Shown here piece after piece: positions 1-64,000 of a DNA stretch of 64,000 nt. How positions within the stretch are numbered: position 1 is the stretch's first letter; the number at the start of each line of letters is the position of its first letter. A model generated the notes under the pieces. That model was not told the DNA's origin and did not search any database. It saw only the letters and a list, made by a program, of their open reading frames with translations. The DNA lies in the IMG/VR virus record IMGVR_UViG_3300034117_001582, positions 186,001 to 250,000 of that record, one strand, 5' to 3'. The position numbers and the translations under genes were made by a program.

Positions 1-3000
1 GTTCCATTTGTACCTGAAGTCCCGTTCGTACCATTTGTTCCTGATGTTCCATTAGTCCCTGATGTTCCGTTTGTTCCATTAGTCCCTGAAGTTCCATTCG
101 TTCCATTAGTTCCGCTAGTCCCATTTGTACCTGAAGTCCCGTTGGTTCCATTAGTACCATTCGTCCCTGAAGTGCCATTTGTGCCGCTAGATCCATTAGT
201 CCCAGAAGTTCCGCTAGTACCGTTAGTGCCTGAAGTACCATCTGTACCTGATGTTCCCGCAATAAATGGTGATAATGAAGTGGTTACCTGAGCAATTGTT
301 GCATCTTCAAAATAACAAGTCATTGTTTTTGCACCTAATGAGGTTGCATAGAACTTAACGACTATTCTATCACTAATATTTACCGTTGTTGCGGGTACAG
401 GTACAGAAAATAAATAAAGCTCCACAAGCGTACCGTCGCTAATGGGGTGGGGTGCCGCACTATTTGATCCAATTAAAGTTTCAGTACCACCTGTTGTTCT
501 AATATATATATCAGCATATAATTTTGGAGTACCACCATTGGAGCTCATACTAACGTAATTCTCAAAGTTCCAGTTTCCTGCGGGTATTGTGGTTATTCCT
601 GGATCACCAATAATTGTTGAAAATGAACCTATTAGTTGTGTTCCAGCACCTGTTGCCGTTAATGTTGTTCCGGCACCTATCACTATGTTTCTATCCATTA
701 CATAGTAAGTTGGAATTGTAGATGCGGATGAAGGGTTAAAATAATAAACTAAACCTGTTGAAAATCCATTCACCCCTGAAGTTCCATTAGTACCGCTGGT
801 TCCGTTCGTTCCATTTGTACCTGATGTTCCATTGGTCCCTGATGTTCCATTCGTCCCGTTTGTTCCCGATGTACCATTCGTTCCGTTAGTACCTGAGGTT
901 CCATTCGTTCCGCTAGTTCCATTTGTTCCTGAAGTCCCATTTGTACCATTTGTTCCGTTTGTTCCACTAGTCCCATCTGTTCCGTTAGTCCCCGATGTTC
1001 CGTTGGTTCCATTAGTCCCGCTAGTACCATTGGTACCTGATGTTCCTGAAGTTCCATTTGTACCTGACGTTCCATTTGCACCATTTGTTCCCGAAGTCCC
1101 ATTTGTACCATTAGTCCCATTTGTACCATTAGTTCCTGATGTTCCATTAGTCCCCGATGTGCCATTTGTTCCATTAGTTCCTGATGTACCATTAGTACCG
1201 TTAGTTCCTGAAGTCCCGTTAGTTCCTGAAGTCCCGTTTGTGCCATTTGTTCCTGACGTTCCGTTAGTTCCACTTGTACCATTGGTACCTGATGTTCCGT
1301 TAGTTCCATTAGTACCATTAGTACCATTAGTTCCTGAAGTACCATTTGTACCTGATGTACCATTCGTACCATTTGTTCCACTAGTACCATTTGTTCCCGA
1401 AGTTCCATTAGTTCCATTCGTACCTGAAGTACCTGATGTTCCATTGGTCCCTGAAGTTCCGTTTGTACCAGAAGTCCCTGAAGTACCATTTGTACCGTTA
1501 GTTCCACTTGTACCATTTGTTCCGTTAGTGCCCGATGTTCCATTAGTACCTGAAGTACCGTTTGTTCCGTTAGTTCCTGAGGTACCATTCGTTCCCGAAG
1601 TTCCATTTGTACCATTGGTTCCGCTAGTTCCGTTTGTTCCATTAGTACCTGAAGTTCCATTAGTTCCTGACGTACCATTTGTACCGTTTGTTCCCGAAGT
1701 ACCGTTTGTTCCCGAAGTACCATTTGTTCCTGATGTTCCATTAACCCCCGATATGCCACTTGTACCATTTGTTCCTGATGTTCCATTTGTACCATTTGTT
1801 CCGCTAGTACCATTCGTACCTGAAGTTCCGTTCGTTCCATTTGTACCTGAAGTGCCGTTTGTTCCATTAGTTCCTGATGTCCCATTTGTACCATTCGTTC
1901 CATTTGCTCCGCTAGTACCATTTGTACCCGAAGTTCCATCAGTACCATTAGTTCCGTTAGCACCTGAAGTACCATTTGTTCCGCTAGTACCATCCGTTCC
2001 ATCCGTTCCATTTGTACCACTAGTACCATTTAATCCGCTAGTCCCATTTGTACCTGAAGTACCATTTGTACCTGAAGTACCATTTGTACCGCTAGTACCA
2101 TTGGTACCTGATGTTCCGTTAGCACCACTAGTTCCGTCAGTTCCATTTGTGCCTGAAGTGCCATTTGCGCCGCTAGTACCGTTAGTGCCACTTGAACCAT
2201 TTGTACCATTAGTACCGTTAGTTCCTGATGTTCCATTTGCCCCTGAAGTCCCGTCTGTTCCGCTAGTTCCATTTGTACCATTAGTTCCTGATGTACCATT
2301 AGTTCCTGAAGTACCGTTTGTTCCATTAGTGCCTGATGTCCCATTTGTTCCTGAAGTTCCGTTTGTACCATTTGTTCCTGAAGTACCATTCGTACCATTC
2401 GTACCTGATGTCCCATCCGTACCATTTGTTCCTGACGTACCATTAGTACCTGAAGTCCCATTTGCTCCGCTAGTCCCATTTGTACCATTAGTTCCTGAAG
2501 TTCCATTTGTCCCTGATGAACCATCTGTTCCGCTAGTTCCATTTGTACCATTAGTTCCGTTAGTTCCGCTAGTTCCATTTGTACCATTTGTTCCTGATGT
2601 TCCGTTTGCTCCTGAAGTACCATTTGTTCCGCTAGTACCATCCGTACCATTCGTCCCCGAAGTTCCATTGGTACCGTTAGTTCCGTTTACTCCGCTAGTT
2701 CCATTTGTACCTGACGTTCCATTTGCACCATTTGTTCCCGAAGTCCCATTTGTACCATTAGTCCCATTTGTACCATTAGTCCCACTTGTACCGTTTGTGC
2801 CTGATGTACCATTTGCTCCGCTAGTACCGTTTGTGCCTGAAGTTCCGTTTGCTCCGCTAGTACCGTCAGTACCACTAGTCCCATTGGAACCATTAGTCCC
2901 TGAAGTTCCGTTAGTACCATTCGTACCGTTGGTTCCATTAGTCCCTGAAGTTCCGTTAGTACCCGATGTGCCATTAGTCCCTGAAGTTCCGTTAGTACCC

Positions 3001-4067
3001 GATGTGCCATTTGTGCCTGATGTTCCATTCGCACCACTAGTTCCATTTGTTCCGCTAGTCCCGTTTAATCCTGATGTTCCATCCGTTCCGTTTGTACCAT
3101 TTGTTCCTGAAGTTCCATTTGTTCCTGAAGACCCATTTGTTCCACTTGTTCCATTAACCCCTGATATACCACTTGTTCCATTCGTACCATTTGTTCCCGA
3201 AGTTCCGTTTGCCCCTGACGTACCATTTGTTCCCGAAGTTCCGTTTGCCCCTGACGTACCATTTGTTCCCGAAGTTCCGTTTGTACCATTAGTTCCTGAG
3301 GTACCATTTGTTCCGCTAGTTCCATTAGTACCACTAGTGCCATTTGTACCGTTTGTGCCTGAAGTTCCGTTTGCTCCGTTTGTACCTGAAGTTCCGTTTG
3401 CTCCGCTGGTACCATCCGTCCCACTTGTTCCGTTCGTGCCGTTTGCTCCGCTTGTGCCGTTGGTTCCATTAGTCCCTGAAGTTCCATTAGTACCACTAGT
3501 GCCGTTTGTACCTGAAGACCCATCCGTTCCGTTTGTACCATTTGTTCCTGAAGTTCCATTAGTTCCGCTAGTTCCTGAAGTACCGTTGGTACCTGATATA
3601 CCACTTGTTCCATTTGTACCATTTGTTCCGCTAGTACCATTAGTCCCTGATGTTCCATTTGTACCTGATGTGCCTGCAGCTCCGCTTGTTCCATTTGTCC
3701 CACTTGTACCATTAGTGCCTGATGTACCATTTGTCCCATTAGTCCCATTCGTACCTGAGGTCCCATTTGCGCCGTTAGTTCCTGATGTACCACTTGTTCC
3801 TGATGCACCAGCAGTAAATCCAGTTACCGAAACGGAATTTCCATCATTTCTTACTAAATTTAATGTTTGAGCAGATGTAACAAAAGTTCCACCTGTAACA
3901 AAAATATCTGTTGCTCCACTTAATATAAAAGACTTTAAATTATTAACATATGTATGTACCGTATCACCCGTTGCCGCAGAGAAATAAGAAACCAACGGAA
4001 CTAAGTCTGTGGCCCCTATGCCCGAGAGCGGTAAAAATGGTAATTGAGATATTTTTTTATTTGCCAT
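1..4067 (-). CDS. Giant Gly-X-Y (GTS/GTN/GAN) repeat fibre protein, putative tail/head fibre; runs off the window start
   Basis: My translation from ATG 4067: MANKKISQLPFLPLSGIG..., then ~1,010 aa of G-T-S/G-T-N triplets, a ~170-aa globular domain (nt ~260-770), then more triplets. The frame is the same at 4067, across the globular domain and at the window start, with no stop seen, which explains its absence from the ORF track. TATTTAT lies upstream (plus 4083-4089). Confidence 0.9.
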   Translation of the reverse strand, partial: MANKKISQLPFLPLSGIGATDLVPLVSYFSAATGDTVHTYVNNLKSFILSGATDIFVTGGTFVTSAQTLNLVRNDGNSVSVTGFTAGASGTSGTSGTNGANGTSGTNGTNGTNGTSGTNGTSGTNGTSGAAGTSGTNGTSGTNGTSGTNGTNGTSGISGTNGTSGTSGTNGTSGTNGTNGTDGSSGTNGTSGTNGTSGTNGTNGTSGANGTNGTSGTDGTSGANGTSGTNGANGTSGTNGTNGTSGTNGTSGTNGTSGTNGTNGTSGTNGTSGANGTSGTNGTSGANGTSGTNGTNGTSGISGVNGTSGTNGSSGTNGTSGTNGTNGTDGTSGLNGTSGTNGTSGANGTSGTNGTSGTNGTSGTNGTSGTNGTSGTNGTNGTNGTNGTSGTNGSNGTSGTDGTSGANGTSGTNGTSGANGTSGTNGTSGTNGTNGTNGTNGTSGTNGANGTSGTNGTSGVNGTNGTNGTSGTNGTDGTSGTNGTSGANGTSGTNGTNGTSGTNGTNGTNGTSGTDGSSGTNGTSGTNGTNGTSGANGTSGTNGTSGTNGTDGTSGTNGTNGTSGTNGTNGTSGTNGTSGTNGTNGTSGTNGTSGTNGTNGTSGTDGTSGANGTSGTNGTNGTNGSSGTNGTSGANGTSGTNGTDGTSGANGTSGTNGTSGTNGTSGTNGTSGTNGTSGLNGTSGTNGTDGTDGTSGTNGTSGANGTNGTDGTSGTNGTSGANGTNGTNGTSGTNGTNGTSGTNGTNGTSGTNGTSGTNGTNGTSGTNGTSGISGVNGTSGTNGTSGTNGTSGTNGTNGTSGTNGTSGTNGTNGTSGTNGTNGTSGTNGTSGTNGTNGTSGTNGTSGTNGTNGTSGTNGTNGTSGTSGTNGTSGTNGTSGTSGTNGTNGTSGTNGTSGTNGTNGTSGTNGTSGTNGTNGTNGTNGTSGTNGTSGTNGTSGTNGTNGTSGTNGTSGTNGTNGTSGTNGTNGTSGTNGTSGTNGTNGTNGTNGTSGTNGANGTSGTNGTSGTSGTNGTSGTNGTNGTSGTNGTDGTSGTNGTNGTNGTSGTNGTSGTNGTSGTNGTNGTSGTNGTNGTSGTNGTSGTNGTNGTSGTNGTSGVNGFSTGLVYYFNPSSASTIPTYYVMDRNIVIGAGTTLTATGAGTQLIGSFSTIIGDPGITTIPAGNWNFENYVSMSSNGGTPKLYADIYIRTTGGTETLIGSNSAAPHPISDGTLVELYLFSVPVPATTVNISDRIVVKFYATSLGAKTMTCYFEDATIAQVTTSLSPFIAGTSGTDGTSGTNGTSGTSGTNGSSGTNGTSGTNGTNGTNGTSGTNGTSGTNGTNGTSGTNGTNGTSGTNGTSGTNGTNGTSGTNG
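774..3809 (-). repeat. 9-bp-period coding repeat (GGN ACN TCN/AAY/AGY) encoding Gly-X-Y triplets
   Basis: Degenerate gttccattt/gtacctgaa units throughout; third codon positions vary. A second block lies at 1-258. Confidence 0.95.
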
Positions 4068-4107
4068 TAAATGGGTTTTTTAATAAATATTGAGTGAGGG
4101 TGAAAGT

Positions 4108-4473
4108 TTACCAATTAAATTCACAACAAAAGTCACTATTTACAAATGAGTCCAAAACGGTCACATATATTTTATCTCGTAGAGGTAATATTATTGTTCC
4201 TTGATCGGTGGTTATATTAAATTCGGCCATATATCTATTTGTTTTTGATGTGTTTTTTTTTGTGAATTGATAGGTAATTGTGTGGGAATCATTTGAATAA
4301 TTACAAACACCATTTGTTATTTTATATATACCACTATCAACATCCACCATTGAAAGGGTTATTGTTGCTCCCGTTAAGTTTGTGTTTTGATAATTATAAT
4401 CCAATCTACCATCCTTAAATAGATTTATTTCAAGGACAGGCAAGGTTGCGTTTTTTCTTATAAAAAATTCCAT
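4108..4473 (-). CDS. BppU/DUF2479-like Ig-fold baseplate or fibre-adaptor protein
   Basis: MEFFIRKNATLPVLEINL...LTGATITLSM...ITYQF...YMAEFNIT...IILP pattern resembles BppU N-terminal domains; lies next to the fibre. Start moved to 4473 because TATTTAT sits 4 nt upstream. Confidence 0.55.
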   Translation of the reverse strand: MEFFIRKNATLPVLEINLFKDGRLDYNYQNTNLTGATITLSMVDVDSGIYKITNGVCNYSNDSHTITYQFTKKNTSKTNRYMAEFNITTDQGTIILPLRDKIYVTVLDSFVNSDFCCEFNW

Positions 4474-4489
4474 AAACATAAATAGTTAG

Positions 4490-4520
4490 AAAAAAGAAAA
4501 GGTGTCCTTTCGAACACCTT
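4490..4520 (-). terminator. Rho-independent terminator
   Basis: 7-bp stem (plus AAGGTGT 4499-4505 / ACACCTT 4514-4520) followed on the minus strand by TTTTCTTTTT. Confidence 0.7.
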
Positions 4521-4591
4521 CCTTAGATTCTAAACACCCCCCTTTCTTTAAAAGGTTTATGAATTAAGAGATTTACCTCTACCTTCCTATT

Positions 4592-6517
4592 TTAAGCCGT
4601 TGGTTTTAACCCTATACCGCTAACGACATCTTGGACTTGTTTAAATTTCTCATCCATTTTAGTGGTAATATCTTTAATTGCCGGTTCGATTAACTTAGCA
4701 ACCTCTTGTTTAAATTTATTTTCATCCACACTTGCAAACATTAATCCTGAAATACCTTCTGTACCAAAACTTGTTTTGTAACCCTCCATCGCCTTTGTCG
4801 CAATCATTGCACTTAACTCATCAACTCTATTTTCTTTAATTGCTCTTTCAATAACATCTTCAGGAAGTTCTTCAAATGCTGTGAGAATCATATTATGCTC
4901 ATCTTCTTTATTTTTAACTTGGTCAGCAATTTTTTGACCCAATCTTGTTTTAATGTCCTTTAACACATTATTACCTTCAGCACCATACAATCCATTCATC
5001 ACATCCAAGAACGTTTCGTTAACGATTGTTTTATTGTAACCGGCACGTAATAACATTATTCTTTCCTCACGCAAAGTTGATTCAACAATTCTTTTTCTAT
5101 TTTTATTAATACCAACCAAAGAAAAATTATATCTTTTGTTAATTAATTTTTTTTCTTCTGAAATAATTTGTTTTTTTTCAATATGTTCAGAAACGACCTT
5201 TCTGATTGTATTAGATACTGACATAATCCTGTTTTCCTTATAAATATCTTTATTTTGTTCTAATGTGAATCTTAAACCAAATATTTTTAATTTAGAACCA
5301 ACATGTACCAATCTTTTTACCATTTGGTTTGCCCTTCTTGGGTATTTGTCTTTATATGTTAAAAAACACGACTCAACGTCTTGTCTTCTTTCAGTGATTG
5401 TCTCCTCACCACCTAAGGTATCAATAGTTTTTGAACCATCATTAACAAGTACCATATCATTATAAAAATCTCTTGTAAGTCTAATACACTGCCTTTCGGT
5501 AATGTCTTTTTGAGGTTTTGGAGGTTTTATTACAATTTTTTTAAGTTTAACTTCTATTTCGTTATTACTATTAAATTTTAAATTATATCTTTTTTTAACG
5601 GAAATATACCCTTGGTTGGTTACTTTAACAACTATTTTATCAATATCTTTAACTTCGTGTGTAACTCCACCTTTACCTGATATCAACGGGGTTGTTTCAT
5701 CGTCTCCGTAAACCTGTATATCAGAACCCATCAAAGGATTATCATTTTCATCAATAACGGAAACTTTAAAGGGTGTGGTTGTTTTGATTTTAAAATTTAC
5801 AACATTTTCATAACCCTTACGTATAATTAATTTTTTTTCAGAATTAGGGTTGTCCTCATCTCCCTTACTCATCATAGAGTTATTTAACTTGATGGTTTTT
5901 TCTATATTCTCTTTAATGTTAAAATACTTAACACCAACAGTAATGTTTAACAGTTCACCACTAGCCTCCGCATCGAATACGGGGTATTTTGTTTTATCTA
6001 AAATTATGTTAGATAACATACCATTATTATCGGTTACGTTATTTCCAAATTCAATATCAGTACGTTTATACTTTATGGTTATTGTCGCATTTGGTATAGG
6101 GGAATTAAACTCATCATTAACCTGAACAGATAATGATGTTATATCAAATGTTGTTTTTACTATTACCTCCTCAACGTTTTGTACGTCCCTAAACGTAAAG
6201 TCTTGATTATAAACTTTAGGTTGGGATAAATCAATATTCTCCACAAGATCTTCATACCCCTCATTTTTATTTGTTACTTTATATGTGTATACCCCTAATG
6301 GGATATTTTCAATTTTAAAGAAACCATTTTCGTCAGATGTCGCACCTTTAATTAATTTTTCGTTTTGAAATAATTTTACTTGTGAATTTGGAGATTTACT
6401 TGCTTTATATTTTACATAACCTTGAAGTGTAGCAAATCCATCTTCCTCGTTTAATAAACGATGAAGGGATGAAATTTGTTTTTTTTCAGTTTCAGTAAGG
6501 ATTAATTTTCTTAACAT
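4592..6517 (-). CDS. Leader-bearing 641-aa protein with carboxypeptidase-regulatory-like (transthyretin-fold) repeats and a helical C-terminal module
   Basis: LQGYVK...PNSQVKL...GATSDENGFFKIENIPLGVYT; VQVNDEFNSPIPNATITI...TDNNG; leader LTETEKKQISSLHRLLNEE; internal second leader at nt 5224. Confidence 0.65.
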   Translation of the reverse strand: MLRKLILTETEKKQISSLHRLLNEEDGFATLQGYVKYKASKSPNSQVKLFQNEKLIKGATSDENGFFKIENIPLGVYTYKVTNKNEGYEDLVENIDLSQPKVYNQDFTFRDVQNVEEVIVKTTFDITSLSVQVNDEFNSPIPNATITIKYKRTDIEFGNNVTDNNGMLSNIILDKTKYPVFDAEASGELLNITVGVKYFNIKENIEKTIKLNNSMMSKGDEDNPNSEKKLIIRKGYENVVNFKIKTTTPFKVSVIDENDNPLMGSDIQVYGDDETTPLISGKGGVTHEVKDIDKIVVKVTNQGYISVKKRYNLKFNSNNEIEVKLKKIVIKPPKPQKDITERQCIRLTRDFYNDMVLVNDGSKTIDTLGGEETITERRQDVESCFLTYKDKYPRRANQMVKRLVHVGSKLKIFGLRFTLEQNKDIYKENRIMSVSNTIRKVVSEHIEKKQIISEEKKLINKRYNFSLVGINKNRKRIVESTLREERIMLLRAGYNKTIVNETFLDVMNGLYGAEGNNVLKDIKTRLGQKIADQVKNKEDEHNMILTAFEELPEDVIERAIKENRVDELSAMIATKAMEGYKTSFGTEGISGLMFASVDENKFKQEVAKLIEPAIKDITTKMDEKFKQVQDVVSGIGLKPTA

Positions 6518-6519
6518 GT

Positions 6520-9500
6520 TTAAAAATTTCTCAAACCTAATTTACTTTCGTATTTGGTGTTACATTTATTTAAAATGTGATTAACCGTCATTTTTTGTCT
6601 TTCACTTAATTCGAATTCTTTTTTACCACTTTGTAACGACCTACAGAATCCTCTTTTAATCACTATCCTTGCAGAAAATTTAACTAAACTATTAAAGAAC
6701 TCTCTTGTTGGTTCTAATTTGTAAATAACAATCTTGTCGTTAAATATTGAATTAATCTCACTTGTGGTAAAATATTCTTTAAGTTCTTCAGGTGGAGTTT
6801 CAGTTGTCCAACCTTTTCCCATCTTTTCTCTTACTTTATCTCTTACCTTTTTTGGTAAGTCTTCAATACCTTCTTTTTCGTTTCTTTTAAGAACGTTTAT
6901 TGCCGACTCTTCTTTTTTTTTTAAGTCATCCTCCGATTTGGAGTTGACTTCAGTTTCTTTAGTTCGTGGTTCCTTTTTTTCTAAATCCATATTTGCCAAC
7001 TGATTTGGTGTATAATCACCTTTAACTAAAAACCAGTTTCCGTTTGCAGGCCTTGCAACTGAAAATATTTCCATCTCACCACGACTTTCTTTAATCGTTC
7101 TTAAAACTAATGCCAATCCTCTTGGTGTTGCTGATTCATGAATGTTTGCTAAGTCTTTTGTAAACATAATCTTAACAACATCTTCATGAGTGTCGATAAC
7201 TGCTCTAACAAATGAATCATCCTCATCGTATTTTTTTCTGTAATGATTAATTCTATCCATTACATCTTCCATTTTTATTTTTACTTCTTTATATTGGCCA
7301 GGATTTTTTTCATCCTGAGCTTTAAATGTAAACGTATCTTTCCAATGTTTGAAGTTATCTTCTCCAAATTTTTCTTTATTTCGTTCAGTTATCATAATAT
7401 TCGTTTTTTTGTATCTTGATTCATTCATATTACCACTAATAAATTCATCAAGACTAAATTCATATCCATCTTTTTCTGAATAAACAACCAAAGGCCTATC
7501 CTTACGTCTTGGGTTTGCTTTCAACGAATATGTGTTATTTTTATATAAAAACACAGGGTCTGAACTCTTATTATCTAAAGTGTCTATAGTCATAATTTTT
7601 TCTAATTCTTGAGCTTTAGGTATGTTGTCCCTATTTTGTACCAGACCAACTACCTGTAGTTTTCTCAATGTTAGTATTTCCATTTTTTTGGCATATTCTT
7701 TTGGGTGTTCCAAAGCATACGGCTTAACAACGTTATTATTATTATCATCATTATTTATTTCTTCAGTCTTTTTTTTAATTTTTTCTGCAGCATCGTCAGT
7801 AAAATACCATTTCACAAAGTTATCCACTTGTGTATTAAAAGGTATAACAAAATCAAAAATTTCAAAAAACCATTCCCCAAGAGTATCCGTTTCTCCGTTA
7901 AACATTAGTGCGAATGGGCCAAAAGTATCTTTTATATCGGACCACTCATTTTCTATTAAAGAACCTACAGGTGCTTTACAATACTTTGCATATGTTGAGT
8001 CTTCTACTAAATTTAGGTAACTGTTATCCCCTCCAACTTTAAAACCAAATAACTCAGATTCTTTATCACCAACCGTACTAAAAAAACACGACCATCCAAA
8101 CATTACAATAGATAAAGAAAAATTAATTGCTAACGGAATTAAAACATTAGCTCTGAACCATATTCTCATATACATGTCAAATACCGAGTCCATACCATAT
8201 CCAGAAATATATCTTTTTCCTTTTTTACCAAAAGTAAACCGGTTTAAAAGACTTCTTCTACTTTTGGCCATTTCTTCAACATATTCCTTAAAAGTACTTA
8301 AAGTACCCGTCAAACTATATTGCCACCATCTAGTTGCCCAACCAGAACTCGCTGCGTAAATTTTGCCAAAATAATCTTTAAACTTAGTTCCAAATGGATT
8401 TTTTAAAAAACTAAAAAAATCCTTAACTTTTGCCCATAACGCTTTGACTTCTTGTGTTCCAGTGGCTGCACTTTCTGTATCTAATTTTTCAAAAAATAGT
8501 TGCAATACGTTTAATTTTTCTTCACCCGTTCCAGGGATTACTTTTCCATTTACGTCTTTTCTAGATACATTTGCTTCTAACTCTTCTATTTTGCTTAAAA
8601 TGGTTTCTCTTAATTTATCATCAGATATTGAATTTTTTATTTTTGTTATAATATCATTATATAATGTAGTGTACGATTTGTCAGCAAATTCGTTAAATTG
8701 TTTCATTTTAATAACAAGATTTTTAATCCTATCTGCTAATAATTTTCCGGCATTAATATCTTTTACCGAACCTTGTTCAATACCAATTAAAAGGTCTGAA
8801 ATCTCTTGTTCTAAAACCGCCGCGTCTTTTTTAACTGATAAAAACACTAAATTTATTAATTCTGAAAATTGGTCTATTAAAAAGGGTGCCCCTCTAAGCC
8901 ACGTCATAATACTTTCCCACGCCCCTTGACCTTTTTTTACAGTTGGTATTATGATCTCCAATGACGCTTTATAAGGTTTTTCAAATAGCTCCTCTACCAC
9001 CTTACCTTCTTGTTCTGAAAAACCAAACAATTTTTTATATGTTGCAATAAATTTCTTTTTAATTACGTCCAAAGCCTGTTTTTTAACAAAATCACTATCT
9101 CCGGCAATTTGTTCCATTCTAGCCTTAACTTCCTTATTAAAATCTTGAACGACTTCTTTTGTAAGATTGTCAGCTGGATCGGCTAAGGCGGCTATTAAGT
9201 CTTCTTTCACCTCCGCACTAACAAAGTCTTCAACCCTATCATTTATTATTTTCCAATTATCAGTACCCATTTTTGACTCTAAAAAACTCATAATCTCTTC
9301 TATTGTTTTTCCAGCCCCAATCATTTCTTCAACTTTTGCAACCGCGGCTTTTCTAGCGGTTTCTTCCGCACCACTTTTAGCGGTTTTTCCAGCAACTTCT
9401 GAACGTGTATCACCAAACATTTTTAATATTGCTAACTGTCTTCTAGACGCCGCCTCTGCTCCCAACTCTCCGGTTTCTAAAACCATTCTCCAAATTGCGG

Positions 9501-9615
9501 TTCCAGCATCACCTCTACTTTCATTAATTAAATGTTTAATTGGCGTATTTTCCACAATGGGTAAATTAGACATACGTCTAAATCTTATTATTTCTTCTAA
9601 TAATTGTGCGTTCAT
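6520..9615 (-). CDS. Large 1031-aa leader-bearing protein, putative virion/internal head protein
   Basis: Long ORF; leader MNAQLLEEIIRFRRMSNLPIVE...LINES; hydrophobic stretch near aa 490-515; upstream TATTTATAAATA (motif at plus 9629-9635). Confidence 0.6.
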   Translation of the reverse strand: MNAQLLEEIIRFRRMSNLPIVENTPIKHLINESRGDAGTAIWRMVLETGELGAEAASRRQLAILKMFGDTRSEVAGKTAKSGAEETARKAAVAKVEEMIGAGKTIEEIMSFLESKMGTDNWKIINDRVEDFVSAEVKEDLIAALADPADNLTKEVVQDFNKEVKARMEQIAGDSDFVKKQALDVIKKKFIATYKKLFGFSEQEGKVVEELFEKPYKASLEIIIPTVKKGQGAWESIMTWLRGAPFLIDQFSELINLVFLSVKKDAAVLEQEISDLLIGIEQGSVKDINAGKLLADRIKNLVIKMKQFNEFADKSYTTLYNDIITKIKNSISDDKLRETILSKIEELEANVSRKDVNGKVIPGTGEEKLNVLQLFFEKLDTESAATGTQEVKALWAKVKDFFSFLKNPFGTKFKDYFGKIYAASSGWATRWWQYSLTGTLSTFKEYVEEMAKSRRSLLNRFTFGKKGKRYISGYGMDSVFDMYMRIWFRANVLIPLAINFSLSIVMFGWSCFFSTVGDKESELFGFKVGGDNSYLNLVEDSTYAKYCKAPVGSLIENEWSDIKDTFGPFALMFNGETDTLGEWFFEIFDFVIPFNTQVDNFVKWYFTDDAAEKIKKKTEEINNDDNNNNVVKPYALEHPKEYAKKMEILTLRKLQVVGLVQNRDNIPKAQELEKIMTIDTLDNKSSDPVFLYKNNTYSLKANPRRKDRPLVVYSEKDGYEFSLDEFISGNMNESRYKKTNIMITERNKEKFGEDNFKHWKDTFTFKAQDEKNPGQYKEVKIKMEDVMDRINHYRKKYDEDDSFVRAVIDTHEDVVKIMFTKDLANIHESATPRGLALVLRTIKESRGEMEIFSVARPANGNWFLVKGDYTPNQLANMDLEKKEPRTKETEVNSKSEDDLKKKEESAINVLKRNEKEGIEDLPKKVRDKVREKMGKGWTTETPPEELKEYFTTSEINSIFNDKIVIYKLEPTREFFNSLVKFSARIVIKRGFCRSLQSGKKEFELSERQKMTVNHILNKCNTKYESKLGLRNF

Positions 9616-9640
9616 TTGTTTTTTATTTATAAATACCTGT

Positions 9641-12277
9641 TTATCCTATAATGTAATTTGTTTTTAAAAATTTAACCCAATTACTTTCATTTTGTGCGTT
9701 TTGTTGGTTTTGTTGGTTTATTAACTTTTCATCCTCTCGAGCTTTCTTAATAATTTCTTCAAACTCCTTATCACTCACAACTTTTTGTTTTGTAAAGTCT
9801 GATATTTCTTTTTCTTTATCTTTTAATTTTTCTTCTTTTAATTTTTTAGTTACTTCAGGAGATTTCATAAATTCTATTATTTTTTTTAAATCCTCCTCGT
9901 TAATTGGTTGTTCTACTTGTTCTTTTGTTTTTTCCTTTTTTTCTTGGTTTGCCTTTTTATATGATGAGGTTTGGTATTGTTCAGGTATTGGTATACCTGG
10001 TCTCCAACCATTAAGAATAGCAGTCTTTAATAAATTATTGTCGTTAACACTACCATCACTCATAAATTCATTTTTTACAATTCCCCAAGAATCTTTACCA
10101 AGTATCCGTTCAACTACCGATTTTGGTGTTTCAGAGATTTTATTAATTTCATCTATACCTGCGTTATAATCTTGACCTAAAGCGATATACCCACCTAAAG
10201 TCGCACCAGCCTTAACCAAAGGAATACCAACAGACTTAAGTCCTTTAGCTGAAAAATTTAAAGCGGCATTTGTATATTCGGCAATTGTTTTTTTACCAAA
10301 TTTTGCGTCACCTACCGACATAACTTTAGCTGCCCCTTCCTGAATCATTCTTTGTATTTTTGATCCATATTCAGCAATTACTTTTAATGCTGCTTGTATT
10401 TCAGGTTTTAACATTAGTTTAGTGTATGCCGCCAATTCTTTCATCGTCATCGTGGTAACACTTTTAACTAAAAAGTCTGGACAAGCCATTATAAATTTAA
10501 TCGCTTGTTTTACTCCTTCCCCACCTTCTCTAAATACGCCTTTTACTACTGACGAGTCTATTGCAAACGGTATAAAAGCAAATAAAACCGATAGTCCGGC
10601 CATTCTAGTATTACCTTCACTAAGATATATTCCAGCATCTAATAAATCTATGGCCGCACTTAATAACGCAGCCTCAGTTAATCCCAAACCCAGTGCTGCC
10701 GCTTCAGTCATACCAGCAAATCTCATGGCTAAACCAACGCCTTGTAATCCTGGTATTGCAATAGCAACTAAACTAGCCAACATTAAAATGTCGTGTATAT
10801 CCCAACTTTGCAACCAATCAACAAAATTATCACCCATTTTACCATATTCCCAAAAATCACCATGCCATGGTTTTTTAACTTCAGGTTTTAATGGTGCACT
10901 ATAACCAAATTGTAACTGTACCGCTTTAAATTCACCGATATATGTCTCGTAAGTGTTTAAATCGGAAAACTGTTGGGTCATATTTTGTCTTATCATATCC
11001 ATTTCCCAATCTATATCCTTATAACCCTCAATATTTGACGGTATGTCTATTTTTTCTGGTGTCGGTTCAAATCCTGATTCAAAATTAGGTAAATCTAAAT
11101 CTTGACCTGTGTATAATGGATCAACACGTAGAGCATCGGCCTCTCTACCCCTATTTATTGCTTTTTCTTTAGCAATTTCATTTCTTTTTATATTTTCATA
11201 ATACCGATATTTTTCCTTTTTTCTTTCATCAAATTTAAGATATTTGGCATAGTTTTCTTTTGTTATACCATTAGGGAATTCTACATGGTAATATTCCTTT
11301 TTTTTATCTACTAATTCTTTATCTTTTTTTTTGTTAATATTAGCAACTTCATTTGTGTATTGAGTATGTCTATTGGCGATTTGTTTAGATGACGTGTCAA
11401 TTAAATTTAAATAATATGGTCTTGTAGATTTAATAAAGTTATCCATTTCTTTATTTCCGGTGGCAACTCCACCACTACTAGGGCTTTTTAAAGTCGCGCC
11501 TAAAGCCCCCATTGGGTCATATTCCACATTGCTATTTCTTATCCCCGTACCTGATTGATAGGAATTTATTCGATTTGCAGCCTCTTCTTTCTCCGCTAAA
11601 TCTTTATTAGATTGGTTTATTTGTGCTTGTAACCTACCAATGTCTGAATCTCTATTTTTTTTTAAAAGATTAAGAGTCGCTTGGTATTTATTTGTTATGT
11701 TATTACACTCCGCCAAATAAATGGGATATTCTTCATCAGCAAACCCCTCTGGTGTTTTTCTTCTGTCGGTATCATAATTAAATATCGGTAACCCATCCTT
11801 ACCTTTAATATAAAACGGGTTATTTTTATAAAATTCGTCACCAGGAGCATTATCTTTAAACCATTTTTTCATATATTCAGAATGTTCTTTTTCTTGAACA
11901 TCGTAACAACCAAGATTACCATTATATCTTCCCCATACCTCACATGACGGAGAACCAACACTAGTAAAAACCTTCCCCTCATTAACAACAGGAGGATAAG
12001 ATTCTGGATAACCCTTTAAATTTATACTCTCCCACCAATAACTTTTATTTAATGGGTTTAATATTGAATTTGGATTATTTGTTAATTTTATTTTATCTAT
12101 TCTATTTTGTAGTTCACGTTTAGCACTATTTTTATAGTCTTCACCATATGCTAATGAAGATATAATCTTTTTTAATTCATCGTTACTTACTGATGTGAAT
12201 TGATTAGGGGTGTCTCCAGTAAAGTTTACAACTTCATTTAAAATATTTTCTAACATTATATGTTTTTTATTATTCAC
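9641..12277 (-). CDS. 878-aa protein with a hydrophobic pre-toxin-TG-like segment, putative ejection protein
   Basis: ILMLASLVAIAIPG...IDLLDAGIYLSEGNTRMAGLSVLFAFIP; coiled-coil regions. Confidence 0.55.
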   Translation of the reverse strand: MNNKKHIMLENILNEVVNFTGDTPNQFTSVSNDELKKIISSLAYGEDYKNSAKRELQNRIDKIKLTNNPNSILNPLNKSYWWESINLKGYPESYPPVVNEGKVFTSVGSPSCEVWGRYNGNLGCYDVQEKEHSEYMKKWFKDNAPGDEFYKNNPFYIKGKDGLPIFNYDTDRRKTPEGFADEEYPIYLAECNNITNKYQATLNLLKKNRDSDIGRLQAQINQSNKDLAEKEEAANRINSYQSGTGIRNSNVEYDPMGALGATLKSPSSGGVATGNKEMDNFIKSTRPYYLNLIDTSSKQIANRHTQYTNEVANINKKKDKELVDKKKEYYHVEFPNGITKENYAKYLKFDERKKEKYRYYENIKRNEIAKEKAINRGREADALRVDPLYTGQDLDLPNFESGFEPTPEKIDIPSNIEGYKDIDWEMDMIRQNMTQQFSDLNTYETYIGEFKAVQLQFGYSAPLKPEVKKPWHGDFWEYGKMGDNFVDWLQSWDIHDILMLASLVAIAIPGLQGVGLAMRFAGMTEAAALGLGLTEAALLSAAIDLLDAGIYLSEGNTRMAGLSVLFAFIPFAIDSSVVKGVFREGGEGVKQAIKFIMACPDFLVKSVTTMTMKELAAYTKLMLKPEIQAALKVIAEYGSKIQRMIQEGAAKVMSVGDAKFGKKTIAEYTNAALNFSAKGLKSVGIPLVKAGATLGGYIALGQDYNAGIDEINKISETPKSVVERILGKDSWGIVKNEFMSDGSVNDNNLLKTAILNGWRPGIPIPEQYQTSSYKKANQEKKEKTKEQVEQPINEEDLKKIIEFMKSPEVTKKLKEEKLKDKEKEISDFTKQKVVSDKEFEEIIKKAREDEKLINQQNQQNAQNESNWVKFLKTNYIIG

Positions 12278-13295
12278 CGATAAATAAATCGGGTTGGTTT
12301 ATTTTTTTCATGTAATCCCCACCTGTATTTGATTCAAAATAGTTAGAAACCTCAGAAGGTTTAACACCACCTTTAGGTAGTTTTTTAAAACTTTTATTGA
12401 ATTCATACAAATAGTGTATTTTTTTATTATATTCTTTGGATCCCTCAATTGACCCCCCCTTACTATAGTTAGATAAATCGGAATCTAATTTTGAAAAAAT
12501 AGTTTTAAATGTACCATTTTTAACCATATCATATGGTAGATATATTACCAATCCTTTGTATTTTTTATTTTGTAACTCAGATAATGTCGCAGCCTTAAAA
12601 ACTAATTGATTATCTTTTAATGTTTTTTCTAACATTTGTAATAAGTTTATTACATCTAAACTATTTTCGGCATATATGTATATTTTCCACCCACTATAAT
12701 TTTTATCTCCATTATTAAAATTATAAAAATCTAAACTATCTGAAATGTGACTACTGTATTCTAAAGCAAATCCAGTTAAATCGTAGTCATCCCATTGGTC
12801 TTTTATATTGCTATTATAATAGTCTAAAATAATTGAATATGCGTTTTTAAAATCTTCTTCGTATAATTTACCTATAAATTCAGTAATACTATATATTATT
12901 CCTGCATATTTAAATTTAGGTAGTTCAACATCTAACTTAAGTTTATCACCATATTCATTTATAAGTGTTAAATACTTGTCTGTTATTAATTTTTTATATT
13001 CATCACTTTGATAAAATGATGACATAATTTCATTATATGGTTCTAAATTTTTAAGTTTTGCGATTTTAAATAAAATACCCAACTCGGTTTCGGTTAAGAT
13101 TGGTGAATTAATTATCTCTTCTAATGTTTTACCAGTTTTGTTTATTAATTTAGTTATTTCTTCTTCAGTTACGTCATCTACGGTATTTGCAACATTCTCG
13201 TTATCCTCATTAATATGTTTTTTTACGCTAATTAATGGAATACCCATTAACCTTCTGTAATTATTTATTTCTAATAATAAATTATTTTCTTTCAT
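12270..13295 (-). CDS. Leader-bearing protein with a C-terminal RamC_N/HopA1/phosphothreonine-lyase-like domain
   Basis: GWKIYIYA...VFKAAT...KYKGLVIYLP echoes GWKIHVS...FK...GK.ITIY; leader LLLEINNYRRLMG...INED. Confidence 0.45.
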   Translation of the reverse strand: MKENNLLLEINNYRRLMGIPLISVKKHINEDNENVANTVDDVTEEEITKLINKTGKTLEEIINSPILTETELGILFKIAKLKNLEPYNEIMSSFYQSDEYKKLITDKYLTLINEYGDKLKLDVELPKFKYAGIIYSITEFIGKLYEEDFKNAYSIILDYYNSNIKDQWDDYDLTGFALEYSSHISDSLDFYNFNNGDKNYSGWKIYIYAENSLDVINLLQMLEKTLKDNQLVFKAATLSELQNKKYKGLVIYLPYDMVKNGTFKTIFSKLDSDLSNYSKGGSIEGSKEYNKKIHYLYEFNKSFKKLPKGGVKPSEVSNYFESNTGGDYMKKINQPDLFIGE

Positions 13296-13627
13296 ACCTT
13301 ATAATTATTACCTGTTGGCCCCATGGTTCTTCCTGATGCCCATTTTTCACCAGCTTTACCTAACATATTACCTTTACCTCTACCAGTTTTATCCTCTCTT
13401 TTAGCACTTGTTATTGGATTACCTGGTCCTCTTCCTACTCCCGAGTCCCATGGCGTAATACTTGCTCCTGTGTCTGATGAGGTGTCTGTAGGTGCATCAC
13501 CTTCTTCATTAACCTCTTCTTCATTAACCTCTTCTTCATCCAATTCCGTTTCATCAATTTCTGCAGCATCTTTAACTTCCATAAGGAATTTAATTCTTTT
13601 AATATTATCTAAAAATTTTTTACTCAT
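13292..13627 (-). CDS. Small acidic/Gly-rich leader-bearing protein
   Basis: MSKKFLDNIKRIKFLME; acidic tract; W-x-SG-x-x-RG/MG-x-x-N-like repeats; 4-nt overlaps with both neighbours. Confidence 0.7.
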   Translation of the reverse strand: MSKKFLDNIKRIKFLMEVKDAAEIDETELDEEEVNEEEVNEEGDAPTDTSSDTGASITPWDSGVGRGPGNPITSAKREDKTGRGKGNMLGKAGEKWASGRTMGPTGNNYKV

Positions 13628-15228
13628 GCTACTATTTCAAAATTGTTAAGTTGGTTAAAAGCGTTACCTCTGGTTTCACTAGTTCCTGTACCTCCAGCGT
13701 TTAAGTCAACAAAGTAATTTATCGCATCATCTTCATTTGTAAATTCAGGAAGTTGGTCAGCGGATTTACATTTTGTAAAAAATGAGACTGCCACTTCAGC
13801 AGCAATATCAACATCATTTACAACTTCAGGGTTACTTACCAATTCCCTACCAATACAAGTACCATACTTTTCGTAATTCCCTTTAAACGTTAACCCATTA
13901 AACCCTCTTCCTCTATATTTAAAACCTTCGGTTTTTGAATTTCCAAACATACCTCCGTAAACTCGATTAAAAAATTTTTCATCGTCTGATTTTAATTCAT
14001 TTAATTCAACATCGTCAGATGGTACTCTACTTTTAAAAATTTCCCGAATTCTAGAGTTATCTGTATTACCATACCCAGTTTCATTTTGAGGGATAAACCC
14101 CGACTCTTTACCTATGACGCAAAGAATACCGACTTGGGTGTATGGGTTAGTAATCCCTTTTTTATTCATATAATCTATCATTATTTGAGCGTTTCGTCTT
14201 GTTTCACCACCTAAACCAACAATTTCAACTTTACCGTTTAAAAGTGAAACAACATTAGAAATTACACCCATTTTTATTAAGAACATAGATAAGTCTTCAT
14301 CATCAAAACCTTTAATTTTTAAATTAAAAAACATTTCCTCTAATGTTTCAGAATCCGCAATCCCCGTTTCTGGTAAATTAACGGATTTTTGATAATTATA
14401 AATCGCTTCTTGAGTGTCTCTGTCAAACTTACCGGTAATCTCTAAATCATCTGATATTGATAAGAAGTTCAGTGCTAATTGTATTTGTTCAATATCGGGT
14501 TTAAAACTACCACTACTTCTTGAGTCGTAAACGTTACCTGATTTCCACATTTCTTGAAATCTCTCTAAAAATTCATATATAGTATCAAAATCGGTAACAT
14601 CTTCACCACTAATATCAACATTATCTTTTTCTATGAACGGTAAGTCTTCTATTTTTGGTTCTATATCAATTTCAAAATCAGAAACATTTTGAAATAACGC
14701 ACTATCAATTTCATTTTTTAAGTTATTAATTTTATCATTACTAAACCCTAAACCATAATCTATAGAATCATATGACCCTAAAACATCTGCACCATTTTTA
14801 GTAAATGTCTGATAAAATAATTTTGATTCATCTTCTAACTCTTTAAAATCTTCCTTTTCTTCACCACCATAAAAATAATCCTCATCAACAATACCTTTAA
14901 TGATGTTAATATTTGCCCTTGGAAATGTTTTATTTAATGCGTCAATTAAAAATGGTATGTTTTTTTTATTTTTAAATTTATCATTAACCCCAATAGACAC
15001 AAAAACATGGTCTACGTAAGGCATTGGGGATTGGTCTGTTAGTTGATTTAACAATTTATCTATTGTCATATCATCGTTTACTAAGTTTGGTAAACTGATA
15101 AAATCATCACTTTCTAAATAACCTATAAGGCGGTCACCTATTAATACAACCTTAACTGGCGACTCGATATCCTCCTTAAGGTTTGACAATCTTTTAAAGT
15201 TTTTTATTTCATGTAAAATAGTTTTCAT
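13624..15228 (-). CDS. GH19-family lytic glycosidase with a peptidoglycan-binding domain and a degenerate SGNH-like N-terminal domain
   Basis: PG-binding IQLALNFL...TGKFDRDTQEAIYNYQ...TGIAD; GH19 KESG...YRGRGFNGLTFKGNY...NPEVV...AAEVAVSFF; N-terminal IGDR...SIGVND. Confidence 0.8.
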   Translation of the reverse strand: MKTILHEIKNFKRLSNLKEDIESPVKVVLIGDRLIGYLESDDFISLPNLVNDDMTIDKLLNQLTDQSPMPYVDHVFVSIGVNDKFKNKKNIPFLIDALNKTFPRANINIIKGIVDEDYFYGGEEKEDFKELEDESKLFYQTFTKNGADVLGSYDSIDYGLGFSNDKINNLKNEIDSALFQNVSDFEIDIEPKIEDLPFIEKDNVDISGEDVTDFDTIYEFLERFQEMWKSGNVYDSRSSGSFKPDIEQIQLALNFLSISDDLEITGKFDRDTQEAIYNYQKSVNLPETGIADSETLEEMFFNLKIKGFDDEDLSMFLIKMGVISNVVSLLNGKVEIVGLGGETRRNAQIMIDYMNKKGITNPYTQVGILCVIGKESGFIPQNETGYGNTDNSRIREIFKSRVPSDDVELNELKSDDEKFFNRVYGGMFGNSKTEGFKYRGRGFNGLTFKGNYEKYGTCIGRELVSNPEVVNDVDIAAEVAVSFFTKCKSADQLPEFTNEDDAINYFVDLNAGGTGTSETRGNAFNQLNNFEIVA

Positions 15229-15533
15229 TTGTATTCTGCTTTTGGTATTTTTTTAGGATAAACAACATAATATTCATTTAAAAATGAAATTAAATTATCC
15301 TCATCGTTTATATAATCAACATCAACATCTTCTTCCCATTCATCCTCATCATCCATTAATGATTCAAAAATGTCAAAGTTTTTTGAGTTATCAAATCCAA
15401 ACTCCTCAAAAAAACTATATTCAATAAAGTCTTCTCTTACCATATCATCACCATCACCAATCATCTTAAACTCGACGATTATTAAGTTTTGTACCTTGTC
15501 AATATATTGTGATATGACTTCAACTACTTCCAT
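15225..15533 (-). CDS. Acidic hypothetical protein
   Basis: ORF with coupled overlaps to both neighbours. Confidence 0.65.
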   Translation of the reverse strand: MEVVEVISQYIDKVQNLIIVEFKMIGDGDDMVREDFIEYSFFEEFGFDNSKNFDIFESLMDDEDEWEEDVDVDYINDEDNLISFLNEYYVVYPKKIPKAEYK

Positions 15534-16024
15534 TAGTTATATTTGTTAAATCTCCTAAACATATCAAGTGATTTATTCACACTCTCTTCTATTTGGTCTT
15601 CTTCACCGTCCAATTTTTGTTCATCGTCTAATAAATCGTCAAATTCAATATCATCGTATAATTCTTCATCTTCATCCTCATAAACGTCAGAAGGGCCTTT
15701 TGATACAAAATCATAAGGTCTTTTACCAAAACCCATTTGTGTCATGGATTGTTGTGGACCATCAGATTCAAACTCATATGCCTGGTCAATTGAATCGTAA
15801 TTTCCTGGTTTTGCGGTAATCTCATTAACATTATGATTTCTATATGTCTTAACATTACCTAAATTATCTACGGTAACGCCTTCTTTATCTCCTGCCGCAT
15901 CATAAACCGTAAGTGGTGTCATATTTGATGACACATTACCAGTTGCATAACCATCATAAACGGTTGAATGTTGTTTTAAAATTGATTGTCTGTCCTCATC
16001 AGACATTGTTGAATATCCTCTCAT
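15533..16024 (-). CDS. Leader-bearing acidic hypothetical protein
   Basis: MSDEDRQSILKQH leader type; C-terminal IEESVNKSLDMFRRF. Confidence 0.7.
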   Translation of the reverse strand: MRGYSTMSDEDRQSILKQHSTVYDGYATGNVSSNMTPLTVYDAAGDKEGVTVDNLGNVKTYRNHNVNEITAKPGNYDSIDQAYEFESDGPQQSMTQMGFGKRPYDFVSKGPSDVYEDEDEELYDDIEFDDLLDDEQKLDGEEDQIEESVNKSLDMFRRFNKYN

Positions 16025-16707
16025 TCTATTTTTTTATTTATTGTTTTATGTGCTTCTTGCATCCAAAACTTCTTTGCGGTGTTTGATAACCTCTGCATTG
16101 AATTTTGTATATTAGATACACTTGTTTCTTTATTTTCATTTTCTAATAGTTTTAATGATGCTCTGATAAAGATGTCTCTTGTCTGTTGCGATCTTTCTAT
16201 TAGTTTATTTATAATTACTTTATCGCCTTTATTAAATTCAATATTATGTGATATTAATTTAATATAGTCTTTAATGTAGTCGGGACCGGCCAAAATAAAC
16301 TTACCACCTTCAGTGTACATGTTATGTGTACCTAACCTTTTTTCTAACTCTAAAAACTCGTAGATTTTATTTATTTCTCCCTTATCAAAAAGAGATAAGA
16401 ATTCACCAATTTTTACTAAATCATCAACATCCTTAATTTTGACTTCTTGTAATGATTCTACATCGTAATCAGTATCAATAATCCATGCATCCTCTTCGGG
16501 GATTAAAGATAACCTACTAAAAATATTGTTGTTTTCATCATACCACTCAACTCGGTATTGAACACCAATATCCCTACCTGTAAATTTTGGCACATTTTCT
16601 ATACTTATAACCTTTCCTTTTATTCCAGCACCTAAAGATTCACCATCCATATGAACCAAAACAATTCTATCGTCTTTTTTTAGTTCAGGATTTAATTTAT
16701 TTCTCAT
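16021..16707 (-). CDS. Hypothetical protein with an SH3/DUF4314-like N-terminal domain
   Basis: DRIVLVHMDGE...GIKGKVISI...YRVEW; TATTTAT at plus 16712-16718. Confidence 0.55.
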   Translation of the reverse strand: MRNKLNPELKKDDRIVLVHMDGESLGAGIKGKVISIENVPKFTGRDIGVQYRVEWYDENNNIFSRLSLIPEEDAWIIDTDYDVESLQEVKIKDVDDLVKIGEFLSLFDKGEINKIYEFLELEKRLGTHNMYTEGGKFILAGPDYIKDYIKLISHNIEFNKGDKVIINKLIERSQQTRDIFIRASLKLLENENKETSVSNIQNSMQRLSNTAKKFWMQEAHKTINKKIE

Positions 16708-16754
16708 ATTAATAAATATAATTATATTAATAATAACGCCAATAGATTATTAAT

Positions 16755-19214
16755 CTATTTTATAATCGTTAAGTTCCCTGAAAATTCTCTTTTACCATCA
16801 TCTTTAATCATACCAAATCTAACAACCCAAGTATATGTTCCATCAGGACATTTAATGTTATTATATGTTCCATCCCAAGTTGATTTAGAATCATTTGTTT
16901 CCCATATAGTTTCACCCCATCTGTTAAATATTTTCATATTAAAGTCATAAGGATTAAATCCTGATGTGAATACGGGAGCAAATGTCTGATTATGTTCATC
17001 ACCATCAGGGGTAAACGTATTAGGTATATATATCAAATCTTGTGGACAAAGTTCCAAAGTCACATTAAATGTTTGAGGGAGTGACACACAACCATTATCC
17101 CATCTTACAACATCAAAAGTAAATAAACCATCCTGATCCCAAGTTATATTAATAGTGGGGCCTTGTAATGTATCACCAAATACGTACCACTCATTATAAC
17201 CACCATTAGGTGATATCGCTTCATACATATCAACTATACTATCACCTTCACATATTTGGTGATATTCATAATTAACTCCATTTCTACCGTCAACAACAGG
17301 CGTTATTAATGGTCTTGGATATACTTGGACATTTATATTTGTGTCAAAAACACATCCTGATTGATTATAAACATAGGTAATATTATCAATACCGACAAAA
17401 CCATTATCAGGACAATATTCATTACCCCAAATATTATTACCAAATAAGATACCTCCAGGTGGTGTTGTAATAACATTAACACAACCATCATATTCACAAT
17501 AAGGTCCCATAGGTGTGATAACTGGTAGTACGTTTAAAACCACAATATTAAAGTTCTGAGGTAATGATTGGCAACCAAGTTGGTTTACACCAATCACTGA
17601 TAGCGCACCATTATAAAATCCACCATTAACCCCCGTTACATCCAAGTTTATTTGACCCGTACCTTGTCCTGAGGTGATATTTCCTATCGTGTTAGTCCAA
17701 ACATACCCTAAGTTAGGGAAAAGACTTGTAATCCCATAAGGATTGATTGTGGAGTTATAACAAACCGTGTCTAAACCTGTAATTTGGTTGATTGTAACCA
17801 TTGGTGGGTCAATTAATGTTGTTGTTCCTTGTGATGTACACCCATAAGTGTCAGTAACAATACAACTAATATTTCCCGAACATAAATTATTTGCGACTTG
17901 CGTTGTTTGTCCATTACTCCATAAGAACGTATATGGTGAAACCCCATCAATTGGATTAACTGCCGATTGACCATCACAATCCCCAAAACATGTTGGATTA
18001 ATATTTGCAAATTGTGGTGATTGTAATGGTGGCGGGTTATTTAATGTTACTGAAGAACTATAGGTACATCCAGCAGCATCAACTAAATTATATGTGTATA
18101 TACCTGAACATAAATTAGTTAAATTAAAATTATTACCTAAACCATTCCATGATATAGTCGTAACTCCATTCCCCCCATTTGGTGTGATGATTATATCTCC
18201 GTCACACCCATTATTACAATGTGGGTCATTTGCCACAACATTTGGTGGTGGTAAATTAGGTGGTCCAGGAGCCACAAATACGGTGTCAGGACCCAAATTT
18301 CCAATACCCACATTACACGTACTCCATCCCGCATTACAAATAGGATATACAAAATGACAAGTATAATTTGCTCCTGCCGGTGGAGGGGTTACAGTAATTG
18401 TCGGACCCGTACCAATTGGATTTGGGTTACCAACCTGATACCAAGTTAGGGTAGGGGTAACAGCAGGACCACTTGGTGTCCATCTATGTGAGTTGTTTTG
18501 AGTTGACCATTGAGAAGAGTTTCTTCCCGGAACTGCAATACCAATAGTTCCTGGTTGGTTATGAATCCCTTGAACTGCCGTCCCAAGAGCCCAATTAGGG
18601 CAATTTGGTTTGTTCTGTATGTGGTTTTCAATTACATTTGTTGATTCATATATGACAATATGAAAATTACCTTGTAAATTAGTACACAAGTACATAGGAA
18701 CGTTAATCCAGCTAACGGTTAATTTTCGACAAGGAGCAACTCCCGATACTTGATATCTGATTTGTCCTCCGATTCCAGGGTGCCAGTCTTGCCAAGGACC
18801 CATAATACAATTCTTTGGAACATTTAAACCACCATTAGGAATTGCAACAGAAGCAAAGGTTGCTGGTTGGCCACCTGAAAAACCAATCCATCCATTAGAT
18901 CCAATGTAGAACTGTGTGTATGTATTTCCAAAAAAACAAAAGGTAAACCCTATGTTTTGTGGTTGAGATATTGCATCATCACCTAAAAAGACTTGCGTTC
19001 CTGTGTTGGTTTGTGCAACATAAGGAATGTTAGTTACACCATAGTTTGTGGTTTGATTAGGATTTGCACCACCTGGACCACACTGACTTAAGTCCGCCGT
19101 TAAAGTGGTCGAGTTAACACCACAAGGTAATAATTGGTCAGGACCAAGATATGGGCAATATTGTGAATAACTATAAAAAGTTAAAAAAATAAAAAGGTAT
19201 TTAAGTAGTTTCAT
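16755..19214 (-). CDS. SprB-like adhesin with gliding-motility-associated C-terminal domain (T9SS type-B sorting signal)
   Basis: Signal peptide ending YSYSQ; SprB-like repeats (C.G.CDG...GG.SPYTFLWSNG.TTQ...NLC.G); C-terminal IYIPNTFTPDGDEHNQTF...IFNRWGETIWET...WDGTYN...DGTY. Confidence 0.9.
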   Translation of the reverse strand: MKLLKYLFIFLTFYSYSQYCPYLGPDQLLPCGVNSTTLTADLSQCGPGGANPNQTTNYGVTNIPYVAQTNTGTQVFLGDDAISQPQNIGFTFCFFGNTYTQFYIGSNGWIGFSGGQPATFASVAIPNGGLNVPKNCIMGPWQDWHPGIGGQIRYQVSGVAPCRKLTVSWINVPMYLCTNLQGNFHIVIYESTNVIENHIQNKPNCPNWALGTAVQGIHNQPGTIGIAVPGRNSSQWSTQNNSHRWTPSGPAVTPTLTWYQVGNPNPIGTGPTITVTPPPAGANYTCHFVYPICNAGWSTCNVGIGNLGPDTVFVAPGPPNLPPPNVVANDPHCNNGCDGDIIITPNGGNGVTTISWNGLGNNFNLTNLCSGIYTYNLVDAAGCTYSSSVTLNNPPPLQSPQFANINPTCFGDCDGQSAVNPIDGVSPYTFLWSNGQTTQVANNLCSGNISCIVTDTYGCTSQGTTTLIDPPMVTINQITGLDTVCYNSTINPYGITSLFPNLGYVWTNTIGNITSGQGTGQINLDVTGVNGGFYNGALSVIGVNQLGCQSLPQNFNIVVLNVLPVITPMGPYCEYDGCVNVITTPPGGILFGNNIWGNEYCPDNGFVGIDNITYVYNQSGCVFDTNINVQVYPRPLITPVVDGRNGVNYEYHQICEGDSIVDMYEAISPNGGYNEWYVFGDTLQGPTINITWDQDGLFTFDVVRWDNGCVSLPQTFNVTLELCPQDLIYIPNTFTPDGDEHNQTFAPVFTSGFNPYDFNMKIFNRWGETIWETNDSKSTWDGTYNNIKCPDGTYTWVVRFGMIKDDGKREFSGNLTIIK

Positions 19215-19315
19215 GTTTTAATTATAAATACCAAAACTATACATTATAAACTTTGATAAATCAATATGACTTATCATTTATGTACATCTTTTGAATATTA
19301 ACGATATTTATTTGT

Positions 19316-20428
19316 ATGTCTAAAAAACTTTTAACATTACTTGCGGAAGAAATTAAAGAACAGGGGTTCGGTAGATATTTTCAAGACGCCATACTACCAA
19401 GCGGTCAAAGAATAGGAGACGTTAAAAGTGTTGACTTAGCGACTAGTAAACCAATCGATATCACTATTTCAGACACAGAAGATTTACCAAGCGACACAGA
19501 AGAATTACCAAATGAAGTTAAAGACGAGGAAGATGTGATTTTTCAAGATATTGTAAAAGACTCTGAAAAATCAATTGGTACTAAATATTGTTATGGTGGT
19601 AATGATCCAAATGAAGGTATAGATTGTAGCGCGTTTATGTTATATTATTACAAAAAGTACGGAATAGACCTACCAAGAAGCGCTAATAGTCAATATAATG
19701 CGTCTAAAAAATTTGACAATAAGGATAACTTAAAAGTTGGTGATTTAATCTTTTTTGAAGGAACACAAAAAGCATTACCTGATGGTTCCGCAAGTCATGT
19801 GGGTATGGTTCATAAAATACACCCTGACGGAAAAATAGATATGATTCATGCGAGCAGTAGTAAAGGAGTTATAATTCAACCGAATGTTTTTGGAAAAAAC
19901 TATTACAAAAAACATTTTTTAAGTTTTGGAACGTTTAGAAAAGGTATATCCCCCAAAAAAGTTGAAGACAATAAGATATTAGGTGGAAATACAAATTTAA
20001 AAAAACAAAAATTTATTTACCCATTACCAAAAAAAGTTAGATTGTCATCTCCATTTGGGCCTAGAGGGGGAAGACATCATAATGGTGTTGACCTTGCTTG
20101 TCCTGGTAATACAGAAGTATATTCGGTTGCTGATGGGAAAGTGGTTAGGGCAGACATTAAAGACTATGAAGGTTACGGTAATTTTATAATTGTTAAACAC
20201 ATCTTAAATGGTGAAACCTTATATTCAGGATATGCCCATTTAACTAAAATGTTGGTAAGTGTTGGTGATGAAGTTAAACAAGGACAATTAATTGCGAAAT
20301 CTGGTGGATCACAGGGTATGCGTAACGGTGCAGGTAATTCAGAGGACCCACATTTACATTTTGAAATTAGAAAAAGTCAAACGGGTGGACCCATTAATCC
20401 AATACATTTTATAGACGACATTAAGTAA
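19316..20428 (+). CDS. NlpC/P60 + M23 dual-domain peptidoglycan endopeptidase
   Basis: GIDCSAF...LPRSA...GDLIFF...HVGM...MIHAS; HNGVDL...YAHL...STG-like SEDPHLHFEI; TATTTAT at 19305-19311. Confidence 0.92.
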   Translation: MSKKLLTLLAEEIKEQGFGRYFQDAILPSGQRIGDVKSVDLATSKPIDITISDTEDLPSDTEELPNEVKDEEDVIFQDIVKDSEKSIGTKYCYGGNDPNEGIDCSAFMLYYYKKYGIDLPRSANSQYNASKKFDNKDNLKVGDLIFFEGTQKALPDGSASHVGMVHKIHPDGKIDMIHASSSKGVIIQPNVFGKNYYKKHFLSFGTFRKGISPKKVEDNKILGGNTNLKKQKFIYPLPKKVRLSSPFGPRGGRHHNGVDLACPGNTEVYSVADGKVVRADIKDYEGYGNFIIVKHILNGETLYSGYAHLTKMLVSVGDEVKQGQLIAKSGGSQGMRNGAGNSEDPHLHFEIRKSQTGGPINPIHFIDDIK

Positions 20429-20541
20429 GTTATAAGTTAATCGTAGACACTAAAAATAGACATACACATTGGCGGTATATTAAAAAAGGTTAATATTTGG
20501 GTGTGTATCGGCTATTATAAATATTATTTTACTTTATTTTT

Positions 20542-20572
20542 TTTGTATTTTACAGAAAGTTATGTATCTTTG
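20542..20572 (+). promoter_or_regulatory. Bacteroidetes housekeeping-type promoter (-33 TTTG, -7 TATCTTTG)
   Basis: TTTG 20542-45, 19-nt spacer, TATCTTTG 20565-72. Confidence 0.75.
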
Positions 20573-20587
20573 TTTTAAATAAACAAA

Positions 20588-20941
20588 ATGAAAGATATGG
20601 ACAAAATTCAAAAAGAAGCGGCACTTTATAAAGACTTACCAACTAAAAAATTAAAAAAAGCGATTCGTAGTTATAAATCTTTAGCATTTTCTAATTCAGA
20701 TATTTTTAATTTTCTGTACACCTTAGTTATTATGGTTGGGACTGCGGTGTTGATTTCAGGGTTTAATTTAGTCCTTCTGTTAGTAGTTGGTTTAGTTCAC
20801 TACTTATTTTTTTGGGTGTACTTACACAAATACAAAAAATCTAAAATTGTAAGTGATAAGGACAAAGAAGAAATTGATGAGATTATTAAAATTTTAGAAT
20901 CTCACCTTAAAGAACAAGAAACAAAAAACCCCTCCGTATAG
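20588..20941 (+). CDS. Small membrane protein with two TM helices
   Basis: Hydrophobic FLYTLVIMVGTAVLISGFNLVLLLVVGLVHYLFFWVY; upstream host-type promoter. Confidence 0.75.
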   Translation: MKDMDKIQKEAALYKDLPTKKLKKAIRSYKSLAFSNSDIFNFLYTLVIMVGTAVLISGFNLVLLLVVGLVHYLFFWVYLHKYKKSKIVSDKDKEEIDEIIKILESHLKEQETKNPSV

Positions 20942-20956
20942 AAGGGGTTTCTTTTT
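20923..20956. terminator. Bidirectional terminator between convergent genes
   Basis: AAACCCCT-ccgtataga-AGGGGTTT flanked by A and T tracts; nearly the same as the element at ~42741-42770. Confidence 0.75.
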
Positions 20957-20972
20957 ATTAAAAGATAATATA

Positions 20973-21512
20973 TTAATTTCCAGTTCTTCTATATCTACTG
21001 TCAAGACCCTTTAACGCTAACGCCAATCCAGCAAATACCATTGCAACTGTAACAGGACCTGTGTATCTCTCTAATCCCGCCATATGATTTAAATCATGTA
21101 ACATAGAGGTTATTTGAGACTCCGAGTAACCCATAAATTCACCTAAAGAGAGTACCGCACCTGTCGCTGACATCCCAAGGCCACCACGCATCATCATTTT
21201 TTCTCTTCTTGATGCTCTTCTTGAAGATAAATCCTCATCGTCTTCATAAATGTTTTCACTTACATTGTTTTCCGACTTTTCTACTTTTCTTTCAAGTGTA
21301 TTTATTTCTCTTGATGAAAGGTCAGATAATACCTCATCTTTAAGGAACTCTGAAATTTTTCTAATTGCATCTTGTTTGGTCATGTCAGAGTCGTCTTCAT
21401 CATTAAAGTCCATTCTCATTTCCATTCCCATATCGTTTTCAGTGTCTTCAACAATTCTTTTAATAAGACTTGTTAATTGTGATTCTGTTAATCTAATTTT
21501 TTTAATTGCCAT
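20973..21512 (-). CDS. LTESxL-leader protein with C-terminal hydrophobic segments
   Basis: MAIKKIRLTESQLTSLIKRIVED; GLGMSATGAVLSLG and VTVAMVFAGLALAL segments. Confidence 0.75.
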   Translation of the reverse strand: MAIKKIRLTESQLTSLIKRIVEDTENDMGMEMRMDFNDEDDSDMTKQDAIRKISEFLKDEVLSDLSSREINTLERKVEKSENNVSENIYEDDEDLSSRRASRREKMMMRGGLGMSATGAVLSLGEFMGYSESQITSMLHDLNHMAGLERYTGPVTVAMVFAGLALALKGLDSRYRRTGN

Positions 21513-21558
21513 TTTTTTATTTTTTTATTTTTTTATTTTTTATATTATAAATATATTG

Positions 21559-21999
21559 TTATTTCAAAAATCTTAATTTATAAAGTGTTGAATTAATTAA
21601 CTCACAAACAGTATCAATTTGATTTTGTATGTATGAGTCTTCACAACAATCTCTTAGCCCCTCAACTTTACCACAAAGACCTTGTAAATATTTAATAGTT
21701 GATTCAGTACTTTTATACCCCTCAATGTCGTAAGATGTATAACCACCAATAATACCGTATTTTCCTTGGAATGACTCAACCAATCCATCAACTATACCAT
21801 CAATACCTTCATAATATTTTTGAAGTGCTTTGTGTTCTGAATATGAGTCTGTTTGTAGGTGTAAGGTATGTGTTTGCGTTCTTGAGTGAAGTAATAATGA
21901 TATCATCTCTGCAAACTCACCATTTTTACCTTCTTTTTGTTCAGACATCAATCTTGATGTATTGAAACCTTTTCTAATTAATTCTTTTTTTGTTATCAT
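21559..21999 (-). CDS. Ferritin-like (DUF5856-type) protein
   Basis: HTLHLQTDSYSEHKALQKYYEGIDGIVDGLVESFQGKYG four-helix pattern; preceded by a short ..LMSEQ leader. Confidence 0.7.
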   Translation of the reverse strand: MITKKELIRKGFNTSRLMSEQKEGKNGEFAEMISLLLHSRTQTHTLHLQTDSYSEHKALQKYYEGIDGIVDGLVESFQGKYGIIGGYTSYDIEGYKSTESTIKYLQGLCGKVEGLRDCCEDSYIQNQIDTVCELINSTLYKLRFLK

Positions 22000-22035
22000 A
22001 ATGATAAATATATCTATTTTTGTATTTATATAAAT

Positions 22036-22629
22036 ATGTTACTAAAAGAAGAAATATCACGAATAAAAAAAATAATGAATTTATCTGAAGGGTTATTTGA
22101 TAATTTTAATATTTCAGATTTTAAAAAAATGGATCCACCATCAAATGGTAGTAAAGAAACCAAAAAAGAAATAGACTATTTAGAAGATATTGACGTTGAC
22201 TCATTATTTGTTCAAGAAAAAGATGATATGTTGGGTAACTTTATAAAGTTTTTAGATGGTAAGAAATTAAAATACGATAAAAAACAACTTAAAAAGATAT
22301 ACGACGACTCATACCATATCGTTAAAGAACTAAAAAATCATTTTAAAAGACCAAGACCATTTGATTTAAAACCAAAATTAAAAGACGAAGTTACAGATTC
22401 AATGGAAGGGTTTGCATATCCATCAGGACACTCAACAACATCCTATCTTTTATGTTACGTTTTAAGTGAATTATACCCGAAATATAAAAAAGACTTTGAA
22501 AAAATTGCAGAAGATATTGTTTTTTCAAGACAAATGGCTAAAGCACATTACCCGTCAGACATTAAATTTGGTAAAAAGTTAGCGAAAAGTATGTTTAAAC
22601 ATTTAAAAGATGGTGATTTAATCCATTAA
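22036..22629 (+). CDS. PAP2-superfamily phosphatase with leader
   Basis: KNHFKRPRP, YPSGH and SRQMAKAHYPSD motifs; MLLKEEISRIKKIMNLSE leader; TATTTAT at 22023-22029. Confidence 0.88.
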   Translation: MLLKEEISRIKKIMNLSEGLFDNFNISDFKKMDPPSNGSKETKKEIDYLEDIDVDSLFVQEKDDMLGNFIKFLDGKKLKYDKKQLKKIYDDSYHIVKELKNHFKRPRPFDLKPKLKDEVTDSMEGFAYPSGHSTTSYLLCYVLSELYPKYKKDFEKIAEDIVFSRQMAKAHYPSDIKFGKKLAKSMFKHLKDGDLIH

Positions 22630-23178
22630 GTTGGTAATAACCTCTTCTTGGAAGAAGTATTTAACCTGATGTATATCCTCCCCTAACTCATTTTGTAGTC
22701 TAATCTCTTTTTTTTCATCGTATCCAGCAAACTCATCATCAGAATCGTATGTTTGGTACCCGTTTGACTCCAAAACAAAATCAATCTCTGTTAGGTTTTG
22801 ATTTTTATCGGTAACTATAACACCAACCCATTCCTCACCATGCCATTTTACCGACCCATAGTGTAGGATTTCGTCTGTTAATATGTCGGAATAGTCATAT
22901 TTGAATGAAAATTCACTACCATCACGTAAATAAGTGGTATATTCCTCACCTTCTTTATCCTCAAAATCAGGTGTTTTACCTTCAAAATCGGTGTTTTTAG
23001 GGTTAAAATCACCTTTTTTACCCCCATTTAACCACTCTGAATAGCGATTTAAGGTCATTTTTTCCTCATTTTCAAGGTTTTCATACCCAATTTTACCTAT
23101 TTTTTCTAATATTTGGTCTATTTCTTGGGTGTTTTCGACCAAAAAACGGTATTGAGACTCTGTAATTATGATTTTCAT
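22618..23178 (-). CDS. MKIIITE-leader protein with a DUF6576-like helical motif
   Basis: MKIIITESQYRFLVE then EIDQILEKIGKIGYENLENEEK. Confidence 0.65.
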   Translation of the reverse strand: MKIIITESQYRFLVENTQEIDQILEKIGKIGYENLENEEKMTLNRYSEWLNGGKKGDFNPKNTDFEGKTPDFEDKEGEEYTTYLRDGSEFSFKYDYSDILTDEILHYGSVKWHGEEWVGVIVTDKNQNLTEIDFVLESNGYQTYDSDDEFAGYDEKKEIRLQNELGEDIHQVKYFFQEEVITNLMD

Positions 23179-23235
23179 ACAAATAAATAGTCTTTTTTGT
23201 TGGTTTTTACTTAAAAAAGTAGTATTTTAGCGTAT

Positions 23236-24510
23236 ATGTTAGTAGAAAAACTTAAAAATATTCCAAAAAGTAGTGGTTGTTACCTTTTTAAAGACAAAAA
23301 AGGTCAAATTATCTATGTTGGTAAGGCAAAACACCTCCCAAATAGGGTAAAATCGTACTTTTCTAACAAAAATCACACAAGTAAAACCAAATTATTGGTA
23401 GAAAACGTGTCAGATGTGGATTTTTTGACCACTTTAGACGAAAATTCGGCACTTGTGCTTGAAAATGACCTAATTAAGACCCATAATCCCAAATTTAACA
23501 TTAAATTAAAGGACGACAGGTCAAAAAAATGGTATCTAACCCTTACAAATGGTGATTTTCCACGTTTAGAAGTTAAAAATGACACAAGTTTAGACTCAGA
23601 CCCCCTAATTGAAGTACCAAGTAGTAGTTTATGTCATGAAATGTATGATTTATTACATGATATCTTTAATTTACGTTCATGTTCTTATGAATTAACACCC
23701 GAAAACATTGAAAATAACAAGTTTAAAGTGTGTTTAGAGTCCCATATGGGTCGATGTGACGCCCCATGTGTATCAAACATCAATAAATTTATCTATCGTG
23801 AGGTAATAACTGAACTAAAACAGGTAGTTTCATTCAACTTTGACCAACTACGAAGTAAATTAATTCGTAAAATGAACGCTTTTAGTAAAAATATGGAGTT
23901 TGAGAAGGCAAATACCATCAAATTTCGACTAAATGCACTTGATAAGTATGAAAAATGTGTAGAATCCGCAAGAATTGGTGGTTATTTGGTGATTGCCGAC
24001 GAGTTCAAGACTACTTTTGGGTTACAAAACGCCCCAATTGACATAGAAATGTATGATAACTCCCATACTGCGGGTGATTGTCAGGTATCTGCCCTTGTTA
24101 GATATACAAATGGTAGGAAGAACACGTCAGAATACCGTAAGTTTAACATTAAAACGGTTGAGGGTCCTGATGATTACGCATCATTTGATGAGGTTTTACG
24201 TAGAAGGTTTACCAGATTACTTAAAGAACGTGGAAAACTACCTGACATGGTAGTAATCGATGGTGGTAAGGGTCAATTAGGGGTGGCAAAGAGGGTTTTT
24301 GAGGAACTTTCACTACTTGATAAGGTAGATTTACTATCTATTGGTAAAAACTCGTCTCACAAGTCAGATACTGTCCACTTTTGTGGCGGAAATAGTGTTA
24401 AATTTGAAAATTCTAAGTTTTTTAACCTACTTGGTACTATACAAGATGAGGTTCACAGGTTTGTTATTACTTTTCACCGTAAAAAACGAACAAAAACTAT
24501 GTTTAATTAA
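23236..24510 (+). CDS. uvrC: UvrC-like excinuclease (GIY-YIG + UVR + RNase H-like domains; no C-terminal HhH)
   Basis: GCYLF...IIYVGKAK.L.NRVKSYF; IEMYDNSH; YRKFNIK...DDYA...RRF; PDMVVIDGGKGQL; QDEVHRF, then ends. Confidence 0.93.
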   Translation: MLVEKLKNIPKSSGCYLFKDKKGQIIYVGKAKHLPNRVKSYFSNKNHTSKTKLLVENVSDVDFLTTLDENSALVLENDLIKTHNPKFNIKLKDDRSKKWYLTLTNGDFPRLEVKNDTSLDSDPLIEVPSSSLCHEMYDLLHDIFNLRSCSYELTPENIENNKFKVCLESHMGRCDAPCVSNINKFIYREVITELKQVVSFNFDQLRSKLIRKMNAFSKNMEFEKANTIKFRLNALDKYEKCVESARIGGYLVIADEFKTTFGLQNAPIDIEMYDNSHTAGDCQVSALVRYTNGRKNTSEYRKFNIKTVEGPDDYASFDEVLRRRFTRLLKERGKLPDMVVIDGGKGQLGVAKRVFEELSLLDKVDLLSIGKNSSHKSDTVHFCGGNSVKFENSKFFNLLGTIQDEVHRFVITFHRKKRTKTMFN

Positions 24511-24546
24511 AAAAACTCCATCTCTTAGTTTGAAATGGGGTTTAAA
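24509..24546. terminator. Bidirectional terminator-like hairpin
   Basis: AAACTCCAT...ATGGGGTTT between convergent genes. Confidence 0.5.
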
Positions 24547-24550
24547 TTGT

Positions 24551-24844
24551 TTAATCTCTTGGGAAAACAGTACTTTTTACTTTAACTCCCTTTGGTAATT
24601 CAAAAGTTTCGGGTCTTTGACTTTCAATACGTTTATATTTTTGAACAGGAAAATTATAATTTAGTTTATTTAACTCCATCATGTATTTAATACCGTGTTC
24701 TTTGATTCTATTGATAACATCATCAACCAATTCGGTTTGTTTGTTATATGAAACACCATGAACCATTTCAAGATCATAATTTGATTCATTAATAACAAGG
24801 TTTGTTATTCTTTTTATCTCCGATTCTGTAATTCTTCTACTCAT
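24551..24844 (-). CDS. ITESEI-leader hypothetical protein
   Basis: MSRRITESEIKRITNLVINES. Confidence 0.75.
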   Translation of the reverse strand: MSRRITESEIKRITNLVINESNYDLEMVHGVSYNKQTELVDDVINRIKEHGIKYMMELNKLNYNFPVQKYKRIESQRPETFELPKGVKVKSTVFPRD

Positions 24845-24853
24845 ATTTTAATA

Positions 24854-26131
24854 TTATATTCCTAATTCAGATAAATCGATGTCATCATCATCTTCATCCG
24901 GTAATGCCTCTTTATATGCTTGTCTTTTTAGGTCGTTTACAATCCCATCAACCAATCTTTGGATGAATTGTTTACCCTTAGGGTCATCATTTAAGATTAA
25001 TTGAGCAATTCTAAAGAATTCTTTAGCATCAAGTGCCGAAAATCGCATAAATAGGTAATGTTGGATGTGTTTTTTGTCTTCATCAAACAATTCCATAGGG
25101 TAAGTTGCCATAAACTTCTCCCAAAAGATAGGACCAAGTCTTGAATCCCATATTTCAGAAGGTAATGTGTCTTCTGCGTTTAAAATCATCTCTTGTTGTT
25201 TTGGATCATCAGGTAAACCATGTGTTCCAAAGATTTCATACACACCTTTTACTAATTCATGCACCAATAATGGGAATGTAACCGCCTTAGCCCTTACTGT
25301 TGGTGGGTCTGTCTCTTCATCAACCTCTGATTGACCCATTTGACCACCGCCACCGCCAGCCATTCCTTCCATGTCAGGGAATATCCAATACGCATGTTCC
25401 ATTAATGCTTGTGATACCCCATAAAGATTTAATAAACTTGGGTCCATGTTGTTTAATTCTTTTGAAACTAACACATACATATGACCACCTTTAAATGCTG
25501 CCCCCTGAATAAGGGAATTAATAAATCTTCTTTTGGATCTTTCCAAATTAAAGTTTTCCATATCACCCATAAACTCTTCAATCTCTTCTTCAGATGGTAA
25601 TTCAGGTTCAGATTGCATTCCTTTAGCGGCACCCATAGGTTGCATTACAAGTTCAGCTTTGAATTGCATTGCACCTTCAGGAATACCCATCTCTTTTTTA
25701 ACAAGTTTGATAGCAAGTTGTTCCAACTCTTCTTTATTTCTCATTTGAATACCGATGATTTGTTGCATTGATTGCATTACGGTCATCATTAATTGATTAA
25801 GAGGATTATTTCCTTGAATTACTCTTGTGTTACCCATGTATCTATTTACTTTCTCTACAGAATCTTTAAATCTCTTAGATGATATTAATTCAATAAAGTC
25901 TTTATCCATCTTTGGGATAGCAGGGAAGTTATGGTAAGGGGTTTCCTTACCTGTTATCTTTCTTTCAATACCCGGTTCCATTCTTTCAGGCCCTTCATAA
26001 TCAATAGGGGCTTCATTAAGTCTGGTACTTATCGATGCCAACCTATTCATTTCAACATTGTTCAAACCCTCAAGAACCAATTTAGCTCTTAAGTGTTCTC
26101 TTTCTTTTTTAAGTGTGTTTAAATTTCTCAT
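24854..26131 (-). CDS. 425-aa hypothetical protein, Met/Gln-rich and helical
   Basis: Long ORF; ..LVLEG and ..LNEAP near the N-terminus; LLVHELVKG motif. Confidence 0.75.
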   Translation of the reverse strand: MRNLNTLKKEREHLRAKLVLEGLNNVEMNRLASISTRLNEAPIDYEGPERMEPGIERKITGKETPYHNFPAIPKMDKDFIELISSKRFKDSVEKVNRYMGNTRVIQGNNPLNQLMMTVMQSMQQIIGIQMRNKEELEQLAIKLVKKEMGIPEGAMQFKAELVMQPMGAAKGMQSEPELPSEEEIEEFMGDMENFNLERSKRRFINSLIQGAAFKGGHMYVLVSKELNNMDPSLLNLYGVSQALMEHAYWIFPDMEGMAGGGGGQMGQSEVDEETDPPTVRAKAVTFPLLVHELVKGVYEIFGTHGLPDDPKQQEMILNAEDTLPSEIWDSRLGPIFWEKFMATYPMELFDEDKKHIQHYLFMRFSALDAKEFFRIAQLILNDDPKGKQFIQRLVDGIVNDLKRQAYKEALPDEDDDDIDLSELGI

Positions 26132-26505
26132 TAGTTTTCACTCATATCAATTCCTAATTCATCAAATGATAACCAACTTGGCATTCTTCTTTCATTTTCA
26201 GCTTTAGGATTTTTTTTAGGTCCTGGTTTAGGACTATACGGAGTATCCGGGTTTTTAGGTTTTGTTGGAGTGTCGACATCAGGTCTAACAGGAGTTTCAA
26301 TTTCTCTATTTGATTCAACATCAAAGTCAATTCCGTCATATTCATAATCAACGTTATCTAATACGTCAATGTCTTCATCGTTCATAACATCAAAGTCCAC
26401 ATCCTCTTCCATTGGTACTTCTTTTTGTTCTGAAATTACTCTACCTCTTTCATATCCAAAAAGATATTTCATTTCATTTAATTCGTTTACTACGTTTTTT
26501 TTCAT
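26131..26505 (-). CDS. Leader-bearing acidic/Pro-rich hypothetical protein
   Basis: VVNELNEMKYLFGYERGRVISEQ; TATTTAT upstream. Confidence 0.7.
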   Translation of the reverse strand: MKKNVVNELNEMKYLFGYERGRVISEQKEVPMEEDVDFDVMNDEDIDVLDNVDYEYDGIDFDVESNREIETPVRPDVDTPTKPKNPDTPYSPKPGPKKNPKAENERRMPSWLSFDELGIDMSEN

Positions 26506-26541
26506 AACTACGTTTTTTATATAAATATATGGTTATTAAGA

Positions 26542-27015
26542 TTAAATCTCTTTAATGTTAGTTATATCATCACTAGACACATCACTGTCGTACACATCTT
26601 CATTAATAATTCGACCATCCCAATATTCATATTCACTAATAGTTCCCATATCATAAAGAACTGATTTTGTTAATGGTATATATGAAGAAACCTCACTAAG
26701 GTATGTTACGGTTTTATATAAAGTGATTTCTTCATCATGAGTAACCTCATAGTTTTTTAATGTCGGTCTTTCAATATTAACATCAGGGTTATTAAAATCG
26801 GGGTTATTTAAATATAACATAATAAAAAATCCCCATATTTCGTAATTAGTATTAGTAATACTAAAATATTTTAAAGCATCATCAATAATAGTTATAACCT
26901 CAGCGGCATATGCATCGTGTTCGTTAATTTCAACACCCTCCTCTTCAAATTTTTCACGCATAGAAGATAGTATCAACCTTAATACACCATCAGACATGTT
27001 ATTAAAATTTGCCAA
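26542..27015 (-). CDS. Acidic hypothetical protein (TTG start)
   Basis: ORF track; TATTTATAAATA upstream. Confidence 0.65.
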   Translation of the reverse strand: MANFNNMSDGVLRLILSSMREKFEEEGVEINEHDAYAAEVITIIDDALKYFSITNTNYEIWGFFIMLYLNNPDFNNPDVNIERPTLKNYEVTHDEEITLYKTVTYLSEVSSYIPLTKSVLYDMGTISEYEYWDGRIINEDVYDSDVSSDDITNIKEI

Positions 27016-27038
27016 ATTTTTTATTTATAAATACTTCG

Positions 27039-27332
27039 TTAATCTAAATCTTTATCCACCAAATAATATTGGTACCCCAATGAATAATACATAAAGCTTC
27101 CTTTTGATTTTAAAATAAGATTTAATTTTTCTTTTTCAGATGTTTTTACACCAACAATAGTTTTACCTTGTGGTAATTTTCTTCCTGGATGAGTATTTAA
27201 TACATCTTGTATTGGTTCCAAAAAGTATTTTAATTTTTTAATTAGAGTTTTTTTATCTCCAACAACACCAATGTCGTATTTTTTGCAAAGTGATTTGATT
27301 TCTAATACATCTAATAGTTCTAAATTTTCCAT
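27039..27332 (-). CDS. Small protein with a SAP-like N-terminal motif
   Basis: LDVLEIKSLCKKYDIGVVGDKKTLIKKL. Confidence 0.55.
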   Translation of the reverse strand: MENLELLDVLEIKSLCKKYDIGVVGDKKTLIKKLKYFLEPIQDVLNTHPGRKLPQGKTIVGVKTSEKEKLNLILKSKGSFMYYSLGYQYYLVDKDLD

Positions 27333-27355
27333 ACCACAAAGATAAGTAAAATAAA

Positions 27356-27673
27356 TTATTTAAACAAAGAAGATTTTGTTCTTATTAAATTATCAACCGC
27401 AATTTGAGCATCTTTTTGATTTGCATATATCTTTGTAAGGTCATTAAACTTAGAATCTCTGAATCTTTCGTCATCTCTAGCGTCCTTTGGTAATTTAACC
27501 CCTTTACTTTTCCAAGTATATTTAATTTTATATTTACCAAACCCTTCAGGAGTTACTTGAAATTCAGGTAGACCATTATCTTCGGTATCTTCCATTAAGA
27601 ACTTTTTATTCAAATACCTTTCTTCGGCAATAGCATTAATTGATTGAATAACTTTTTGTTTTCTATTCCACAT
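27356..27673 (-). CDS. Hypothetical protein
   Basis: ORF; TATTTAT upstream; ..FLMED junction. Confidence 0.65.
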   Translation of the reverse strand: MWNRKQKVIQSINAIAEERYLNKKFLMEDTEDNGLPEFQVTPEGFGKYKIKYTWKSKGVKLPKDARDDERFRDSKFNDLTKIYANQKDAQIAVDNLIRTKSSLFK

Positions 27674-27739
27674 ACTTTTTTTTTAATAAATAGTTTTACT
27701 ATATGAATAATAATGATTAAAATTAAAAAAACAAAAAAC

Positions 27740-28165
27740 ATGAAGAAAGTATTAAGTGACAGTACCGTGACTGTTAATTACACGGGTAGATTAGAAGATG
27801 GGACAATTTTTGATTCTTCTACGGTTGAGGGTAGAGAACCTATGACCACAAAATTAGGTCAGGGACAACTTATTAAAGGATTTGAAGAAGGTCTTGTTGA
27901 TATGTCTGAGGGCGATAAAAAAACGGTTGAGATTGAAAGTGCCGAAGCGTATGGTGAATATTTGGATTATTTAATTCAGGAAGTTGAAAAATCACAAATG
28001 CCAGGTGAGGTTGAGGTTGGAATGCCACTTCAAGCACAAACAGAAATGGGAGTTGTTCAATTTGTGGTTAAAGAAGTTAAAGGCGAAACTATCGTTTTAG
28101 ATGCTAACCATCCGTTAGCGGGTAAAAAACTTATCTTTGATTTAGAAGTAGTTTCTATCGACTAA
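27740..28165 (+). CDS. fkpB: FKBP-type peptidyl-prolyl isomerase, SlyD/SlpA-like with insert-in-flap domain and no His-rich tail
   Basis: VTVNYTGRLEDGTIFDSS...GQGQLIKGFEEGL...AEAYG...LDANHPLAGKKLIFDLEV; start set at MKKV after an A-rich tract. Confidence 0.9.
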   Translation: MKKVLSDSTVTVNYTGRLEDGTIFDSSTVEGREPMTTKLGQGQLIKGFEEGLVDMSEGDKKTVEIESAEAYGEYLDYLIQEVEKSQMPGEVEVGMPLQAQTEMGVVQFVVKEVKGETIVLDANHPLAGKKLIFDLEVVSID

Positions 28166-28200
28166 AAAAATAACCCCCTCATTAATTTGGGGGGATTTTA
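28164..28200. terminator. Hairpin at convergent gene ends
   Basis: CCCCC 28174-78 / GGGGGG 28189-94 with flanking A and T tracts. Confidence 0.55.
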
Positions 28201-28592
28201 TAGTATAGCAGATAATCAACATTATTTCTTCCAAATTCAATAAACCCAAATTTATCGTATAACTTTTTTGCCTTATTATTTATTAAATCGCAGTTTAGGT
28301 ATATGTATTCTATTTTTTGAATTTTACAAAATTTGACAGTTTCATTTAACAAATTAGTACCAAACCCATTTCCTCTGTATTTTTCATATACGTTAAACTT
28401 AAAAACATATATTGAATTTAATATATTGAATGGGACGTTTAATTTACTTTCTAAAATTTCTGACGTGTTAAAATTAATATCTAAAGACGCATCAAAATTA
28501 GTAATAAATAAAGAACCTATTTTTTCAGTGTTGTAAACGTATAGTTCAAGACCACCGTATGAATTAATATTTCCTGATTTACCAAAGTTCAT
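28182..28592 (-). CDS. GNAT acetyltransferase
   Basis: FNVYEKYRGNGFGTNLL...N.KAKKLYDKFGF. Confidence 0.85.
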   Translation of the reverse strand: MNFGKSGNINSYGGLELYVYNTEKIGSLFITNFDASLDINFNTSEILESKLNVPFNILNSIYVFKFNVYEKYRGNGFGTNLLNETVKFCKIQKIEYIYLNCDLINNKAKKLYDKFGFIEFGRNNVDYLLYYKIPPN

Positions 28593-28611
28593 ATTTTAAA
28601 AATAATAATCT

Positions 28612-28691
28612 ATTAAAAAAAATAAACCCCCATTGGTAGCGACACTGATGGGGGTTTTATATAGCCGTTGCTATATCGGTCCTAAGCCGTA
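28612..28691 (-). ncRNA. Three-hairpin 3' element ending in a terminator (candidate structured RNA)
   Basis: Minus strand: CGG-CTTAGGA-CCG; ATATAGC-AACG-GCTATAT; AAACCCCCAT-14 nt-ATGGGGGTTT, then a T tract. Confidence 0.4.
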
Positions 28692-29150
28692 TCACATATT
28701 ATTTTTAATAATAATCTCTTCTATATCTTCCATTAGTTTATCTGATATGATCACTTCATTCATAGTCACATGAGCATATTCGGTTGAAATAAAATATTTC
28801 ATAAAGTCCATTATCACACCAACGGTTGGTCTTAAGATGTAACTATCTTTTTTAAACCATGATGCTAATTTTTCTGTGGTGGATTCTCCTTTGTAATGGT
28901 CTAAAAATATTTTAACAATAATTGCTAAATACGGTTTTAAATTTCCAGTAATTCCCAAAATTGTTAAATCATAAACCGCGTAATCATAATATTCACCAAC
29001 AGAAATCATTTTTTTATTCCCAATAATTTCAAACGTAAATTCTATTACACCTCTTGGGTTGTCATCGTGAGGGGAAACATAGGTTTCGACTTCAAAACTA
29101 TTTTCTGATGCGATTTTATTAATCTTTAAAATTTCTTTTTCTGTAAACAT
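28692..29150 (-). CDS. Hypothetical protein
   Basis: ORF coupled to the upstream GNAT gene. Confidence 0.65.
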   Translation of the reverse strand: MFTEKEILKINKIASENSFEVETYVSPHDDNPRGVIEFTFEIIGNKKMISVGEYYDYAVYDLTILGITGNLKPYLAIIVKIFLDHYKGESTTEKLASWFKKDSYILRPTVGVIMDFMKYFISTEYAHVTMNEVIISDKLMEDIEEIIIKNNM

Positions 29151-29152
29151 TT

Positions 29153-29617
29153 TTATAATTCAAGATATAACACATCTCTTTCTTCATTTGATTGGTGTTT
29201 TTTATACCCCAACTTATTCATTAATTTTTGAGACCCAACATTATCGTGTCTAACAATGTTAGTAGCATATTTATACCCAAGATTTTTAATTATGTCGTGA
29301 CACTCGTGTTTTAGTTTTTCACCCCAACCCTGTCTTTGGTACGGTTGGTCAATGTCTAAACTATATTGATACACACAATTATCTTGATTAAACATATCAT
29401 TATTGGTTTCCATAAACTTAGTCAAATTAGGACTTAAAGATAACCCATTTTCAAAATCTATAATATTTGTTTCACCGATATGTTTACCATCTGTAGTTAT
29501 GATACATACTATCATACCATTTGGAGATTTAATGTCCCCATAAGTTACTATTTCGTAATCTTTAACACTTTCGTACATTATTGATTTAATTCGGTTTATA
29601 CTCTCATATAGATTCAT
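29153..29617 (-). CDS. GNAT acetyltransferase with MNLYESINRIK leader
   Basis: LDIDQPYQRQGWG...N.GSQKLMNKLGY; start reset to MNLYES with TATTTAT just upstream. Confidence 0.85.
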   Translation of the reverse strand: MNLYESINRIKSIMYESVKDYEIVTYGDIKSPNGMIVCIITTDGKHIGETNIIDFENGLSLSPNLTKFMETNNDMFNQDNCVYQYSLDIDQPYQRQGWGEKLKHECHDIIKNLGYKYATNIVRHDNVGSQKLMNKLGYKKHQSNEERDVLYLEL

Positions 29618-29649
29618 AAATATAAATATCAAATATCTTAATAAAATAT

Positions 29650-29680
29650 TTTGTTCATTTAGAAAAATGCATTATTTTTG
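29650..29680 (+). promoter_or_regulatory. Bacteroidetes-type promoter
   Basis: TTTG 29650-53, N19, TATTTTTG 29673-80. Confidence 0.7.
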
Positions 29681-29709
29681 TATAAATAACTAATCAGCCC
29701 CACATAACC

Positions 29710-30366
29710 ATGAAAACTTTAGTTCTTGTTCTTTTTGTTTTATCTTATCTTTCTTTGAATTCTCAGGTTAATACCGATTCTATTGAATCAATTATGATAC
29801 AATTAATCAGAAAAGATAGGGGGTTAAAAGGGACTACTTATTTATACACATCAGAAAGATGTAAAAAAGTGTCTAAGATTCATTTGGATTATACCATGAA
29901 GTATCTTAACGCAGATATGTACTCGCACAATGAAACAATACCTTTTTACAGTAAAAAGGTTTTACGTTCTCCGTCAGATAGATACTCACTTTTTGATAAA
30001 GATTCCGTAACTATAAAAGTTATGGATGACCTTTATAAAAAAGTAACTCTTTGGTGTTATGACGCAGAAATCATGACAGGTTGCTATGTTACGGATATTA
30101 ATGAACCTAACATCAATAAAATAATTGCTGAAAAATTGTTTATGAAATTTAAAAACTCACCAACACATTATAAGTCAATGGTTCAAAACCCAACTGACGG
30201 TCAAATTTATAGAGGTAATTTCTCAATTAGTTATAAAAAAGAAATGATTAATGGTGTAGAATATTATAGTTTTGACTGCGTTGGTGTTTTTGACGAATCA
30301 AGATACTACCCATCAGAAACAAATCGTTATAAAAAAAGTAAAGAAAGTAATTTTTATTTTGACTAA
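29710..30366 (+). CDS. Secreted CAP (SCP/Tpx-1/Ag5)-like protein
   Basis: Signal peptide ..SLNSQ; YSHNE...AEI...FKNSPTHYKSM. Confidence 0.6.
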   Translation: MKTLVLVLFVLSYLSLNSQVNTDSIESIMIQLIRKDRGLKGTTYLYTSERCKKVSKIHLDYTMKYLNADMYSHNETIPFYSKKVLRSPSDRYSLFDKDSVTIKVMDDLYKKVTLWCYDAEIMTGCYVTDINEPNINKIIAEKLFMKFKNSPTHYKSMVQNPTDGQIYRGNFSISYKKEMINGVEYYSFDCVGVFDESRYYPSETNRYKKSKESNFYFD

Positions 30367-30370
30367 AAAT

Positions 30371-32137
30371 TTATCTGATTAAATCTGAGTTCATATCCTC
30401 GTCGGCATATTTTTCAAACCTTGGCTCCTTTAAATAATCCACTTTAGGTGGGAATCTTCCACAATATTTAGGGATTGATGCGAACCAATAGTTTTTTAAT
30501 CTTGCATATTTTTTACCTCCGTACGTTATTACTTCATTTGTGTGTGTCGTTAACGGGACTTTGGTCCCGTACGCATTTTCACAAGATTGTCCACCTCTAC
30601 GATCACTCGCACCCATATATGGATCCATAAAGTCGCTGTTAGCGTTCATCAACGAAACAGCATTACCGTAAGAAAAACTATTATCGAACGATACCATATC
30701 GAATGTATTGGTTTTACCTAACTCATCGGTAATAGTTAAACTATTATTATTTACGGTAGCGTTTGACACAAAGTCATCAAACTCTTCAGGAATTTTTAAA
30801 TAATCAACATAATCCATTCTTAAATAAACACCTTTAGTTGCGTTAGTAAAATTACTATTTGGTAATTCCGCAGATATTGCAATTGGACCTAAAGTTTCAT
30901 CTGATTGTTCAAACAATCTCATTTGTCCATTTACCCCCATTTTAATATCAACAGGATTATATTTGGCTTGATATTCTATTTGTCTATTGAATTTTTCTTT
31001 AGTCTTTTCTTTATATTTAATTTCATCGGCAGGATTAATAATTTCTAATTCAGGAGCATTCGCAACTAAAAGCATACTTCGGTATTTTGAACCTCTTTTA
31101 GATTCGCCCTGACCTAGGTAACTTATAGGTGTCATCTCATTTATAGTGATTTTAACTCCTGTTTGTTTTTCTATCTCATCAATTAGTAAAACCGCATAAT
31201 TATGTGCCCTACTTTTTGCTAAGTATAAGTTCATTTTTTCTAATTCTTCTTTTGTTTGTGGATTGTTTTTGTTAGGTCTCCTTACTCCCCCATAATTGTG
31301 GTCAATTACTGTGTAACCTGCAGGTGATTTCCATGTTGGGTTTGCAGAGTCGGCTTGACCTTGTATTGTTACGTTTGTTAAATTTTTTGCACCACCCGCT
31401 TCTATATAGTCTACAAAATCTTTAACAATAATATTAAATTCATTTTTAGCTGAAGGATATTTTTTAAAATCAACATTAACAATATTATCAGGAAATGCTC
31501 TATAATCAGAATTGACCTCAAATTTGTCTAATGTTGGTTTGTCTTTGATAGGTTCTAATTCGGGTTTAGGTTCAGTTCCAGGTTTTTTAACGTTAAACGC
31601 TTCAGAAGTTCCCGCAAAAATATACCCCATACTTTTTCCAACGTTATAAGCATTTGGATATTGTGAGGTACCTAAAAATAATGTTCCTGAATTTTTACCT
31701 AACCAATTTGCCCCTTCTAAATTTTGTTTTACCTCCCTATCATTTGCCCTTTTATTACGTCTTGTATCCCTTCTAGATAAATCACTATTTTTATCTTTAT
31801 TTTTATCAACCACAACTTTTGTATTGTCCATAGCAATATATCCGTCACATTGGACAAGTTTTGGAGTACCATTAGGGTGTGATTCACTAAATAACTTACT
31901 TAAATCAGACGAAGTAAAAATATTCATTTTTTTACCAAATTCGGTTGGTTGGAAATTACCGTCTTCAAAAATACCTATCGGAGTTTGTTCACCGTCTTCA
32001 GCAACATAACAATATTGTTTACGGTCTTTTTTTTCCGTTAACGTTATTTTTGAATAATTTTCTGATAGGGTAACATTACTATCGTAATTAACCATTAGTT
32101 TAAATCTTTTTATATCTTCTAAAAGTCTGTTGTTCAT
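30371..32137 (-). CDS. Leader-bearing protein with an OmpA_C-like motif
   Basis: MNNRLLEDIKRFKLMVNY...LSEN; VTIQGQADS...NLYLAKSRAHN; start reset to 32137 with TATTTAT upstream. Confidence 0.6.
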   Translation of the reverse strand: MNNRLLEDIKRFKLMVNYDSNVTLSENYSKITLTEKKDRKQYCYVAEDGEQTPIGIFEDGNFQPTEFGKKMNIFTSSDLSKLFSESHPNGTPKLVQCDGYIAMDNTKVVVDKNKDKNSDLSRRDTRRNKRANDREVKQNLEGANWLGKNSGTLFLGTSQYPNAYNVGKSMGYIFAGTSEAFNVKKPGTEPKPELEPIKDKPTLDKFEVNSDYRAFPDNIVNVDFKKYPSAKNEFNIIVKDFVDYIEAGGAKNLTNVTIQGQADSANPTWKSPAGYTVIDHNYGGVRRPNKNNPQTKEELEKMNLYLAKSRAHNYAVLLIDEIEKQTGVKITINEMTPISYLGQGESKRGSKYRSMLLVANAPELEIINPADEIKYKEKTKEKFNRQIEYQAKYNPVDIKMGVNGQMRLFEQSDETLGPIAISAELPNSNFTNATKGVYLRMDYVDYLKIPEEFDDFVSNATVNNNSLTITDELGKTNTFDMVSFDNSFSYGNAVSLMNANSDFMDPYMGASDRRGGQSCENAYGTKVPLTTHTNEVITYGGKKYARLKNYWFASIPKYCGRFPPKVDYLKEPRFEKYADEDMNSDLIR

Positions 32138-32178
32138 AAATCTTTTTTTAATAAATATAAAATAATTACAAAAAATGT

Positions 32179-32209
32179 TTTGTAGATTCAAAAAAGTGTA
32201 CTATATTTG
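32179..32209 (+). promoter_or_regulatory. Bacteroidetes-type promoter
   Basis: TTTG 32179-82, N19, TATATTTG 32202-09. Confidence 0.75.
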
Positions 32210-32237
32210 TAGTATAACCAATTAAAACCATATAACC

Positions 32238-32771
32238 ATGAAAAATTTATCTCTTATTCTTTTTGTTTTTATTTCACAAGTATTATTCTCACAAGTTACT
32301 TACGATGCTAACGATCCGTTTTCAAAAATCACAAAACAAAGTGTGGAATTAGTTACTGGTGCCGATTATGTTACCATGAGTAAAACATTAATGAACGAAA
32401 TAAACACATACCGTTTACAAAATGGTTTACCTAAATTGGCTTATGATGAAAAAATGTTTACATACTCTAAATTGTACGCCGACAGTATGACATCAACAAA
32501 CACTTATAATCACAGTGATTTGAATGGTGGTGAATACAAATTGGAAAATATTAACCTATTGAAAACTGTTGGTACATTTTTATTTTTAGATGAAAAAATG
32601 GTTAAAAGTATTCCAACTACAATCTTAAATTCATGGGAATCTTCTCCAGGTCACAACGCAAACCTTTTGAGTAAAGATGTTACAAAAGTTGGTATTGCAA
32701 TATCATCAGTTGTATATATGAAAAACGGGTTTTACGTTTACGACATAAAAGCGGTAATGGTTGCTAAATAA
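32238..32771 (+). CDS. Secreted CAP-domain protein
   Basis: Signal peptide ..VLFSQ; NEINTYRLQNGLPKL...YNHSD...ENI...WESSPGHNANLL...VGIA. Confidence 0.88.
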   Translation: MKNLSLILFVFISQVLFSQVTYDANDPFSKITKQSVELVTGADYVTMSKTLMNEINTYRLQNGLPKLAYDEKMFTYSKLYADSMTSTNTYNHSDLNGGEYKLENINLLKTVGTFLFLDEKMVKSIPTTILNSWESSPGHNANLLSKDVTKVGIAISSVVYMKNGFYVYDIKAVMVAK

Positions 32772-32827
32772 GTAACCATTACCATTTTGGATAATCGGTT
32801 AATCGATCACCACTACGTATAGTCCTT

Positions 32828-34675
32828 TTAACCCCAATTTGGACAATCTGTTGATCGACCACCACTAGGTATAAACCCTCTAGGAAACCTTTTACCAAAT
32901 TTAATCTTACCAATTTTTGGCCAATTAATTTCAATTTTTTTCCTCCTTGCCCAAGTAATTTCACCACTAAAATCACCTGCAGTTGCCATTACGTACTCTC
33001 CTGTTGGTGTTACTGTTGCTAACTCTTCAGGGGCTATTAATTGTATGGATATACCAACCGATGATTTTCTATATCCAGCATAAGTTATTTCATAATCATC
33101 TTTAAGTGATTGGTCATTTGCTCTTGAAGCATAAAACTGTCTTGGTGTTAACTTTTTATTCTTATATGCCGCTTGATATAATGGGCCATAAGATTCAATA
33201 CCATATTTTGTTCCGTAGTTTTCACCACCCATACTTTCCCATTCAGGGCCTTTGTTGGCCTCTGATTGTTTAACTAATGTCATAATTTTATTGGTAATTG
33301 GTTCATCATCTTTGTCAGTCATATCTCCAAGAATACTATTTAAAAGTTCTTTAAACTTTAAATCCATAGCGGTTAATCTTGCATTTGCCAATTTATTATT
33401 GTTTGCCTTACTAAAAAACTTTTTTGTTTTAAACGCGTCTCCAGTACCAAAAGAAGTGTTTACCGCACTGGTTGCAGCATAACTACCAACACCAATACTT
33501 ACAATAGTAACCTTTTCTTTACCATATCGTTTTTGTAAATCAGAAATAAGTAGTTTTACTTTATCTGCAAGACCCTCCATAGCAGTAACGGCATCACTAC
33601 CAATATTTGTCCTATCATCACCAAAAAAGTTATCTGCTTGTTTGTTTTTTGTCGCTTGGTCGGCGTTTTCATCAGGGTATGAAAAATTTATAACTCGTAA
33701 CAATTCAATTGTTGTTTTGGTTCCAACACCGGATTCTTGACCCACAGCCGTTGCCTCTCCCTCAATAAATTCAATATAATCCGCCTCGGCAACAACGCTA
33801 GGTATATTTAATTCAATTAACTTACCTTTTCTAATTCCGTCTCTACTTTCAGGATTTTGCATTTTTTGATTCACCAAATTTTGGATGTCAGTTAATATTT
33901 TAAGTCTTGACGTATCATCGGCTGAAACATCAATATTTAGGGAATATTTTTTGTTCTTTCCCGTTAATATTGATTGAATAAAAGTTTTAGACGTGGTTGC
34001 GTTTATTACGTCTTGGTCCGTATACCCACCTTTAGTGTAAAAACCCAATAATTTAGTATTTGTATTTGGTAGGTCCTTGGTTTTAATAAACTTATCTAAA
34101 GATAAATTAAGGTCCTTTAAATTTTTATCGGATATGTATATTTTTTGAGCGATAGCGGCGGTAATCGATTTAGGTATCATAGCAAGTTGAGCTTTAACCT
34201 TACCATCGATTTCTGAAGTACCATTTAATTGGTCCACAACTTGTGTTTGATATTTATCGGCGTATGCTTTCATTCCCGCATCATCTCCAACAGGCACATA
34301 ATCACCATTCCACACGGCTTCAGCGCCGCGTAATCCATACCAAGGATCTTTACTTACCCATATATAAAGAGACTTTTTAACATCCTCATCAGACATTTTC
34401 TTTTTGTTATTTTTATACCATTCCATAATTGGCATATAAATTTGTAATTTAGAGTACGGTCTTAAGGAGTCCCTTGCAATAACATAATTAATAAATTGGT
34501 CGGTGTTTGCTTCCCAAAAGTCAGTCGTACCACTATTAGACCAATCGTATTTAGAAAGGTCAGGTTCTTTAGTTTCGTCTTCTTCAGTTAAAAATCTTTT
34601 ACCCGCAGCATTATAATGCATTTCAAGTATTTTGGCCTTTTCTTTATGCGATACCTCAAATAAATTTTTTTTCAT
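32828..34675 (-). CDS. 615-aa leader-bearing protein with a divergent OmpA_C-like motif
   Basis: VSHKEKAKILEMH...FLTEED; SIGVGSYAATS...NNKLANARLTAM. Confidence 0.5.
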   Translation of the reverse strand: MKKNLFEVSHKEKAKILEMHYNAAGKRFLTEEDETKEPDLSKYDWSNSGTTDFWEANTDQFINYVIARDSLRPYSKLQIYMPIMEWYKNNKKKMSDEDVKKSLYIWVSKDPWYGLRGAEAVWNGDYVPVGDDAGMKAYADKYQTQVVDQLNGTSEIDGKVKAQLAMIPKSITAAIAQKIYISDKNLKDLNLSLDKFIKTKDLPNTNTKLLGFYTKGGYTDQDVINATTSKTFIQSILTGKNKKYSLNIDVSADDTSRLKILTDIQNLVNQKMQNPESRDGIRKGKLIELNIPSVVAEADYIEFIEGEATAVGQESGVGTKTTIELLRVINFSYPDENADQATKNKQADNFFGDDRTNIGSDAVTAMEGLADKVKLLISDLQKRYGKEKVTIVSIGVGSYAATSAVNTSFGTGDAFKTKKFFSKANNNKLANARLTAMDLKFKELLNSILGDMTDKDDEPITNKIMTLVKQSEANKGPEWESMGGENYGTKYGIESYGPLYQAAYKNKKLTPRQFYASRANDQSLKDDYEITYAGYRKSSVGISIQLIAPEELATVTPTGEYVMATAGDFSGEITWARRKKIEINWPKIGKIKFGKRFPRGFIPSGGRSTDCPNWG

Positions 34676-34699
34676 AATATTAATATTTTATAATAAATA

Positions 34700-34879
34700 T
34701 CACAATCTAGATAAACGATTCATAATATCTCTAACTTTAGATTCTAAAACTCGAATTCTCTGGATTTGTTCTTGATTTAATTCAAAACTTTCACCTTTAA
34801 CGGCGCTAATTTCATTAGATAATTTTGTGTGTTCAAACATCATTTGATTATACACTTGGGCTTTTTGTTCATTTGTCAT
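34700..34879 (-). CDS. 59-aa coiled-coil protein (below the ORF-track cutoff)
   Basis: My translation: MTNEQKAQVYNQMMFEHTKLSNEISAVKGESFELNQEQIQRIRVLESKVRDIMNRLSRL*; TATTTAT upstream. Confidence 0.65.
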   Translation of the reverse strand: MTNEQKAQVYNQMMFEHTKLSNEISAVKGESFELNQEQIQRIRVLESKVRDIMNRLSRL

Positions 34880-34932
34880 AAGGTATGGTAGTACATTTGT
34901 AGATATTATAAATACTTTATATTCTTGGTTTG

Positions 34933-35910
34933 TTATAATCCTTTTTTATATGTGGTATTAACTCGAGTGTTATCAGGAATATTACCCGCAGGGATATATA
35001 TATCGCCTTTATTATATTGTTGATAATCCGTTTTCATCACCGGTTTCACATCTTTTTCAACTGCGTTGTGATATTTTTTGGTTATGACAGGATACTTCCC
35101 ACCGTCTCCCCACGTTAAATGTGATGATGAAGGATTTCGTGGATTACCATCCTTGTCTATAAACCCAAACCAACTATATTTGGTATTGTTCGTTAAACTT
35201 AAATGAAAATGAGGACCTGATGCCGCACCTGATGGGTTAAGTCTTTCATTTATAAACCCAATTCTATTTCCATACTTACGACTCGACATAATACTAATTA
35301 CCGCTTCTTCAATTTTTTTGTCATTCACGTTATTCATACCGGCTGTTGGTACAACATCTATTGCGTCGCCAGTTTTATGAGCACTATTGTAGGAAAGCTT
35401 GGTATGAAACTTATCATTTCCTCCTGTTATTTCTAAGTCTAATCCGCTTAAATCGCTTATATCTTTAGCCAAATCAATTAATTCTACATTAAAATTAAAT
35501 CCATCAAATAATCCTGAAACAATTTCAGGAACAAATGTATTATAAGCGCTAGGTAAAACGTCTTTAATTTTTTGTAACTGAATATTGTTCACAACGTCAC
35601 CCCAACGGGTTTGATTTTTAGTGGTTGACGCTTTATCTTTTAATTTTAACCCTTTATTCAAGGCATAATTTACAATTTTAATTGAATCTGAAACGTGTTT
35701 ATTTAAAGTAATATCTGTTTTACAACATTTAATACTATTTGTGCCGTCAGGACATGGGCATCTTACCTCTTCATTTAAGACATAAGTATTAATTGTTCCA
35801 GATTTATATTTTATAAAAGTTGAGAAATTTTCAGTAACGATTTTTAAAGTTTCTGTATATTGGTTTTTAATTTCTTCTATTTCTTTTTTTGTTATTAATA
35901 TTTTTTTCAA
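34933..35910 (-). CDS. Peptidase M15-like (LAS/Hedgehog fold) zinc peptidase with leader (TTG start)
   Basis: ITGGND...SAHKTGDAIDV...GPHFHLS; leader MKKILITKKEIEEIKNQY...VTE. Confidence 0.7.
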   Translation of the reverse strand: MKKILITKKEIEEIKNQYTETLKIVTENFSTFIKYKSGTINTYVLNEEVRCPCPDGTNSIKCCKTDITLNKHVSDSIKIVNYALNKGLKLKDKASTTKNQTRWGDVVNNIQLQKIKDVLPSAYNTFVPEIVSGLFDGFNFNVELIDLAKDISDLSGLDLEITGGNDKFHTKLSYNSAHKTGDAIDVVPTAGMNNVNDKKIEEAVISIMSSRKYGNRIGFINERLNPSGAASGPHFHLSLTNNTKYSWFGFIDKDGNPRNPSSSHLTWGDGGKYPVITKKYHNAVEKDVKPVMKTDYQQYNKGDIYIPAGNIPDNTRVNTTYKKGL

Positions 35911-35934
35911 AATAAATTATTTTCATTATTTATG

Positions 35935-37026
35935 TTAACAATTAGCATCAGCAATTTTCATATCATCTAAAATGTCGTTAATTACTTTCATAACCTCATC
36001 AGCTAACATACCATTAGCCATATCTAATAACATTTGATTCATATCAACAATTCCTCCAGTAACATATTCAACTTCCATACCAAGAGCATATACTAATTGG
36101 GTAAGAGCATTTGAATCGTAGATGTTAGTTGGAATTTCAATTGTTAATGAATCTAACTGTAAGTAGTATCCCGATTTATCACTTCCATCACAAACAATTG
36201 TTAACGTTCCTTTACCGCTCCCTTTAACGTCTGTAGCAATGATAGGTAAATTACCATCCACTGCAGGAATTGGGTCTTGCCATAATTTATAGTAAGAGTT
36301 AGCAATAACTTGTGGAACATTTAAGTCCATAGAAATGGTAAACACATTTAACTCGTTTTCTTTAGGGACCATGTCATAAACATTAGTCACTTGAACTGTA
36401 CCAACACCTTTAATGTTTAATAATCTAAATGAATATCCTCCAGTAATGGTTAAATAACCACACCCATCAACACATGAGTTGTACATAGAATCGGCTCCCG
36501 ATTTACAATCAGATGACATTTTGTTACAACTATCTGTACAACTTTGGTAAGGGAATGCGTCGTCACATCCGTTTTTACATTTTTTAGACATATCATCACA
36601 TGAGTTTTCACAAGACTTAATTCCAAAACATCCAGCCTTACAGGTTTTTCTTGCAGCATCACAAGTACCACAACAACCATCGTAACCAACTTTAACACCA
36701 TCACATCCTGTATTACATGTTGCTCTTGTCGCATCACAAACACCATAAGCGGTAGATTTAGTTGCTTTACATATTTCAATACAATCGTTGTTTAATGTTT
36801 GTTCTTCGTAGCTATCGTGAACATAAACCTCATCACAAAATTCAATGTCGTTAATTACTGATGTTTTATCACATTTAGAGGACACTTTAAATTCCATACC
36901 TTGAATTGCCGGTGATTGGATGATAGTGTTTAGTGCGGTTAAGACTTTACCCTCAATAGTATTGGGGTCTAAAGATACTTTTTGTTTTTTAAAAAAGTTT
37001 TTAATAAATTTAATAAGTTTTTTCAT
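35935..37026 (-). CDS. Cys-rich repeat protein with a beta-rich C-terminal domain
   Basis: Over 20 Cys in C-x3-C-x6-C-x3-C-like spacing; start reset to MKKLIKF with TATTTAT upstream. Confidence 0.75.
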   Translation of the reverse strand: MKKLIKFIKNFFKKQKVSLDPNTIEGKVLTALNTIIQSPAIQGMEFKVSSKCDKTSVINDIEFCDEVYVHDSYEEQTLNNDCIEICKATKSTAYGVCDATRATCNTGCDGVKVGYDGCCGTCDAARKTCKAGCFGIKSCENSCDDMSKKCKNGCDDAFPYQSCTDSCNKMSSDCKSGADSMYNSCVDGCGYLTITGGYSFRLLNIKGVGTVQVTNVYDMVPKENELNVFTISMDLNVPQVIANSYYKLWQDPIPAVDGNLPIIATDVKGSGKGTLTIVCDGSDKSGYYLQLDSLTIEIPTNIYDSNALTQLVYALGMEVEYVTGGIVDMNQMLLDMANGMLADEVMKVINDILDDMKIADANC

Positions 37027-37093
37027 AATTATATTTTTATTATAAATACATCGCATATAAAGAAAACCCAATTATCAGTGAGGTATAGTTTTA

Positions 37094-37741
37094 TTATATT
37101 ATCTTAGTGTTGTAATAGGTTGCTATCCAATCGGCATTTAGTAATGGCGATTTAGTTATTATTGAATCTATCTTACTATAATGATTCTCAGTCTCCCAAT
37201 ACGTTTCAACACCTTGTAAAAAATCATCATAGTATTCAAGAGCGTCTTCAATGTCTATAACTTCACCATCACACGTAGCTTTGGTTGGTTTAAAACTATT
37301 ATTTATTGAAAACTCATCTTCATCCCAATTGGAGGTGATACCAATATTTTTACCATAGATTCTATAATTAGTTGGGTTGTTACTTTGACCAACCCAAACT
37401 TGGAAAGATATAAAAGGTAATTCATCAAAGACCTGTTTAATTTCCTTTATTGTTTTATTATTTAAAACTAACCCTTCTTTAACGTCAGCACTAAATTTAA
37501 TAAAAATCTTTTCGTTAATGTATTTTTCAAAAGATTCGACAACTTCATTTAATTCTTCTGCAACCAACGGAGTAAAGTATGACAATTTATTTGGATTAGA
37601 TATATTAAAATACATCACATTTTGTATCTCCATTCTTCGAGTCCTTTTGCCGATTGAAGTTGGAGTTAATTTTAACCCATGAATATCAATCACATCGCCA
37701 GCAAATTGTTTAAATAACTTAAGTATTTTTTCTTGTTCCAT
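37094..37741 (-). CDS. Hypothetical protein
   Basis: ORF; start moved to MEQEK, 10 nt after the upstream stop. Confidence 0.65.
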   Translation of the reverse strand: MEQEKILKLFKQFAGDVIDIHGLKLTPTSIGKRTRRMEIQNVMYFNISNPNKLSYFTPLVAEELNEVVESFEKYINEKIFIKFSADVKEGLVLNNKTIKEIKQVFDELPFISFQVWVGQSNNPTNYRIYGKNIGITSNWDEDEFSINNSFKPTKATCDGEVIDIEDALEYYDDFLQGVETYWETENHYSKIDSIITKSPLLNADWIATYYNTKII

Positions 37742-37751
37742 TATAATAATA

Positions 37752-38447
37752 TCATTCTTCAAAATATATATCAACCAAATCTTTAATTGTTAACCCAATA
37801 ATATCAACTCCAAGATTTTCCAAAAAAATAGATTCGGATTTATTATACCCATCTTGGTCTACTAAATAACTAGATCCGTCAACTCGAGGTCGATATAAAT
37901 AAAGTTTGTTTACATATTGATTACCAATCTTATAACCTTTAGTAATGTTCATCACATAAAACGGACCACCATCATTTAACATCCTGTTAAAATCTTTTGG
38001 ATAAAAATGTGAGGTAAATATAAGTGGAAGCTCTTCAAAACTTTGAATCATTTTAATTTTTCCATCAAGGTCAATTCCAAACTCATCTTTAAGAAAAATT
38101 TTATTTTTATCATTTGATGTGGATTCATTAATGTTTTTATCCTTATATAAACGAGAACTAAAATAATCTCTAATTACGGAAATATAATTAGTTTGAGTAA
38201 ACTGTTTTATTTGTTTTTTTAATTCTTCTTTTTCATCTCCCTGAAAAGATGTACGATTAACGATTTCATTTGCAATTTTCAATGTAACGACATCTATGAA
38301 TGCATCGTAGTATTCCATATTAAGTGGGGACCGATCATCACCTTGTAAATATTCGTAGGTCAAATCCATCGTAGGCTCAATCATATATTCAATTTCTGAA
38401 ACTCTACGTAATAGACGATGTTGATTTTCTGTTATAATGATTTTCAT
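37752..38447 (-). CDS. MKIIITE-leader two-module protein
   Basis: Module 2 after INES is homologous to the C-terminal modules of 38444 and 46217. Confidence 0.75.
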   Translation of the reverse strand: MKIIITENQHRLLRRVSEIEYMIEPTMDLTYEYLQGDDRSPLNMEYYDAFIDVVTLKIANEIVNRTSFQGDEKEELKKQIKQFTQTNYISVIRDYFSSRLYKDKNINESTSNDKNKIFLKDEFGIDLDGKIKMIQSFEELPLIFTSHFYPKDFNRMLNDGGPFYVMNITKGYKIGNQYVNKLYLYRPRVDGSSYLVDQDGYNKSESIFLENLGVDIIGLTIKDLVDIYFEE

Positions 38448-39385
38448 CTGTCGTCCTCCTCTTCAAAATACATATCAAGTATATCTGAGAACCTTAACCC
38501 CAATATACCAATACCAAGTTTCTCAGGAATTTCATCTTTATTCCAATATCCATCCTCATCAATAAACATTTCAAAATCGCCTCTATCTTGATATAAGTAA
38601 TCTTTACCATTGATATTAACAAGATACATTGGACCCCAAAAGTTTAAATATGTTCTGATAGTTGAAGGAGCGATACCATCATCAAAACTTGTTGGAACAT
38701 CATGTGTAGAAGTTATTTGTTTAATCTTGTCGGTAAAGTCCATACCCATAACAGAAATAAGAAACTTCTTGTTTTTATCATTTGATTCACTAATTTGACT
38801 TACAGCATCATAATCCCCCGAAACAATTTGGTTTTGACTTGGGAAGGAGTCCGTTTTACCGTTTGGAAAAACTGATTTAACTGAAAAATATGCTGTAACA
38901 TTATCTGAATATATAAGAGGGTCACCGGTTAGTTGAGGAAAAAACATATCGTGAATAAAGCTTATTTCATCAAATAACTCAAACTGTGTCGTCATTCGAA
39001 TTTTTTGATAGTTTTTAAAATAAACTGACACTTTTAATAGTGGTTTACTCTCTTCATTTCTCCATCCACCTGCTTCGGCGGTAGAACTTAATTTAACATC
39101 AATCTTAGATACCCAATCAAATGTTTCTGTTAGTTCATTTAAAAGTTTTGAATATGTTTTATATTTTTTTTCTATATCATTTGATGTTGATTCTTTTATA
39201 ATTCTGAATCTTAATAAAGGCTTACCGTTAATTGTAATATCACCTTTATTATTTTTTCCAATAGTTTTAACAACAATCTTTTTGTTTTTAAACTTACCTC
39301 CCATGATTGTATCACCAACCTTGATGTCAAGTTTAATCATTTCAGTTAATTGTCCGTACTGGTCCTCTGTAAGAATGATTTTCAT
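38444..39385 (-). CDS. MKIILTE-leader three-module protein
   Basis: Modules separated by LTE, IKES and ISES; first is KOW/SH3-like (IKVGDTIMGGKFKNK). Confidence 0.75.
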   Translation of the reverse strand: MKIILTEDQYGQLTEMIKLDIKVGDTIMGGKFKNKKIVVKTIGKNNKGDITINGKPLLRFRIIKESTSNDIEKKYKTYSKLLNELTETFDWVSKIDVKLSSTAEAGGWRNEESKPLLKVSVYFKNYQKIRMTTQFELFDEISFIHDMFFPQLTGDPLIYSDNVTAYFSVKSVFPNGKTDSFPSQNQIVSGDYDAVSQISESNDKNKKFLISVMGMDFTDKIKQITSTHDVPTSFDDGIAPSTIRTYLNFWGPMYLVNINGKDYLYQDRGDFEMFIDEDGYWNKDEIPEKLGIGILGLRFSDILDMYFEEEDDR

Positions 39386-39392
39386 ATTATTA

Positions 39393-39893
39393 TTAAACTT
39401 TTTTGGATATATCCGCGCTTGATGTGGTTAATGCCGCAAAATGGCCAGCTTTATGATTGGTTTTATTTGCCCCTTCTTTGGTTCCCTTTCCTCTTGCGTA
39501 AGATTCATAATCTATGTACATATTTTTTTCAGGTATACTAGCATAAATAACACTTTTGTTTGCATCTGACCCATTTCCATTCCAAGGTTCAATACAATAT
39601 ATTTTATTACTTGAAAAATCTAATTTGTTTGCAAGTGTGCCTCCAGCACTAAATAAAATAATAGCCTTGACCTTATTTTCTTTTTCTTTTAAAAAGTCTT
39701 GTATCAGTTTTTTTTCAGAATATCTAAAAGATTTAACAATATGATTTTTATTAAATGATGATGTAAATTTTGCAGTTTGACCATTATGATTAATACTACT
39801 CTCAAGTCCAGACACAAAAACAACATAAGAATCTGTTAATTTTTTTTTGGTTTCTTCTTTTAATATTTTTCTTATATTTTCTTTTAATATCAT
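39393..39893 (-). CDS. Putative small alpha/beta-hydrolase with leader
   Basis: VVFVSGL...IILFSAGG (nucleophile-elbow-like)...GHF; MILKENIRKILKEE. Confidence 0.5.
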   Translation of the reverse strand: MILKENIRKILKEETKKKLTDSYVVFVSGLESSINHNGQTAKFTSSFNKNHIVKSFRYSEKKLIQDFLKEKENKVKAIILFSAGGTLANKLDFSSNKIYCIEPWNGNGSDANKSVIYASIPEKNMYIDYESYARGKGTKEGANKTNHKAGHFAALTTSSADISKKV

Positions 39894-39894
39894 A

Positions 39895-41235
39895 TCAATC
39901 GACGTATCTAGCGAAAAAATTATTAAAAAACATTGCCGCTGAATTCAAAGCAGATTCAAAGTTTTCAACATATGGTGAACCGTCTGTCCATTTTTTTTCA
40001 TCCGATAACGTTGTAGAGTCCAAGACTATTTCTTGACCATTATTACCTTTTCTTTTCCATTTAGGTACATTTTTACTTATGCCTAAATCATCGGATTCAA
40101 ATGAAACGCTATTAGATATATAATACAAATCCACTACTTTATCAAATAATGATTTAACCTCATCATATATAGACCGGTATAATGGATATGGATAATCTTC
40201 CGAATCAAGAATATCCATTACGTTATTTGTTTTACTAACCATACCTCTATAAAATCCATCTGTAAACCCGTCGGAAACGTTACCTTTAAGCGAAATTAGT
40301 TTATTTAAATAATATTTTAAATTTTCAAAAAACAAGTTAAATCGTACTTTTCTTGGGTTTTCAGATACACCAACCAAATTAGGATAATCATTTTTTAAAT
40401 CATCACCTAATATTAAATTAACATTACCACCTCCTGTATAATATTGTAATATTGAATTAACAATGTTATTAGGTTTTATGTCTGATTTTTTTGAAATAGC
40501 ATATACATACGTATCATTATTTATTTCAATTACAAATGAATAAAAATCGGGGTCTTCAACTAATTTAGACCAAATAACTTGCGCCAATGAAGATGCGTTT
40601 GGTTGTGAACTACCCCACCCCAAATATTTAATAAATGATTCATAAATTATATAACCAAGACCTGAACCTCTTAATGAACTAGGAACCCCGCTTGGGAAGT
40701 GTATCCTATTTGTTGGGGAACCTTCAGTATTGATATTAATATTATTCAACAACGTATCAATACTTGATTCCTTAGCGATAGGTCCTGATAGGGTATTATA
40801 TAATTTGTCGGCGCTCATTGGTACATCTTTATCTCCGTGTTCATCACCATAAGGGCCTAACTGACTATCATATACTTGTGATGTAGGTAGTGAAAAATAT
40901 TTTTGAATAAACTCATTAGGGAAATTAACTTTATATATGTTTTTAACGGTTTCTTCAAAGGTTATACCATATTCATTTCCTGAACTTAATCCGGCATCTT
41001 TAAATTGGTTACCTTTAACATCACTAACTTTTTTAATTTTTAAAGATGGAAAAGGTGAGTCCACATTTGATTTATTTGTGTCTTTAAGATTCTTCATTTT
41101 TTCAGGACTCAAGTATGTTTGACTTAAATCAATCCTATCTTCATCAAGTTCATTCTCACAAATTAATGGTTTAACATTACCTAACTTACTTTCCAATAAG
41201 TTATAAAATCTGTTTCTATATTCATTAATATTCAT
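39895..41235 (-). CDS. Leader-bearing protein with a GNAT-like domain
   Basis: RIHFPSGVPSSLRGSGLGYIIY...AQVIWSKL; leader RFYNLLESKLGNVKPLICE. Confidence 0.65.
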   Translation of the reverse strand: MNINEYRNRFYNLLESKLGNVKPLICENELDEDRIDLSQTYLSPEKMKNLKDTNKSNVDSPFPSLKIKKVSDVKGNQFKDAGLSSGNEYGITFEETVKNIYKVNFPNEFIQKYFSLPTSQVYDSQLGPYGDEHGDKDVPMSADKLYNTLSGPIAKESSIDTLLNNININTEGSPTNRIHFPSGVPSSLRGSGLGYIIYESFIKYLGWGSSQPNASSLAQVIWSKLVEDPDFYSFVIEINNDTYVYAISKKSDIKPNNIVNSILQYYTGGGNVNLILGDDLKNDYPNLVGVSENPRKVRFNLFFENLKYYLNKLISLKGNVSDGFTDGFYRGMVSKTNNVMDILDSEDYPYPLYRSIYDEVKSLFDKVVDLYYISNSVSFESDDLGISKNVPKWKRKGNNGQEIVLDSTTLSDEKKWTDGSPYVENFESALNSAAMFFNNFFARYVD

Positions 41236-41320
41236 AATTCCTTTATGATGTTTATTATAAATACCTCATAAAACAAAAAACCCCACTGATGAGGTGGGTA
41301 GTTATGTTTACATTTTAGAT

Positions 41321-41947
41321 TTAGTTTGTTGAATATGAATTTAAATCGGGGTAGTCATTTAACAAATCATTATTTAAATATAAGACCTTATCTCGACCTT
41401 TCTTGGAGATAAAGGATTTTACCAACAAGACAACATCACCAGACCAATCTTTACTAATTGCCATTACATTATGACCTTCACAAACAACACCATAAAAATC
41501 GGGGTCATTCATTATTTTACTCCATACTCTTTTGGATTCATCGGTCGCAGAATCAGATGTAGAAGCATACCCCAAAAATTTTATAAAATCTTGATATATT
41601 ATATAACCCAAACCAATACCTTGTAACTGAGGGTGAACACCTTCTCTGAAATGTATTCGATTAAATTCGCCGCTAGCCTCAATATACGTACTATTTTCAA
41701 AATGGCTCATTACTTGAAAACTATCGGGACCCAAAGTTCTTAAATAACCATAAAACTCTCTAGGTAGACCATTAATTACCATCACTTGATATTGTCCCTC
41801 ACTACCTACCGGTTTAAAAGTAAACGTTGGGTTATTTGATGAGCTAGTTTGTTCAGAAGAAAATATGTTTTCTTTTTTATTTTCATTAATAACTCGTCTA
41901 ACAATTCTTGATAAATCGGATTCGGTAAGTCTTATTATTCTTGACAC
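41321..41947 (-). CDS. LTESDL-leader GNAT-like protein, paralog of 39895
   Basis: NRIHFREGVHPQLQGIGLGYIIY...RVWSKI...DPDFY. Confidence 0.7.
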   Translation of the reverse strand: MSRIIRLTESDLSRIVRRVINENKKENIFSSEQTSSSNNPTFTFKPVGSEGQYQVMVINGLPREFYGYLRTLGPDSFQVMSHFENSTYIEASGEFNRIHFREGVHPQLQGIGLGYIIYQDFIKFLGYASTSDSATDESKRVWSKIMNDPDFYGVVCEGHNVMAISKDWSGDVVLLVKSFISKKGRDKVLYLNNDLLNDYPDLNSYSTN

Positions 41948-41951
41948 AATA

Positions 41952-42218
41952 TTAATTTATTTTTGCATCGATAATAGCATCCATTAATGCGTCTTCAGCT
42001 TTTTTCCAATCGTCATTTGATGGAGTTTCTCCATTCTCAAATGAACCACCATTGTCCTCTACTTGTCTTTTGGCTTCTTCTAGAATATCTGAAAAGCTAT
42101 TCACTATAACCTCAGAAATTACGGCTAAACAAAACTCAGGGGTTTCAATGTCGCTTTCAGATTCTTCTTTAATAACACGTCTAACAATACGTGATAAATC
42201 TCTTTCATTTAATCTCAT
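41952..42218 (-). CDS. Leader cassette, acidic hypothetical protein
   Basis: MRLNERDLSRIVRRVIKEE. Confidence 0.75.
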   Translation of the reverse strand: MRLNERDLSRIVRRVIKEESESDIETPEFCLAVISEVIVNSFSDILEEAKRQVEDNGGSFENGETPSNDDWKKAEDALMDAIIDAKIN

Positions 42219-42293
42219 AATACATTTTTATTATAAATACCACATGAACCAAAAAATAAGGATATTCCCATGTAAAAGATTTTTATATAAAAC

Positions 42294-42707
42294 TTATTTT
42301 TTTTGTTTGGGTACGCTAATACAGGATATCACTTTACCCTCACATTCCATATACTTCACAACCTCAACACCTGGAGGTATATTACCTGAAACGGTTGTTG
42401 TGGTTGTATTTCCTACCGTTACTGTAGATGAATTACCTTGTGCCATTAACCAGTTTCTTTCGGCATCATATTGGGCATACCTAAAAGCATCATACCCATA
42501 ACCTTCACCTTTTATGGTGTTTGGTGGACAAGTAAATGTTTTTTCAACTTCACAACCAAATTTAACTTGTTCAAATTCACCATCTTCCAAACGATTAAAT
42601 AACTTATCAAAAAATTTACGGACCTTTTTTTTAAATCCACGTTCATTTTGTTCATATAATCCCATTATATGTTTTTTCTCTTCTTCGCTGATAATAAACT
42701 TATTCAT
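42294..42707 (-). CDS. Leader cassette, Cys-containing hypothetical protein
   Basis: MNKFIISEEEKKHIMGLYEQ. Confidence 0.75.
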   Translation of the reverse strand: MNKFIISEEEKKHIMGLYEQNERGFKKKVRKFFDKLFNRLEDGEFEQVKFGCEVEKTFTCPPNTIKGEGYGYDAFRYAQYDAERNWLMAQGNSSTVTVGNTTTTTVSGNIPPGVEVVKYMECEGKVISCISVPKQKK

Positions 42708-42791
42708 ATTAATGATTTATAAATAAATACCATATAAAACAAAAAACCCCCTCCGTATAAGGAAAGGGTTCACATATTAATATAAAATTAT

Positions 42792-43022
42792 TTACATACC
42801 ATCTCTAAATCGAGATTCAGCGCCACGTCTTACTTTTCTAGACGATGTCATTTCATCAGCAATGTTTCTTAAAATACTAACGGTTTCTTCGTGACTAGAA
42901 TTTGAGTTTCTTATAACATCCATAATATCGGAGTATAAAGTATTTTTTTCCATGTCCTCACTAACTATACGTTTAACTAATCTTGTTAAATCTCTTTCTG
43001 TAAGTCTAATTATTTTTTTCAT
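42792..43022 (-). CDS. Leader cassette, small hypothetical protein
   Basis: Start reset to MKKIIRLTERDLTRLVKRIVSE. Confidence 0.8.
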   Translation of the reverse strand: MKKIIRLTERDLTRLVKRIVSEDMEKNTLYSDIMDVIRNSNSSHEETVSILRNIADEMTSSRKVRRGAESRFRDGM

Positions 43023-43079
43023 ATTAATAAATATCACATAAAACAAAAAACCCCACCTTAATTAGAGAATGGGGGGTGA

Positions 43080-43172
43080 TTAACTTTTTCCGTGATAATC
43101 AAAATAATCTTTTCTGTCCTTAAGTACCGTTGCAATCACGAACGAAATACTTAATATACTAAATATTGCCAT
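43080..43172 (-). CDS. 30-aa hydrophobic peptide
   Basis: My translation: MAIFSILSISFVIATVLKDRKDYFDYHGKS*; ends at a boundary terminator. Confidence 0.35.
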   Translation of the reverse strand: MAIFSILSISFVIATVLKDRKDYFDYHGKS

Positions 43173-43249
43173 ATACAATATATACTAAAAATTCATTCAA
43201 TAGTCAATTATCGTAGGTTATGAAATAGTTAAGTTTAAACACCTAAAAC

Positions 43250-43687
43250 TTAATGAGTCGTTCTCTTTATCTTTTTATTCTTTTTCACATTAAAGTTATA
43301 TCTTTTATCGTGAGAAGGACCCTTTTCATACCAAAACTCAATACAGTCAATATCAAGACCAGTTTTTTCATTAACATAAGAAAGAACGGTTTTAGAAAAT
43401 AGTTTTTTTCTTGTTGCAACTTTTGGTATAAAATTATCTATTTCTTCTCCGGTCTCAGAATTAACATACATATCTTGTTTACACCCCTCACCTTTACCAC
43501 CAACAGTATAAACTGTAAATATCGCATCACCGTATCCAATCGACTCATTTTCAAACGGATTACTATCATTTGGATATATTCTTATCCTATCGGATTCTCT
43601 TTCATATGAAAGTTTTGGCCCATACAATACGTCCAACAAATTAAATACAATTTTCTGATACTGTGATTTTGTTATGATTACGTCCAT
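43250..43687 (-). CDS. Cassette protein, tandem paralog of 43736
   Basis: IITKSQYQKIVFNLLD...KGEGCK.DM...RKKLFS.T.LSYVNEKT.LDIDCI. Confidence 0.8.
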   Translation of the reverse strand: MDVIITKSQYQKIVFNLLDVLYGPKLSYERESDRIRIYPNDSNPFENESIGYGDAIFTVYTVGGKGEGCKQDMYVNSETGEEIDNFIPKVATRKKLFSKTVLSYVNEKTGLDIDCIEFWYEKGPSHDKRYNFNVKKNKKIKRTTH

Positions 43688-43735
43688 ATAAGATAAATAT
43701 ACAAGAAATAAAAACCACTACGAATATAGGGGGAC

Positions 43736-44146
43736 TTACTTAGTTGTTGTCTTTTTATTTTTTTTAACGTTAAACCTATATCTATTTTCGAAATAAGTTT
43801 CATCATTATTATATATTTCATAAGGAAAATCAATACAGTCAATATCAAGATTTGTTTTTTCATTAACATAAGAAAGAATGGTTCTAGAAAATAGTTTTTT
43901 TCTTAATACCGCTGGTGGTAAATACCTTTCAATTTCCTCAATTGTTTGAGAAAGAACTAACATATCTCTTTTACATCCTTTAGATTTTCCCTGTTTTGTA
44001 TAAACTCTAAAAATTTCTTCACCATGATCTGATAAAATCTCAAATATCTCCTCATCTTTTTTAACTGAAATATTTGGGCCATATAATGTGTCCAACAAAT
44101 TAAAAACAATTTTCTGATATTGTGATACTGTTATAACAATTTTCAT
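43736..44146 (-). CDS. Cassette protein, tandem paralog of 43250
   Basis: MKIVITVSQYQKIVFNLLD; same core motifs. Confidence 0.8.
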   Translation of the reverse strand: MKIVITVSQYQKIVFNLLDTLYGPNISVKKDEEIFEILSDHGEEIFRVYTKQGKSKGCKRDMLVLSQTIEEIERYLPPAVLRKKLFSRTILSYVNEKTNLDIDCIDFPYEIYNNDETYFENRYRFNVKKNKKTTTK

Positions 44147-44225
44147 ATAAGATAAATATAATGGAAAACAAAAAACCCCACCTTAATTAAAAGATGGGGG
44201 TTTCTAAATTTATTATTTATATTTT

Positions 44226-44660
44226 TTAATGACCAGATTGTGAACCTCCATGGTCGTAACGTTCACGTGGGTCCTGTGAATATTGTGGGTCATACTTACT
44301 TGGTTTGCCGTAACTTGTATATTTTGATGTTTGATTGTCATCAACCATTTTCATTGCATCATTAGGATTCATACCGTAATCGGCATAAATTAATCCTTTA
44401 CCTTTTCTTTTTAAATCTCTCAATGATTCTTCATCACCTCTACAATATCTAATGATGATAACCTTGTTTCCGTCTTCATCTTCTTCAATATCAACATGAC
44501 CTTTATTATCTTCTTCATCCATATATTCTTCTGATGAGTCACAATCAACGGCTTTTATATCAAATGTAAAATCCTCATTTGAATTTTCTTCCATTTCCAT
44601 AATAGTTCTTTTAACAATTCTTGTTAAATCTCTTTCAGTTAATCTTATAATTCTTGCCAT
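44226..44660 (-). CDS. LTERDL-leader acidic hypothetical protein
   Basis: MARIIRLTERDLTRIVKRTIME. Confidence 0.8.
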   Translation of the reverse strand: MARIIRLTERDLTRIVKRTIMEMEENSNEDFTFDIKAVDCDSSEEYMDEEDNKGHVDIEEDEDGNKVIIIRYCRGDEESLRDLKRKGKGLIYADYGMNPNDAMKMVDDNQTSKYTSYGKPSKYDPQYSQDPRERYDHGGSQSGH

Positions 44661-44731
44661 AATATTTTAATTTATTAATAAATACTTTGATATTCAAAAA
44701 ACCCCACCTTAATTAAAAGATAGGGATTTTT

Positions 44732-45031
44732 TTAGGATTTTAATTTATCCAAAACTTGAATAAGTTGGTCAGCTCGTTTGTCAGTGTGACTTCTAGAATC
44801 TTGGTGGACTTCCTCAATACGTCTATGGATATGTTCCAAAGTGATATCCAATTCACGTCTTTGGTCATCCAATCTTCTTTGGGAGTATTCCATTTCCCGC
44901 AAATAAGACAATTCCAATTCTTTTAAATCTTTTTTTGTTCTAACAACCATAACTAACCCCCAAACAAGAGCAACAATAAAAATTATTGCAATAATCGAAA
45001 GGATACCTAAAGTAAAATAAAATGTTTCCAT
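44732..45031 (-). CDS. Single-TM coiled-coil protein without leader
   Basis: METFYFTLGILSIIAIIFIVALVWGLVMVV then a heptad pattern; alternative start 45061. Confidence 0.7.
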   Translation of the reverse strand: METFYFTLGILSIIAIIFIVALVWGLVMVVRTKKDLKELELSYLREMEYSQRRLDDQRRELDITLEHIHRRIEEVHQDSRSHTDKRADQLIQVLDKLKS

Positions 45032-45156
45032 TAATTTAAGATTTTGTTGTTTATACCTCAAGGGTATATAAAGTATAATGAAAACATATTAAAAATAAAT
45101 AAAAAACCCCTCTTTGTTGGGAGGGGAATCATTTTAAATTTATCAAAATAATTGTT

Positions 45157-45594
45157 TTAGTGATTTTCTCCTGATAAGTACTTAGGATTTGGATATACTA
45201 TCTTCTTATTATATAATTTATTCTTATCTTCATCGGATAACTTTGGGGTCTTGTCTTTGGATTTGGATGCAAGTAGTGAAACAAGTGGTTCTAATGGTGT
45301 TAAAGGCACAGGAGATTTAATGAGCAAACAATTTAATACTTTTGTTACTTCTTTTAGATTATTGTAGGTCAACATATTTCCAATAGCATTTAGACATTCT
45401 TTACTTATTAAATCTCCAGTACCCATAGTACCAGACAAAGTCTTTTTAGGTTTTGTGTCACAAGATTTTGGTATACTTAGAGTTGTTTTACTAAAACAGC
45501 CACCGACCATTGATGTGGTGTCTTCCTCTTCTTTAAGAACTCTTCTTACAATACGTGATAAATCTCTTTCTGTTAATCTAACTATTCTTGCCAT
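45157..45594 (-). CDS. LTERDL-leader Cys-containing hypothetical protein
   Basis: MARIVRLTERDLSRIVRRVLKEE. Confidence 0.8.
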   Translation of the reverse strand: MARIVRLTERDLSRIVRRVLKEEEDTTSMVGGCFSKTTLSIPKSCDTKPKKTLSGTMGTGDLISKECLNAIGNMLTYNNLKEVTKVLNCLLIKSPVPLTPLEPLVSLLASKSKDKTPKLSDEDKNKLYNKKIVYPNPKYLSGENH

Positions 45595-45674
45595 AATATT
45601 TTAATTTATTATAAATACTTCGTAAAACAAAAAACCCCTCTGTTGGGAGGGGGAGTATTTTAATTTTTTTAAAA

Positions 45675-46121
45675 TTATAGATATGCTTTTATATGATTTC
45701 TTTTTAACCAACTTCTAACTTGTTCCTCTGTTTGACCTTTTTGTATTTTTGATAATACATGTTTACGGTCACCATTACCTAGTATTTCACCGGTTTTTGG
45801 AACATATTTTATCATGAGATACCCGTCCATTGGTTTTTTTAATTGAATCTCTATGCCGGTTTTAGCAGTTACGGTAACCTCTTGATATGTTTGTAACTTT
45901 GCATACCTATCGGTACCATCGTCTTTACAAGGAATTTCTTTATAATTATTATCAATACAACTGTCAGGATCTCCATACCTATCGGTATCATTGCCCTTAC
46001 AAGCTATTCTATTACCTTTAAAATCAATACAGAATCCTTCTTCATCCGCAGTATTTTCATTAATTATTCGTTTAACAATTCTTGCTAAATCAGATTCAGT
46101 TAATCTTATAATTCTTGCCAT
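45675..46121 (-). CDS. LTESDL-leader hypothetical protein with short Cys repeats
   Basis: MARIIRLTESDLARIVKRIINE; CID...I.CK..GTDRY repeated twice. Confidence 0.8.
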   Translation of the reverse strand: MARIIRLTESDLARIVKRIINENTADEEGFCIDFKGNRIACKGNDTDRYGDPDSCIDNNYKEIPCKDDGTDRYAKLQTYQEVTVTAKTGIEIQLKKPMDGYLMIKYVPKTGEILGNGDRKHVLSKIQKGQTEEQVRSWLKRNHIKAYL

Positions 46122-46216
46122 AATTTATATTTTATTATAAATACATCATAAAACAAAAAAGGAAGGGGGCGGGGGGATGGTTCAATGTAAAAAATTTTTC
46201 CAGAAAATTAGCCGTG

Positions 46217-46621
46217 TTATAAATACAATTTTATTATATCAATAGGGTCCAACCCTATTTCACTAATATTAAATAGTTTGTTTAAACGGTCTCCCGTTAA
46301 TGAGGAAGTTGCTCCAAGTTCATTATCTATTTCTATATCATAAAATATTTCCAAAGCAAATCCACCATTGCGTTCGCTATCCACAAATAAAAAAGTTCTA
46401 TCCTTAAATTTAATAAGATACAAAGGACCAAATGGTTTTACCTGAGACCTAAACCACCAACGGGTTACCAAATCACGAACATTAGTTGGCATATCATCAT
46501 ACGTCTCAATAAGTTTAACTTCCAATTCAAAATCAAACTCATATTTCAAAAACTTTTTAAACTTATCGGTTTTTGATTCAAACAATAAGTTATACTGGTC
46601 TTCAGTTATAATGATTTTCAT
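46217..46621 (-). CDS. MKIIITE-leader single-module protein (module shared with 37752 and 38444)
   Basis: LFES...KFKKFL...FGPLYLI...IGLDPIDIIKLY; start reset to 46621. Confidence 0.75.
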   Translation of the reverse strand: MKIIITEDQYNLLFESKTDKFKKFLKYEFDFELEVKLIETYDDMPTNVRDLVTRWWFRSQVKPFGPLYLIKFKDRTFLFVDSERNGGFALEIFYDIEIDNELGATSSLTGDRLNKLFNISEIGLDPIDIIKLYL

Positions 46622-46693
46622 ATAAGATAAATATAAGGAAACAAAAAACCCCACTGATGAGGTGGGGAATTATTTTACATATTATAAGGATTA

Positions 46694-47299
46694 CTAATCA
46701 AGTTCTGAACCCCATGATTTAATTATATTATTAATTGGTTTTTTGTGCCATTTTCTATAAATGTCAATACTATCTTTAACATCTTCCATCATATCACCAT
46801 TAAATCTTTGTTTATATAGGGTTACAACTTCATTATATTTTTTCCAACATTCAGGACAGTTTCCTTCTTTTTTTAAAGGTTTTGACATATTTAAAAATGC
46901 TGCTTCAATAGGGGCTTCCGCATTCCCATCAGTTATAAACTCAGGAGCGGAGTAATCTTTAGGTACCATCTTTTTTCCAAATTCTTGTTGAATCAAGACC
47001 GCTAATGAGTGACTTTTCTGTAATGATGCGTAAATTAAATCGGCAAGTTCTTTTGTTGTCATTGAATTTTCAATATAGTTATAATCAAGTTCTCCACCTT
47101 CAATAACGTCCCTATACAAATTTTTAATTTTTTGAATAAAGGATGGTTCATTTTGTTCAGAAATTAAAGGTTTAACATCTCCCAATGTTGATTCCATTAA
47201 TTGTTTAAACCTTGAAGTATCAACCGACATACCCCCATTATGTTGTTCACGAATACTATTCTTTTCTTCGTCTGATAAATTATTTAATAAATGTTTCAT
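46694..47299 (-). CDS. Double-leader hypothetical protein
   Basis: LSDEEKNSIREQH...RFKQLMESTLGDVKPLISEQ (compare 39895). Confidence 0.8.
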   Translation of the reverse strand: MKHLLNNLSDEEKNSIREQHNGGMSVDTSRFKQLMESTLGDVKPLISEQNEPSFIQKIKNLYRDVIEGGELDYNYIENSMTTKELADLIYASLQKSHSLAVLIQQEFGKKMVPKDYSAPEFITDGNAEAPIEAAFLNMSKPLKKEGNCPECWKKYNEVVTLYKQRFNGDMMEDVKDSIDIYRKWHKKPINNIIKSWGSELD

Positions 47300-47385
47300 A
47301 ATATATTTGTTTTATTTATAAATACCACATAAAACAAAAACCCCCACTCGTTGGAATAGGGGTTTAATAATTTGACCGATATGAA

Positions 47386-47745
47386 TTAATATTTAGGTTC
47401 TCTACCACACGTTAGTTTATAGTAGTAAATTATAAAATCAAGTTTCTCATTAATTAGATATTCCCTTATTGATAAATCCAATGAATTACCATCAGATTCA
47501 AATTCAGATTTAATCTGTTCATTATGTAAATATAACCTTAAAAACAATCTTTCCATTACATGATTAAAGTATGTTTTTAGTTTTAAATATTTACAAATTT
47601 TCATATCAGACAATATCCCTATTAACAATTCAGTTATATCAATCCCCCTTCTTCTGAAATATGTGTCACTTATTGTTGATTCAGATATTACCTGTTTAAC
47701 GATTCTTGTAATATCTGATTCCGTAAGTCTTATAGTTTTTTTCAT
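47386..47745 (-). CDS. LTESDI-leader hypothetical protein
   Basis: Start reset to MKKTIRLTESDITRIVKQVISES. Confidence 0.8.
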   Translation of the reverse strand: MKKTIRLTESDITRIVKQVISESTISDTYFRRRGIDITELLIGILSDMKICKYLKLKTYFNHVMERLFLRLYLHNEQIKSEFESDGNSLDLSIREYLINEKLDFIIYYYKLTCGREPKY

Positions 47746-47801
47746 ATAATGATAAATATATGGGGAAATAAAAAACCCCACTAGTTGGAATGGGGGGTAT
47801 C

Positions 47802-48176
47802 TTATCTTTTATTCCATTTGGATTTTAATTTGGACTTGTATTTTTTTGGGATGTACTCAAATAAAAACTCTTTCACCCTCTTTCTATATTTTTCATCTAC
47901 CTGTTTAAAATAAAACCCCGAACCTCTAAGTAACTTAAATGTGATTAATCCCCCCATTTGTTCTAAAAAATGGTCTTCATTTTTAAAACCATTAGTATCT
48001 ATGTCATCAATAGTTTTATTAACAACATTTAATATGTGGTCATTTAATGAAGTATCTTTTTTATTATAGAATCTTTCTAAATCCGATATCTTTTTTATTT
48101 CATCACTTTCTTCAGTTATAACTCGTCTAACCATTTCTATAAGTTCTGATTCTGTAAGTCTAATTACTTTTTTCAT
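47802..48176 (-). CDS. LTESEL-leader hypothetical protein
   Basis: MKKVIRLTESELIEMVRRVITEE. Confidence 0.8.
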   Translation of the reverse strand: MKKVIRLTESELIEMVRRVITEESDEIKKISDLERFYNKKDTSLNDHILNVVNKTIDDIDTNGFKNEDHFLEQMGGLITFKLLRGSGFYFKQVDEKYRKRVKEFLFEYIPKKYKSKLKSKWNKR

Positions 48177-48653
48177 AGTATTATTGTTTAAATATAAATA
48201 CCCCTATTTTCCTAAAATTTTTCTGGAATTTTTTTTTAACATATAGGGGGTATTCCGACTTTTAAAGAATTTTTACCAAAATATTTTTTAAGACCATATA
48301 CCCTTTTTTATAACCCATACTCTGCAAGAGGGATTGACCCCCCTTTTGACCCCTGACATTGTGTCAGAAAGAGGGAGGATACGGGGGAGGGGGCCCCCAT
48401 TAAATGAGGGGAGGGGGGTATGCCAAAGATATGAGGGGGGTAGACATAGGGGATGTTAGTTATCAACATAATGTTCATAAAGATATATGAAATAAATGTG
48501 GGGGATTGTTTGGCAGTATCAATAACATTCACTATCTTTGTATAGACAATGTGAGAGAGATGTCGGGCTGAGGGAACAACACCCTTTGGAGTGTAGACTC
48601 CAACCTGCCTTTATAATATATAATGGGACTTATAAATAATTATGTTAGACCCC

Positions 48654-48684
48654 CTTGTCATATGAGATATTATACTTATCTTTG
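48654..48684 (+). promoter_or_regulatory. Bacteroidetes-type promoter
   Basis: CTTG 48654-57, N19, TATCTTTG 48677-84. Confidence 0.55.
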
Positions 48685-48688
48685 TTAT

Positions 48689-48835
48689 ATGATTTTTATA
48701 TACATAACACTTATCTCGGTCATCCTTATTGTTGGGGTATCTATTATGATTCTTAAGTGTTCCCCATCTTCTAAGGTGTCCTCGTTTATTCGTAGACATA
48801 TCATTACTGATGAAGACCTTGAACCATTGGACTAA
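48689..48835 (+). CDS. Small single-TM protein
   Basis: MIFIYITLISVILIVGVSIMILKC...; start just after the promoter. Confidence 0.55.
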   Translation: MIFIYITLISVILIVGVSIMILKCSPSSKVSSFIRRHIITDEDLEPLD

Positions 48836-49149
48836 TCCCCATAGAACTCTTCCATCTTTTGTATTCCCATGTTTACTATTGTAGTTCTTATATCATGGTA
48901 GTCATCCTCAGATAAATTATAGTATTGATTTAAAAACTGTAATACATCTGACATGTGGGCATCAACTATTACAAATTGTCTTTTACTTACAATTGGTTTC
49001 TTACTCCATCCCTTCTTAGCAAATTCAAAATAGATTACACCATCATCGGTTAATCCCTCCTTATGTTTGAATATACATTTAATCCCCTTACTATCCTCAG
49101 TAATCATTGGGGAGTATTGTTCTATGATAAATTTTTCTATTACGTTCAT
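48832..49149 (-). CDS. Hypothetical protein
   Basis: 105-aa ORF, MNVIEKFIIEQ...MITED; TATTTAT upstream. Confidence 0.65.
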   Translation of the reverse strand: MNVIEKFIIEQYSPMITEDSKGIKCIFKHKEGLTDDGVIYFEFAKKGWSKKPIVSKRQFVIVDAHMSDVLQFLNQYYNLSEDDYHDIRTTIVNMGIQKMEEFYGD

Positions 49150-50103
49150 AACTATACATTAAGGTTAATAAATATATTCCATAATGTGAATAACAAATGG
49201 GGATGACAGTATGTCAGGAGGGAATTGTTGATAACTATTTATGTTAATTTATTTGATTTTGTCAAAATGTCAGTCAGCGAACACGAACGGGACAATCCCT
49301 TTTCCCACTTTATCCCACATCTTCTTACCACTATTTACCACCACAATTCCCTCTGTTGCTATAGTGAGACTAATAAATCCCCTCTATCAGTACCGCCATA
49401 AAGGTTTTTTTAGGTATACAGATTTTCCAGCTAAAAATTGTATTAATACTGTAGAGGCGGCCGAGACGTAGTCTTATAGTTCTTCCAACGTATAGGGAAC
49501 CGAAAATATCCCCTTCAACGTGTCATTAAGTCATATCACCAACGTTTAAGACCTCTATAGTTTAGTGGTAATATGTGGGACAATTAGTCATATCATATAA
49601 ATCAGGTTTCACCTGACCACAGTGATATATAACATCAGTCCCTCTAATAAGTTCTATGTATATTATTCCCTTATACATAACGAAGTTATTCTATATATGA
49701 ATTACTTTAAAGAACACCATATACCACATGTGAATGTCTACCACTATTATGGGGAGAGGTCGAAGACCGATTAAATGGGGGGAACTATCAGGTAAACTTT
49801 CTATACCTGAGAACCTCATCATGTAAAAGAACTATACATTATCTTATCGTAATGTGGATTACTGTAATGACCATTACATTACTGTTTAAGATATGTCCCA
49901 TTAATTACCACATATCCTTTATACAAAGGTAACGATTACTCTTGTTTTTTATACGAAGGTAAAGATTACTCTCGTTAAGAGTATAGGATAAATTTATGAG
50001 GTGAATTCCGTAGTGATAACGGAGGACTATGAACCGAATGAATTAATCGTATAGTCTAACTTACTTTCCCTATAATGTAGAGGATTAGTTATTTTATACA
50101 TTA

Positions 50104-51225
50104 TTATGCGTAGTTAACGTCTCTTGTTGTATCTATTTTTGCAAACTCCTGAGAGTAATCGTATATCTTATTTAAATCCACCTCTATATATGAATCATAC
50201 TCATCTTTTACTGTTTTTGTTGCGGTATTAAAAAGTGTTTTAACGTCATGTGCGTCAGTATCATTAATAAACAATTTAAAATTTAATAACGTAATATCTT
50301 CTGTACTTTTGAATGGTATCTTCATTAAATTATTCTCGTAAACCACATTAAAAACATTATCACCACTTTTAATCTTAACATTATCTTTTATTAATTTAAT
50401 AAAATTATCTAATGTTCCAAAATCATCTACCCCTAAAAGTCTTTTTAAATTTTGAACTCTTGATGAATTTTCAGTAGCAGAGTTACCGTAATCGGTATTA
50501 GTATTAACGGAAATTTGGGGGCCTTTAGCGTCTTCTGGTAAATAATCCACACCCTTACTGATAAAATACCCGCTAAGGCAGTGATTAAACTCGTGTACTA
50601 AAATTAACATAATAGAGTTTTTATTAACGTCACTTGGAAATACATTTTTAACACAAAAATTCAACTTAGAATATTCACCTTTAATAACAAACCCACCTGT
50701 AGAATCGTCACATGTCAAACTAAAAACTAAATTTACACTATTTAAAAAGTTTTTTAATTCATTTTTTTGTTTGTTATCCCATGCCGTTATCACGCCTTTT
50801 AATTTTACCTCCTCTTCTTTTACCATATCATTAAAAAACTCAAGGGTTTCTTTTGCTCTTTGTAATTCAGAAATATTGGCATTTTTTAACCCATTAACTT
50901 TGTTTTGCCAATTAATTACTTGTTTTTTATATTTTTCTAAATCTTCTGTATTGTATTTAGAACCTTTTCCTATTTTTTCTTGAACTTTTTTATTGAACCA
51001 CTCGCTATCTATGTATTTTAACATGTAAGTTTTTGCTTCTGTAAAAAATGGTTTAACAAAATTTTCAACCTCTGTTATTTTTTCTTGTTCGGTTTTGGCT
51101 TTGTCTTCCCAATAGGCTCGAAGGGTATTTAAATTAATGTTTTTTAATTTACAAGCATCATCCACTTCCTCTTTAATTACACCCATTATTGATTGTATTC
51201 TTCTTATGTTTTCGTGTAAATTCAT
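50104..51225 (-). CDS. MNLHENIRRIQ-leader HExxH metallopeptidase-like protein
   Basis: ILVHEFNHC...ENSSRV..LKRLL; paralog of 53720. Confidence 0.7.
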   Translation of the reverse strand: MNLHENIRRIQSIMGVIKEEVDDACKLKNINLNTLRAYWEDKAKTEQEKITEVENFVKPFFTEAKTYMLKYIDSEWFNKKVQEKIGKGSKYNTEDLEKYKKQVINWQNKVNGLKNANISELQRAKETLEFFNDMVKEEEVKLKGVITAWDNKQKNELKNFLNSVNLVFSLTCDDSTGGFVIKGEYSKLNFCVKNVFPSDVNKNSIMLILVHEFNHCLSGYFISKGVDYLPEDAKGPQISVNTNTDYGNSATENSSRVQNLKRLLGVDDFGTLDNFIKLIKDNVKIKSGDNVFNVVYENNLMKIPFKSTEDITLLNFKLFINDTDAHDVKTLFNTATKTVKDEYDSYIEVDLNKIYDYSQEFAKIDTTRDVNYA

Positions 51226-51285
51226 ATTAATAAATATATCATAAATAAAAATCCCCCCATCTTTACAAGTGGAGGATTAGTCATT

Positions 51286-51987
51286 TTATGGTACTTGTTG
51301 TAACCCTAACTCAAAGTAGTCATACTCGTTGTTGTAAAATCTTGGATTGTTTACAAATATATTATACATTGGAAGTAAAATGTTATGTAACTCTTCTTTC
51401 CATTCGTCGTAGTCAGTTTCTGTCATATCACTTATAAAATATTTAGGTTTTACTTTTTCTAATGTTCGTTCTAAATTGTCTTGAAGATTAGTTTTTCTTA
51501 GGTTTGTTATATTTCCATAAACATATACTTCTACTTCAGGGTCATTTGTTGTGACATGCGTGGTTTCATAATCAAAGTCAAACTCATAACGATAAAACAC
51601 CCCCGAAAAATCAATATGTTTAATTTGTTTTCCACTAACATTAAGATGTGTTCTATCTTCTTTTGATACATAACAATTGTTTCTGATATTTTTCATCCAT
51701 GAAGCAAAATGCTTATATTTGTTAAAATCAGTGTTTGTCATATCACAAAATGATTTAAACTCATCATGTAAAACTTGAGTTAGTATTGTTTTTGAATATG
51801 AATAATCATTTGGGTTTTTAACTTTCCATTTTATTTGTAACCCTGTCCATTTTGGAACTAAAAAAAGTCCTTCGAATTCTATTGGGTTTTCATTTAAATA
51901 ATTATAATAGTAATACTTTACAGGATTTTCTTTAGGGTTGGTTCTTTCTTCCCTTAATACTCTTCTTATGTTCTCTTGTAGGTTCAT
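51286..51987 (-). CDS. MNLQENI-leader hypothetical protein
   Basis: MNLQENIRRVLREE; ATGA overlap with the upstream gene. Confidence 0.8.
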   Translation of the reverse strand: MNLQENIRRVLREERTNPKENPVKYYYYNYLNENPIEFEGLFLVPKWTGLQIKWKVKNPNDYSYSKTILTQVLHDEFKSFCDMTNTDFNKYKHFASWMKNIRNNCYVSKEDRTHLNVSGKQIKHIDFSGVFYRYEFDFDYETTHVTTNDPEVEVYVYGNITNLRKTNLQDNLERTLEKVKPKYFISDMTETDYDEWKEELHNILLPMYNIFVNNPRFYNNEYDYFELGLQQVP

Positions 51988-52715
51988 TCTGATAAATCTA
52001 TAAACCAAGCAGATATTGGCACGTTTAGTTGGTTGGCGATGGTTGATCGTTTGTGTCCACCAATTAATGTATATTCATTTCCTTCTCTTCCGCCTGTTGG
52101 TAATTTCATTACAAATGGTGCTGGAAGTTCTCTATGTTTTTCATTTCTTATTTTTTCTATATTATCAACATAACCTTTGTGACGTTGTTTAACTTCTCCA
52201 TCATCGCCTGTCATTTGTTTAATTAAACCTGATGATGTGGTATCTTTAAACATTCCTGGAAACTCTTTTGAGAATCTACCCATATAAAATGTGTTATTTA
52301 TCATATCATTATCCCATTCTTCCATTCTTCCTTTATTAAACAAATTAAACCCTTCCATTTGTGATTGTCCATCTTTTAATAAAACTTGTCTAAAATCCTC
52401 CCAATCATCCATTAAATCAGATATTTCTTTATCTAATAGAATGTCTTTAATTTCTTGTTCATCATCCACTTCACTTCCTTTTGAATGTTCGGCAATCATT
52501 TTGAATGTATGAGGAAATATGGAATACATTAAATCATAATTTTGTGGGTGAAAGAATTCATCTTTACTGAACCTCATATTATTTCCCAATAGTTCATCTA
52601 ACTCTTGGTTAAAGTATTCTACTGTTGGTTCTAACCAAGTGATAGAATATGGATTTGATATCTCATTTAACCCCATCATTGATTTAATTCTTTGTATGTT
52701 TTCTTGTAGGTTCAT
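51984..52715 (-). CDS. MNLQENI-leader protein with a C-terminal ParB/Srx-like motif
   Basis: LPAPFVMK...YTLIGGHKRSTIA. Confidence 0.55.
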   Translation of the reverse strand: MNLQENIQRIKSMMGLNEISNPYSITWLEPTVEYFNQELDELLGNNMRFSKDEFFHPQNYDLMYSIFPHTFKMIAEHSKGSEVDDEQEIKDILLDKEISDLMDDWEDFRQVLLKDGQSQMEGFNLFNKGRMEEWDNDMINNTFYMGRFSKEFPGMFKDTTSSGLIKQMTGDDGEVKQRHKGYVDNIEKIRNEKHRELPAPFVMKLPTGGREGNEYTLIGGHKRSTIANQLNVPISAWFIDLSE

Positions 52716-52728
52716 ATTAATGAATATA

Positions 52729-52938
52729 TTATTTTTTGATAATTCTTATTCTTTTTTTTTCAATCCAATTTTTTAATTCTTGAGTTTCTGGTACTTCAGT
52801 TAAAACAAACTCCCTAATATAATCATCGGCTAAAAAATTTGGTAAATTAACGGGTTGAAATCCCATTTCGTTTTTTGTGATTAAGACCAAATGATTTTTT
52901 TTTCTTTTGTGTCTTTTGGTGGGTATTAGTTTTTTCAT
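52729..52938 (-). CDS. Small basic hypothetical protein
   Basis: 69-aa ORF filling the gap between cassettes. Confidence 0.55.
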   Translation of the reverse strand: MKKLIPTKRHKRKKNHLVLITKNEMGFQPVNLPNFLADDYIREFVLTEVPETQELKNWIEKKRIRIIKK

Positions 52939-52978
52939 TTATGTTTTATTATTCTTTTTATATAACCTTGTAGGTTCA

Positions 52979-53296
52979 TTACTTTGTCTTCTTAACACAA
53001 TTAGGATATCGTTTACCAAACATTGTCTTCATACCTTTTTGAGTATATCCTGCCCAACATCTCTCTGTAAGTTCACCTTCTTTCATCTCACTTTGTTTAC
53101 GTTTACCTTGACAGTGAGCTCTTTGACTAAATCCTTTTGGGTTATTGCAGTCGATTGATTTTTTATACTTTTCTGACCACTTTTCTGTAACATCCCCTTC
53201 TCCCATCTCTTCGTCATTTTTTATTGTATTTTCATTGATTACTCTTTTAACTAACAAAATAAGGTCTGATTCCGTTAACCGTATTACTTTTTTCAT
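52979..53296 (-). CDS. LTESDL-leader protein carrying two Cys-paired mini-modules
   Basis: VTE-KWSEKYKKSIDCNNPKGFSQRAHCQG; LTE-RCWAGYTQKGMKTMFGKRYPNCVKK. Confidence 0.8.
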   Translation of the reverse strand: MKKVIRLTESDLILLVKRVINENTIKNDEEMGEGDVTEKWSEKYKKSIDCNNPKGFSQRAHCQGKRKQSEMKEGELTERCWAGYTQKGMKTMFGKRYPNCVKKTK

Positions 53297-53297
53297 A

Positions 53298-53705
53298 TTA
53301 TCTATTGTATGGCCTAAACCTTGATGGGTTTGATTTTATTGCTGACTTTGGGAATTTTAATCCAACACCCTGTTGTCTTGCGTTCTTTAATGTTCTTGCG
53401 TATTCGGTTAGTTCTTCATTTCCCATATCATCAATAGCCTTTACTAATTTATGGCATTTCTCTGATACCTCACCCTTTTCGTGATCAGTTATTGATAATT
53501 TTACTTTGTTGTAATTTATTTTAATATCAGGATGATGATTTTGTGATTCGGCAATCTTCGCAACTTTATTAACAAATTCCATTGATTCATTAAAATCTTT
53601 GAATTTAAAAGTTCTTTCTAATTTTTGCTCTGAATCACTCCAACCTTTGGATTCATTCATATTTATCATTTCCTGTATTCTTCTTATGTTCTCTTGTAGG
53701 TTCAT
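53298..53705 (-). CDS. phhB: Pterin-4a-carbinolamine dehydratase (PCD/PhhB) fused to the MNLQENI leader
   Basis: GW...KLERTFKFKDFNESMEFVNKVAKIAESQNHHPDIKINYNKV. Confidence 0.85.
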   Translation of the reverse strand: MNLQENIRRIQEMINMNESKGWSDSEQKLERTFKFKDFNESMEFVNKVAKIAESQNHHPDIKINYNKVKLSITDHEKGEVSEKCHKLVKAIDDMGNEELTEYARTLKNARQQGVGLKFPKSAIKSNPSRFRPYNR

Positions 53706-53719
53706 ATTATATGAATATA

Positions 53720-54787
53720 TTATGCGTAGTTAACATCATTATTTGTATTTATTTTTGCAAATTGTATTGAGTAGTCATATATTTCTTTTAAATTGATTTT
53801 TAGTAAAGAAAGATTTAAATCTATCATATAATCTCCTACTGATATGGCATCTGATGCCGTCATTTCATATTTTTTTCTATAAAAATCATATTTGTTTACC
53901 ATTTCAGGATCTTCAGTGTATTCATTAAATAACCACCAAACGTCAATAGCGTCTACATTGTTAATATTAATCCTAACGTCTATCCATTTCAATCGTTTAT
54001 CGGATTTTTTATTGTTTTTACCATATATTTTTATTAAATTACCATCATATTCCACTTTATCAATAACTACCTTATCGTCTTGCCCTGAAAACTTAACGTT
54101 ATCTTTTATTAATTTAATAAAATTATCTAATGTTCCAAAATCGGTTACATTTAAAAGTCTTTTAAGTGTTTTAATACGAGCCGAATGTTCGTTATTTGAT
54201 TTACCATAATCCTTATCCCATTCTTTAGGATAACGTTCCCCATACCATTTTGAATCAATATTGGATGGTAAATAGTTAGATACACCAATATTTTTAAAAT
54301 AAAAAGAAATACAATGGTCAAATTCATGGACTAAAATTAATATACCCTCATTTTTATTAACACCATTAGGAAATATATTTTTAGTACAAAAATTAAGATT
54401 AGAATATTTGTCTTCATTAACAAACCCACCTACTTTGGGTTGACAGATTGGATCATCCGAATTAAAAACTAAATTTACATTATTTATAAAGTCTTTTAAT
54501 TCTTTTTTTTGTTTATCACCCCAATCTCCATTTGTGAACTCAATAAGTTTTTTATTGAACCATTCACTGTCTACGTATTTTAACATGTAAGTTCTTGCTT
54601 GAGTAAAAAATGGTTTAACAAAATTTTCAACCTCTGTTATTTTTTCTTGTTCGGTTTTAGATTTGTCTTCCCAATATTTTTTTAAAGTAATAGGGTCAAC
54701 ATGTTTTAATTTACAAGCATCATCCACTTCCTCTTTAATTACCCCCATCATTTCCTGTATTCTTCTTATGTTCTCTTGTAGGTTCAT
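53720..54787 (-). CDS. MNLQENI-leader HExxH metallopeptidase-like protein
   Basis: ILVHEFDHC...EHSARI..LKRLL; paralog of 50104. Confidence 0.7.
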   Translation of the reverse strand: MNLQENIRRIQEMMGVIKEEVDDACKLKHVDPITLKKYWEDKSKTEQEKITEVENFVKPFFTQARTYMLKYVDSEWFNKKLIEFTNGDWGDKQKKELKDFINNVNLVFNSDDPICQPKVGGFVNEDKYSNLNFCTKNIFPNGVNKNEGILILVHEFDHCISFYFKNIGVSNYLPSNIDSKWYGERYPKEWDKDYGKSNNEHSARIKTLKRLLNVTDFGTLDNFIKLIKDNVKFSGQDDKVVIDKVEYDGNLIKIYGKNNKKSDKRLKWIDVRININNVDAIDVWWLFNEYTEDPEMVNKYDFYRKKYEMTASDAISVGDYMIDLNLSLLKINLKEIYDYSIQFAKINTNNDVNYA

Positions 54788-54802
54788 AATGATAAATACT
54801 TT

Positions 54803-55516
54803 TTACATATGAATTATTTTCCACTTACCTTTAAAATCCTCCACAAGACATGTGGAGTTCTCACAGAAGTCCCCACTGTTCATATAGTCCACATCTAACT
54901 TAGGTTGATGGATGTGTCCACATACCGCGACATCACATCCTTTTTGTTTTGATAATCCTTTTGCGTTCTCCTCAAAATCAGATACAAAGTTGATTGCTCC
55001 CTTTACAGATTGTTTAATATCATTTGCCAAGGAATGGTATGGTAAGTTAAACTTTCTTCTAATATAGTTGTATATCGTATTTAATCTAATAACTAAATCG
55101 TATGACCATCCACCAAGAACTGCCAACCATCTTACTTTCATAATCACAAAGTCTAATACATCCCCATGAAAACAATAATAACTTCTTCCGTCCGCTCCAA
55201 TGTGTGTGTATTTTCTAACAATCTCTATGTTGTTTAATAAGAACGGAACAAATGGTTTTAAAAAGTCATCGTGGTTTCCCCTGATATACACTACCTTTGT
55301 TCCATCTTCTGATCGTTTCATAAAACGTCTGAATATCTTTGAGCAATCTTTTTTCCATTTACCTCCACCCTTTAATGCCCATCCATCAATAATATCACCA
55401 TTTAATATTAGTGTTTCAGATTCATTCTCTTCCAAGAACTTAATTATCTTGTCTGTTTGTGATTGTCTGGCACCTAAGTGTAAATCACTCATTATAATTG
55501 TTCTCCACTTTTTCAT
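54803..55516 (-). CDS. LpxH/YbbF-like metallophosphoesterase (UDP-2,3-diacylglucosamine hydrolase family)
   Basis: SDLHLG...LNGDIIDGW...GNHD...FHGD...CGHIH...NSGDF. Confidence 0.88.
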   Translation of the reverse strand: MKKWRTIIMSDLHLGARQSQTDKIIKFLEENESETLILNGDIIDGWALKGGGKWKKDCSKIFRRFMKRSEDGTKVVYIRGNHDDFLKPFVPFLLNNIEIVRKYTHIGADGRSYYCFHGDVLDFVIMKVRWLAVLGGWSYDLVIRLNTIYNYIRRKFNLPYHSLANDIKQSVKGAINFVSDFEENAKGLSKQKGCDVAVCGHIHQPKLDVDYMNSGDFCENSTCLVEDFKGKWKIIHM

Positions 55517-55833
55517 ATAAATAAAGATATGTATTGTGCTAATTTATAACCTGTAAATGCCCCAATGGCGGCAGATCCAGGAAGAATAATAAATTTACCC
55601 AATTTTGTTTTATACTTTTCACGATTTACAATGTATGAGATTAATAAATAATATAATATAAAATTTATAAATACCATAAAATCAAGCTCCTTTGACATAA
55701 AAACAACAATTGAGTTACCAATAAGTCCCCACATAAAATTTATAATGGTTTCTCTTATTAACTCAAATGGTGTTGTAATGGCCCCAAATATATTAATTTG
55801 TTTGCTCATGGGATTTTGTTTATTTTTTTTCAT
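55513..55833 (-). CDS. Small multi-pass membrane protein
   Basis: Three hydrophobic segments; ATGA overlaps on both sides. Confidence 0.7.
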   Translation of the reverse strand: MKKNKQNPMSKQINIFGAITTPFELIRETIINFMWGLIGNSIVVFMSKELDFMVFINFILYYLLISYIVNREKYKTKLGKFIILPGSAAIGAFTGYKLAQYISLFI

Positions 55834-56552
55834 TTCCAATAGTCTTTGTCGTTTGTAAAATATTCTTTATTTTTATTATTGAAGAATGATGACAACATTA
55901 GTCTTAACATATACATCACACCTTTGTTTTCAAATCTTCTTGGTGGTGTATATACAATATTGTTTATTCTTCCGAATTTCTTTGGTTTAATTTGTTTTGA
56001 GAACATATAATCTTCTGCGACTTTAATCTCTTCATCAAAACCTCCAATTGATTTAAACGTCTCTGAACGAACTAACATGTATCCACCTAAACAGAATGGT
56101 GTTGACCACTTGGAAAGTGCTTGTATTAAGTCAAACACCTTATATACGTAGTTATATCTTCCATTGTCTGAACGGAACTTTGTTGTTACTAAATCTAAAT
56201 GGTATCTATGTATTCTTACTACCGATCGTTTTAGTACCTTTGGATCTAATAGGAACACATCAGCATCCATAAACAACACATATGGTGTTGTAACAAGTTT
56301 GAATCCGTTGTTTCTTGCTATTGCTGGAAGTCCACCATCCATTAAATGTAAATCAAACATATCTGAATTATGTTCATATTCTATTCTACCCAACAGGGCA
56401 AATTTTGTTACACCATCGTTTGATGCGTCACATACAACAACTTTTACGTTATGTATATCAACCTGATAGTTTAACAGGTCCAACGTTTTTAATATAATAT
56501 CCTTCTCGTTCTTACAAGGTATTACGATCGTTACTAATTTACTTAAATCCAT
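55830..56552 (-). CDS. Glycosyltransferase family 2
   Basis: VTIVIPCKNE...VVCDAS...ARNNG...YVLFMDAD...GGFDE...AED. Confidence 0.92.
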   Translation of the reverse strand: MDLSKLVTIVIPCKNEKDIILKTLDLLNYQVDIHNVKVVVCDASNDGVTKFALLGRIEYEHNSDMFDLHLMDGGLPAIARNNGFKLVTTPYVLFMDADVFLLDPKVLKRSVVRIHRYHLDLVTTKFRSDNGRYNYVYKVFDLIQALSKWSTPFCLGGYMLVRSETFKSIGGFDEEIKVAEDYMFSKQIKPKKFGRINNIVYTPPRRFENKGVMYMLRLMLSSFFNNKNKEYFTNDKDYWK

Positions 56553-56630
56553 ATTCGTTTAATATAATAATAATCCACCATATTTACAAGTGGAGAATAA
56601 AATTTATATTCAGCAATATCCAAATTTAAT

Positions 56631-57140
56631 TTATTTTTGACACCCAGGACTTTTGGGGTTCATTTTTTTACAATGGGTTCCTGTATAATAATCCCAACCT
56701 TTTTCAGAGTGACCAATTGATGTTTTTTCAAAAATATTTGGTTCAAAAAAAGTATTTAATTTATTAATAATTTCATTATATACTTTTATAACTTCGCCAT
56801 CCCATTTTTTATTTTTTTCAGCATCAAATTTTACACTTTCCATACTTGATTTAAAATAACCAACTAAACCAACTAATTTAGGAACGTCATCAATAGTTTC
56901 ACCTTCTTTTAAATTTTCATATTTTTCTTTATCGTAGTATTTACCATCAACTTTAACATAAAAATTTAACATACGTTCCACATTGTCTTTTAACTCTAAA
57001 ATTGCGCTTATATGTGTTTTTTCATTATTATCACTTTTTAAGTTTAATTTATTTTTTATATATTCTAAACTGTTAGTGTTTTCCTCAGATAAGGTTATCA
57101 TCATTGATTTAATCCTTTGTATGTTTTCTTGTAGGTTCAT
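56631..57140 (-). CDS. MNLQENI-leader hypothetical protein
   Basis: MNLQENIQRIKSMMITLSEE. Confidence 0.8.
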   Translation of the reverse strand: MNLQENIQRIKSMMITLSEENTNSLEYIKNKLNLKSDNNEKTHISAILELKDNVERMLNFYVKVDGKYYDKEKYENLKEGETIDDVPKLVGLVGYFKSSMESVKFDAEKNKKWDGEVIKVYNEIINKLNTFFEPNIFEKTSIGHSEKGWDYYTGTHCKKMNPKSPGCQK

Positions 57141-57189
57141 ATTATATAATTATCTTTGTGTTCATTAATGTTATATTTCATATCACTTA

Positions 57190-58260
57190 TTAATCCCAAT
57201 CACCATTTTTTATTGTTTCCATCATCCAAGAAATGATTGATAATAACTCTTCATTAGTTAGGTTGTTAATAGTTGTTATGTATTGGTCGTTTTGTTCAGT
57301 ATGTCCGTATTCATCAATATCAAATTCCATTATCTCAACAGCAATTTGGTCGCTGTCTTGAACCATTATATCGTCAACATATTTGTTATTACTTAATTGT
57401 ATTTCATATCCACTAAGTATTCCACTATTATCTCCCCATTTATTACCATTTATTAAAACAAAATCCCTAATATATTGTTTTAATACTTCTTTAGGGTTAT
57501 TCATGTTTTTTAACGCCGAACTAATTTGACGAATGTCTAACCCTGACATGTTTATAAAATCATATAAACCATACTCATCTATAAGTTCCGTTAAAGATTG
57601 TTTTTTATTTTCTGATTCATTCATGGGTTTCCATTTGCAATTTGGTTTTGATATGGATCCAACATATAAATTATCTATTGGCAAATAACCTTTAATAGCG
57701 TTTTTAACATCATTTCTTAAATTTTCTCCATGTCGCGCTCTTCCAACAAAACTAAAAAATAAATCATTTAGTTCTTCCGACCCAAACACCAAATAAATCA
57801 CATACATATCGTCTTCGAATGTTACTCTAATATCGCAAACACAATCTTCTTTTTTGAATGGTTCTATAAGTTCTTTAATTATGTTAAGATACTTTGGTTG
57901 TTTTTCTTCGGATTCATTTATAACGTTTCCTTCACTATCGTATTTTAGTTTAATGGCATCCAAACGAAAATCTGCACTGTTATCTTGGTCATTGTGCCAA
58001 TATGGAATAAGTTTAATACCTGTATATTCATAGATTTTACGTTGTATTTGTTCTGCAAAATAAGTCTCTTCATTACCAGCATATTCATCGTTATCAAAAT
58101 AAACTCTTATCATTGGTTTATTTTCATATTTTTTAATATCAATAAAACTAACCTCATCAAAAAACTCATGAATCATTCTTGTCACCAACTTAAGTTTTTT
58201 CTCTTCAGATTTGTCAACTGATTCCCTTAATATTTTTTTTATGGATTCTTGTAGGGTCAT
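57190..58260 (-). CDS. Three-module leader protein
   Basis: MTLQESIKKILRES / VINES (aa 114-117) / PMNES (aa 213-216). Confidence 0.8.
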   Translation of the reverse strand: MTLQESIKKILRESVDKSEEKKLKLVTRMIHEFFDEVSFIDIKKYENKPMIRVYFDNDEYAGNEETYFAEQIQRKIYEYTGIKLIPYWHNDQDNSADFRLDAIKLKYDSEGNVINESEEKQPKYLNIIKELIEPFKKEDCVCDIRVTFEDDMYVIYLVFGSEELNDLFFSFVGRARHGENLRNDVKNAIKGYLPIDNLYVGSISKPNCKWKPMNESENKKQSLTELIDEYGLYDFINMSGLDIRQISSALKNMNNPKEVLKQYIRDFVLINGNKWGDNSGILSGYEIQLSNNKYVDDIMVQDSDQIAVEIMEFDIDEYGHTEQNDQYITTINNLTNEELLSIISWMMETIKNGDWD

Positions 58261-58712
58261 ATAAAAATTATATTAGTGGCTTTACAACCAAACTTTTCAT
58301 TTATTAACTCTAATAACTCAATTTTCCAATTACCTTTACGTCCCAAGTAGTTCTCAATTTCTTCAGCAAACTGTTCGTAAAATATTATAAAATTAAAATT
58401 TGGATTTTTAACATCAGGCATTTCATAACATACTTCAGGTAACTCACCCATTACTTCTTTAAAGTATTTACCATTATCGTCATAGTTATTACCATCAACC
58501 AATTTGAATAAATAATCATCATAATTATTTTTTGGAAGAACAAACCCAACAGCATATGGGTCACAACAAACACCCATTCCACAATTATATTGAGCCCAAT
58601 CATAATAGATATCATCAAATCCATCAAACAACATATTAAGTAAATTGCTTAAAACGGGTTTAATATTGGTTTCTTCCCTTAATATTTTTCTTATGGATTC
58701 TTGTTGGTTCAT
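58257..58712 (-). CDS. Leader cassette with Cys cluster
   Basis: MNQQESIRKILREE; YNCGMGVCCDP. Confidence 0.8.
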   Translation of the reverse strand: MNQQESIRKILREETNIKPVLSNLLNMLFDGFDDIYYDWAQYNCGMGVCCDPYAVGFVLPKNNYDDYLFKLVDGNNYDDNGKYFKEVMGELPEVCYEMPDVKNPNFNFIIFYEQFAEEIENYLGRKGNWKIELLELINEKFGCKATNIIFI

Positions 58713-60308
58713 CTATATATTATTTTTAACCATATTATAAAAGAACTCACTGATTTTATCAGGAGTTGTTATGTTCTGTTGTTTTAATTGTGACCGATAA
58801 AACCCTACCATCGCAATTATTTGTGACATAGGCGCGTTTTTATATAATGATGGAGGAATAAACCCTTTATCTAATAATCCTTGTTTTTGGAGTTGTTTAA
58901 TCTTTTTTCCCGCAAACTCATCCGCAACTTCTTCAGTATGTTTCATTAGGTTTGCTGCCTCCTCAACACTTATATCACCAAGATAACACTCATACATTAA
59001 ATCTTCACCATATTTTTTAAATTGGTACTGATGTGCAGTCTCGTGAAATATAATAAACAATAGATATTCTAACCTTTGGTTTAACGCCATTTTATTTATT
59101 AACACACCATCATGTAAAGCAACTCCCATAGCCGGCATCTTGAAATTGGCAAATTCTATTTTTTTGCAGTTTGATTGTGAAATAAAATCTTTTACCTTTT
59201 CTATTAACTCATCAGACATTTCATGTCTTGATGTAATATCATCTATTAAGGTGTTAACACCATCAGTTTCTTCCTTTAATACTTTTCTTATGGATTCTTT
59301 TAGGTATATGTTTTTCTTTCCACAATCGTTAACTGTTTTGTAATACGTATCAACCGCCTCGTTTGTGTAATTATAAATTACCTGCCAAATCTCATCCAAT
59401 ATGTTATCATACATTTGTTTAATCCCTTGAGTTTGTGGAAAAAGTTTTGTTCCATGTCCACCAATAAATGTTACGGTAACACTTACAAATTTAAATGTAT
59501 TATTACCCAAAGTATTTCTTTCATTAGGTACCTTAACTTCAAACCCACATATTACGTGGTCATATTCAGGTAGTATTATATTATTTAATACATTCTCAAT
59601 CATTTCTTTTTGTGACTCTTCTTTGGATTCTCTTATCATATCTCTGCCAGTACCTTCACGCATTAATTCTATTGCTTCTGATGGTATGTTATCAAACGTA
59701 ACTATATGTTTCTTAGATGATTCAAAATGTCTATCTTTATACCACTTAACATTAGGTATTAATTCTGTATTGATTGTCCATACATCGTCGTCATATGTAG
59801 AATCAAACCACGCTCGTTTATTTGTCGAGTTGGTTGCAAATATTGCAGGTATACATTTTTCACCATATCCTGCGTATATTTTATAACATTCACCAGCAAT
59901 TGCCTTTAACCCTTCATTTGATATTCTATCTCTAAACTTTGGATTGGATTTATGTATAACAATTTTGTTTGGTGTAATTTCTTTTCCTGCTGGGCTATAA
60001 TTTTCATTAAGTTCTTCCTCATATCTTTCAGTATCTAAATAAAAATCAGGTTCCTTTTTTAATTCTGTTCGTTTCTTGTAGTCATACCAAGGAACAACAT
60101 TTAAACCGGTAAACTTATTTATAGTATCACATATTTCTGAACTCTCTAACTCTTCCCATGCATCATAGTAAACCATAATCTCATTTCTTTTGGCGATGTA
60201 TTCTAAATCTATAATATTATCAAACATGGTATATATAAAATTCTTAACTAACTCAAATTTATTAGTCTCCTCTTTTAATACTTTTTTTATGTTCTTTTTT
60301 ATGTTCAT
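58713..60308 (-). CDS. Four-module fused cassette protein: unknown + ART-like + unknown + HExxH metallopeptidase-like
   Basis: Junctions LNE (aa 100-102), IRES (225-228), internal leader LKESIRKVLKEE (336-347); HKS...I..EGL...AIFAT; IIFHETAHQ...E..ADEFA. Confidence 0.75.
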   Translation of the reverse strand: MNIKKNIKKVLKEETNKFELVKNFIYTMFDNIIDLEYIAKRNEIMVYYDAWEELESSEICDTINKFTGLNVVPWYDYKKRTELKKEPDFYLDTERYEEELNENYSPAGKEITPNKIVIHKSNPKFRDRISNEGLKAIAGECYKIYAGYGEKCIPAIFATNSTNKRAWFDSTYDDDVWTINTELIPNVKWYKDRHFESSKKHIVTFDNIPSEAIELMREGTGRDMIRESKEESQKEMIENVLNNIILPEYDHVICGFEVKVPNERNTLGNNTFKFVSVTVTFIGGHGTKLFPQTQGIKQMYDNILDEIWQVIYNYTNEAVDTYYKTVNDCGKKNIYLKESIRKVLKEETDGVNTLIDDITSRHEMSDELIEKVKDFISQSNCKKIEFANFKMPAMGVALHDGVLINKMALNQRLEYLLFIIFHETAHQYQFKKYGEDLMYECYLGDISVEEAANLMKHTEEVADEFAGKKIKQLQKQGLLDKGFIPPSLYKNAPMSQIIAMVGFYRSQLKQQNITTPDKISEFFYNMVKNNI

Positions 60309-60309
60309 G

Positions 60310-60633
60310 TTACATTACTTGGGATAAAAACTTTTTAATTGTTCTAACCACTTTTTGTCTATATGGATTGTTTTCATTTGAAAAATTATCAATTGGTTCT
60401 GTAACGTTATTATCTTCTAACATATTCAATATCAATCTTACTTGTCTTTTTTTATTATCAAAAGTTCCAATATTATAATAATCGTCATCTACTTTGAAAT
60501 AAACTTTTTTAAATCTAATCTGGTCATCAATATTTATTTCTTCAACTTTATATCTTCGCATAAGAAAATTCATAACTTTTTTGTCAATGTCCTCAGTTTC
60601 TTCTTTCAATATGTGTCTAATTAGTTTTCTCAT
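60310..60633 (-). CDS. Leader cassette, hypothetical protein
   Basis: MRKLIRHILKEE. Confidence 0.8.
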   Translation of the reverse strand: MRKLIRHILKEETEDIDKKVMNFLMRRYKVEEINIDDQIRFKKVYFKVDDDYYNIGTFDNKKRQVRLILNMLEDNNVTEPIDNFSNENNPYRQKVVRTIKKFLSQVM

Positions 60634-61076
60634 TAAATAAAAATATAATCATCAACTTTTAATCCTTTATATCCTGTCACAGATCCATACGTATAACTCT
60701 CTTCTAATTTTAATTCGTCAGGTATATATTCATACATCTCAAACACATATTCACCTAATTTTTGAGACTCTATATAGGGGTCAAATTTACCTTCATAATC
60801 AAATGGAGTAAGGACATATGCTATTTGTTTGTTTTTAATATATTCAAGGTTATACATCCGTTTTTTTTCCAAACCATAAAATTCTTTTACCTTTTCATAT
60901 TCAACAACTAAATCAATATAAATACTTGTCCTATATTCCTCATAGTCGTTATGTAATTGCCAACCAACAACAAATGGAAACTCGTTCTTTAATCCGTTAA
61001 CAACAATATCAATACCCTTATCTATTTGTTGTTTAGATACCTCTTCATTTAATATGTGTTTAATAAGTCCTCTCAT
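60633..61076 (-). CDS. Leader cassette, hypothetical protein
   Basis: MRGLIKHILNEE. Confidence 0.8.
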   Translation of the reverse strand: MRGLIKHILNEEVSKQQIDKGIDIVVNGLKNEFPFVVGWQLHNDYEEYRTSIYIDLVVEYEKVKEFYGLEKKRMYNLEYIKNKQIAYVLTPFDYEGKFDPYIESQKLGEYVFEMYEYIPDELKLEESYTYGSVTGYKGLKVDDYIFI

Positions 61077-61078
61077 TA

Positions 61079-62140
61079 TTATGCTTTTAACGTTTCTACT
61101 ATATCCTGAATGTCAGACAAATCATAACTACGACTTATGTTGTTTGGTCGTTGTGCAGTCTTTCCGTTTATTTCCCCCAACTGAACATAGGTTTGAGGCA
61201 TCCTATGTTCATTACTATCCAATTTAACAACTTTTACTGAAGACTCATCATTAAAAGAATCATATAAAAAATCTTTAAATTTATGATTCTCATCTTCCGT
61301 TAATTTATTTTCATTATAAATAATATTAACTATTGGCCAACTATTAGACATCCACCTATTCCATCCGGCATCGATAGTTTTAAATGGTAAAACAATTGAT
61401 GGTTCGTCCCCATCCGTTGTCCAAGATACCTCAACCAAACCTTTTTGGTTTTCAATTCTTTCAACCATTTCGGGGTCGTCTTTGAATATTTTTTTTAAAT
61501 TGTCTAATCCTCCAACCAATTTTGCAGCATAAAATAATCCATCCGTTTTTATTAGATTAATAATGTCCGAATTATTACTTTCATTTAAACTTTCAGATTC
61601 GCCATAAAGTTTGTCGTGTATTCTCTCTACATCTTCTATTGAAAAAGAGTCATCATAATCATGTATATCGACATCATTACCGTTTATTTGTGTAACATCA
61701 AAATAAGTGGACTTCCCAAAATCAAATGATTTAGTTTTTAACTTTCCTACAGTGTTGTCATTTTGAATTACCGAAATAATGGTTATCAGTTTGTTTTTTT
61801 CCACCGAAGTTAATTTACTGTCATCATAAATAAGATTTAATTCAGGCCAAGAATGTGTGCCCCATATATTTTTTCCAATACCTATTATTTCATATTTAAT
61901 TGGAAATACAACAAATTTATCACTTTTAAATTTCCCATCGTAATACATTTCAAAATCAACAACACCTGTTAATTCATCTAATATTTCAGAAACTTCGAGG
62001 TCATCTTTGAATATACTTTTAAGATTATCCAGTCCACCAACCATTTCAGCAGCATCAAAGATATTATTATCTTCGATAAATTGTTTCAGCTCTTGTTGGA
62101 GTCTATTTTCTTTTAATATGTGTTTAATAAGTTCTCTCAT
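61079..62140 (-). CDS. Leader protein with an internal tandem duplication
   Basis: AAEMVGGLDNLKSIFKDD / AAKLVGGLDNLKKIFKDD and W..HSWPELNLIY / W.SNSWPIVNIIY, joined at SLNES. Confidence 0.8.
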   Translation of the reverse strand: MRELIKHILKENRLQQELKQFIEDNNIFDAAEMVGGLDNLKSIFKDDLEVSEILDELTGVVDFEMYYDGKFKSDKFVVFPIKYEIIGIGKNIWGTHSWPELNLIYDDSKLTSVEKNKLITIISVIQNDNTVGKLKTKSFDFGKSTYFDVTQINGNDVDIHDYDDSFSIEDVERIHDKLYGESESLNESNNSDIINLIKTDGLFYAAKLVGGLDNLKKIFKDDPEMVERIENQKGLVEVSWTTDGDEPSIVLPFKTIDAGWNRWMSNSWPIVNIIYNENKLTEDENHKFKDFLYDSFNDESSVKVVKLDSNEHRMPQTYVQLGEINGKTAQRPNNISRSYDLSDIQDIVETLKA

Positions 62141-62142
62141 TA

Positions 62143-62793
62143 CTATCTACTTCCTCTTACTCTATCTATTTCGACCTCACGAAGTTTATCTACATATAAT
62201 TTATCAATATAACCAGGAGTTTCTTTTTCTTTTTTAATTAAATCGTTTGCTTTCCATAAAGTATTTTTGACAATAAAATCAATCATTTCATCATTTGTAA
62301 CTCCTTCAGGTTTTGAAACAGGAGGAACGCAAATTTGAGTTTTTTCTGGATGTACAGAAAATTCATCTATTGTTATATCATTTCTTCCCATTTTATTTTG
62401 GATTGTTTCTAAAAATGTGTCTTCAAACCAGTCTTGAATAACATATTTTAAATAGTTTTTTCTTACGGGAATGTCTGAATTTAATTCATCAAATATATCT
62501 TTAGGCATTTGTAATTCACCACTTTCAAAATCTCTTTCTTCCGTTTTTCTTTTATCATCAAAAACATTTTCATCATCATGGAAGAATAATATAACACTCA
62601 TTATTTCTTTTCCGTCGTTACACCATTCAAAATCATGTCTTGTTTCCCAAGATTTGTCATGATACATTTGTGCGCCATCAACATAGTCGTTTAACCACCT
62701 ATAGATAAGTTTATCCACACTTGGTGTTGGCTTTGAGTATTTCTTATTAACCTCTTCTTTTAATATATGTCTAATTAAATTTCTATTCTCCAT
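62143..62793 (-). CDS. Leader cassette, hypothetical protein
   Basis: MENRNLIRHILKEE; start could be 62796 or 62799. Confidence 0.75.
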   Translation of the reverse strand: MENRNLIRHILKEEVNKKYSKPTPSVDKLIYRWLNDYVDGAQMYHDKSWETRHDFEWCNDGKEIMSVILFFHDDENVFDDKRKTEERDFESGELQMPKDIFDELNSDIPVRKNYLKYVIQDWFEDTFLETIQNKMGRNDITIDEFSVHPEKTQICVPPVSKPEGVTNDEMIDFIVKNTLWKANDLIKKEKETPGYIDKLYVDKLREVEIDRVRGSR

Positions 62794-63214
62794 CATCATA
62801 TTCTTCTTGTACAAATTGGTATTTCATATTCATTGAATAGTCACCTCCCGCACTCCATTCACAACCAATAAACCAAAACATCAAGTTATTATGTTTACCT
62901 TTCTTTTCCCCAAAAGACCCATTACTTGTAAATGAATAATTAAGTAAAATTTTATTCAATTCTTTATCGACTGTTTTTAGTTGGTCGGTAAACGAAAAAA
63001 GGTCAGGGTCTTCACACCAAGATGTTATTAATAATTCACCCTCAATTTCGTTACTTCTGCTAATATAATTAATATTCGCAGTTTCTATATTTGTTATTAA
63101 ACTTGAATCTACATTACTTTGTAATATCCACGCAATTTTTTGAGCAGATCTAATAAACTTTTCTTTAAGATCTGAAGTATCTTCTTTTAATACTTTTCTA
63201 ATTATTTCTTTCAT
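62783..63214 (-). CDS. Leader cassette, hypothetical protein
   Basis: MKEIIRKVLKED. Confidence 0.8.
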   Translation of the reverse strand: MKEIIRKVLKEDTSDLKEKFIRSAQKIAWILQSNVDSSLITNIETANINYISRSNEIEGELLITSWCEDPDLFSFTDQLKTVDKELNKILLNYSFTSNGSFGEKKGKHNNLMFWFIGCEWSAGGDYSMNMKYQFVQEEYDDGE

Positions 63215-63855
63215 TTTACTGGCTTACCGTATTTGTAGAATTTCTGTTGTATGTTTATTGTGCCCTTACATCCACCTGTCTTCTTAGTCCCATTATCATT
63301 AAAACATTTAGGTATGGTTTTATTAAAATAATAAACCATTTTAGGCTCCCCTGAATTGCCTGAGTGCATGGATTGTAATTGTCCATTAACCGCAGACTCA
63401 CCTCCACCAGCACTTCCTCTACTATCGAATTGCTCGTAAGTATATCCATCAGTACTAGGACCAATAGTAACTTCCCAATTTACCGTTAAAGTATTTGGGT
63501 CAATAAACACATACATGTCTTTAATATCAACGGCCTTAACATTTTTATTTTTAAATTTATAATCTTTAATACCATTTTGTACTATCGTATTAATTCTACC
63601 ACCAAACCCATCGGACCGTCTTCTGTGAAATGAATGTAATGCGTCGTAAACTCCTGATTTACCAGCAGCACTATAACTTCCTTTTATTACTTCATCTGAT
63701 GAAAATCCTTTTGATGGGTCTAACCATAGTGAACCTTTAAGGTCTTTAGTCGGGTCAGGTTTAATATTAGCCCCTTTTTTCTTTTCGTTATCCTCTAATA
63801 TATTAGGATTTAAACCAACATATTCTTTTAATACTTTTCTAATTAAATCTTTCAT
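63211..63855 (-). CDS. Leader cassette, hypothetical protein
   Basis: MKDLIRKVLKEY; TATTTATA upstream. Confidence 0.8.
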   Translation of the reverse strand: MKDLIRKVLKEYVGLNPNILEDNEKKKGANIKPDPTKDLKGSLWLDPSKGFSSDEVIKGSYSAAGKSGVYDALHSFHRRRSDGFGGRINTIVQNGIKDYKFKNKNVKAVDIKDMYVFIDPNTLTVNWEVTIGPSTDGYTYEQFDSRGSAGGGESAVNGQLQSMHSGNSGEPKMVYYFNKTIPKCFNDNGTKKTGGCKGTINIQQKFYKYGKPVK

Positions 63856-63878
63856 AGTTATAAATATCGCTTAATTAT

Positions 63879-63909
63879 TTTGCGTCATCAATAGTTTATC
63901 GTATCTTTA
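63879..63909 (+). promoter_or_regulatory. Near-consensus Bacteroidetes-type promoter
   Basis: TTTG 63879-82, N19, TATCTTTA 63902-09. Confidence 0.5.
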
Positions 63910-63913
63910 TGTT

Positions 63914-64000
63914 ATGAAAAAATTCTTAGCATATTACTTTATCTATCGAACCACTAAGGACCCTATGACAGCGGCCAAAATATATCAAATGATATATCAT
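63914..64000 (+). CDS. Partial ORF running off the window end
   Basis: MKKFLAYYFIYRTTKDPMTAAKIYQMIYH...; open to the end, downstream of the promoter. Confidence 0.45.
   Translation, partial: MKKFLAYYFIYRTTKDPMTAAKIYQMIYH

What the first reader, a model, noticed from the sequence alone, without database searches (positions are those of the whole stretch)
4592..63855. About 45 unrelated proteins share a few N-terminal leaders ending in [ILV]-x-E: candidate genome-wide capsid-targeting and protease-maturation tag system
Seen: by my count six leader families. (1) xIRLTE[SR]DL..IV[KR]R.I.E in 11 genes (20973, 24551, 41321, 41952, 42792, 44226, 45157, 45675, 47386, 47802, 52979). (2) MNL[QHY]E[NS]I.R[IV] in 7 (29153, 50104, 51286, 51984, 53298, 53720, 56631). 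(3) I[RK][KH][IV]L[KRN]E in 10 (39393 and 57190-63211). (4) M[KD]I.[IL]T..Q[YH] in 6. (5) [ST].EEK..I...[HY] in ~6. (6) LL.[ED]I.R...M in ~7. Most are basic amphipathic helices that end at an acidic [ILVM]-x-E, after which the sequences are unrelated. Secreted or host-like genes (T9SS cargo, CAPs, uvrC, FKBP, LpxH/GT2) lack them. Established: T4 IPI-III carry a 10-aa capsid-targeting sequence removed by the gp21 protease after [IL]-x-E, and phiKZ/SPN3US head proteases remove propeptides at x-x-E. Inference: these are a very large set of head-packaged, injected effector proteins.
Basis: partly seen in the sequence, partly recalled or inferred. Interest (0 to 1): 0.93.

Follow-up and report, generated by a model that had tools for sequence, protein, structure and literature searches.

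The report
Shared N-terminal tags on phage proteins
In an uncultured 290-kb T4-type phage of Bacteroidota, about half of the genes in this window begin with one of a few short shared N-terminal tags built around Leu/Ile-x-Glu, the cutting motif of the T4-family head protease this phage encodes, so they probably mark proteins for loading into the capsid and trimming, on a far larger scale than known in T4.

Summary
Four tag families (F1-F4, 35 genes) are robust. Two (F5, F6, 13 genes) are loose, with only 6 members recovered in leave-one-out tests. Similarity stops after 11-25 residues and is kept at the protein level.

New facts:
- The window belongs to a 290-kb uncultured phage with a T4-type head module about 30 kb beyond window coordinate 1: gp20-like portal, Peptidase_S77 (gp21 family), acidic scaffold-like protein, gp23-family capsid protein.
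- T4 gp21 cuts after L/I-x-E. That motif is 4-5 times enriched in the first 30 residues of tagged proteins, and control motifs are not.
- In 199 metagenomic copies of tag F1, the only invariant residues are the two Glu of L-T-E and I-x-E, and Asp never replaces them.
- The capsid protein aligns its I-N-E|A with T4's known cleavage site.
- Tagged genes use the same promoter-like box as the protease, scaffold and tail-fibre genes. Enzyme genes use host-type boxes.
- F1 marks 7,455 protein clusters, abundant in viral contigs, with only three matches in 596 Gb of cellular genomes and none in GenBank phages.

Verdict: probably a greatly expanded T4-like capsid-targeting and propeptide system (confidence 0.55). 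Packaging, cleavage and injection are untested.

The parts
4592..16024 (-). Operon-like block just upstream of the collagen-like fibre gene. It holds loose F6-type tags on genes 6520 (1031 aa), 9641 (878 aa), 12270, 13292 and 13624 (PG_binding_1 + GH19), and F5-type tags on 4592 (CarboxypepD_reg/Big_1) and 15533.
   Evidence: N-termini. Pfam. Leave-one-out recovers 6520, 13624 and 12270 only. Genes 6520 and 9641 have hydrophobic segments in mid-protein.
20973..21512 (-). F1 tag gene, 179 aa, with an acidic linker after the tag.
22036..22629 (+). F2-like tag on a soluble PAP2-domain protein.
22618..23178 (-). F4 tag gene, 186 aa.
   Evidence: Leave-one-out E 3.9e-10.
24551..24844 (-). Most divergent F1 member, 97 aa. 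Its tag is shortened by two residues.
26131..26505 (-). Doubtful F6 member, 124 aa.
   Evidence: Not recovered in the leave-one-out test.
29153..29617 (-). F2 tag gene. The start is corrected to the ATG at 29617.
30371..32137 (-). F6 tag gene, 588 aa from the corrected start.
   Evidence: Leave-one-out E 2e-4.
32828..35910 (-). Two loose F5-type genes (32828, 615 aa; 34933, 325 aa), with a 59-aa gene between them.
   Evidence: weak
37752..39893 (-). Two F4 genes (37752, 38444) that also share a C-terminal domain, followed by the F3 gene 39393.
41321..43022 (-). F1 genes 41321, 41952 and 42792, plus the F5 gene 42294. Each has its own promoter-like box, and several are followed by a terminator hairpin.
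43250..44146 (-). Paralogous pair of F4 genes whose tag variant lacks the Glu residues.
44226..46121 (-). F1 genes 44226, 45157 and 45675, arranged as single-gene cassettes (promoter box, gene, hairpin terminator). The untagged membrane-protein gene 44732 lies between them.
46217..47299 (-). F4 gene 46217 (start corrected to 46621) and F5 gene 46694.
47386..48176 (-). F1 genes 47386 (start corrected to 47745) and 47802.
50104..52715 (-). F2 genes 50104, 51286 (start 51987) and 51984.
52979..53296 (-). F1 gene, 105 aa, sitting inside the F2 array.
53298..54787 (-). F2 genes 53298 (pterin-4a-carbinolamine dehydratase) and 53720. Their 5' ends share 42 identical bases although the proteins are otherwise unrelated, which indicates a recent graft of the tag by recombination.
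56631..57140 (-). F2 gene, 169 aa.
57190..63855 (-). Tandem array of nine F3 genes. The 11-13-residue tags all end in L-x-E. Gene 58713 carries a second, internal copy.

Best explanation
The tags are capsid-targeting propeptides of the T4 kind.

Proposed mechanism:
1. Late in infection, tagged proteins are made from the same promoter class as the head and fibre genes.
2. The short amphipathic N-terminal tag binds the scaffolding core of the assembling prohead.
3. The shell closes around the core.
4. The gp21-family serine protease cuts after the Glu of the L/I-x-E motifs. F1 has two, at residues 7-9 and 20-22.
5. This frees the mature proteins inside the head, from where many would leave with the DNA at the next infection.

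What is shown: the tags, their portability, their protein-level conservation, the protease and T4-type head genes in the same phage, the motif enrichment and invariance, and the shared promoter box.

What is inferred: binding to the core, cleavage, presence in virions, and ejection.
For: Head genes on the same phage:
- T4-type head module, collinear with the window on the 246-kb contig, about 30 kb beyond coordinate 1: Terminase_6N, Portal_T4, Peptidase_S77 (88.7 bits, E 4.8e-25; phrog_207 E 7.8e-43), a 516-aa acidic scaffold-like protein, Gp23 (E 2.9e-73).
- Gene order is as in T4: 20-67-68-21-22-23.
- The protease is 33% identical to T4 gp21 and keeps the His and Ser motifs.
- T4 gp21 cuts after L/I-x-E, and T4 internal proteins share only a 10-residue targeting sequence removed at that motif (PMC9026906, PMC3012670).

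The motif in the tags:
- [LI]xE density is 0.061 per residue in the first 30 residues of tagged proteins, 0.013 in the rest of those proteins and 0.010-0.017 in untagged proteins.
- [LI]xD, [LI]xQ and [SAG]xE are not enriched.
- In 199 F1 copies, E9 is present in 196 of 196 and E22 in 194 of 195, never Asp. The neighbouring Asp11 does vary. In T4, Asp at the cleavage position blocks processing.
- E15 of the F4 tag is invariant in 54 lysozyme orthologues.
- The capsid protein's I-N-E|A falls on the same invariant E-A columns as T4's cleaved L-T-E|A. The 60-residue propeptide is nearly identical in relatives.

Expression:
- Among tagged genes with a recognisable box, 29 have TATTTAT and 1 has the host-type TAnnTTTG. 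Untagged genes split 27 to 12 (Fisher p 0.004).
- The TATTTAT box also precedes the protease, scaffold, p242 and tail-fibre genes.

The tag lies outside the fold:
- In the AlphaFold model of the tagged GH24 lysozyme, the domain has pLDDT >90 and residues 1-20 have 54-69.
- A variable linker follows the tag in orthologues.

Portability and distribution:
- 213 F1 proteins from viral contigs fall into 136 unrelated groups.
- The tag sits at a Met start in 223 of 226 cases.
- It is abundant in viral contigs and nearly absent from cellular genomes: 3 matches in 596 Gb against more than 120 loci in IMG/VR.
- Tagged cargo includes two peptidoglycan hydrolases and large proteins with mid-protein hydrophobic segments, as expected of ejected proteins.
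Against: - There are no virion data of any kind.
- The scale is unprecedented: 60 tagged genes among 168 genes surveyed over about 135 kb. If the rest of the genome is similar, more than 100 cargo species would be packed.
- A metabolic-type enzyme (pterin-4a-carbinolamine dehydratase) and a PAP2 phosphatase carry tags.
- The tagged GH24 lysozyme could be the endolysin, which should stay in the cytoplasm.
- The tags are longer and far more conserved than needed for a 3-residue cleavage motif. I did not test them for sequence similarity to T4's targeting sequence.
- Rare internal and C-terminal copies exist.
- Tagged proteins are not depleted of internal [LI]xE.
- The TATTTAT box also precedes thioredoxin, GIY-YIG and S21 genes, so it may not be strictly late.
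- The enrichment statistics count related sequences, so they rest on four to six independent families at most.
- Genes next to the protease in 80 related contigs rarely carry the tags.
Confidence: 0.55

Rival explanations
1. The tags are docking helices for some other late assembly or complex, for example the tail or baseplate, a membrane-bound assembly site, or a shared chaperone. They are not removed, and their bearers are not packed inside the head.
For: - The amphipathic helix is predicted to be detached from the fold.
- Conservation over 16-22 residues is strong, beyond what a cleavage site needs.
- Rare internal and C-terminal copies look like a reusable binding module.
- The F6-tagged genes sit in an operon ending in the tail-fibre gene.
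Against: - It does not explain why the only invariant residues are Glu preceded by Leu/Ile at -2, and never Asp.
- It does not explain why all families, otherwise dissimilar, share that motif.
- The fibre and fibre-like proteins themselves lack tags.
Confidence: 0.15
2. The shared N-termini are footprints of gene-family history. Tandem duplication is followed by fast divergence of everything but the start, and recombination at conserved 5' ends shuffles cassettes (as with the promoter/stem-loop cassettes of T4-type phages, PMC2839356). No targeting role is involved.
For: - Each family sits in tandem arrays.
- Many genes are promoter-gene-terminator cassettes.
- The PCD gene and its neighbour share 42 identical bases at their 5' ends, and other pairs share 27-30 identical bases.
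- Synonymous divergence is below saturation in F3.
Against: - Synonymous sites are mostly diverged while the residues are kept.
- The F1 tag is 80-90% identical on thousands of unrelated proteins from many contigs.
- The F4 tag is better conserved than the lysozyme it is attached to.
- Such purifying selection needs a function at the protein level. Recombination explains how the tags spread, not why they are kept.
Confidence: 0.12
3. The tags are recognition signals for the phage's own Clp-type AAA+ unfoldase, which lacks the usual N-domain. They would serve timed degradation, or unfolding before transport. A neighbouring M42-like aminopeptidase would trim the products.
For: A 681-aa ClpA/B-like ATPase and an M42/M20-like peptidase are encoded side by side between the window and the head module. 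N-terminal tags are typical of AAA+ substrates (my own knowledge).
Against: There is no link beyond co-occurrence in one genome. The peptidase gene has a host-type promoter box, unlike the tagged genes. It does not explain the L/I-x-E pattern.
Confidence: 0.05
4. The conservation acts on the mRNA. It reflects sequence requirements for translation initiation on leaderless or very short-leader transcripts, or a binding site for a translational regulator.
For: The promoter-like boxes lie only 11-13 or 20-29 bases upstream of the ATG, so many transcripts would be leaderless or nearly so.
Against: Codons vary freely where residues are fixed. The tags are recognisable only as protein. Untagged genes have the same spacing.
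Confidence: 0.03

Closest known systems
Capsid targeting sequences (CTS) of the T4 internal proteins IPI, IPII and IPIII, and the propeptides of other gp21 substrates
   Same: - A short N-terminal peptide is the only thing shared by otherwise diverse proteins.
- It ends in L/I-x-E.
- The phage encodes a gp21-family protease, a gp22-like scaffold, gp23-type capsid and gp20-type portal proteins in the same order.
- Glu, not Asp, sits at the cut position.
- F3 tags are 11-13 residues long, close to T4's 10.
   Different: - Scale: tens of genes per 64 kb and 7,455 protein clusters for one tag, against a handful in T-even phages.
- At least four distinct tag families.
- F1 is 22 residues long with two motifs and is much more strongly conserved.
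- The cargo includes large multi-domain proteins and enzymes.
- The host phylum is Bacteroidota.
- Targeting and cleavage are not demonstrated here.
Propeptides of inner-body and ejection proteins in phiKZ, 201phi2-1 and SPN3US
   Same: A jumbo phage with many head proteins matured by a gp21-related protease that cuts after Glu (PMC9026906, PMC5694885).
   Different: The motif of those phages has a small residue at the -2 position, and [SAG]-x-E is not enriched here. The capsid and protease here match the T4 families directly. Shared short tags on unrelated proteins are not a described feature of those phages, as far as I know.
Cargo-loading peptides of encapsulins and encapsulation peptides of bacterial microcompartments
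   Same: A short, portable, often amphipathic terminal peptide, followed by a flexible linker, addresses unrelated proteins to the inside of a protein shell. The encapsulin shell has the same fold as phage capsids (my own knowledge).
   Different: Those peptides are not removed. They occur in cells, not viruses. No sequence relation was found. This is an analogy only.
Promoter-stem-loop cassettes that mediate modular shuffling in T4-type phage genomes (PMC2839356)
   Same: Hyperplastic arrays of small genes, each with its own promoter and hairpin, and recombination at conserved gene-proximal sequences.
   Different: In those cassettes the conserved element is non-coding DNA. Here the conserved element is a translated peptide under protein-level selection.

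Membership tests
T4-type capsid-targeting / gp21-propeptide system | The phage encodes a gp21-family (Peptidase_S77) prohead protease. | tested here: met
   Pfam PF03420 at 88.7 bits (cut-off 27), E 4.8e-25. PHROG head maturation protease, E 7.8e-43. 33% identical to T4 gp21, E 4e-23. The gene lies outside the window, on the collinear 246-kb contig.
T4-type capsid-targeting / gp21-propeptide system | T4-type prohead: gp20 portal, core/scaffold genes and gp23 capsid protein, with the capsid protein carrying a propeptide cut after L/I-x-E. | tested here: met
   Portal_T4 and Gp23 (E 2.9e-73) in T4 gene order. The E-A of I-N-E|A aligns with T4's L-T-E|A. The cut itself is inferred.
T4-type capsid-targeting / gp21-propeptide system | A short N-terminal peptide shared by otherwise unrelated proteins. 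| tested here: met
T4-type capsid-targeting / gp21-propeptide system | The tag contains or ends in L/I-x-E, with Glu required. | tested here: met
   4-5-fold enrichment with negative controls. E9 and E22 are invariant in 199 copies, never Asp. E15 is invariant in the F4 lysozyme alignment. Exceptions: the 43250/43736 pair and 15533.
T4-type capsid-targeting / gp21-propeptide system | The tag is removed by the protease during head maturation. | not testable with these tools
   Needs N-terminal mapping of virion proteins or an in vitro cleavage assay.
T4-type capsid-targeting / gp21-propeptide system | Tagged proteins are inside the head, and the tag alone suffices to load a foreign protein. | not testable with these tools
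   No cultured phage carries the tags, and no proteome is available.
T4-type capsid-targeting / gp21-propeptide system | Sequence homology of the tags to the T4 internal-protein targeting sequence. | not tested
   The peptides are too short for a meaningful homology test, so only format and length were compared with the description in PMC9026906.
phiKZ/SPN3US-type head propeptides | Cleavage motif with a small residue at -2 ([S/A/G]-x-E). | tested here: not met
   [SAG]xE density is 0.009 per residue in the tags against 0.008-0.013 elsewhere.
Secretion signals (Sec or lipoprotein signal peptides, T9SS) | A hydrophobic N-terminal core, or a C-terminal T9SS sorting domain. | tested here: not met
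   The hydropathy scan finds no hydrophobic segment in any tag. The genes that do have signal peptides or a CHU_C domain lack the tags.
Ribbon-helix-helix or other known N-terminal DNA-binding modules | A profile match to a solved or curated family. | tested here: not met
   No Pfam family covers a tag. The profile search of PDB sequences gave only chance-level matches.

The most novel reading that the evidence does not exclude
The tags form a multi-address cargo code. At least four distinct N-terminal labels route well over a hundred different proteins per genome, and thousands of protein families across this phage clade, into the prohead of a T4-type jumbo phage. This would be the largest known repertoire of virion-delivered proteins. 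It would also give a simple sequence label for mining unknown host-takeover and anti-defence proteins from metagenomes. The different labels could correspond to different places or times of loading.
Probability: 0.3. Interest if true: 0.9.

Novelty: new variant of a known kind. Interest (0 to 1): 0.8.

Why it matters
If the tags are capsid addresses, three things follow.

- A 22-residue peptide identifies thousands of dark-matter proteins as virion cargo without any experiment. Such proteins act in the first seconds of infection and are a likely place to look for new anti-defence functions.
- T4's targeting mechanism, known from a few proteins in coliphages, would be an ancient and expandable system across the T4 superfamily.
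- It would offer ready-made, strongly conserved loading peptides for packing foreign proteins into phage heads.

It also bears on how jumbo phages spend their coding capacity: roughly a third to a half of the genes seen here carry a tag.

Tried and rejected
- Megablast of 40 kb of the window against GenBank phages: no match.
- tblastn of F1, F2 and F4 tags against GenBank phages at E <= 10: no match. The tags are therefore unknown in cultured phages. BLAST's low-complexity filter could hide some matches.
- Full-text search for the F1 core motif: no paper.
- Pfam and PHROGs on tagged proteins: no family covers a tag. Pfam on 86 metagenomic F1 proteins gave four stray domains only.
- Profile of the F1 tag against PDB sequences: chance-level hits only. 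I dropped the ribbon-helix-helix idea, which came from a sequence-pattern resemblance I recalled.
I used a degenerate DNA pattern instead.
- AlphaFold of gene 45675 with 13 sequences: low confidence (pLDDT 61). I used it only for the helix call.
- Whole-protein [LI]xE density as a way to spot core proteins: the 242-aa protein after the portal ranks first, but this is not significant after correction for 168 tests.
- Scan of 80 contigs around related proteases: only 8 F1 tags. The tags are not concentrated beside the head genes.
- Rfam on the window: nothing. No tRNAs.
- The cultured relative Flavobacterium phage immuto has the same head gene order but only two small tag-like families.
Full report
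**What the window is.**
- GC is 30% and nearly all genes lie on the minus strand.
- Its proteins occur, identical, on JGI freshwater metagenome contigs of 246 kb and 293 kb and on IMG/VR contigs of about 290 kb.
- Nothing in GenBank phages is close at the DNA level.
- By capsid protein, the nearest cultured relatives are Flavobacterium phage vB_FspM_immuto (40% identity), a Microcystis phage and Rhodothermus phage RM378. Several huge uncultured phages also match.
- A gene for a type IX secretion cargo protein (CHU_C domain) and host-type TAnnTTTG promoter boxes point to a Bacteroidota host.

- An HMM of the first 30 residues of family F1 finds exactly the 11 listed genes in the six-frame translation, each at a start codon and nowhere else. 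Two of them needed corrected starts, at 43022 and 47745.
- They recover only 2 of 6 members of F5 and 4 of 7 of F6, so those two families are loose.
- 61 of 1,891 protein pairs share at least 8 of 14 identical residues within residues 2-27. Internal windows give one or two pairs and shuffled N-termini give none.
- With 30 residues trimmed, only three small groups remain similar, so 'unrelated after the leader' is right at BLAST sensitivity.
- Where residues are identical, 26-46% of codon pairs differ, against 45-53% expected for unrelated codons. Selection therefore acts on the peptide.
- Recent exchange also occurs. The pterin-4a-carbinolamine dehydratase gene and its neighbour share 42 identical bases at the 5' end and nothing else.
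- The families grade into one another. The F1 model weakly hits F3 tags, F2 and F3 are bridged by genes 51286 and 57190, and a tag in the immuto phage joins an F2/F6-like half to an F4-like half.

**The tags are a viral, portable, N-terminal module.**
- The F1 profile finds 7,455 protein clusters (50% identity level) at E <= 0.001 among 1.84 billion representatives.
- The best hits carry the tag at 80-90% identity on unrelated sequences.
- A degenerate DNA pattern for the F1 core matches three places in 596 Gb of bacterial and archaeal genomes, all on Bacteroidota metagenome-assembled contigs.
- In those 120 loci, 223 of 226 F1 copies start at a Met. The 213 proteins long enough to compare fall into 136 unrelated groups. 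F2-F5 co-occur in 47 of the loci.
- Multi-copy and C-terminal instances exist but are rare.
- Of 120 homologues of the tagged GH24 lysozyme, 102 keep the F4 tag.
- In the AlphaFold model of that lysozyme the tag is a low-confidence helix outside a high-confidence domain.

**The decisive context lies outside the window.** I walked along the collinear 246-kb contig. In order, I found:
- a collagen-like fibre gene of 2,919-2,958 codons;
- glycosyltransferases;
- more tagged genes;
- a Clp-like ATPase;
- a T4-type head module: large terminase, Portal_T4, three small proteins, Peptidase_S77, a 516-aa acidic scaffold-like protein, and a Gp23-family capsid protein.

The order matches T4 genes 20-67-68-21-22-23. 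The protease is 33% identical to T4 gp21 and has the His and Ser motifs.

T4 gp21 cuts after L/I-x-E. T4's internal proteins share only a 10-residue targeting sequence that binds the scaffolding core and is cut off at that motif, and Asp in place of the Glu blocks the cut (PMC9026906, PMC3012670).

**Tests of the link between tags and protease.**
- [LI]-x-E is 4-5 times denser in the first 30 residues of tagged proteins than anywhere else. [LI]-x-D, [LI]-x-Q and [SAG]-x-E are not enriched.
- In 199 F1 copies, the two invariant positions are the Glu of L-T-E (7-9) and of I-x-E (20-22), never Asp. The nearby Asp11 varies.
- The Glu of the F4 tag is invariant in 54 lysozyme orthologues.
- The capsid protein has a 60-residue N-terminal piece, almost identical among relatives, ending I-N-E|A. 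These E-A columns are invariant in an alignment with T4 gp23 and fall on T4's L-T-E|A.
- A promoter-like TATTTAT box lies 11-13 or 20-29 bases before the ATG of the protease, scaffold, 242-aa core-candidate and fibre genes, and of 29 tagged genes. Only one tagged gene has the host-type box alone, against 12 untagged ones, mostly enzyme genes (Fisher p 0.004).

**Weighing.** These lines agree with a T4-like targeting and maturation system and with no rival I could formulate. All of them are indirect. The main doubts:
- The scale has no precedent: 60 tagged genes among 168 surveyed.
- A few enzyme domains that look cytoplasmic carry tags.
- The tagged lysozyme might be the endolysin.
- The tags are conserved far beyond a three-residue motif, which implies a specific receptor that remains unidentified.
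- The enrichment statistics rest on only four to six independent families.
- Whether the cargo is injected, and what it does, is open. Almost none of it has a recognisable domain.

I put 0.55 on the targeting-plus-cleavage model. The rest is spread over a non-capsid docking role, family history plus recombination, a link to the phage's Clp-like ATPase, and mRNA-level constraints.

**Novelty.** The principle is known from T4. The new elements are the size of the repertoire, the several tag families, the long bipartite F1 tag, and its spread through a large clade of uncultured Bacteroidota phages. The protease alone has at least 594 relatives in IMG/VR. I found no description of these tags in the literature searched.

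Noticed in passing
window 1-4067 (minus strand; continues beyond the window; complete in L135 10413-19172): A collagen-like (Gly-X-Y repeat) tail-fibre-type gene of 2,919-2,958 codons. Its GC is 44.5% in a 30% GC genome, and its length varies between contigs. The repeats create long shadow ORFs on the opposite strand, which one gene caller picked instead.
   Followed up: partly
L143 15343-15537 (opposite strand, inside the head module): A ribosomal protein S21 gene sits between the portal and the prohead protease genes.
   Followed up: no
L142 13756-16885: A 681-aa ClpA/B-type double-AAA+ ATPase that lacks the usual N-terminal domain, next to an M42/M20-like aminopeptidase. Both are on the opposite strand, between the window and the head module.
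   Followed up: partly
window 48200-50100: About 1.9 kb without a convincing ORF. It is richer in G+C than its surroundings and has C-rich and G-rich tracts. There is no Rfam match and no tRNA.
   Followed up: partly
window-wide, e.g. 46143, 45617, 44158, 43699 (minus strand); L145 and L009 for the host-type boxes: There are two classes of promoter-like box. TATTTAT sits 11-13 or 20-29 bases before the ATG. The Bacteroidota-type TAnnTTTG often starts 12 bases before the ATG. Both spacings imply leaderless or near-leaderless mRNAs.
   Followed up: partly
window 16755-19214 (minus strand): An 819-aa protein with a signal peptide, SprB and PKD repeats, 30 cysteines and a CHU_C type IX secretion sorting domain. 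It is driven by the phage-type box and lies at the head of the operon that ends in the fibre gene.
   Followed up: no
window 39895-41235 and 41321-41947; 46694-47299: Domain shuffling. Genes 39895 and 41321 share a C-terminal domain of about 115 residues (45% identity) behind different N-termini. Genes 39895 and 46694 share a further short motif (L-G-x-V-K-P-L-I-x-E) about 20 residues into the protein.
   Followed up: no
L013 6497-6534 and L014 2284-2321: Contigs binned with gut Bacteroidaceae and Prevotellaceae genomes carry a variant F1 tag. The core is the same, then a short insertion, ending V-L-R-E. The tag family therefore reaches phages of gut Bacteroidales.
   Followed up: no
window 21559-21999 and 27713-28165: A DUF5856 protein and an FKBP-type peptidyl-prolyl isomerase are encoded among the tagged genes, and both lack tags.
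   Followed up: no

What the first reader, a model, noticed from the sequence alone, without database searches (positions are those of the whole stretch)
4592..5246. Nested start inside the 641-aa gene: internal TATTTATA + in-frame ATG + leader
Seen: within ORF 4592-6517 the minus strand reads GATATTTATAAGGAAAACAGGATTATG, with the motif at plus 5240-5246 and the ATG at 5224. It is followed by MSVSNTIRKVVSEHIEKKQIISE, a type-3 leader. The full cassette signal is therefore kept inside a coding sequence. Inference: two cassettes fused while keeping a separately expressed ~210-aa C-terminal product, giving two isoforms.
Basis: partly seen in the sequence, partly recalled or inferred. Interest (0 to 1): 0.6.

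Follow-up and report, generated by a model that had tools for sequence, protein, structure and literature searches.

The report
Nested start inside fused phage gene
A 641-residue gene of an uncultured T4-like giant phage from lakes is an in-frame fusion of two expression units, and the start signals of the second unit are still conserved inside it, so it probably makes a long protein and a nested 210-residue one; this is a clear new case of a known phage trick.

Summary
On the minus strand, TATTTATA lies at 5246..5239. An in-frame ATG lies at 5224..5222 and is M432 of ORF 4592..6517. The peptide after it resembles one class of N-terminal "leaders" used by this phage.

The window belongs to a 292-kb T4-like virus record that probably infects Bacteroidota. 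TATTTATA sits 3-37 nt upstream of about 50 predicted starts.

The 210-residue C-part occurs as a stand-alone gene at the same syntenic position in relatives. There it has the same box at the same 14-nt spacing. In most relatives it is fused behind varied N-parts (Ig-like, MORN repeats or unknown).

In 28 non-redundant fused homologs (44-97% identity):
- the ATG is invariant;
- codons D-I-Y-K-E, which spell GATATTTATAAGGAA, show almost no synonymous change and form the lowest-diversity window of about 250;
- Lys427 is fixed on the rare AAG codon.

A tree needs at least 4 switches between the fused and stand-alone states. One close pair is identical from 39 nt upstream of the ATG and unrelated before that.

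So the fusion is shown. Continued use of the nested start is strongly implied but not demonstrated: the RNA data were contigs only and told nothing. The function of the all-helical C-part is unknown.

The parts
4592..6517 (-). Composite ORF, 641 residues (P0001); the long isoform
   Evidence: It is open in more than 30 diverged homologs, with 257-564 codons upstream of the internal ATG.
5225..6517 (-). N-part, residues 1-431. It has its own N-terminal leader (MLRKLILTETEKKQISSLH, the EEKK class), CarboxypepD_reg/Ig-like beta-sandwich domains, and a conserved 100-residue segment (330-431).
   Evidence: Pfam PF13620 scores 51.3 bits against a cut-off of 32.3. Leader class. Segment 330-431 is conserved in the fused homologs whose N-parts resemble this one. 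The ATG at 6517 lies 2 nt after the stop of the upstream gene, with no box before it.
5234..5248 (-). Promoter-like box embedded in codons D424-I425-Y426-K427-E428 (GATATTTATAAGGAA). The core TATTTATA is at 5246..5239, 14 nt before the ATG.
   Evidence: There are no synonymous changes at D, I, Y and E in 28 homologs. K427 is AAG in 17 of 17, although AAG is 13% of Lys codons. This is the lowest 3-, 5- and 7-codon synonymous window of about 250. Stand-alone genes have the same spacing.
5222..5224 (-). Internal in-frame ATG (M432), the putative start of the short isoform
   Evidence: It is ATG in every homolog whose alignment reaches this position (44 loci) and in 28 of 28 non-redundant fused ones. 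A is present at -3 and -6. Local folding is -4.5 kcal/mol, less structured than 82% of internal in-frame ATGs.
5153..5224 (-). Leader-like N-terminus of the C-part (MSVSNTIRKVVSEHIEKKQIISEE)
   Evidence: It resembles the N-termini of other genes in this genome (MSIKNIIKNMVLEQ, MKDLIRKVLKEY, MNQQESIRKILREE).
4592..5224 (-). C-part: 210 residues plus stop, all-helical, no known family; the putative short isoform
   Evidence: No Pfam, PHROG or PDB match. AlphaFold model has pLDDT 64 and nine helices. Homologs are stand-alone or at the C-terminus of 463-817-residue proteins.
4497..4522 (-). Terminator-like hairpin (11 pairs) with a T-run, about 70 nt after the stop; it closes the cassette
6520..9615 (-). 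Upstream 1031-residue gene, probably co-transcribed with the long isoform. Its C-terminal end is the syntenic neighbour of the stand-alone C-part genes in relatives.
   Evidence: 75% identity to the 298-residue gene of L002 and 60% to the 285-residue gene of L049.
9628..9635 (-). TATTTATA box 12 nt before the start of the 1031-residue gene; the likely promoter for the long transcript

Best explanation
ORF 4592..6517 is a composite of two expression cassettes joined in frame.

- The upstream cassette (residues 1-431) has its own leader and beta-sandwich display-type domains. It has no stop codon or terminator, so translation starting at 6517 reads through what used to be the intergenic promoter and start region of the downstream cassette. 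That region is now spelled as ..K-D-I-Y-K-E-N-R-I-M.., and the result is a 641-residue protein.
- The downstream cassette keeps its TATTTATA box, its 14-nt spacing, its ATG (M432) and its own N-terminal leader. I infer these are still used, by an internal transcript start and/or internal translation initiation, to make the 210-residue helical protein on its own.

The gene would then give two nested proteins that share the C-terminal module. The short, constant module is present in all relatives. The long form is that module with an optional, lineage-variable N-terminal extension. Both probably enter the same assembly or interaction, so only a subset of copies carries the extension.

Shown: the anatomy, the stand-alone homologs, the nucleotide-level constraint and the repeated change of state. 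Inferred: that the box is a promoter, that the short product is made, and what the module does.
For: 1. Sequence as described.
2. Genome-wide, the box lies upstream of starts: 51 of 110 copies are within 40 nt of a start, in a genome that is 94% coding.
3. Stand-alone homologs at the same locus carry the box. L002/L003/L005/L006/L032/L033 (210 residues) have ATATTTATAATAAAAC with 14 nt to the ATG. L049/L050 (201 residues) have the box 18 nt upstream. L048 (221 residues) has TATTTATT 12 nt upstream. Their upstream gene is the homolog of the window's 1031-residue gene.
4. In 28 non-redundant fused homologs, ATG is 28/28, GAT 24/24, ATT 28/28, TAT 28/28, GAA 27/27 and AAG 17/17. I425 is the only one of 16 Ile columns with a single codon, and Y426 the only one of 8 Tyr columns. 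The window's observed/expected synonymous diversity is 0.00-0.02, against a median of 0.8.
5. L049 (stand-alone) and L055 (fused to an unrelated 262-residue N-part) are identical from 39 nt upstream of the ATG and unrelated before that.
6. The stand-alone state needs at least 4 changes on the C-part tree and is nested among fused forms. The start signals therefore worked each time the genes came apart.
7. Leaders are N-terminal almost everywhere else in the genome.
8. The ATG context has A at -3 and -6, which are positive determinants in Bacteroidia (PMC6847099), and low local structure.
Against: - There is no direct evidence of a transcript start or of the short protein. RNA-run contigs lie over the C-part in 4 of 4 runs and over only parts of the N-part in 2 of 4. 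They are contigs of relatives, the C-part is the more conserved region, and one contig spans the junction.
- The flanks of the internal box look like ordinary coding sequence, not like true upstream regions (rank 36 of 68).
- No sigma-70-type promoter is found there.
- That TATTTATA is a promoter is inferred from position only.
- In 9 of the 28 fused homologs the box is TATTTATG, which departs from the 8-mer.
- G at -12 and -13 is not what the Bacteroidia initiation context favours.
- D-I-Y and Met could have a protein-level role.
- The 28 sequences are related, so counts are not independent events.
Confidence: 0.62

Rival explanations
1. Relic only. The two cassettes fused, but only the 641-residue protein is made. 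D-I-Y, Glu and Met are kept for protein reasons, and the invariant codons reflect AT-biased codon use and shared ancestry.
For: The flanks of the box look like ordinary coding sequence. GAT, TAT and GAA are the commoner codons, at 78%, 71% and 83%. 12 of 101 well-conserved columns show no synonymous change anyway. There is no expression evidence.
Against: Five adjacent codons without synonymous change form the lowest window of about 250. ATT is only 55% of Ile codons, yet it is 28/28 here, while all 15 other Ile columns vary. Lys is fixed on the rare AAG. Where Asp is replaced it becomes AGT, which keeps GTATTTAT as in true upstream boxes. The residues after D-I-Y vary (K-E-N, G-E-S, I-K-N, Y-K-T, S-E-M) while the DNA core stays. 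Viable stand-alone genes arose or persisted at least 4 times.
Confidence: 0.15
2. Recombination junction. The conserved DNA is kept because it is the shared regulatory cassette at which modules are exchanged between co-infecting phages, as with PeSL elements. It is seen repeatedly because recombinants arise there, not because it drives expression inside the fused gene.
For: There is a sharp junction 39 nt upstream of the ATG in L049 versus L055. Unrelated N-parts (Ig-like, MORN, unknown) sit before one C-part family. The phage is T4-like, and PeSL-mediated shuffling is described in T4-like phages (PMC2839356, PMC4122927).
Against: PeSLs are themselves promoters, so this does not exclude expression. 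Exchange by itself does not explain an invariant ATG at a fixed 14-nt spacing, or purifying selection on the box within long-diverged fused lineages that share homologous N-parts.
Confidence: 0.12
3. Proteolytic separation. The long protein is the only translation product, and the C-part is released afterwards by the phage's gp21-type prohead protease, which cuts after Glu within the internal leader (VSE, ISE).
For: The genome encodes a Peptidase_S77 (T4 gp21-type) protease, E 5.5e-26. T4-family prohead proteases cleave C-terminal to Glu and remove N-terminal propeptides and capsid-targeting sequences (PMC5694885; PMC3012670). [LI]xE occurs within the first 14 residues in 30% of this phage's proteins, against about 15% in later windows.
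Against: This needs neither the Met nor nucleotide-level conservation of the box. It is not known that this protein enters the prohead. Cleavage sites are short and common.
Confidence: 0.08

Closest known systems
Nested in-frame genes of phages made from an internal start (lambda C/Nu3, T7 gene 4A/4B, phiX174 A/A*); named from my own knowledge, not tested here
   Same: A shorter protein identical to the C-terminal part of a longer one, with its own start signals lying inside the longer coding sequence. The two products probably act in one assembly.
   Different: Here the nested unit is demonstrably a former (and elsewhere current) independent gene with a promoter-like box, not only a ribosome-binding site. 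The N-terminal extension is optional and swapped between lineages. Neither product has been observed.
PeSL mobile promoter/terminator cassettes of T4-like phages (PMC2839356, PMC4122927)
   Same: A T4-like genome. Short conserved regulatory units (hairpin plus T-run, then a box just before the ATG) bound small variable genes in arrays. An indel junction between close relatives lies at the unit.
   Different: The box is TATTTATA, 3-37 nt from the ATG, not a sigma-70 early promoter. The host is probably Bacteroidota. In this case the unit has been swallowed into a reading frame, which is not described in what I read of the PeSL papers (title lines of both, abstract of one).
Ig-like domains added to only a fraction of phage structural proteins by alternative translation (programmed frameshift; Fraser et al. 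2006); from my own knowledge
   Same: An optional beta-sandwich (Ig-like) extension on a constant module, with long and short forms coming from one gene.
   Different: The extension is N-terminal and would be omitted by an internal start, not added by a frameshift. A virion role for this protein is not shown.
T4 internal proteins with a capsid-targeting sequence (PMC3012670, PMC5694885)
   Same: Many otherwise unrelated proteins share a short N-terminal peptide with an early [LI]xE, in a genome with a gp21-type protease and a Gp23-type capsid protein.
   Different: There are five leader classes on about 50 genes, far more than in T4. Packaging and cleavage are untested, and there is no sequence similarity to the T4 sequence.

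Membership tests
Nested in-frame gene (internal start giving a C-terminal isoform) | In-frame start codon inside a longer intact ORF | tested here: met
   ATG 5224..5222 is M432 of ORF 4592..6517. It is ATG in 28 of 28 fused homologs.
Nested in-frame gene (internal start giving a C-terminal isoform) | Own initiation signals upstream of the internal start, under selection | tested here: met
   TATTTATA lies 14 nt upstream, the same as in stand-alone genes. It is the lowest synonymous-diversity window in the alignment. The function of the signal is inferred from position only.
Nested in-frame gene (internal start giving a C-terminal isoform) | Both protein products are made | not testable with these tools
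   Only contigs of metatranscriptomes were available; they give no starts or levels.
PeSL-type regulatory cassette of T4-like phages | T4-like phage genome | tested here: met
   Gp23 PF07068, E 3.6e-64. Peptidase_S77 PF03420, E 5.5e-26.
PeSL-type regulatory cassette of T4-like phages | Composite terminator stem-loop plus sigma-70 early promoter | tested here: not met
   A hairpin with T-run followed by a box is present. But the box is TATTTATA, and sigma-70-like sites are not enriched (19 found against 25 expected).
PeSL-type regulatory cassette of T4-like phages | Indel or replacement junctions between close relatives fall in the cassette | tested here: met
   L049 and L055 are identical from 39 nt upstream of the ATG onward and unrelated before that.
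T4-type capsid-targeting sequence proteins | Short shared N-terminal peptide on otherwise unrelated proteins, with a gp21-type protease in the genome | tested here: met
   About 50 of 351 genes fall in five leader classes. Protease found.
T4-type capsid-targeting sequence proteins | Cleavage after Glu and presence inside the capsid | not testable with these tools
   Only motif enrichment is available: [LI]xE in 30% of first-14-residue windows against about 15% elsewhere.
CarboxypepD_reg (PF13620) beta-sandwich domain (N-part) | Pfam score above the gathering cut-off | tested here: met
   51.3 bits against a cut-off of 32.3, residues 30-109.
T4 late promoter (TATAAATA) | TATAAATA on the coding strand at -10 | tested here: not met
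   The coding-strand box is TATTTATA, the reverse complement of TATAAATA. Only the palindromic variants TATTTATAAATA contain both.

The most novel reading that the evidence does not exclude
The TATTTATA-ATG-leader unit is a mobile expression-and-targeting cassette system of a lineage of T4-like giant phages of freshwater Bacteroidota. About 50 genes per genome carry one of five N-terminal leaders that work like capsid-targeting propeptides read by the gp21-type protease and scaffold. Cassettes recombine at the box. When a cassette lands in frame, the result is a nested gene whose two products each carry their own targeting leader, so one locus delivers a constant module with and without a swappable binding extension.
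Probability: 0.2. Interest if true: 0.7.

Novelty: new member of a known kind. Interest (0 to 1): 0.45.

Why it matters
The site shows, by comparison alone, a promoter-like box and a start codon kept under nucleotide-level selection while also being translated as D-I-Y...M. It also catches both the fused and the stand-alone state in close relatives. That makes it a tidy natural case of how phage genes gain and lose N-terminal display modules without losing expression of the core module.

It gives annotators of uncultured giant phages a concrete rule: look for box + ATG + leader inside long ORFs.

It also draws attention to a large, undescribed set of leader-bearing genes in a T4-like phage of Bacteroidota. 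These could be tested as packaged or ejected proteins.

Tried and rejected
- **Near-identical phage records:** none found.
- **Paralogs of the C-part in the same genome:** none.
- **Pfam and PHROG on the C-part:** nothing significant.
- **PDB by profile:** only designed helical repeats, which I take as composition matches.
- **Foldseek against PDB:** used a pLDDT-64 model; no match at E <= 0.001.
- **ESM Atlas by features:** no usable hit.
- **Paper searches for the leader strings:** none found.
- **Sigma-70 promoter scan:** no enrichment and no site at the internal start.
- **T4 late promoter:** rejected because the orientation is opposite.
- **Shine-Dalgarno reading of AAGGAA/GGAGAA at -15..-10:** considered, but Bacteroidia ribosomes ignore such sequences (abstracts). 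The fixed G's remain unexplained.
- **Flank scoring of the box:** does not separate the internal site from chance intragenic sites.
- **RNA runs:** contigs only, from relatives, no starts.
- **P0051 as a stand-alone case:** rejected, because its apparent split is a 10-N scaffold gap.
- **P0014:** cut by the contig end.
- **HK97-type protease:** absent.

Full report
**What is there.** The window is bases 186001-250000 of a single 291,867-bp virus record (32% G+C, CheckV 99% complete). On the minus strand the sequence reads GATATTTATAAGGAAAACAGGATTATG.
- TATTTATA is at 5246..5239.
- The ATG is at 5224..5222. It is in frame and is M432 of the 641-residue ORF 4592..6517 (P0001).

**The genome.**
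- It encodes a T4 Gp23-type capsid protein (PF07068, E 3.6e-64) and a T4 gp21-type prohead protease (PF03420, E 5.5e-26). It has no HK97-type protease. I therefore treat it as a distant T4-like giant phage.
- A neighbouring gene (16755..19214) has a CHU_C type IX secretion domain with SprB and PKD repeats. Start regions are A/T-rich and lack Shine-Dalgarno sequences. Both points suggest a Bacteroidota host.
- Relatives and sequencing runs that hold the stretch come from lake water.

**The box.**
- The window holds 37 copies of TATTTATA against 17.6 expected.
- The genome holds 110 copies. Of these, 51 lie within 40 nt upstream of a predicted start on the same strand, although 94% of the genome is coding. 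Another 27 are sense-intragenic and 16 antisense.
- Distances to the ATG cluster at 3-5 nt and at 10-21 nt. The internal site's 14 nt falls in the second group.
- Many copies follow a hairpin and T-run of the preceding gene.
- A terminator-like hairpin at 4522..4497 follows P0001.
- I call the box promoter-like from its position. Nothing here shows that transcription starts at it. It is not a sigma-70 consensus, and on the coding strand it is the reverse complement of the T4 late box.

**The leaders.** About 50 of 351 predicted genes begin with one of five shared N-terminal peptides:
- ..IRLTESDLxRIVxRVIxE
- MKIIITESQYxxL
- MNLQENIRRIxxMMG
- ..LIRKVLKEE
- ..FIISEEEKKxIxxLH

Strict patterns for these give 52 N-terminal matches and 1 internal match. 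That one is a mis-called start. A relaxed pattern for the IRKVLKE class gives 24 N-terminal and 4 internal matches, against 0.36 expected.

One of the internal matches is M432+5 of P0001. P0001's own N-terminus belongs to the EEKK class. So both halves of the ORF begin like independent genes of this phage.

**Relatives: stand-alone and fused forms.** The C-part has no paralog in the genome and no Pfam, PHROG or PDB relative.

Homologs are stand-alone genes of 201-221 residues, or the C-terminal end of proteins of 463-817 residues.

Stand-alone cases confirmed on contigs with flanking genes:

| Loci | Length | What lies before the ATG |
|---|---|---|
| L002, L003, L005, L006, L032, L033 | 210 residues | 44-nt spacer with ATATTTATAATAAAAC, 14 nt from box to ATG |
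| L049, L050 | 201 residues | box 18 nt upstream |
| L048 | 221 residues | TATTTATT 12 nt upstream |
| L051 | 216 residues, distant | no box |

In L002 and L049 the gene just upstream is the homolog of the C-terminal end of the window's 1031-residue gene, at 75% and 60% identity. Synteny is therefore kept, and the N-part is simply absent there.

In the window the N-part's ATG (6517) follows the stop of that gene by 2 nt, with no box before it. The long form is probably transcribed from the box at 9635..9628.

N-parts of the fused forms differ between lineages. They are CarboxypepD_reg/Big_1-type beta-sandwiches as here, MORN repeats, or sequences with no match.

**A recent event.** L049 (stand-alone) and L055 (fused) have nearly identical C-parts.
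- Their DNA is identical from 39 nt upstream of the ATG onward and unrelated before that point.
- In L055 a 262-residue N-part is inserted after the upstream gene's stop. It has its own TATTTATAATTA-ATG and a FIISKEEKK leader, and it is unrelated to the window's N-part.
- It reads in frame through the old spacer, as ..N-K-P-N-I-Y-I-K-E-N-N-G-M.

This is the fusion (or its reversal) caught nearly in the act.

**Selection on the internal signals.** I took 28 non-redundant fused homologs whose C-parts are 44-97% identical to the window's. I aligned the 100 codons upstream of the ATG plus the C-part, and counted synonymous differences per column against the expectation from their own codon use.

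| Position | Codons observed |
|---|---|
| M432 | ATG 28/28 |
| D424 | GAT 24/24; the other four are AGT, which keeps GTATTTAT |
| I425 | ATT 28/28 |
| Y426 | TAT 28/28 |
| E428 | GAA 27/27 |
| K427 | AAG 17/17, otherwise GGA (8) |

- The 3-, 5- and 7-codon windows over these codons have the lowest observed/expected ratios of about 250 windows (0.00-0.02 against a median of 0.8).
- I425 is the only one of 16 Ile columns with a single codon.
- Y426 is the only one of 8 Tyr columns with a single codon.
- K427 is the only one of 29 Lys columns fixed on AAG, which is 13% of Lys codons.
- The amino acids right after D-I-Y vary between lineages while the DNA core does not.

This is the signature of a nucleotide-level function laid over coding sequence.

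**Tree.** On a maximum-likelihood tree of 46 C-parts, the stand-alone state needs at least 4 changes (4-4 across bootstraps). It is nested among fused forms. I left out L004 and L026, whose state is unclear, loci whose 3' end is cut off, and exact duplicates. The root is at the midpoint only, so I do not claim a direction for each change. Either way, the C-part start signals had to work on both sides of each change.

**Weaker points.**
- The ATG has A at -3 and -6, which favour initiation in Flavobacterium johnsoniae. But it has G at -12 and -13, where A is favoured (PMC6847099).
- Local RNA folding around M432 is -4.5 kcal/mol. Gene starts average -3.7 and internal in-frame ATGs -7.5. M432 is less structured than 82% of the latter.
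- The flanks of the box resemble ordinary intragenic sites.
- Four lake metatranscriptome runs hold contigs over 4440-5051 in all four runs, and only pieces of the N-part in two. These are contigs of relatives at 90-99% identity, the C-part is the more conserved region, and one contig crosses the junction. So they say nothing on starts or levels.

**What it most likely is.** It is a composite gene that yields a long 641-residue protein and, from the retained box and ATG, a nested 210-residue protein. I put this at about 0.6.
- The C-part is the constant, all-helical module (pLDDT 64, nine helices).
- The N-part is an optional extension of the kind phages use for weak surface binding.
- My inference is that only some copies of the module in its assembly carry the extension.
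- The function of the module is unknown. Its neighbours include a very large collagen-repeat protein and wall-degrading enzymes, which hints at a virion-associated role but does not show one.

**Rivals.** I weigh three: a relic with protein-level constraint only, a recombination junction of the PeSL kind, and release of the C-part by the prohead protease. The last two do not exclude the nested start.

**Comparison with what is known.**
- In mechanism it resembles nested in-frame phage genes such as lambda C/Nu3 and T7 4A/4B (my own knowledge).
- In evolutionary origin it resembles shuffling at the promoter/terminator cassettes of T4-like phages (PMC2839356, PMC4122927), but with a different box.
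- The leader-bearing gene set resembles T4's diverse internal proteins, which share only a capsid-targeting sequence (PMC3012670; PMC5694885). That remains an idea, not a finding.

**Verdict.** The fusion is shown. The nested start is strongly implied by comparative evidence but has not been observed. It is a new member of a known kind, of moderate interest.

Noticed in passing
whole genome G000; in the window mainly 41000-64000 (minus strand): About 50 of 351 predicted genes begin with one of five shared N-terminal leader peptides on otherwise unrelated proteins. Some of these proteins have HExxH motifs. All five classes hold an early [LI]xE, and the genome has a gp21-type protease. They may be capsid-targeting or propeptide signals. 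No paper in the library holds these strings.
   Followed up: partly
window 58713..60308 (-), around residue 340 (about 59290): This is a second internal leader (..LKESIRKVLKEETDG..) inside a 531-residue ORF, but with no Met and no TATTTATA before it. It looks like a fused cassette that did not keep its start, in contrast to P0001. The C-part has an HExxH motif.
   Followed up: partly
window 5237..5239 (-), codon K427: Lys427 is fixed on the rare AAG codon in 17 of 17 homologs; the others have GGA. This puts G at -12 and -13 from the ATG. It looks like a Shine-Dalgarno core, but Bacteroidia ribosomes ignore such sequences. Unexplained.
   Followed up: partly
window 3..4067 (-), 44% G+C: A collagen triple-helix repeat protein of more than 1355 residues runs off the window (Pfam E 6e-155). 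Its repeats create long spurious ORFs on both strands, for example 832..3870 (+).
   Followed up: partly
window 16755..19214 (-): A phage-encoded 819-residue protein carries a CHU_C type IX secretion signal domain with SprB and PKD-like repeats. This points to a Bacteroidota host and to a phage protein that may use the host's secretion system.
   Followed up: no
L004:95-97: One relative has an in-frame TAG about 50 codons upstream of the internal ATG, within the conserved 330-431 segment. If it is real, that phage can make the C-part only from the internal start. It could also be a sequencing error.
   Followed up: no
G000 genome-wide: The distance from TATTTATA to the ATG is bimodal, at 3-5 nt and 10-21 nt. 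The short class would imply leaderless or nearly leaderless messages if the box acts like a -10 element.
   Followed up: no
window 13624..15228 (-) and 19316..20428 (+): Two wall-degrading enzymes lie in the neighbourhood. One has PG_binding_1 plus a glycoside hydrolase 19-like region. The other matches PHROG peptidase, metallo-endopeptidase and endolysin families.
   Followed up: no
G000:113952 (+), residue 43 of a 629-residue ORF: This is the only other sense-intragenic TATTTATA followed by an in-frame ATG within 24 nt. It is most likely the true start of that gene.
   Followed up: no

What the first reader, a model, noticed from the sequence alone, without database searches (positions are those of the whole stretch)
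16755..19214. Phage-type genome encodes an intact T9SS type-B cargo (SprB-like adhesin) under the TATTTAT signal
Seen: signal peptide ending in Gln, SprB-like Cys repeats, a complete gliding-motility C-terminal domain, and TATTTAT 9 nt upstream. It sits between virion-type genes and a lysin. Established: type-B CTD proteins are exported by the Bacteroidetes T9SS with PorP/SprF-like partners and displayed on the surface. Inference: the phage decorates or occupies the host T9SS, altering adhesion or gliding, or masking receptors against superinfection.
Basis: partly seen in the sequence, partly recalled or inferred. Interest (0 to 1): 0.65.

Follow-up and report, generated by a model that had tools for sequence, protein, structure and literature searches.

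The report
Jumbo phage carries T9SS adhesin gene
A 292-kb T4-like lake phage and more than a hundred related phage contigs carry an intact gene for a protein built to leave the cell through the Bacteroidota host's type IX secretion system and sit on its surface, so the phage probably re-dresses the infected cell; what it gains from this is not yet known.

Summary
ORF 16755-19214 (-) encodes 819 aa. It has a Sec signal peptide cut before an invariant Gln, a 300-aa conserved beta-sandwich head, two SprB-type Cys repeats, PKD/Ig-like spacers and a full type-B T9SS C-terminal domain. TATTTAT lies 9 nt upstream.

The genome is a real phage: 291,867 bp, with a T4 gp23-type capsid protein, terminase, sheath and baseplate genes. 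The gene is not a chimera. Contigs from three other lake metagenomes bridge both gene ends without a mismatch.

Homologs occur in 143 IMG/VR contigs and in a 634-kb phage. They form their own clade apart from 76 Bacteroidota chromosomal homologs, and dN/dS is about 0.12-0.29. Half of the viral copies carry TATTTAT, against 1 of 79 bacterial ones. The phage has no porP/sprF; the bacterial homologs are also unlinked ("orphan") substrates.

Most likely this is a host-derived accessory gene whose product is exported by the host's Sec and T9SS and held by a host PorP/SprF-like carrier. The benefit (adhesion, exclusion or other) is untested.

It is not an SprB ortholog. Phage-encoded type-A T9SS cargo was reported once (Cryophage), so this is a new variant of a known kind.

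The parts
19224..19230 (-). TATTTAT upstream word, 9 nt before the ATG; part of RTATTTAT(A/T), the phage-wide upstream motif
   Evidence: Read directly. It is 21-fold enriched before ORFs. Genes with it have a median upstream gap of 56 nt against 6 nt for the others. It is present before 41 of 82 viral homologs and 1 of 79 bacterial ones.
16755..19214 (-). Whole ORF, 819 aa plus stop: phage-borne type-B T9SS substrate
19164..19214 (-). Sec/SPI signal peptide, aa 1-17; cleavage would expose Gln18
   Evidence: Sequence pattern. Gln18 is invariant in 20/20 homologs and kept across viral copies.
18225..19163 (-). N-terminal head, aa 18-330: an all-beta domain of about 200 aa inserted in a split Ig-like domain, plus a Cys-rich extension. 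It is the most conserved part.
   Evidence: AF2 model pLDDT 87.5, pTM 0.81. No solved relative. The same fold appears in viral and Bacteroidota CHU_C proteins of the ESM Atlas. Mean pairwise identity is 76% among 20 homologs, against 57% for the CTD.
17805..18224 (-). Two SprB-type Cys repeats, aa 331-470. The second is missing in the ~742-aa variants.
   Evidence: Pfam SprB 22.1 bits, below cut-off. The alignment shows the 76-aa deletion in some homologs.
17568..17798 (-). PKD_6 domain, aa 473-549
   Evidence: Pfam PF19408, 30 bits against a cut-off of 25
17037..17558 (-). Two further beta-sandwich (Ig-like) spacer domains, aa 553-726
   Evidence: Full-length AF2 model, pLDDT 80-90 over aa 320-819, all strands. 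No Pfam hit.
16758..17030 (-). Type-B T9SS C-terminal domain, aa 729-819
   Evidence: PF13585 2e-15 and TIGR04131 1.3e-11, both over cut-off and nearly full length. Invariant blocks IPNxFTP..E.N, NRWG, WDG, G.Y and a final G.

Best explanation
This is a host-derived accessory ('moron'-type) gene, kept by a large clade of T4-like jumbo phages of freshwater Bacteroidota.

Proposed course of events:
1. During infection the gene is transcribed from the phage's own RTATTTAT signal.
2. The precursor crosses the inner membrane by Sec. Signal peptidase I exposes Gln18, which the host would cyclise (the Q-rule).
3. The type-B C-terminal domain takes the protein through the host's T9SS translocon.
4. 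Because the phage has no porP/sprF, an unlinked host PorP/SprF-like carrier collects it and holds it on the outer membrane. This is how 'orphan' type-B substrates are handled in Flavobacterium johnsoniae.
5. The stalk of SprB, PKD and Ig-like domains holds out the conserved N-terminal beta-sandwich, which is the working end and binds a conserved ligand.

The net effect is that the infected cell shows a phage-chosen adhesin-like protein. My preferred reading of the benefit is changed adhesion of the infected cell to particles, surfaces or neighbouring cells, or upkeep of a host surface function while host gene expression is shut down.

Shown: the sequence features, the phage origin, the linkage, the conservation and the separate phage clade. 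Inferred: expression timing, export, the carrier, surface display, the ligand and the benefit.
For: Substrate features:
- CTD hits over curated cut-offs and nearly full length.
- Signal peptide with invariant Gln at +1 (Q-rule in PMC5837995, PMC10653852).
- All type-B substrates need a Sec signal plus a CTD, and are known or predicted adhesins (PMC12618676).

The genome is a phage: gp23 capsid protein 3.6e-64, TerL, sheath (Phage_sheath_1C, 27.1 bits against a 26.9 cut-off) and a T4 baseplate protein; the gp19 tube match is weak (20.2 bits, below cut-off).

The gene is no chimera:
- The 5.9-kb stretch is held at 95% or more of its words in 13 lake runs.
- Mismatch-free contigs bridge both gene ends in runs X9, X12 and X13.

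The gene is kept by selection:
- 143 IMG/VR contigs carry a relative; 79 loci (76 viral, 3 bacterial orthologs) hold an intact ORF of 700 aa or more; dN/dS against the viral copies is 0.12-0.29.
- The head is the most conserved part.

It forms its own lineage: 65 phage sequences plus 2 Crocinitomicaceae MAG sequences make a clade with 100% local support, apart from 76 bacterial ones. In the first tree, 28 of 29 bacterial sequences form a clade at 99.

It is a host gene by origin: an 816-aa ortholog, 57% identical, lies beside enolase and carA in a Crocinitomicaceae MAG.

The orphan status is native to the family:
- Only 2 of 80 bacterial loci have a PorP-like ORF within 6 kb.
- Host-like MAGs hold 10-21 PorP/SprF paralogs.
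- F. johnsoniae orphans share one unlinked carrier.

It behaves as an accessory gene:
- It sits at different places in related phages, for example between the tube and baseplate genes in about 30 contigs.
- A complete relative has only a split mini-version.

It is under phage regulation: TATTTAT precedes 41 of 82 viral copies and 1 of 79 bacterial ones.

The same genome also encodes a type-A T9SS cargo and about ten other Q-rule secreted proteins.
Against: Nothing here shows transcription, export or surface display.
- The only RNA-library signal is patchy contigs, 90-95% alike, from a relative. DNA carry-over is not excluded.
- No signal-peptide predictor was run.
- The five CTD motifs defined in PMC12618676 are in a figure that I could not read, so their presence is judged only from conserved blocks.
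- The head domain has no known fold relative or ligand.
- The host is not identified.
- The gene often lies among tail genes and shares its upstream word with the sheath and fibre genes. This also fits a structural role.
- The benefit named is a preference, not a result.
Confidence: 0.5

Rival explanations
1. Superinfection exclusion. The exported protein covers the phage's receptor. Or it competes with host type-B adhesins for PorP/SprF carriers or the gliding track, so that the receptor disappears from the infected cell and its debris.
For: Phage resistance in Flavobacterium maps to gliding and T9SS genes, so T9SS-dependent surface components serve as receptors (PMC9804748; bioRxiv 10.1101/2020.10.02.323337). 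The protein mimics a host surface protein and has the same head. Its CTD is 50% identical to that of the Crocinitomicaceae ortholog but only 24-36% identical to 13 other type-B CTDs of that MAG. Carrier crosstalk is reported for CTDs of high identity.
Against: The head is highly conserved between phages and bacteria of several orders (50-74% identity). A binder in an arms race would be expected to evolve faster. There is no match to known defence or exclusion families. No receptor is known. A complete relative does without the head.
Confidence: 0.22
2. A released, soluble product. The CTD serves only for export, and the head acts outside the cell as a binding protein or as an enzyme on polymers or particles.
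For: CTD-carrier pairs decide whether a substrate is released, static or moving (PMC12618676). The head has many invariant polar residues, including the WQDW, GRNS and ENH blocks. Cryophage's T9SS cargoes are enzymes.
Against: Type-B substrates studied so far are anchored through PorP-like proteins (PMC9143113). The long Ig-like stalk suits display. There is no enzyme family hit.
Confidence: 0.13
3. A virion part (fibre or decoration protein). On this reading the signal-peptide-like start and the CTD-like end are structural modules and no export takes place.
For: The gene lies beside fibre-like genes here, and between the tail tube and baseplate genes in about 30 relatives. The same upstream word precedes the sheath, tube and collagen fibre genes. 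Another SprB-repeat protein of this phage has neither signal peptide nor CTD.
Against: The signal peptide with Gln at +1 and the CTD blocks are conserved in all copies. The chromosomal bacterial orthologs have the same ends. The gene's position is not fixed, and a complete relative lacks the full gene. Tailed-phage virions assemble in the cytoplasm.
Confidence: 0.06
4. Assembly chimera or host DNA binned as phage.
For: The gene is host-like. IMG/VR labels one relative 'provirus'.
Against: Both junctions are bridged without a mismatch in three other runs, and depth is even. 143 viral contigs carry the gene, with flanks homologous to other genes of this phage. All five large carriers tested have a gp23-type capsid gene.
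Confidence: 0.01

Closest known systems
Orphan type-B T9SS substrates of Flavobacterium johnsoniae (Fjoh_1123, Fjoh_1720, Fjoh_4934) with their unlinked carrier Fjoh_1677 (PMC12618676)
   Same: Sec signal plus type-B CTD. No adjacent porP/sprF gene. A putative adhesin build. Export is expected to depend on a carrier encoded elsewhere.
   Different: Here the substrate is encoded by a phage and the carrier would be the host's.
SprB-SprF gliding adhesin pair (PMC9143113, PMC12635249)
   Same: Type-B CTD, SprB-type Cys repeats, and surface anchoring through a PorP-like barrel.
   Different: [quoted passage not shown] This protein has 819 aa, two weak SprB repeats, no sprF, and a different N-terminal head. 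It is not an SprB ortholog.
Chromosomal homologs in Bacteroidota MAGs, e.g. the 816-aa protein of a Lake Mendota Crocinitomicaceae MAG (L087)
   Same: Same architecture from end to end: 57% identity overall, 74% in the head, 50% in the CTD.
   Different: The bacterial copies lack TATTTAT and sit among housekeeping genes. All but two of them fall outside the phage clade.
'Cryophage' T9SS cargo (Bellas et al. 2020, PMC7468147)
   Same: A phage genome encodes proteins with T9SS sorting domains. The genes are flexible between variants. The proposed use is hijacking host secretion.
   Different: Those are type-A CTDs, handled by the PorV carrier, on an endoglucanase, a GH39 and a PA14 protein in one phage. 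Here there is a type-B CTD on an adhesin-like protein, kept across 143 or more viral contigs and two unrelated size classes of phage. This genome has a type-A cargo as well.
Phage proteins that remodel or disable host surface structures (e.g. DMS3 Aqs1 against type IV pili, PMC13436744)
   Same: The idea that a phage changes a surface machine that is also a phage receptor.
   Different: There is no homology. Those act from inside the cell as inhibitors, whereas this one would be a passenger of the machine.

Membership tests
T9SS type-B substrate (TIGR04131 / PF13585) | C-terminal type-B sorting domain at the very end of the protein, over the curated cut-offs | tested here: met
   PF13585 57.1 bits against 27; TIGR04131 44.5 bits against 35; aa 729-818 of 819
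T9SS type-B substrate (TIGR04131 / PF13585) | N-terminal Sec signal peptide | tested here: met
   Judged by pattern and conservation only. Gln at +1 is invariant. No predictor was available.
T9SS type-B substrate (TIGR04131 / PF13585) | Five conserved CTD motifs A-E needed for secretion (PMC12618676) | tested here: inconclusive
   Five invariant blocks are present in 20 homologs, but the paper defines the motifs in a figure that is not held.
T9SS type-B substrate (TIGR04131 / PF13585) | A PorP/SprF-like carrier, usually encoded directly downstream | tested here: not met
   None in the 291,867-bp phage or in the viral loci. This is not disqualifying: 3 of 12 F. johnsoniae substrates are orphans, and 78 of 80 bacterial homologs are unlinked.
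T9SS type-B substrate (TIGR04131 / PF13585) | T9SS-dependent export and surface anchoring | not testable with these tools
   Needs expression in wild-type and T9SS-null hosts.
SprB gliding adhesin | Very large protein made mostly of SprB repeats | tested here: not met
   819 aa with two repeats; Pfam SprB 22.1 bits, below the 28-bit cut-off
SprB gliding adhesin | Adjacent cognate sprF | tested here: not met
SprB gliding adhesin | Movement along the gliding track | not testable with these tools
   Needs live imaging.
Phage-encoded T9SS cargo (as in Cryophage, PMC7468147) | Encoded in a bona fide phage genome | tested here: met
   gp23 capsid protein, TerL, sheath and baseplate genes; tube match weak; CheckV 99%. 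Linkage confirmed.
Phage-encoded T9SS cargo (as in Cryophage, PMC7468147) | T9SS sorting domain on a signal-peptide protein | tested here: met
   Type B here. There is a second gene with type A plus cohesin at G000 287640-289550.
Phage-encoded T9SS cargo (as in Cryophage, PMC7468147) | Flexible gene content between variants | tested here: met
   Variable position. 742-aa and 819-aa forms. A split mini-version in a complete relative.
Known anti-phage defence or exclusion proteins (PADLOC) | Match to a defence family model | tested here: not met
   No hit for this protein

The most novel reading that the evidence does not exclude
Large phages of freshwater Bacteroidota routinely use the host's type IX secretion system as a delivery route for their own surface proteins. 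This covers a very abundant T4-like clade of about 290 kb and, separately, phages of more than 600 kb. The cargoes include type B (this gene) and type A (a cohesin protein in the same genome). They give the infected cell a virus-specified surface that changes what it sticks to and which phages can land on it. The type-B cargo would take over a host PorP/SprF carrier, and possibly the gliding track.
Probability: 0.3. Interest if true: 0.75.

Novelty: new variant of a known kind. Interest (0 to 1): 0.6.

Why it matters
T9SS substrates shape how Bacteroidota glide, stick and feed, and T9SS-dependent surface parts are phage receptors in Flavobacterium. A phage-owned type-B substrate that has been kept under purifying selection across a very common group of lake phages would show three things:
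- Viruses reprogram the outer surface of these cells, not only their metabolism.
- A type-B sorting domain can work with a carrier encoded on another replicon.
- The unknown but strongly conserved N-terminal domain, shared by many Bacteroidota surface proteins, has a function valuable enough for a virus to carry.

It also gives T9SS research a compact, natural 819-aa test substrate, and gives phage ecology a marker that links these phages to Flavobacteriales/Crocinitomicaceae-like hosts.

Tried and rejected
- PHROGs gave no family for the protein, and almost none for 20 other large proteins of the phage.
- Pfam gave nothing for ten further window ORFs.
- Fold searches with the confident head model:
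  - Foldseek against the PDB found nothing at E <= 1e-3.
  - The wide VIA search reached Z 7.6 at best, and only for the ~85-residue Ig-like part.
  - A profile search of PDB sequences found nothing.
  - BFVD found only uncharacterised phage proteins.
- A NIDO-like lead (Atlas feature score 0.80) was not confirmed by Pfam at E <= 1. I leave it as a lead.
- PADLOC gave no defence family.
- The sigma-70 promoter and terminator scan found no more than chance.
- Complex prediction was run with the phage CTD and three orphan PorP/SprF-like proteins of the Crocinitomicaceae MAG. The verdict was no answer: no support and no evidence against. It is not used.
- I first thought a PorP-like hit on 'C2' of that MAG lay next to the ortholog. 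The ortholog's contig is C6, so that idea was dropped.
- The full-length fold with a 20-row alignment modelled the head poorly, with pLDDT below 50 over much of aa 10-320. The head model from the 50-row alignment is the one used.
- No other genetic code was needed or tried.
Full report
WHAT IS THERE

The ORF at 16755-19214 on the minus strand encodes 819 aa, starting at the first possible start codon.
- Its last 90 residues match the type-B T9SS sorting domain nearly end to end and above both curated cut-offs: PF13585 57.1 bits against 27, and TIGR04131 44.5 bits against 35.
- A PKD_6 domain (aa 473-549) passes its cut-off.
- The SprB repeat model reaches 22.1 bits, below its 28-bit cut-off, over two Cys-patterned repeats.
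- The first 17 residues look like a Sec/SPI signal peptide. Cleavage would expose Gln18.
- In an alignment of 20 homologs Gln18 is invariant, as are all cysteines of the N-terminal part and five blocks of the C-terminal domain.
- Gln at +1 is the Bacteroidetes Q-rule (PMC5837995, PMC10653852).
- TATTTAT lies at 19230-19224, 9 nt before the ATG.

THE GENOME IS A PHAGE, AND THE GENE BELONGS TO IT

The window is bases 186001-250000 of a 291,867-bp IMG/VR record that CheckV rates 99% complete.
- The record has a T4 gp23-type major capsid gene (E 3.6e-64), a large terminase, a sheath gene just over its cut-off (27.1 against 26.9 bits) and a T4-type baseplate protein; the gp19-type tail tube match is weak, below its cut-off.
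- It has eight tRNA genes.
- GC content is 0.32, and 0.32-0.36 over the gene.

I laid Logan contigs of three lake-water metagenomes that are not flagged as the source on window 14800-20700.
- Mismatch-free contigs bridge the 3' end of the gene into the downstream phage genes: X13 record 9 (14800-17718) and X12 record 3 (16491-17939).
- Mismatch-free contigs also bridge the 5' end into the M23 peptidase gene: X9 record 32 (19032-20700), X13 record 16 and X12 record 6.
- Depth is even across the stretch.
- Thirteen runs hold 95% or more of the stretch's sampled words.

A FAMILY KEPT BY PHAGES

- The word-based protein search found 1412 relatives. The best 120 are 51-92% identical and 741-825 aa long, on contigs of up to 296 kb.
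- IMG/VR holds 143 contigs with a relative.
- The flanks of those loci carry homologs of other genes of this phage, but from scattered positions. In about 30 contigs the gene lies between the homologs of the tail tube and baseplate genes, next to the sheath gene. In others it lies in four or five other neighbourhoods.
- All five large carrier contigs tested have a gp23-type capsid gene, 43-82% identical to this phage's.
- One carrier is a complete 174-kb phage whose capsid protein is only about 40% identical, while its copy of this gene is about 65% identical.
- A complete 293,850-bp relative (capsid protein 75% identical) lacks the full gene. In its place it has two short ORFs, each with its own signal peptide followed by Gln. 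One carries the PKD-like part and the other an Ig-like domain plus a type-B CTD.
- A 634,780-bp uncultured phage (LR745206.1) has a 732-aa copy beside aminoacyl-tRNA-synthetase-like and EF-G-like genes.
- Seventy-nine loci (76 viral, 3 bacterial orthologs) have intact ORFs of 700 aa or more. dN/dS against this copy is 0.12-0.29 among the viral copies, with dS of 1-2.
- Among 20 homologs the head (aa 18-330) is 76% identical on average, the stalk 58-66% and the CTD 57%.

ORIGIN

A scan of one genome per prokaryote species found 121 loci, nearly all labelled Bacteroidota: Crocinitomicaceae, Flavobacteriales, Sphingobacteriaceae, Chitinophaga and others. None has other genes of this phage in its flanks.
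- A Lake Mendota Crocinitomicaceae MAG has an 816-aa ortholog with the same Pfam architecture, next to enolase and the small subunit of carbamoyl-phosphate synthase.
- A Flavobacteriales MAG has an 817-aa one beside a 2-oxoacid dehydrogenase gene.
- In a tree of the head domain, 28 of 29 close bacterial sequences form one clade (support 99) apart from the phage sequences.
- With 49 more distant bacterial sequences added, all 65 phage sequences plus two Crocinitomicaceae MAG sequences form a clade with 100% local support (FastTree), and the other 76 bacterial sequences lie outside it.

I read this as one old capture from a Bacteroidota host, spread within and between phage lineages, and perhaps two returns to Crocinitomicaceae. 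That family is the best host lead. The root and the direction of the two nested cases are not settled.

THE UPSTREAM WORD

- TATTTAT precedes 84 of 342 ORFs within 30 nt, where 4 are expected, and 99 ORFs within 40 nt, with a purine just before it.
- ORFs that carry it have a median upstream gap of 56 nt, against 6 nt for the rest. It therefore marks heads of transcription units.
- It also precedes the sheath, tube and collagen-fibre genes.
- It precedes 41 of 82 viral copies of this gene but 1 of 79 bacterial ones. The viral copies without it belong mostly to the more distant phages and share another conserved upstream sequence.

This shows that the gene is wired into phage regulation. Which temporal class it marks is inferred (late, by its company), not shown.

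THE HEAD

With a 50-row alignment AlphaFold2 gives a confident all-beta model: pLDDT 87.5, pTM 0.81.
- Foldseek finds no solved structure at E <= 1e-3.
- The wide structural search finds only Ig-like domains (Z up to 7.6), aligned to about 85 residues drawn from both ends of the model. The core of about 200 residues thus appears inserted in a split Ig-like domain.
- A PDB profile search is blank.
- The ESM Atlas holds the same fold in clusters labelled 100% viral with PKD_6, CHU_C and SprB, and in Bacteroidota CHU_C/PKD proteins, at TM 0.63-0.90.

The function of this domain is unknown. Its core is 48-64% identical in the more distant bacterial homologs, and the whole head 57-74% in the closer ones, across several orders, which argues for a conserved ligand or activity. 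The rest of the protein folds as a string of beta-sandwich domains with pLDDT 80-90.

HOW IT MOST LIKELY WORKS

The established rules are as follows.
- A T9SS substrate needs a Sec signal and a CTD.
- Type-B CTDs are collected by PorP/SprF-like carriers and stay bound to them on the surface.
- Most type-B substrates have a cognate carrier gene next to them, but three of the twelve in F. johnsoniae are orphans that share one unlinked carrier.
- Five CTD motifs are needed for secretion.
- Some type-B substrates ride the gliding track and others stay static.
(Sources: PMC12618676, PMC9143113.)

The findings here fit those rules.
- The phage has no PorP/SprF gene.
- The bacterial homologs lack a linked one as well: 2 of 80 loci have one within 6 kb, by an ad hoc HMM of limited sensitivity.
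- The three MAGs with orthologs have 21, 10 and 11 PorP/SprF paralogs.
- In the Crocinitomicaceae MAG at least four distinct paralogs lack an upstream type-B gene.
- The phage CTD is 50% identical to the CTD of that MAG's ortholog, and 24-36% identical to its 13 other type-B CTDs.

So the simplest path is Sec export, then the host T9SS, then the same host carrier that serves the host's own ortholog, and finally display on the surface. Every step after translation is inference.

WHAT THE PHAGE GAINS

This is open.
- I give most weight to changed adhesion of the infected cell, or upkeep of a host surface function. The reasons are that the conserved part is the shared head and that the gene is optional.
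- Superinfection exclusion by receptor cover or carrier competition is a serious rival, since Flavobacterium phage resistance maps to gliding and T9SS genes.
- A released product and a virion role come next.
- No defence-family match exists.

EXPRESSION

One lake metatranscriptome library holds contigs 90-95% alike over parts of the gene and of two downstream genes, and none over the peptidase gene. These come from a relative, and DNA carry-over is not excluded. I count this as a weak hint only.

COMPARISON AND NOVELTY

- The protein meets the sequence definition of a type-B T9SS substrate.
- It is not an SprB ortholog.
- In the paper library, one study reports phage-encoded T9SS cargo: three type-A proteins in 'Cryophage', called a unique occurrence (PMC7468147). 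No paper held there links T9SS to jumbo phages.
- New here are the type-B class with its different carrier logic, the adhesin-like build, and the scale: 143 or more viral contigs, and a capsid-gene clade with more than 600 IMG/VR contigs. Also new are the separate phage clade under purifying selection and the co-occurrence with a type-A cargo (signal peptide + cohesin + Por_Secre_tail), a secreted C-type lectin and about ten other Q-rule proteins in one genome.
- I class it as a new variant of a known kind, with interest 0.6.

LIMITS

- There is no signal-peptide predictor, no host and no experimental data.
- The trees are quick or FastTree searches.
- The viral loci include near-duplicates.
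- The complex prediction gave no verdict and is not used.

Noticed in passing
window 1-4067 (-); whole ORF G000 181308-190067: A 2919-aa ORF made largely of collagen triple-helix repeats (Pfam Collagen E 6.4e-155). Its GC content is 0.43-0.46 against 0.32 for the genome. It is probably a giant fibre, and TATTTAT lies 15 nt upstream.
   Followed up: partly
G000 287640-289550 (-), outside the window (L180 15640-17550): A second T9SS cargo in the same phage: 636 aa with a signal peptide cut before Gln, a cohesin domain and a type-A Por_Secre_tail CTD (48 bits against a cut-off of 27).
   Followed up: partly
G000 283618-284625, 276036-277904, 282746-283618, 280348-280830 and others; in the window 29710-30366 and 32238-32771: About ten further proteins have a signal peptide followed by Gln. 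One has a C-type lectin domain. The phage therefore seems to encode a whole set of exported proteins tuned to a Bacteroidota host.
   Followed up: partly
G000 64790-67099 (-): A 769-aa protein full of SprB repeats (Pfam 43 bits) with neither signal peptide nor CTD. It is possibly a virion protein that uses the same repeat type.
   Followed up: partly
whole genome; in the window e.g. 16711-16717, 19224-19230, 19305-19311: RTATTTAT(A/T) precedes 99 of 342 ORFs, in two spacing classes: 4-6 nt and 11-19 nt before the ATG. The close class would imply almost leaderless mRNAs. TATTTATA is the reverse complement of the T4 late-promoter word TATAAATA, but here the coding-strand orientation is TATTTAT (84 ORFs, against 22 for ATAAATA).
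   Followed up: partly
window 43250-48176 (-): A run of about ten small ORFs (119-201 aa), nearly every one with its own TATTTAT. Several share a short N-terminal similarity. No function is known.
   Followed up: partly
L270 1465-2594 (complete relative, 293,850 bp): In place of the 819-aa gene there are two adjacent short ORFs, each with a signal peptide followed by Gln. One (184 aa) is PKD-like. The other (191 aa) has an Ig-like domain plus a type-B CTD. This is either a minimal type-B cargo or a gene split in two.
   Followed up: partly
viral loci L013-L018, L028, L046, L064, L068 and others: In about 30 related phage contigs the gene lies between the tail tube (gp19-like) and baseplate (PF12322) genes. 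There it is preceded by a different conserved upstream sequence (GCTTTTAYTTTC...ATATATT) instead of TATTTAT.
   Followed up: partly
L189 (LR745206.1, 634,780 bp) 3962-6160: A phage of more than 600 kb carries a 732-aa copy of the family, 54% identical over the first 470 aa. It lies between a GluRS-like and an EF-G-like gene, and no flank genes are clearly shared with this phage.
   Followed up: partly
L279, L281, L285 (Crocinitomicaceae MAG): The PorP/SprF-like proteins without a linked type-B gene end in C-P-x-F or C-A-L-F. SprF uses C-terminal cysteines to bond to GldK on the gliding track (PMC12635249), so these orphans may be track-linked as well.
   Followed up: no
window 24854-60308: Ten large ORFs (313-615 aa) have no Pfam hit at E <= 1e-4, and PHROGs is nearly blank for the phage's large proteins. 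The clade is abundant in lakes (more than 600 IMG/VR contigs share its capsid gene) yet almost unannotated.
   Followed up: no
window 23236-24510 (+): A UvrC-like nuclease (GIY-YIG + UvrC RNase H domain) is encoded on the opposite strand to most genes.
   Followed up: no
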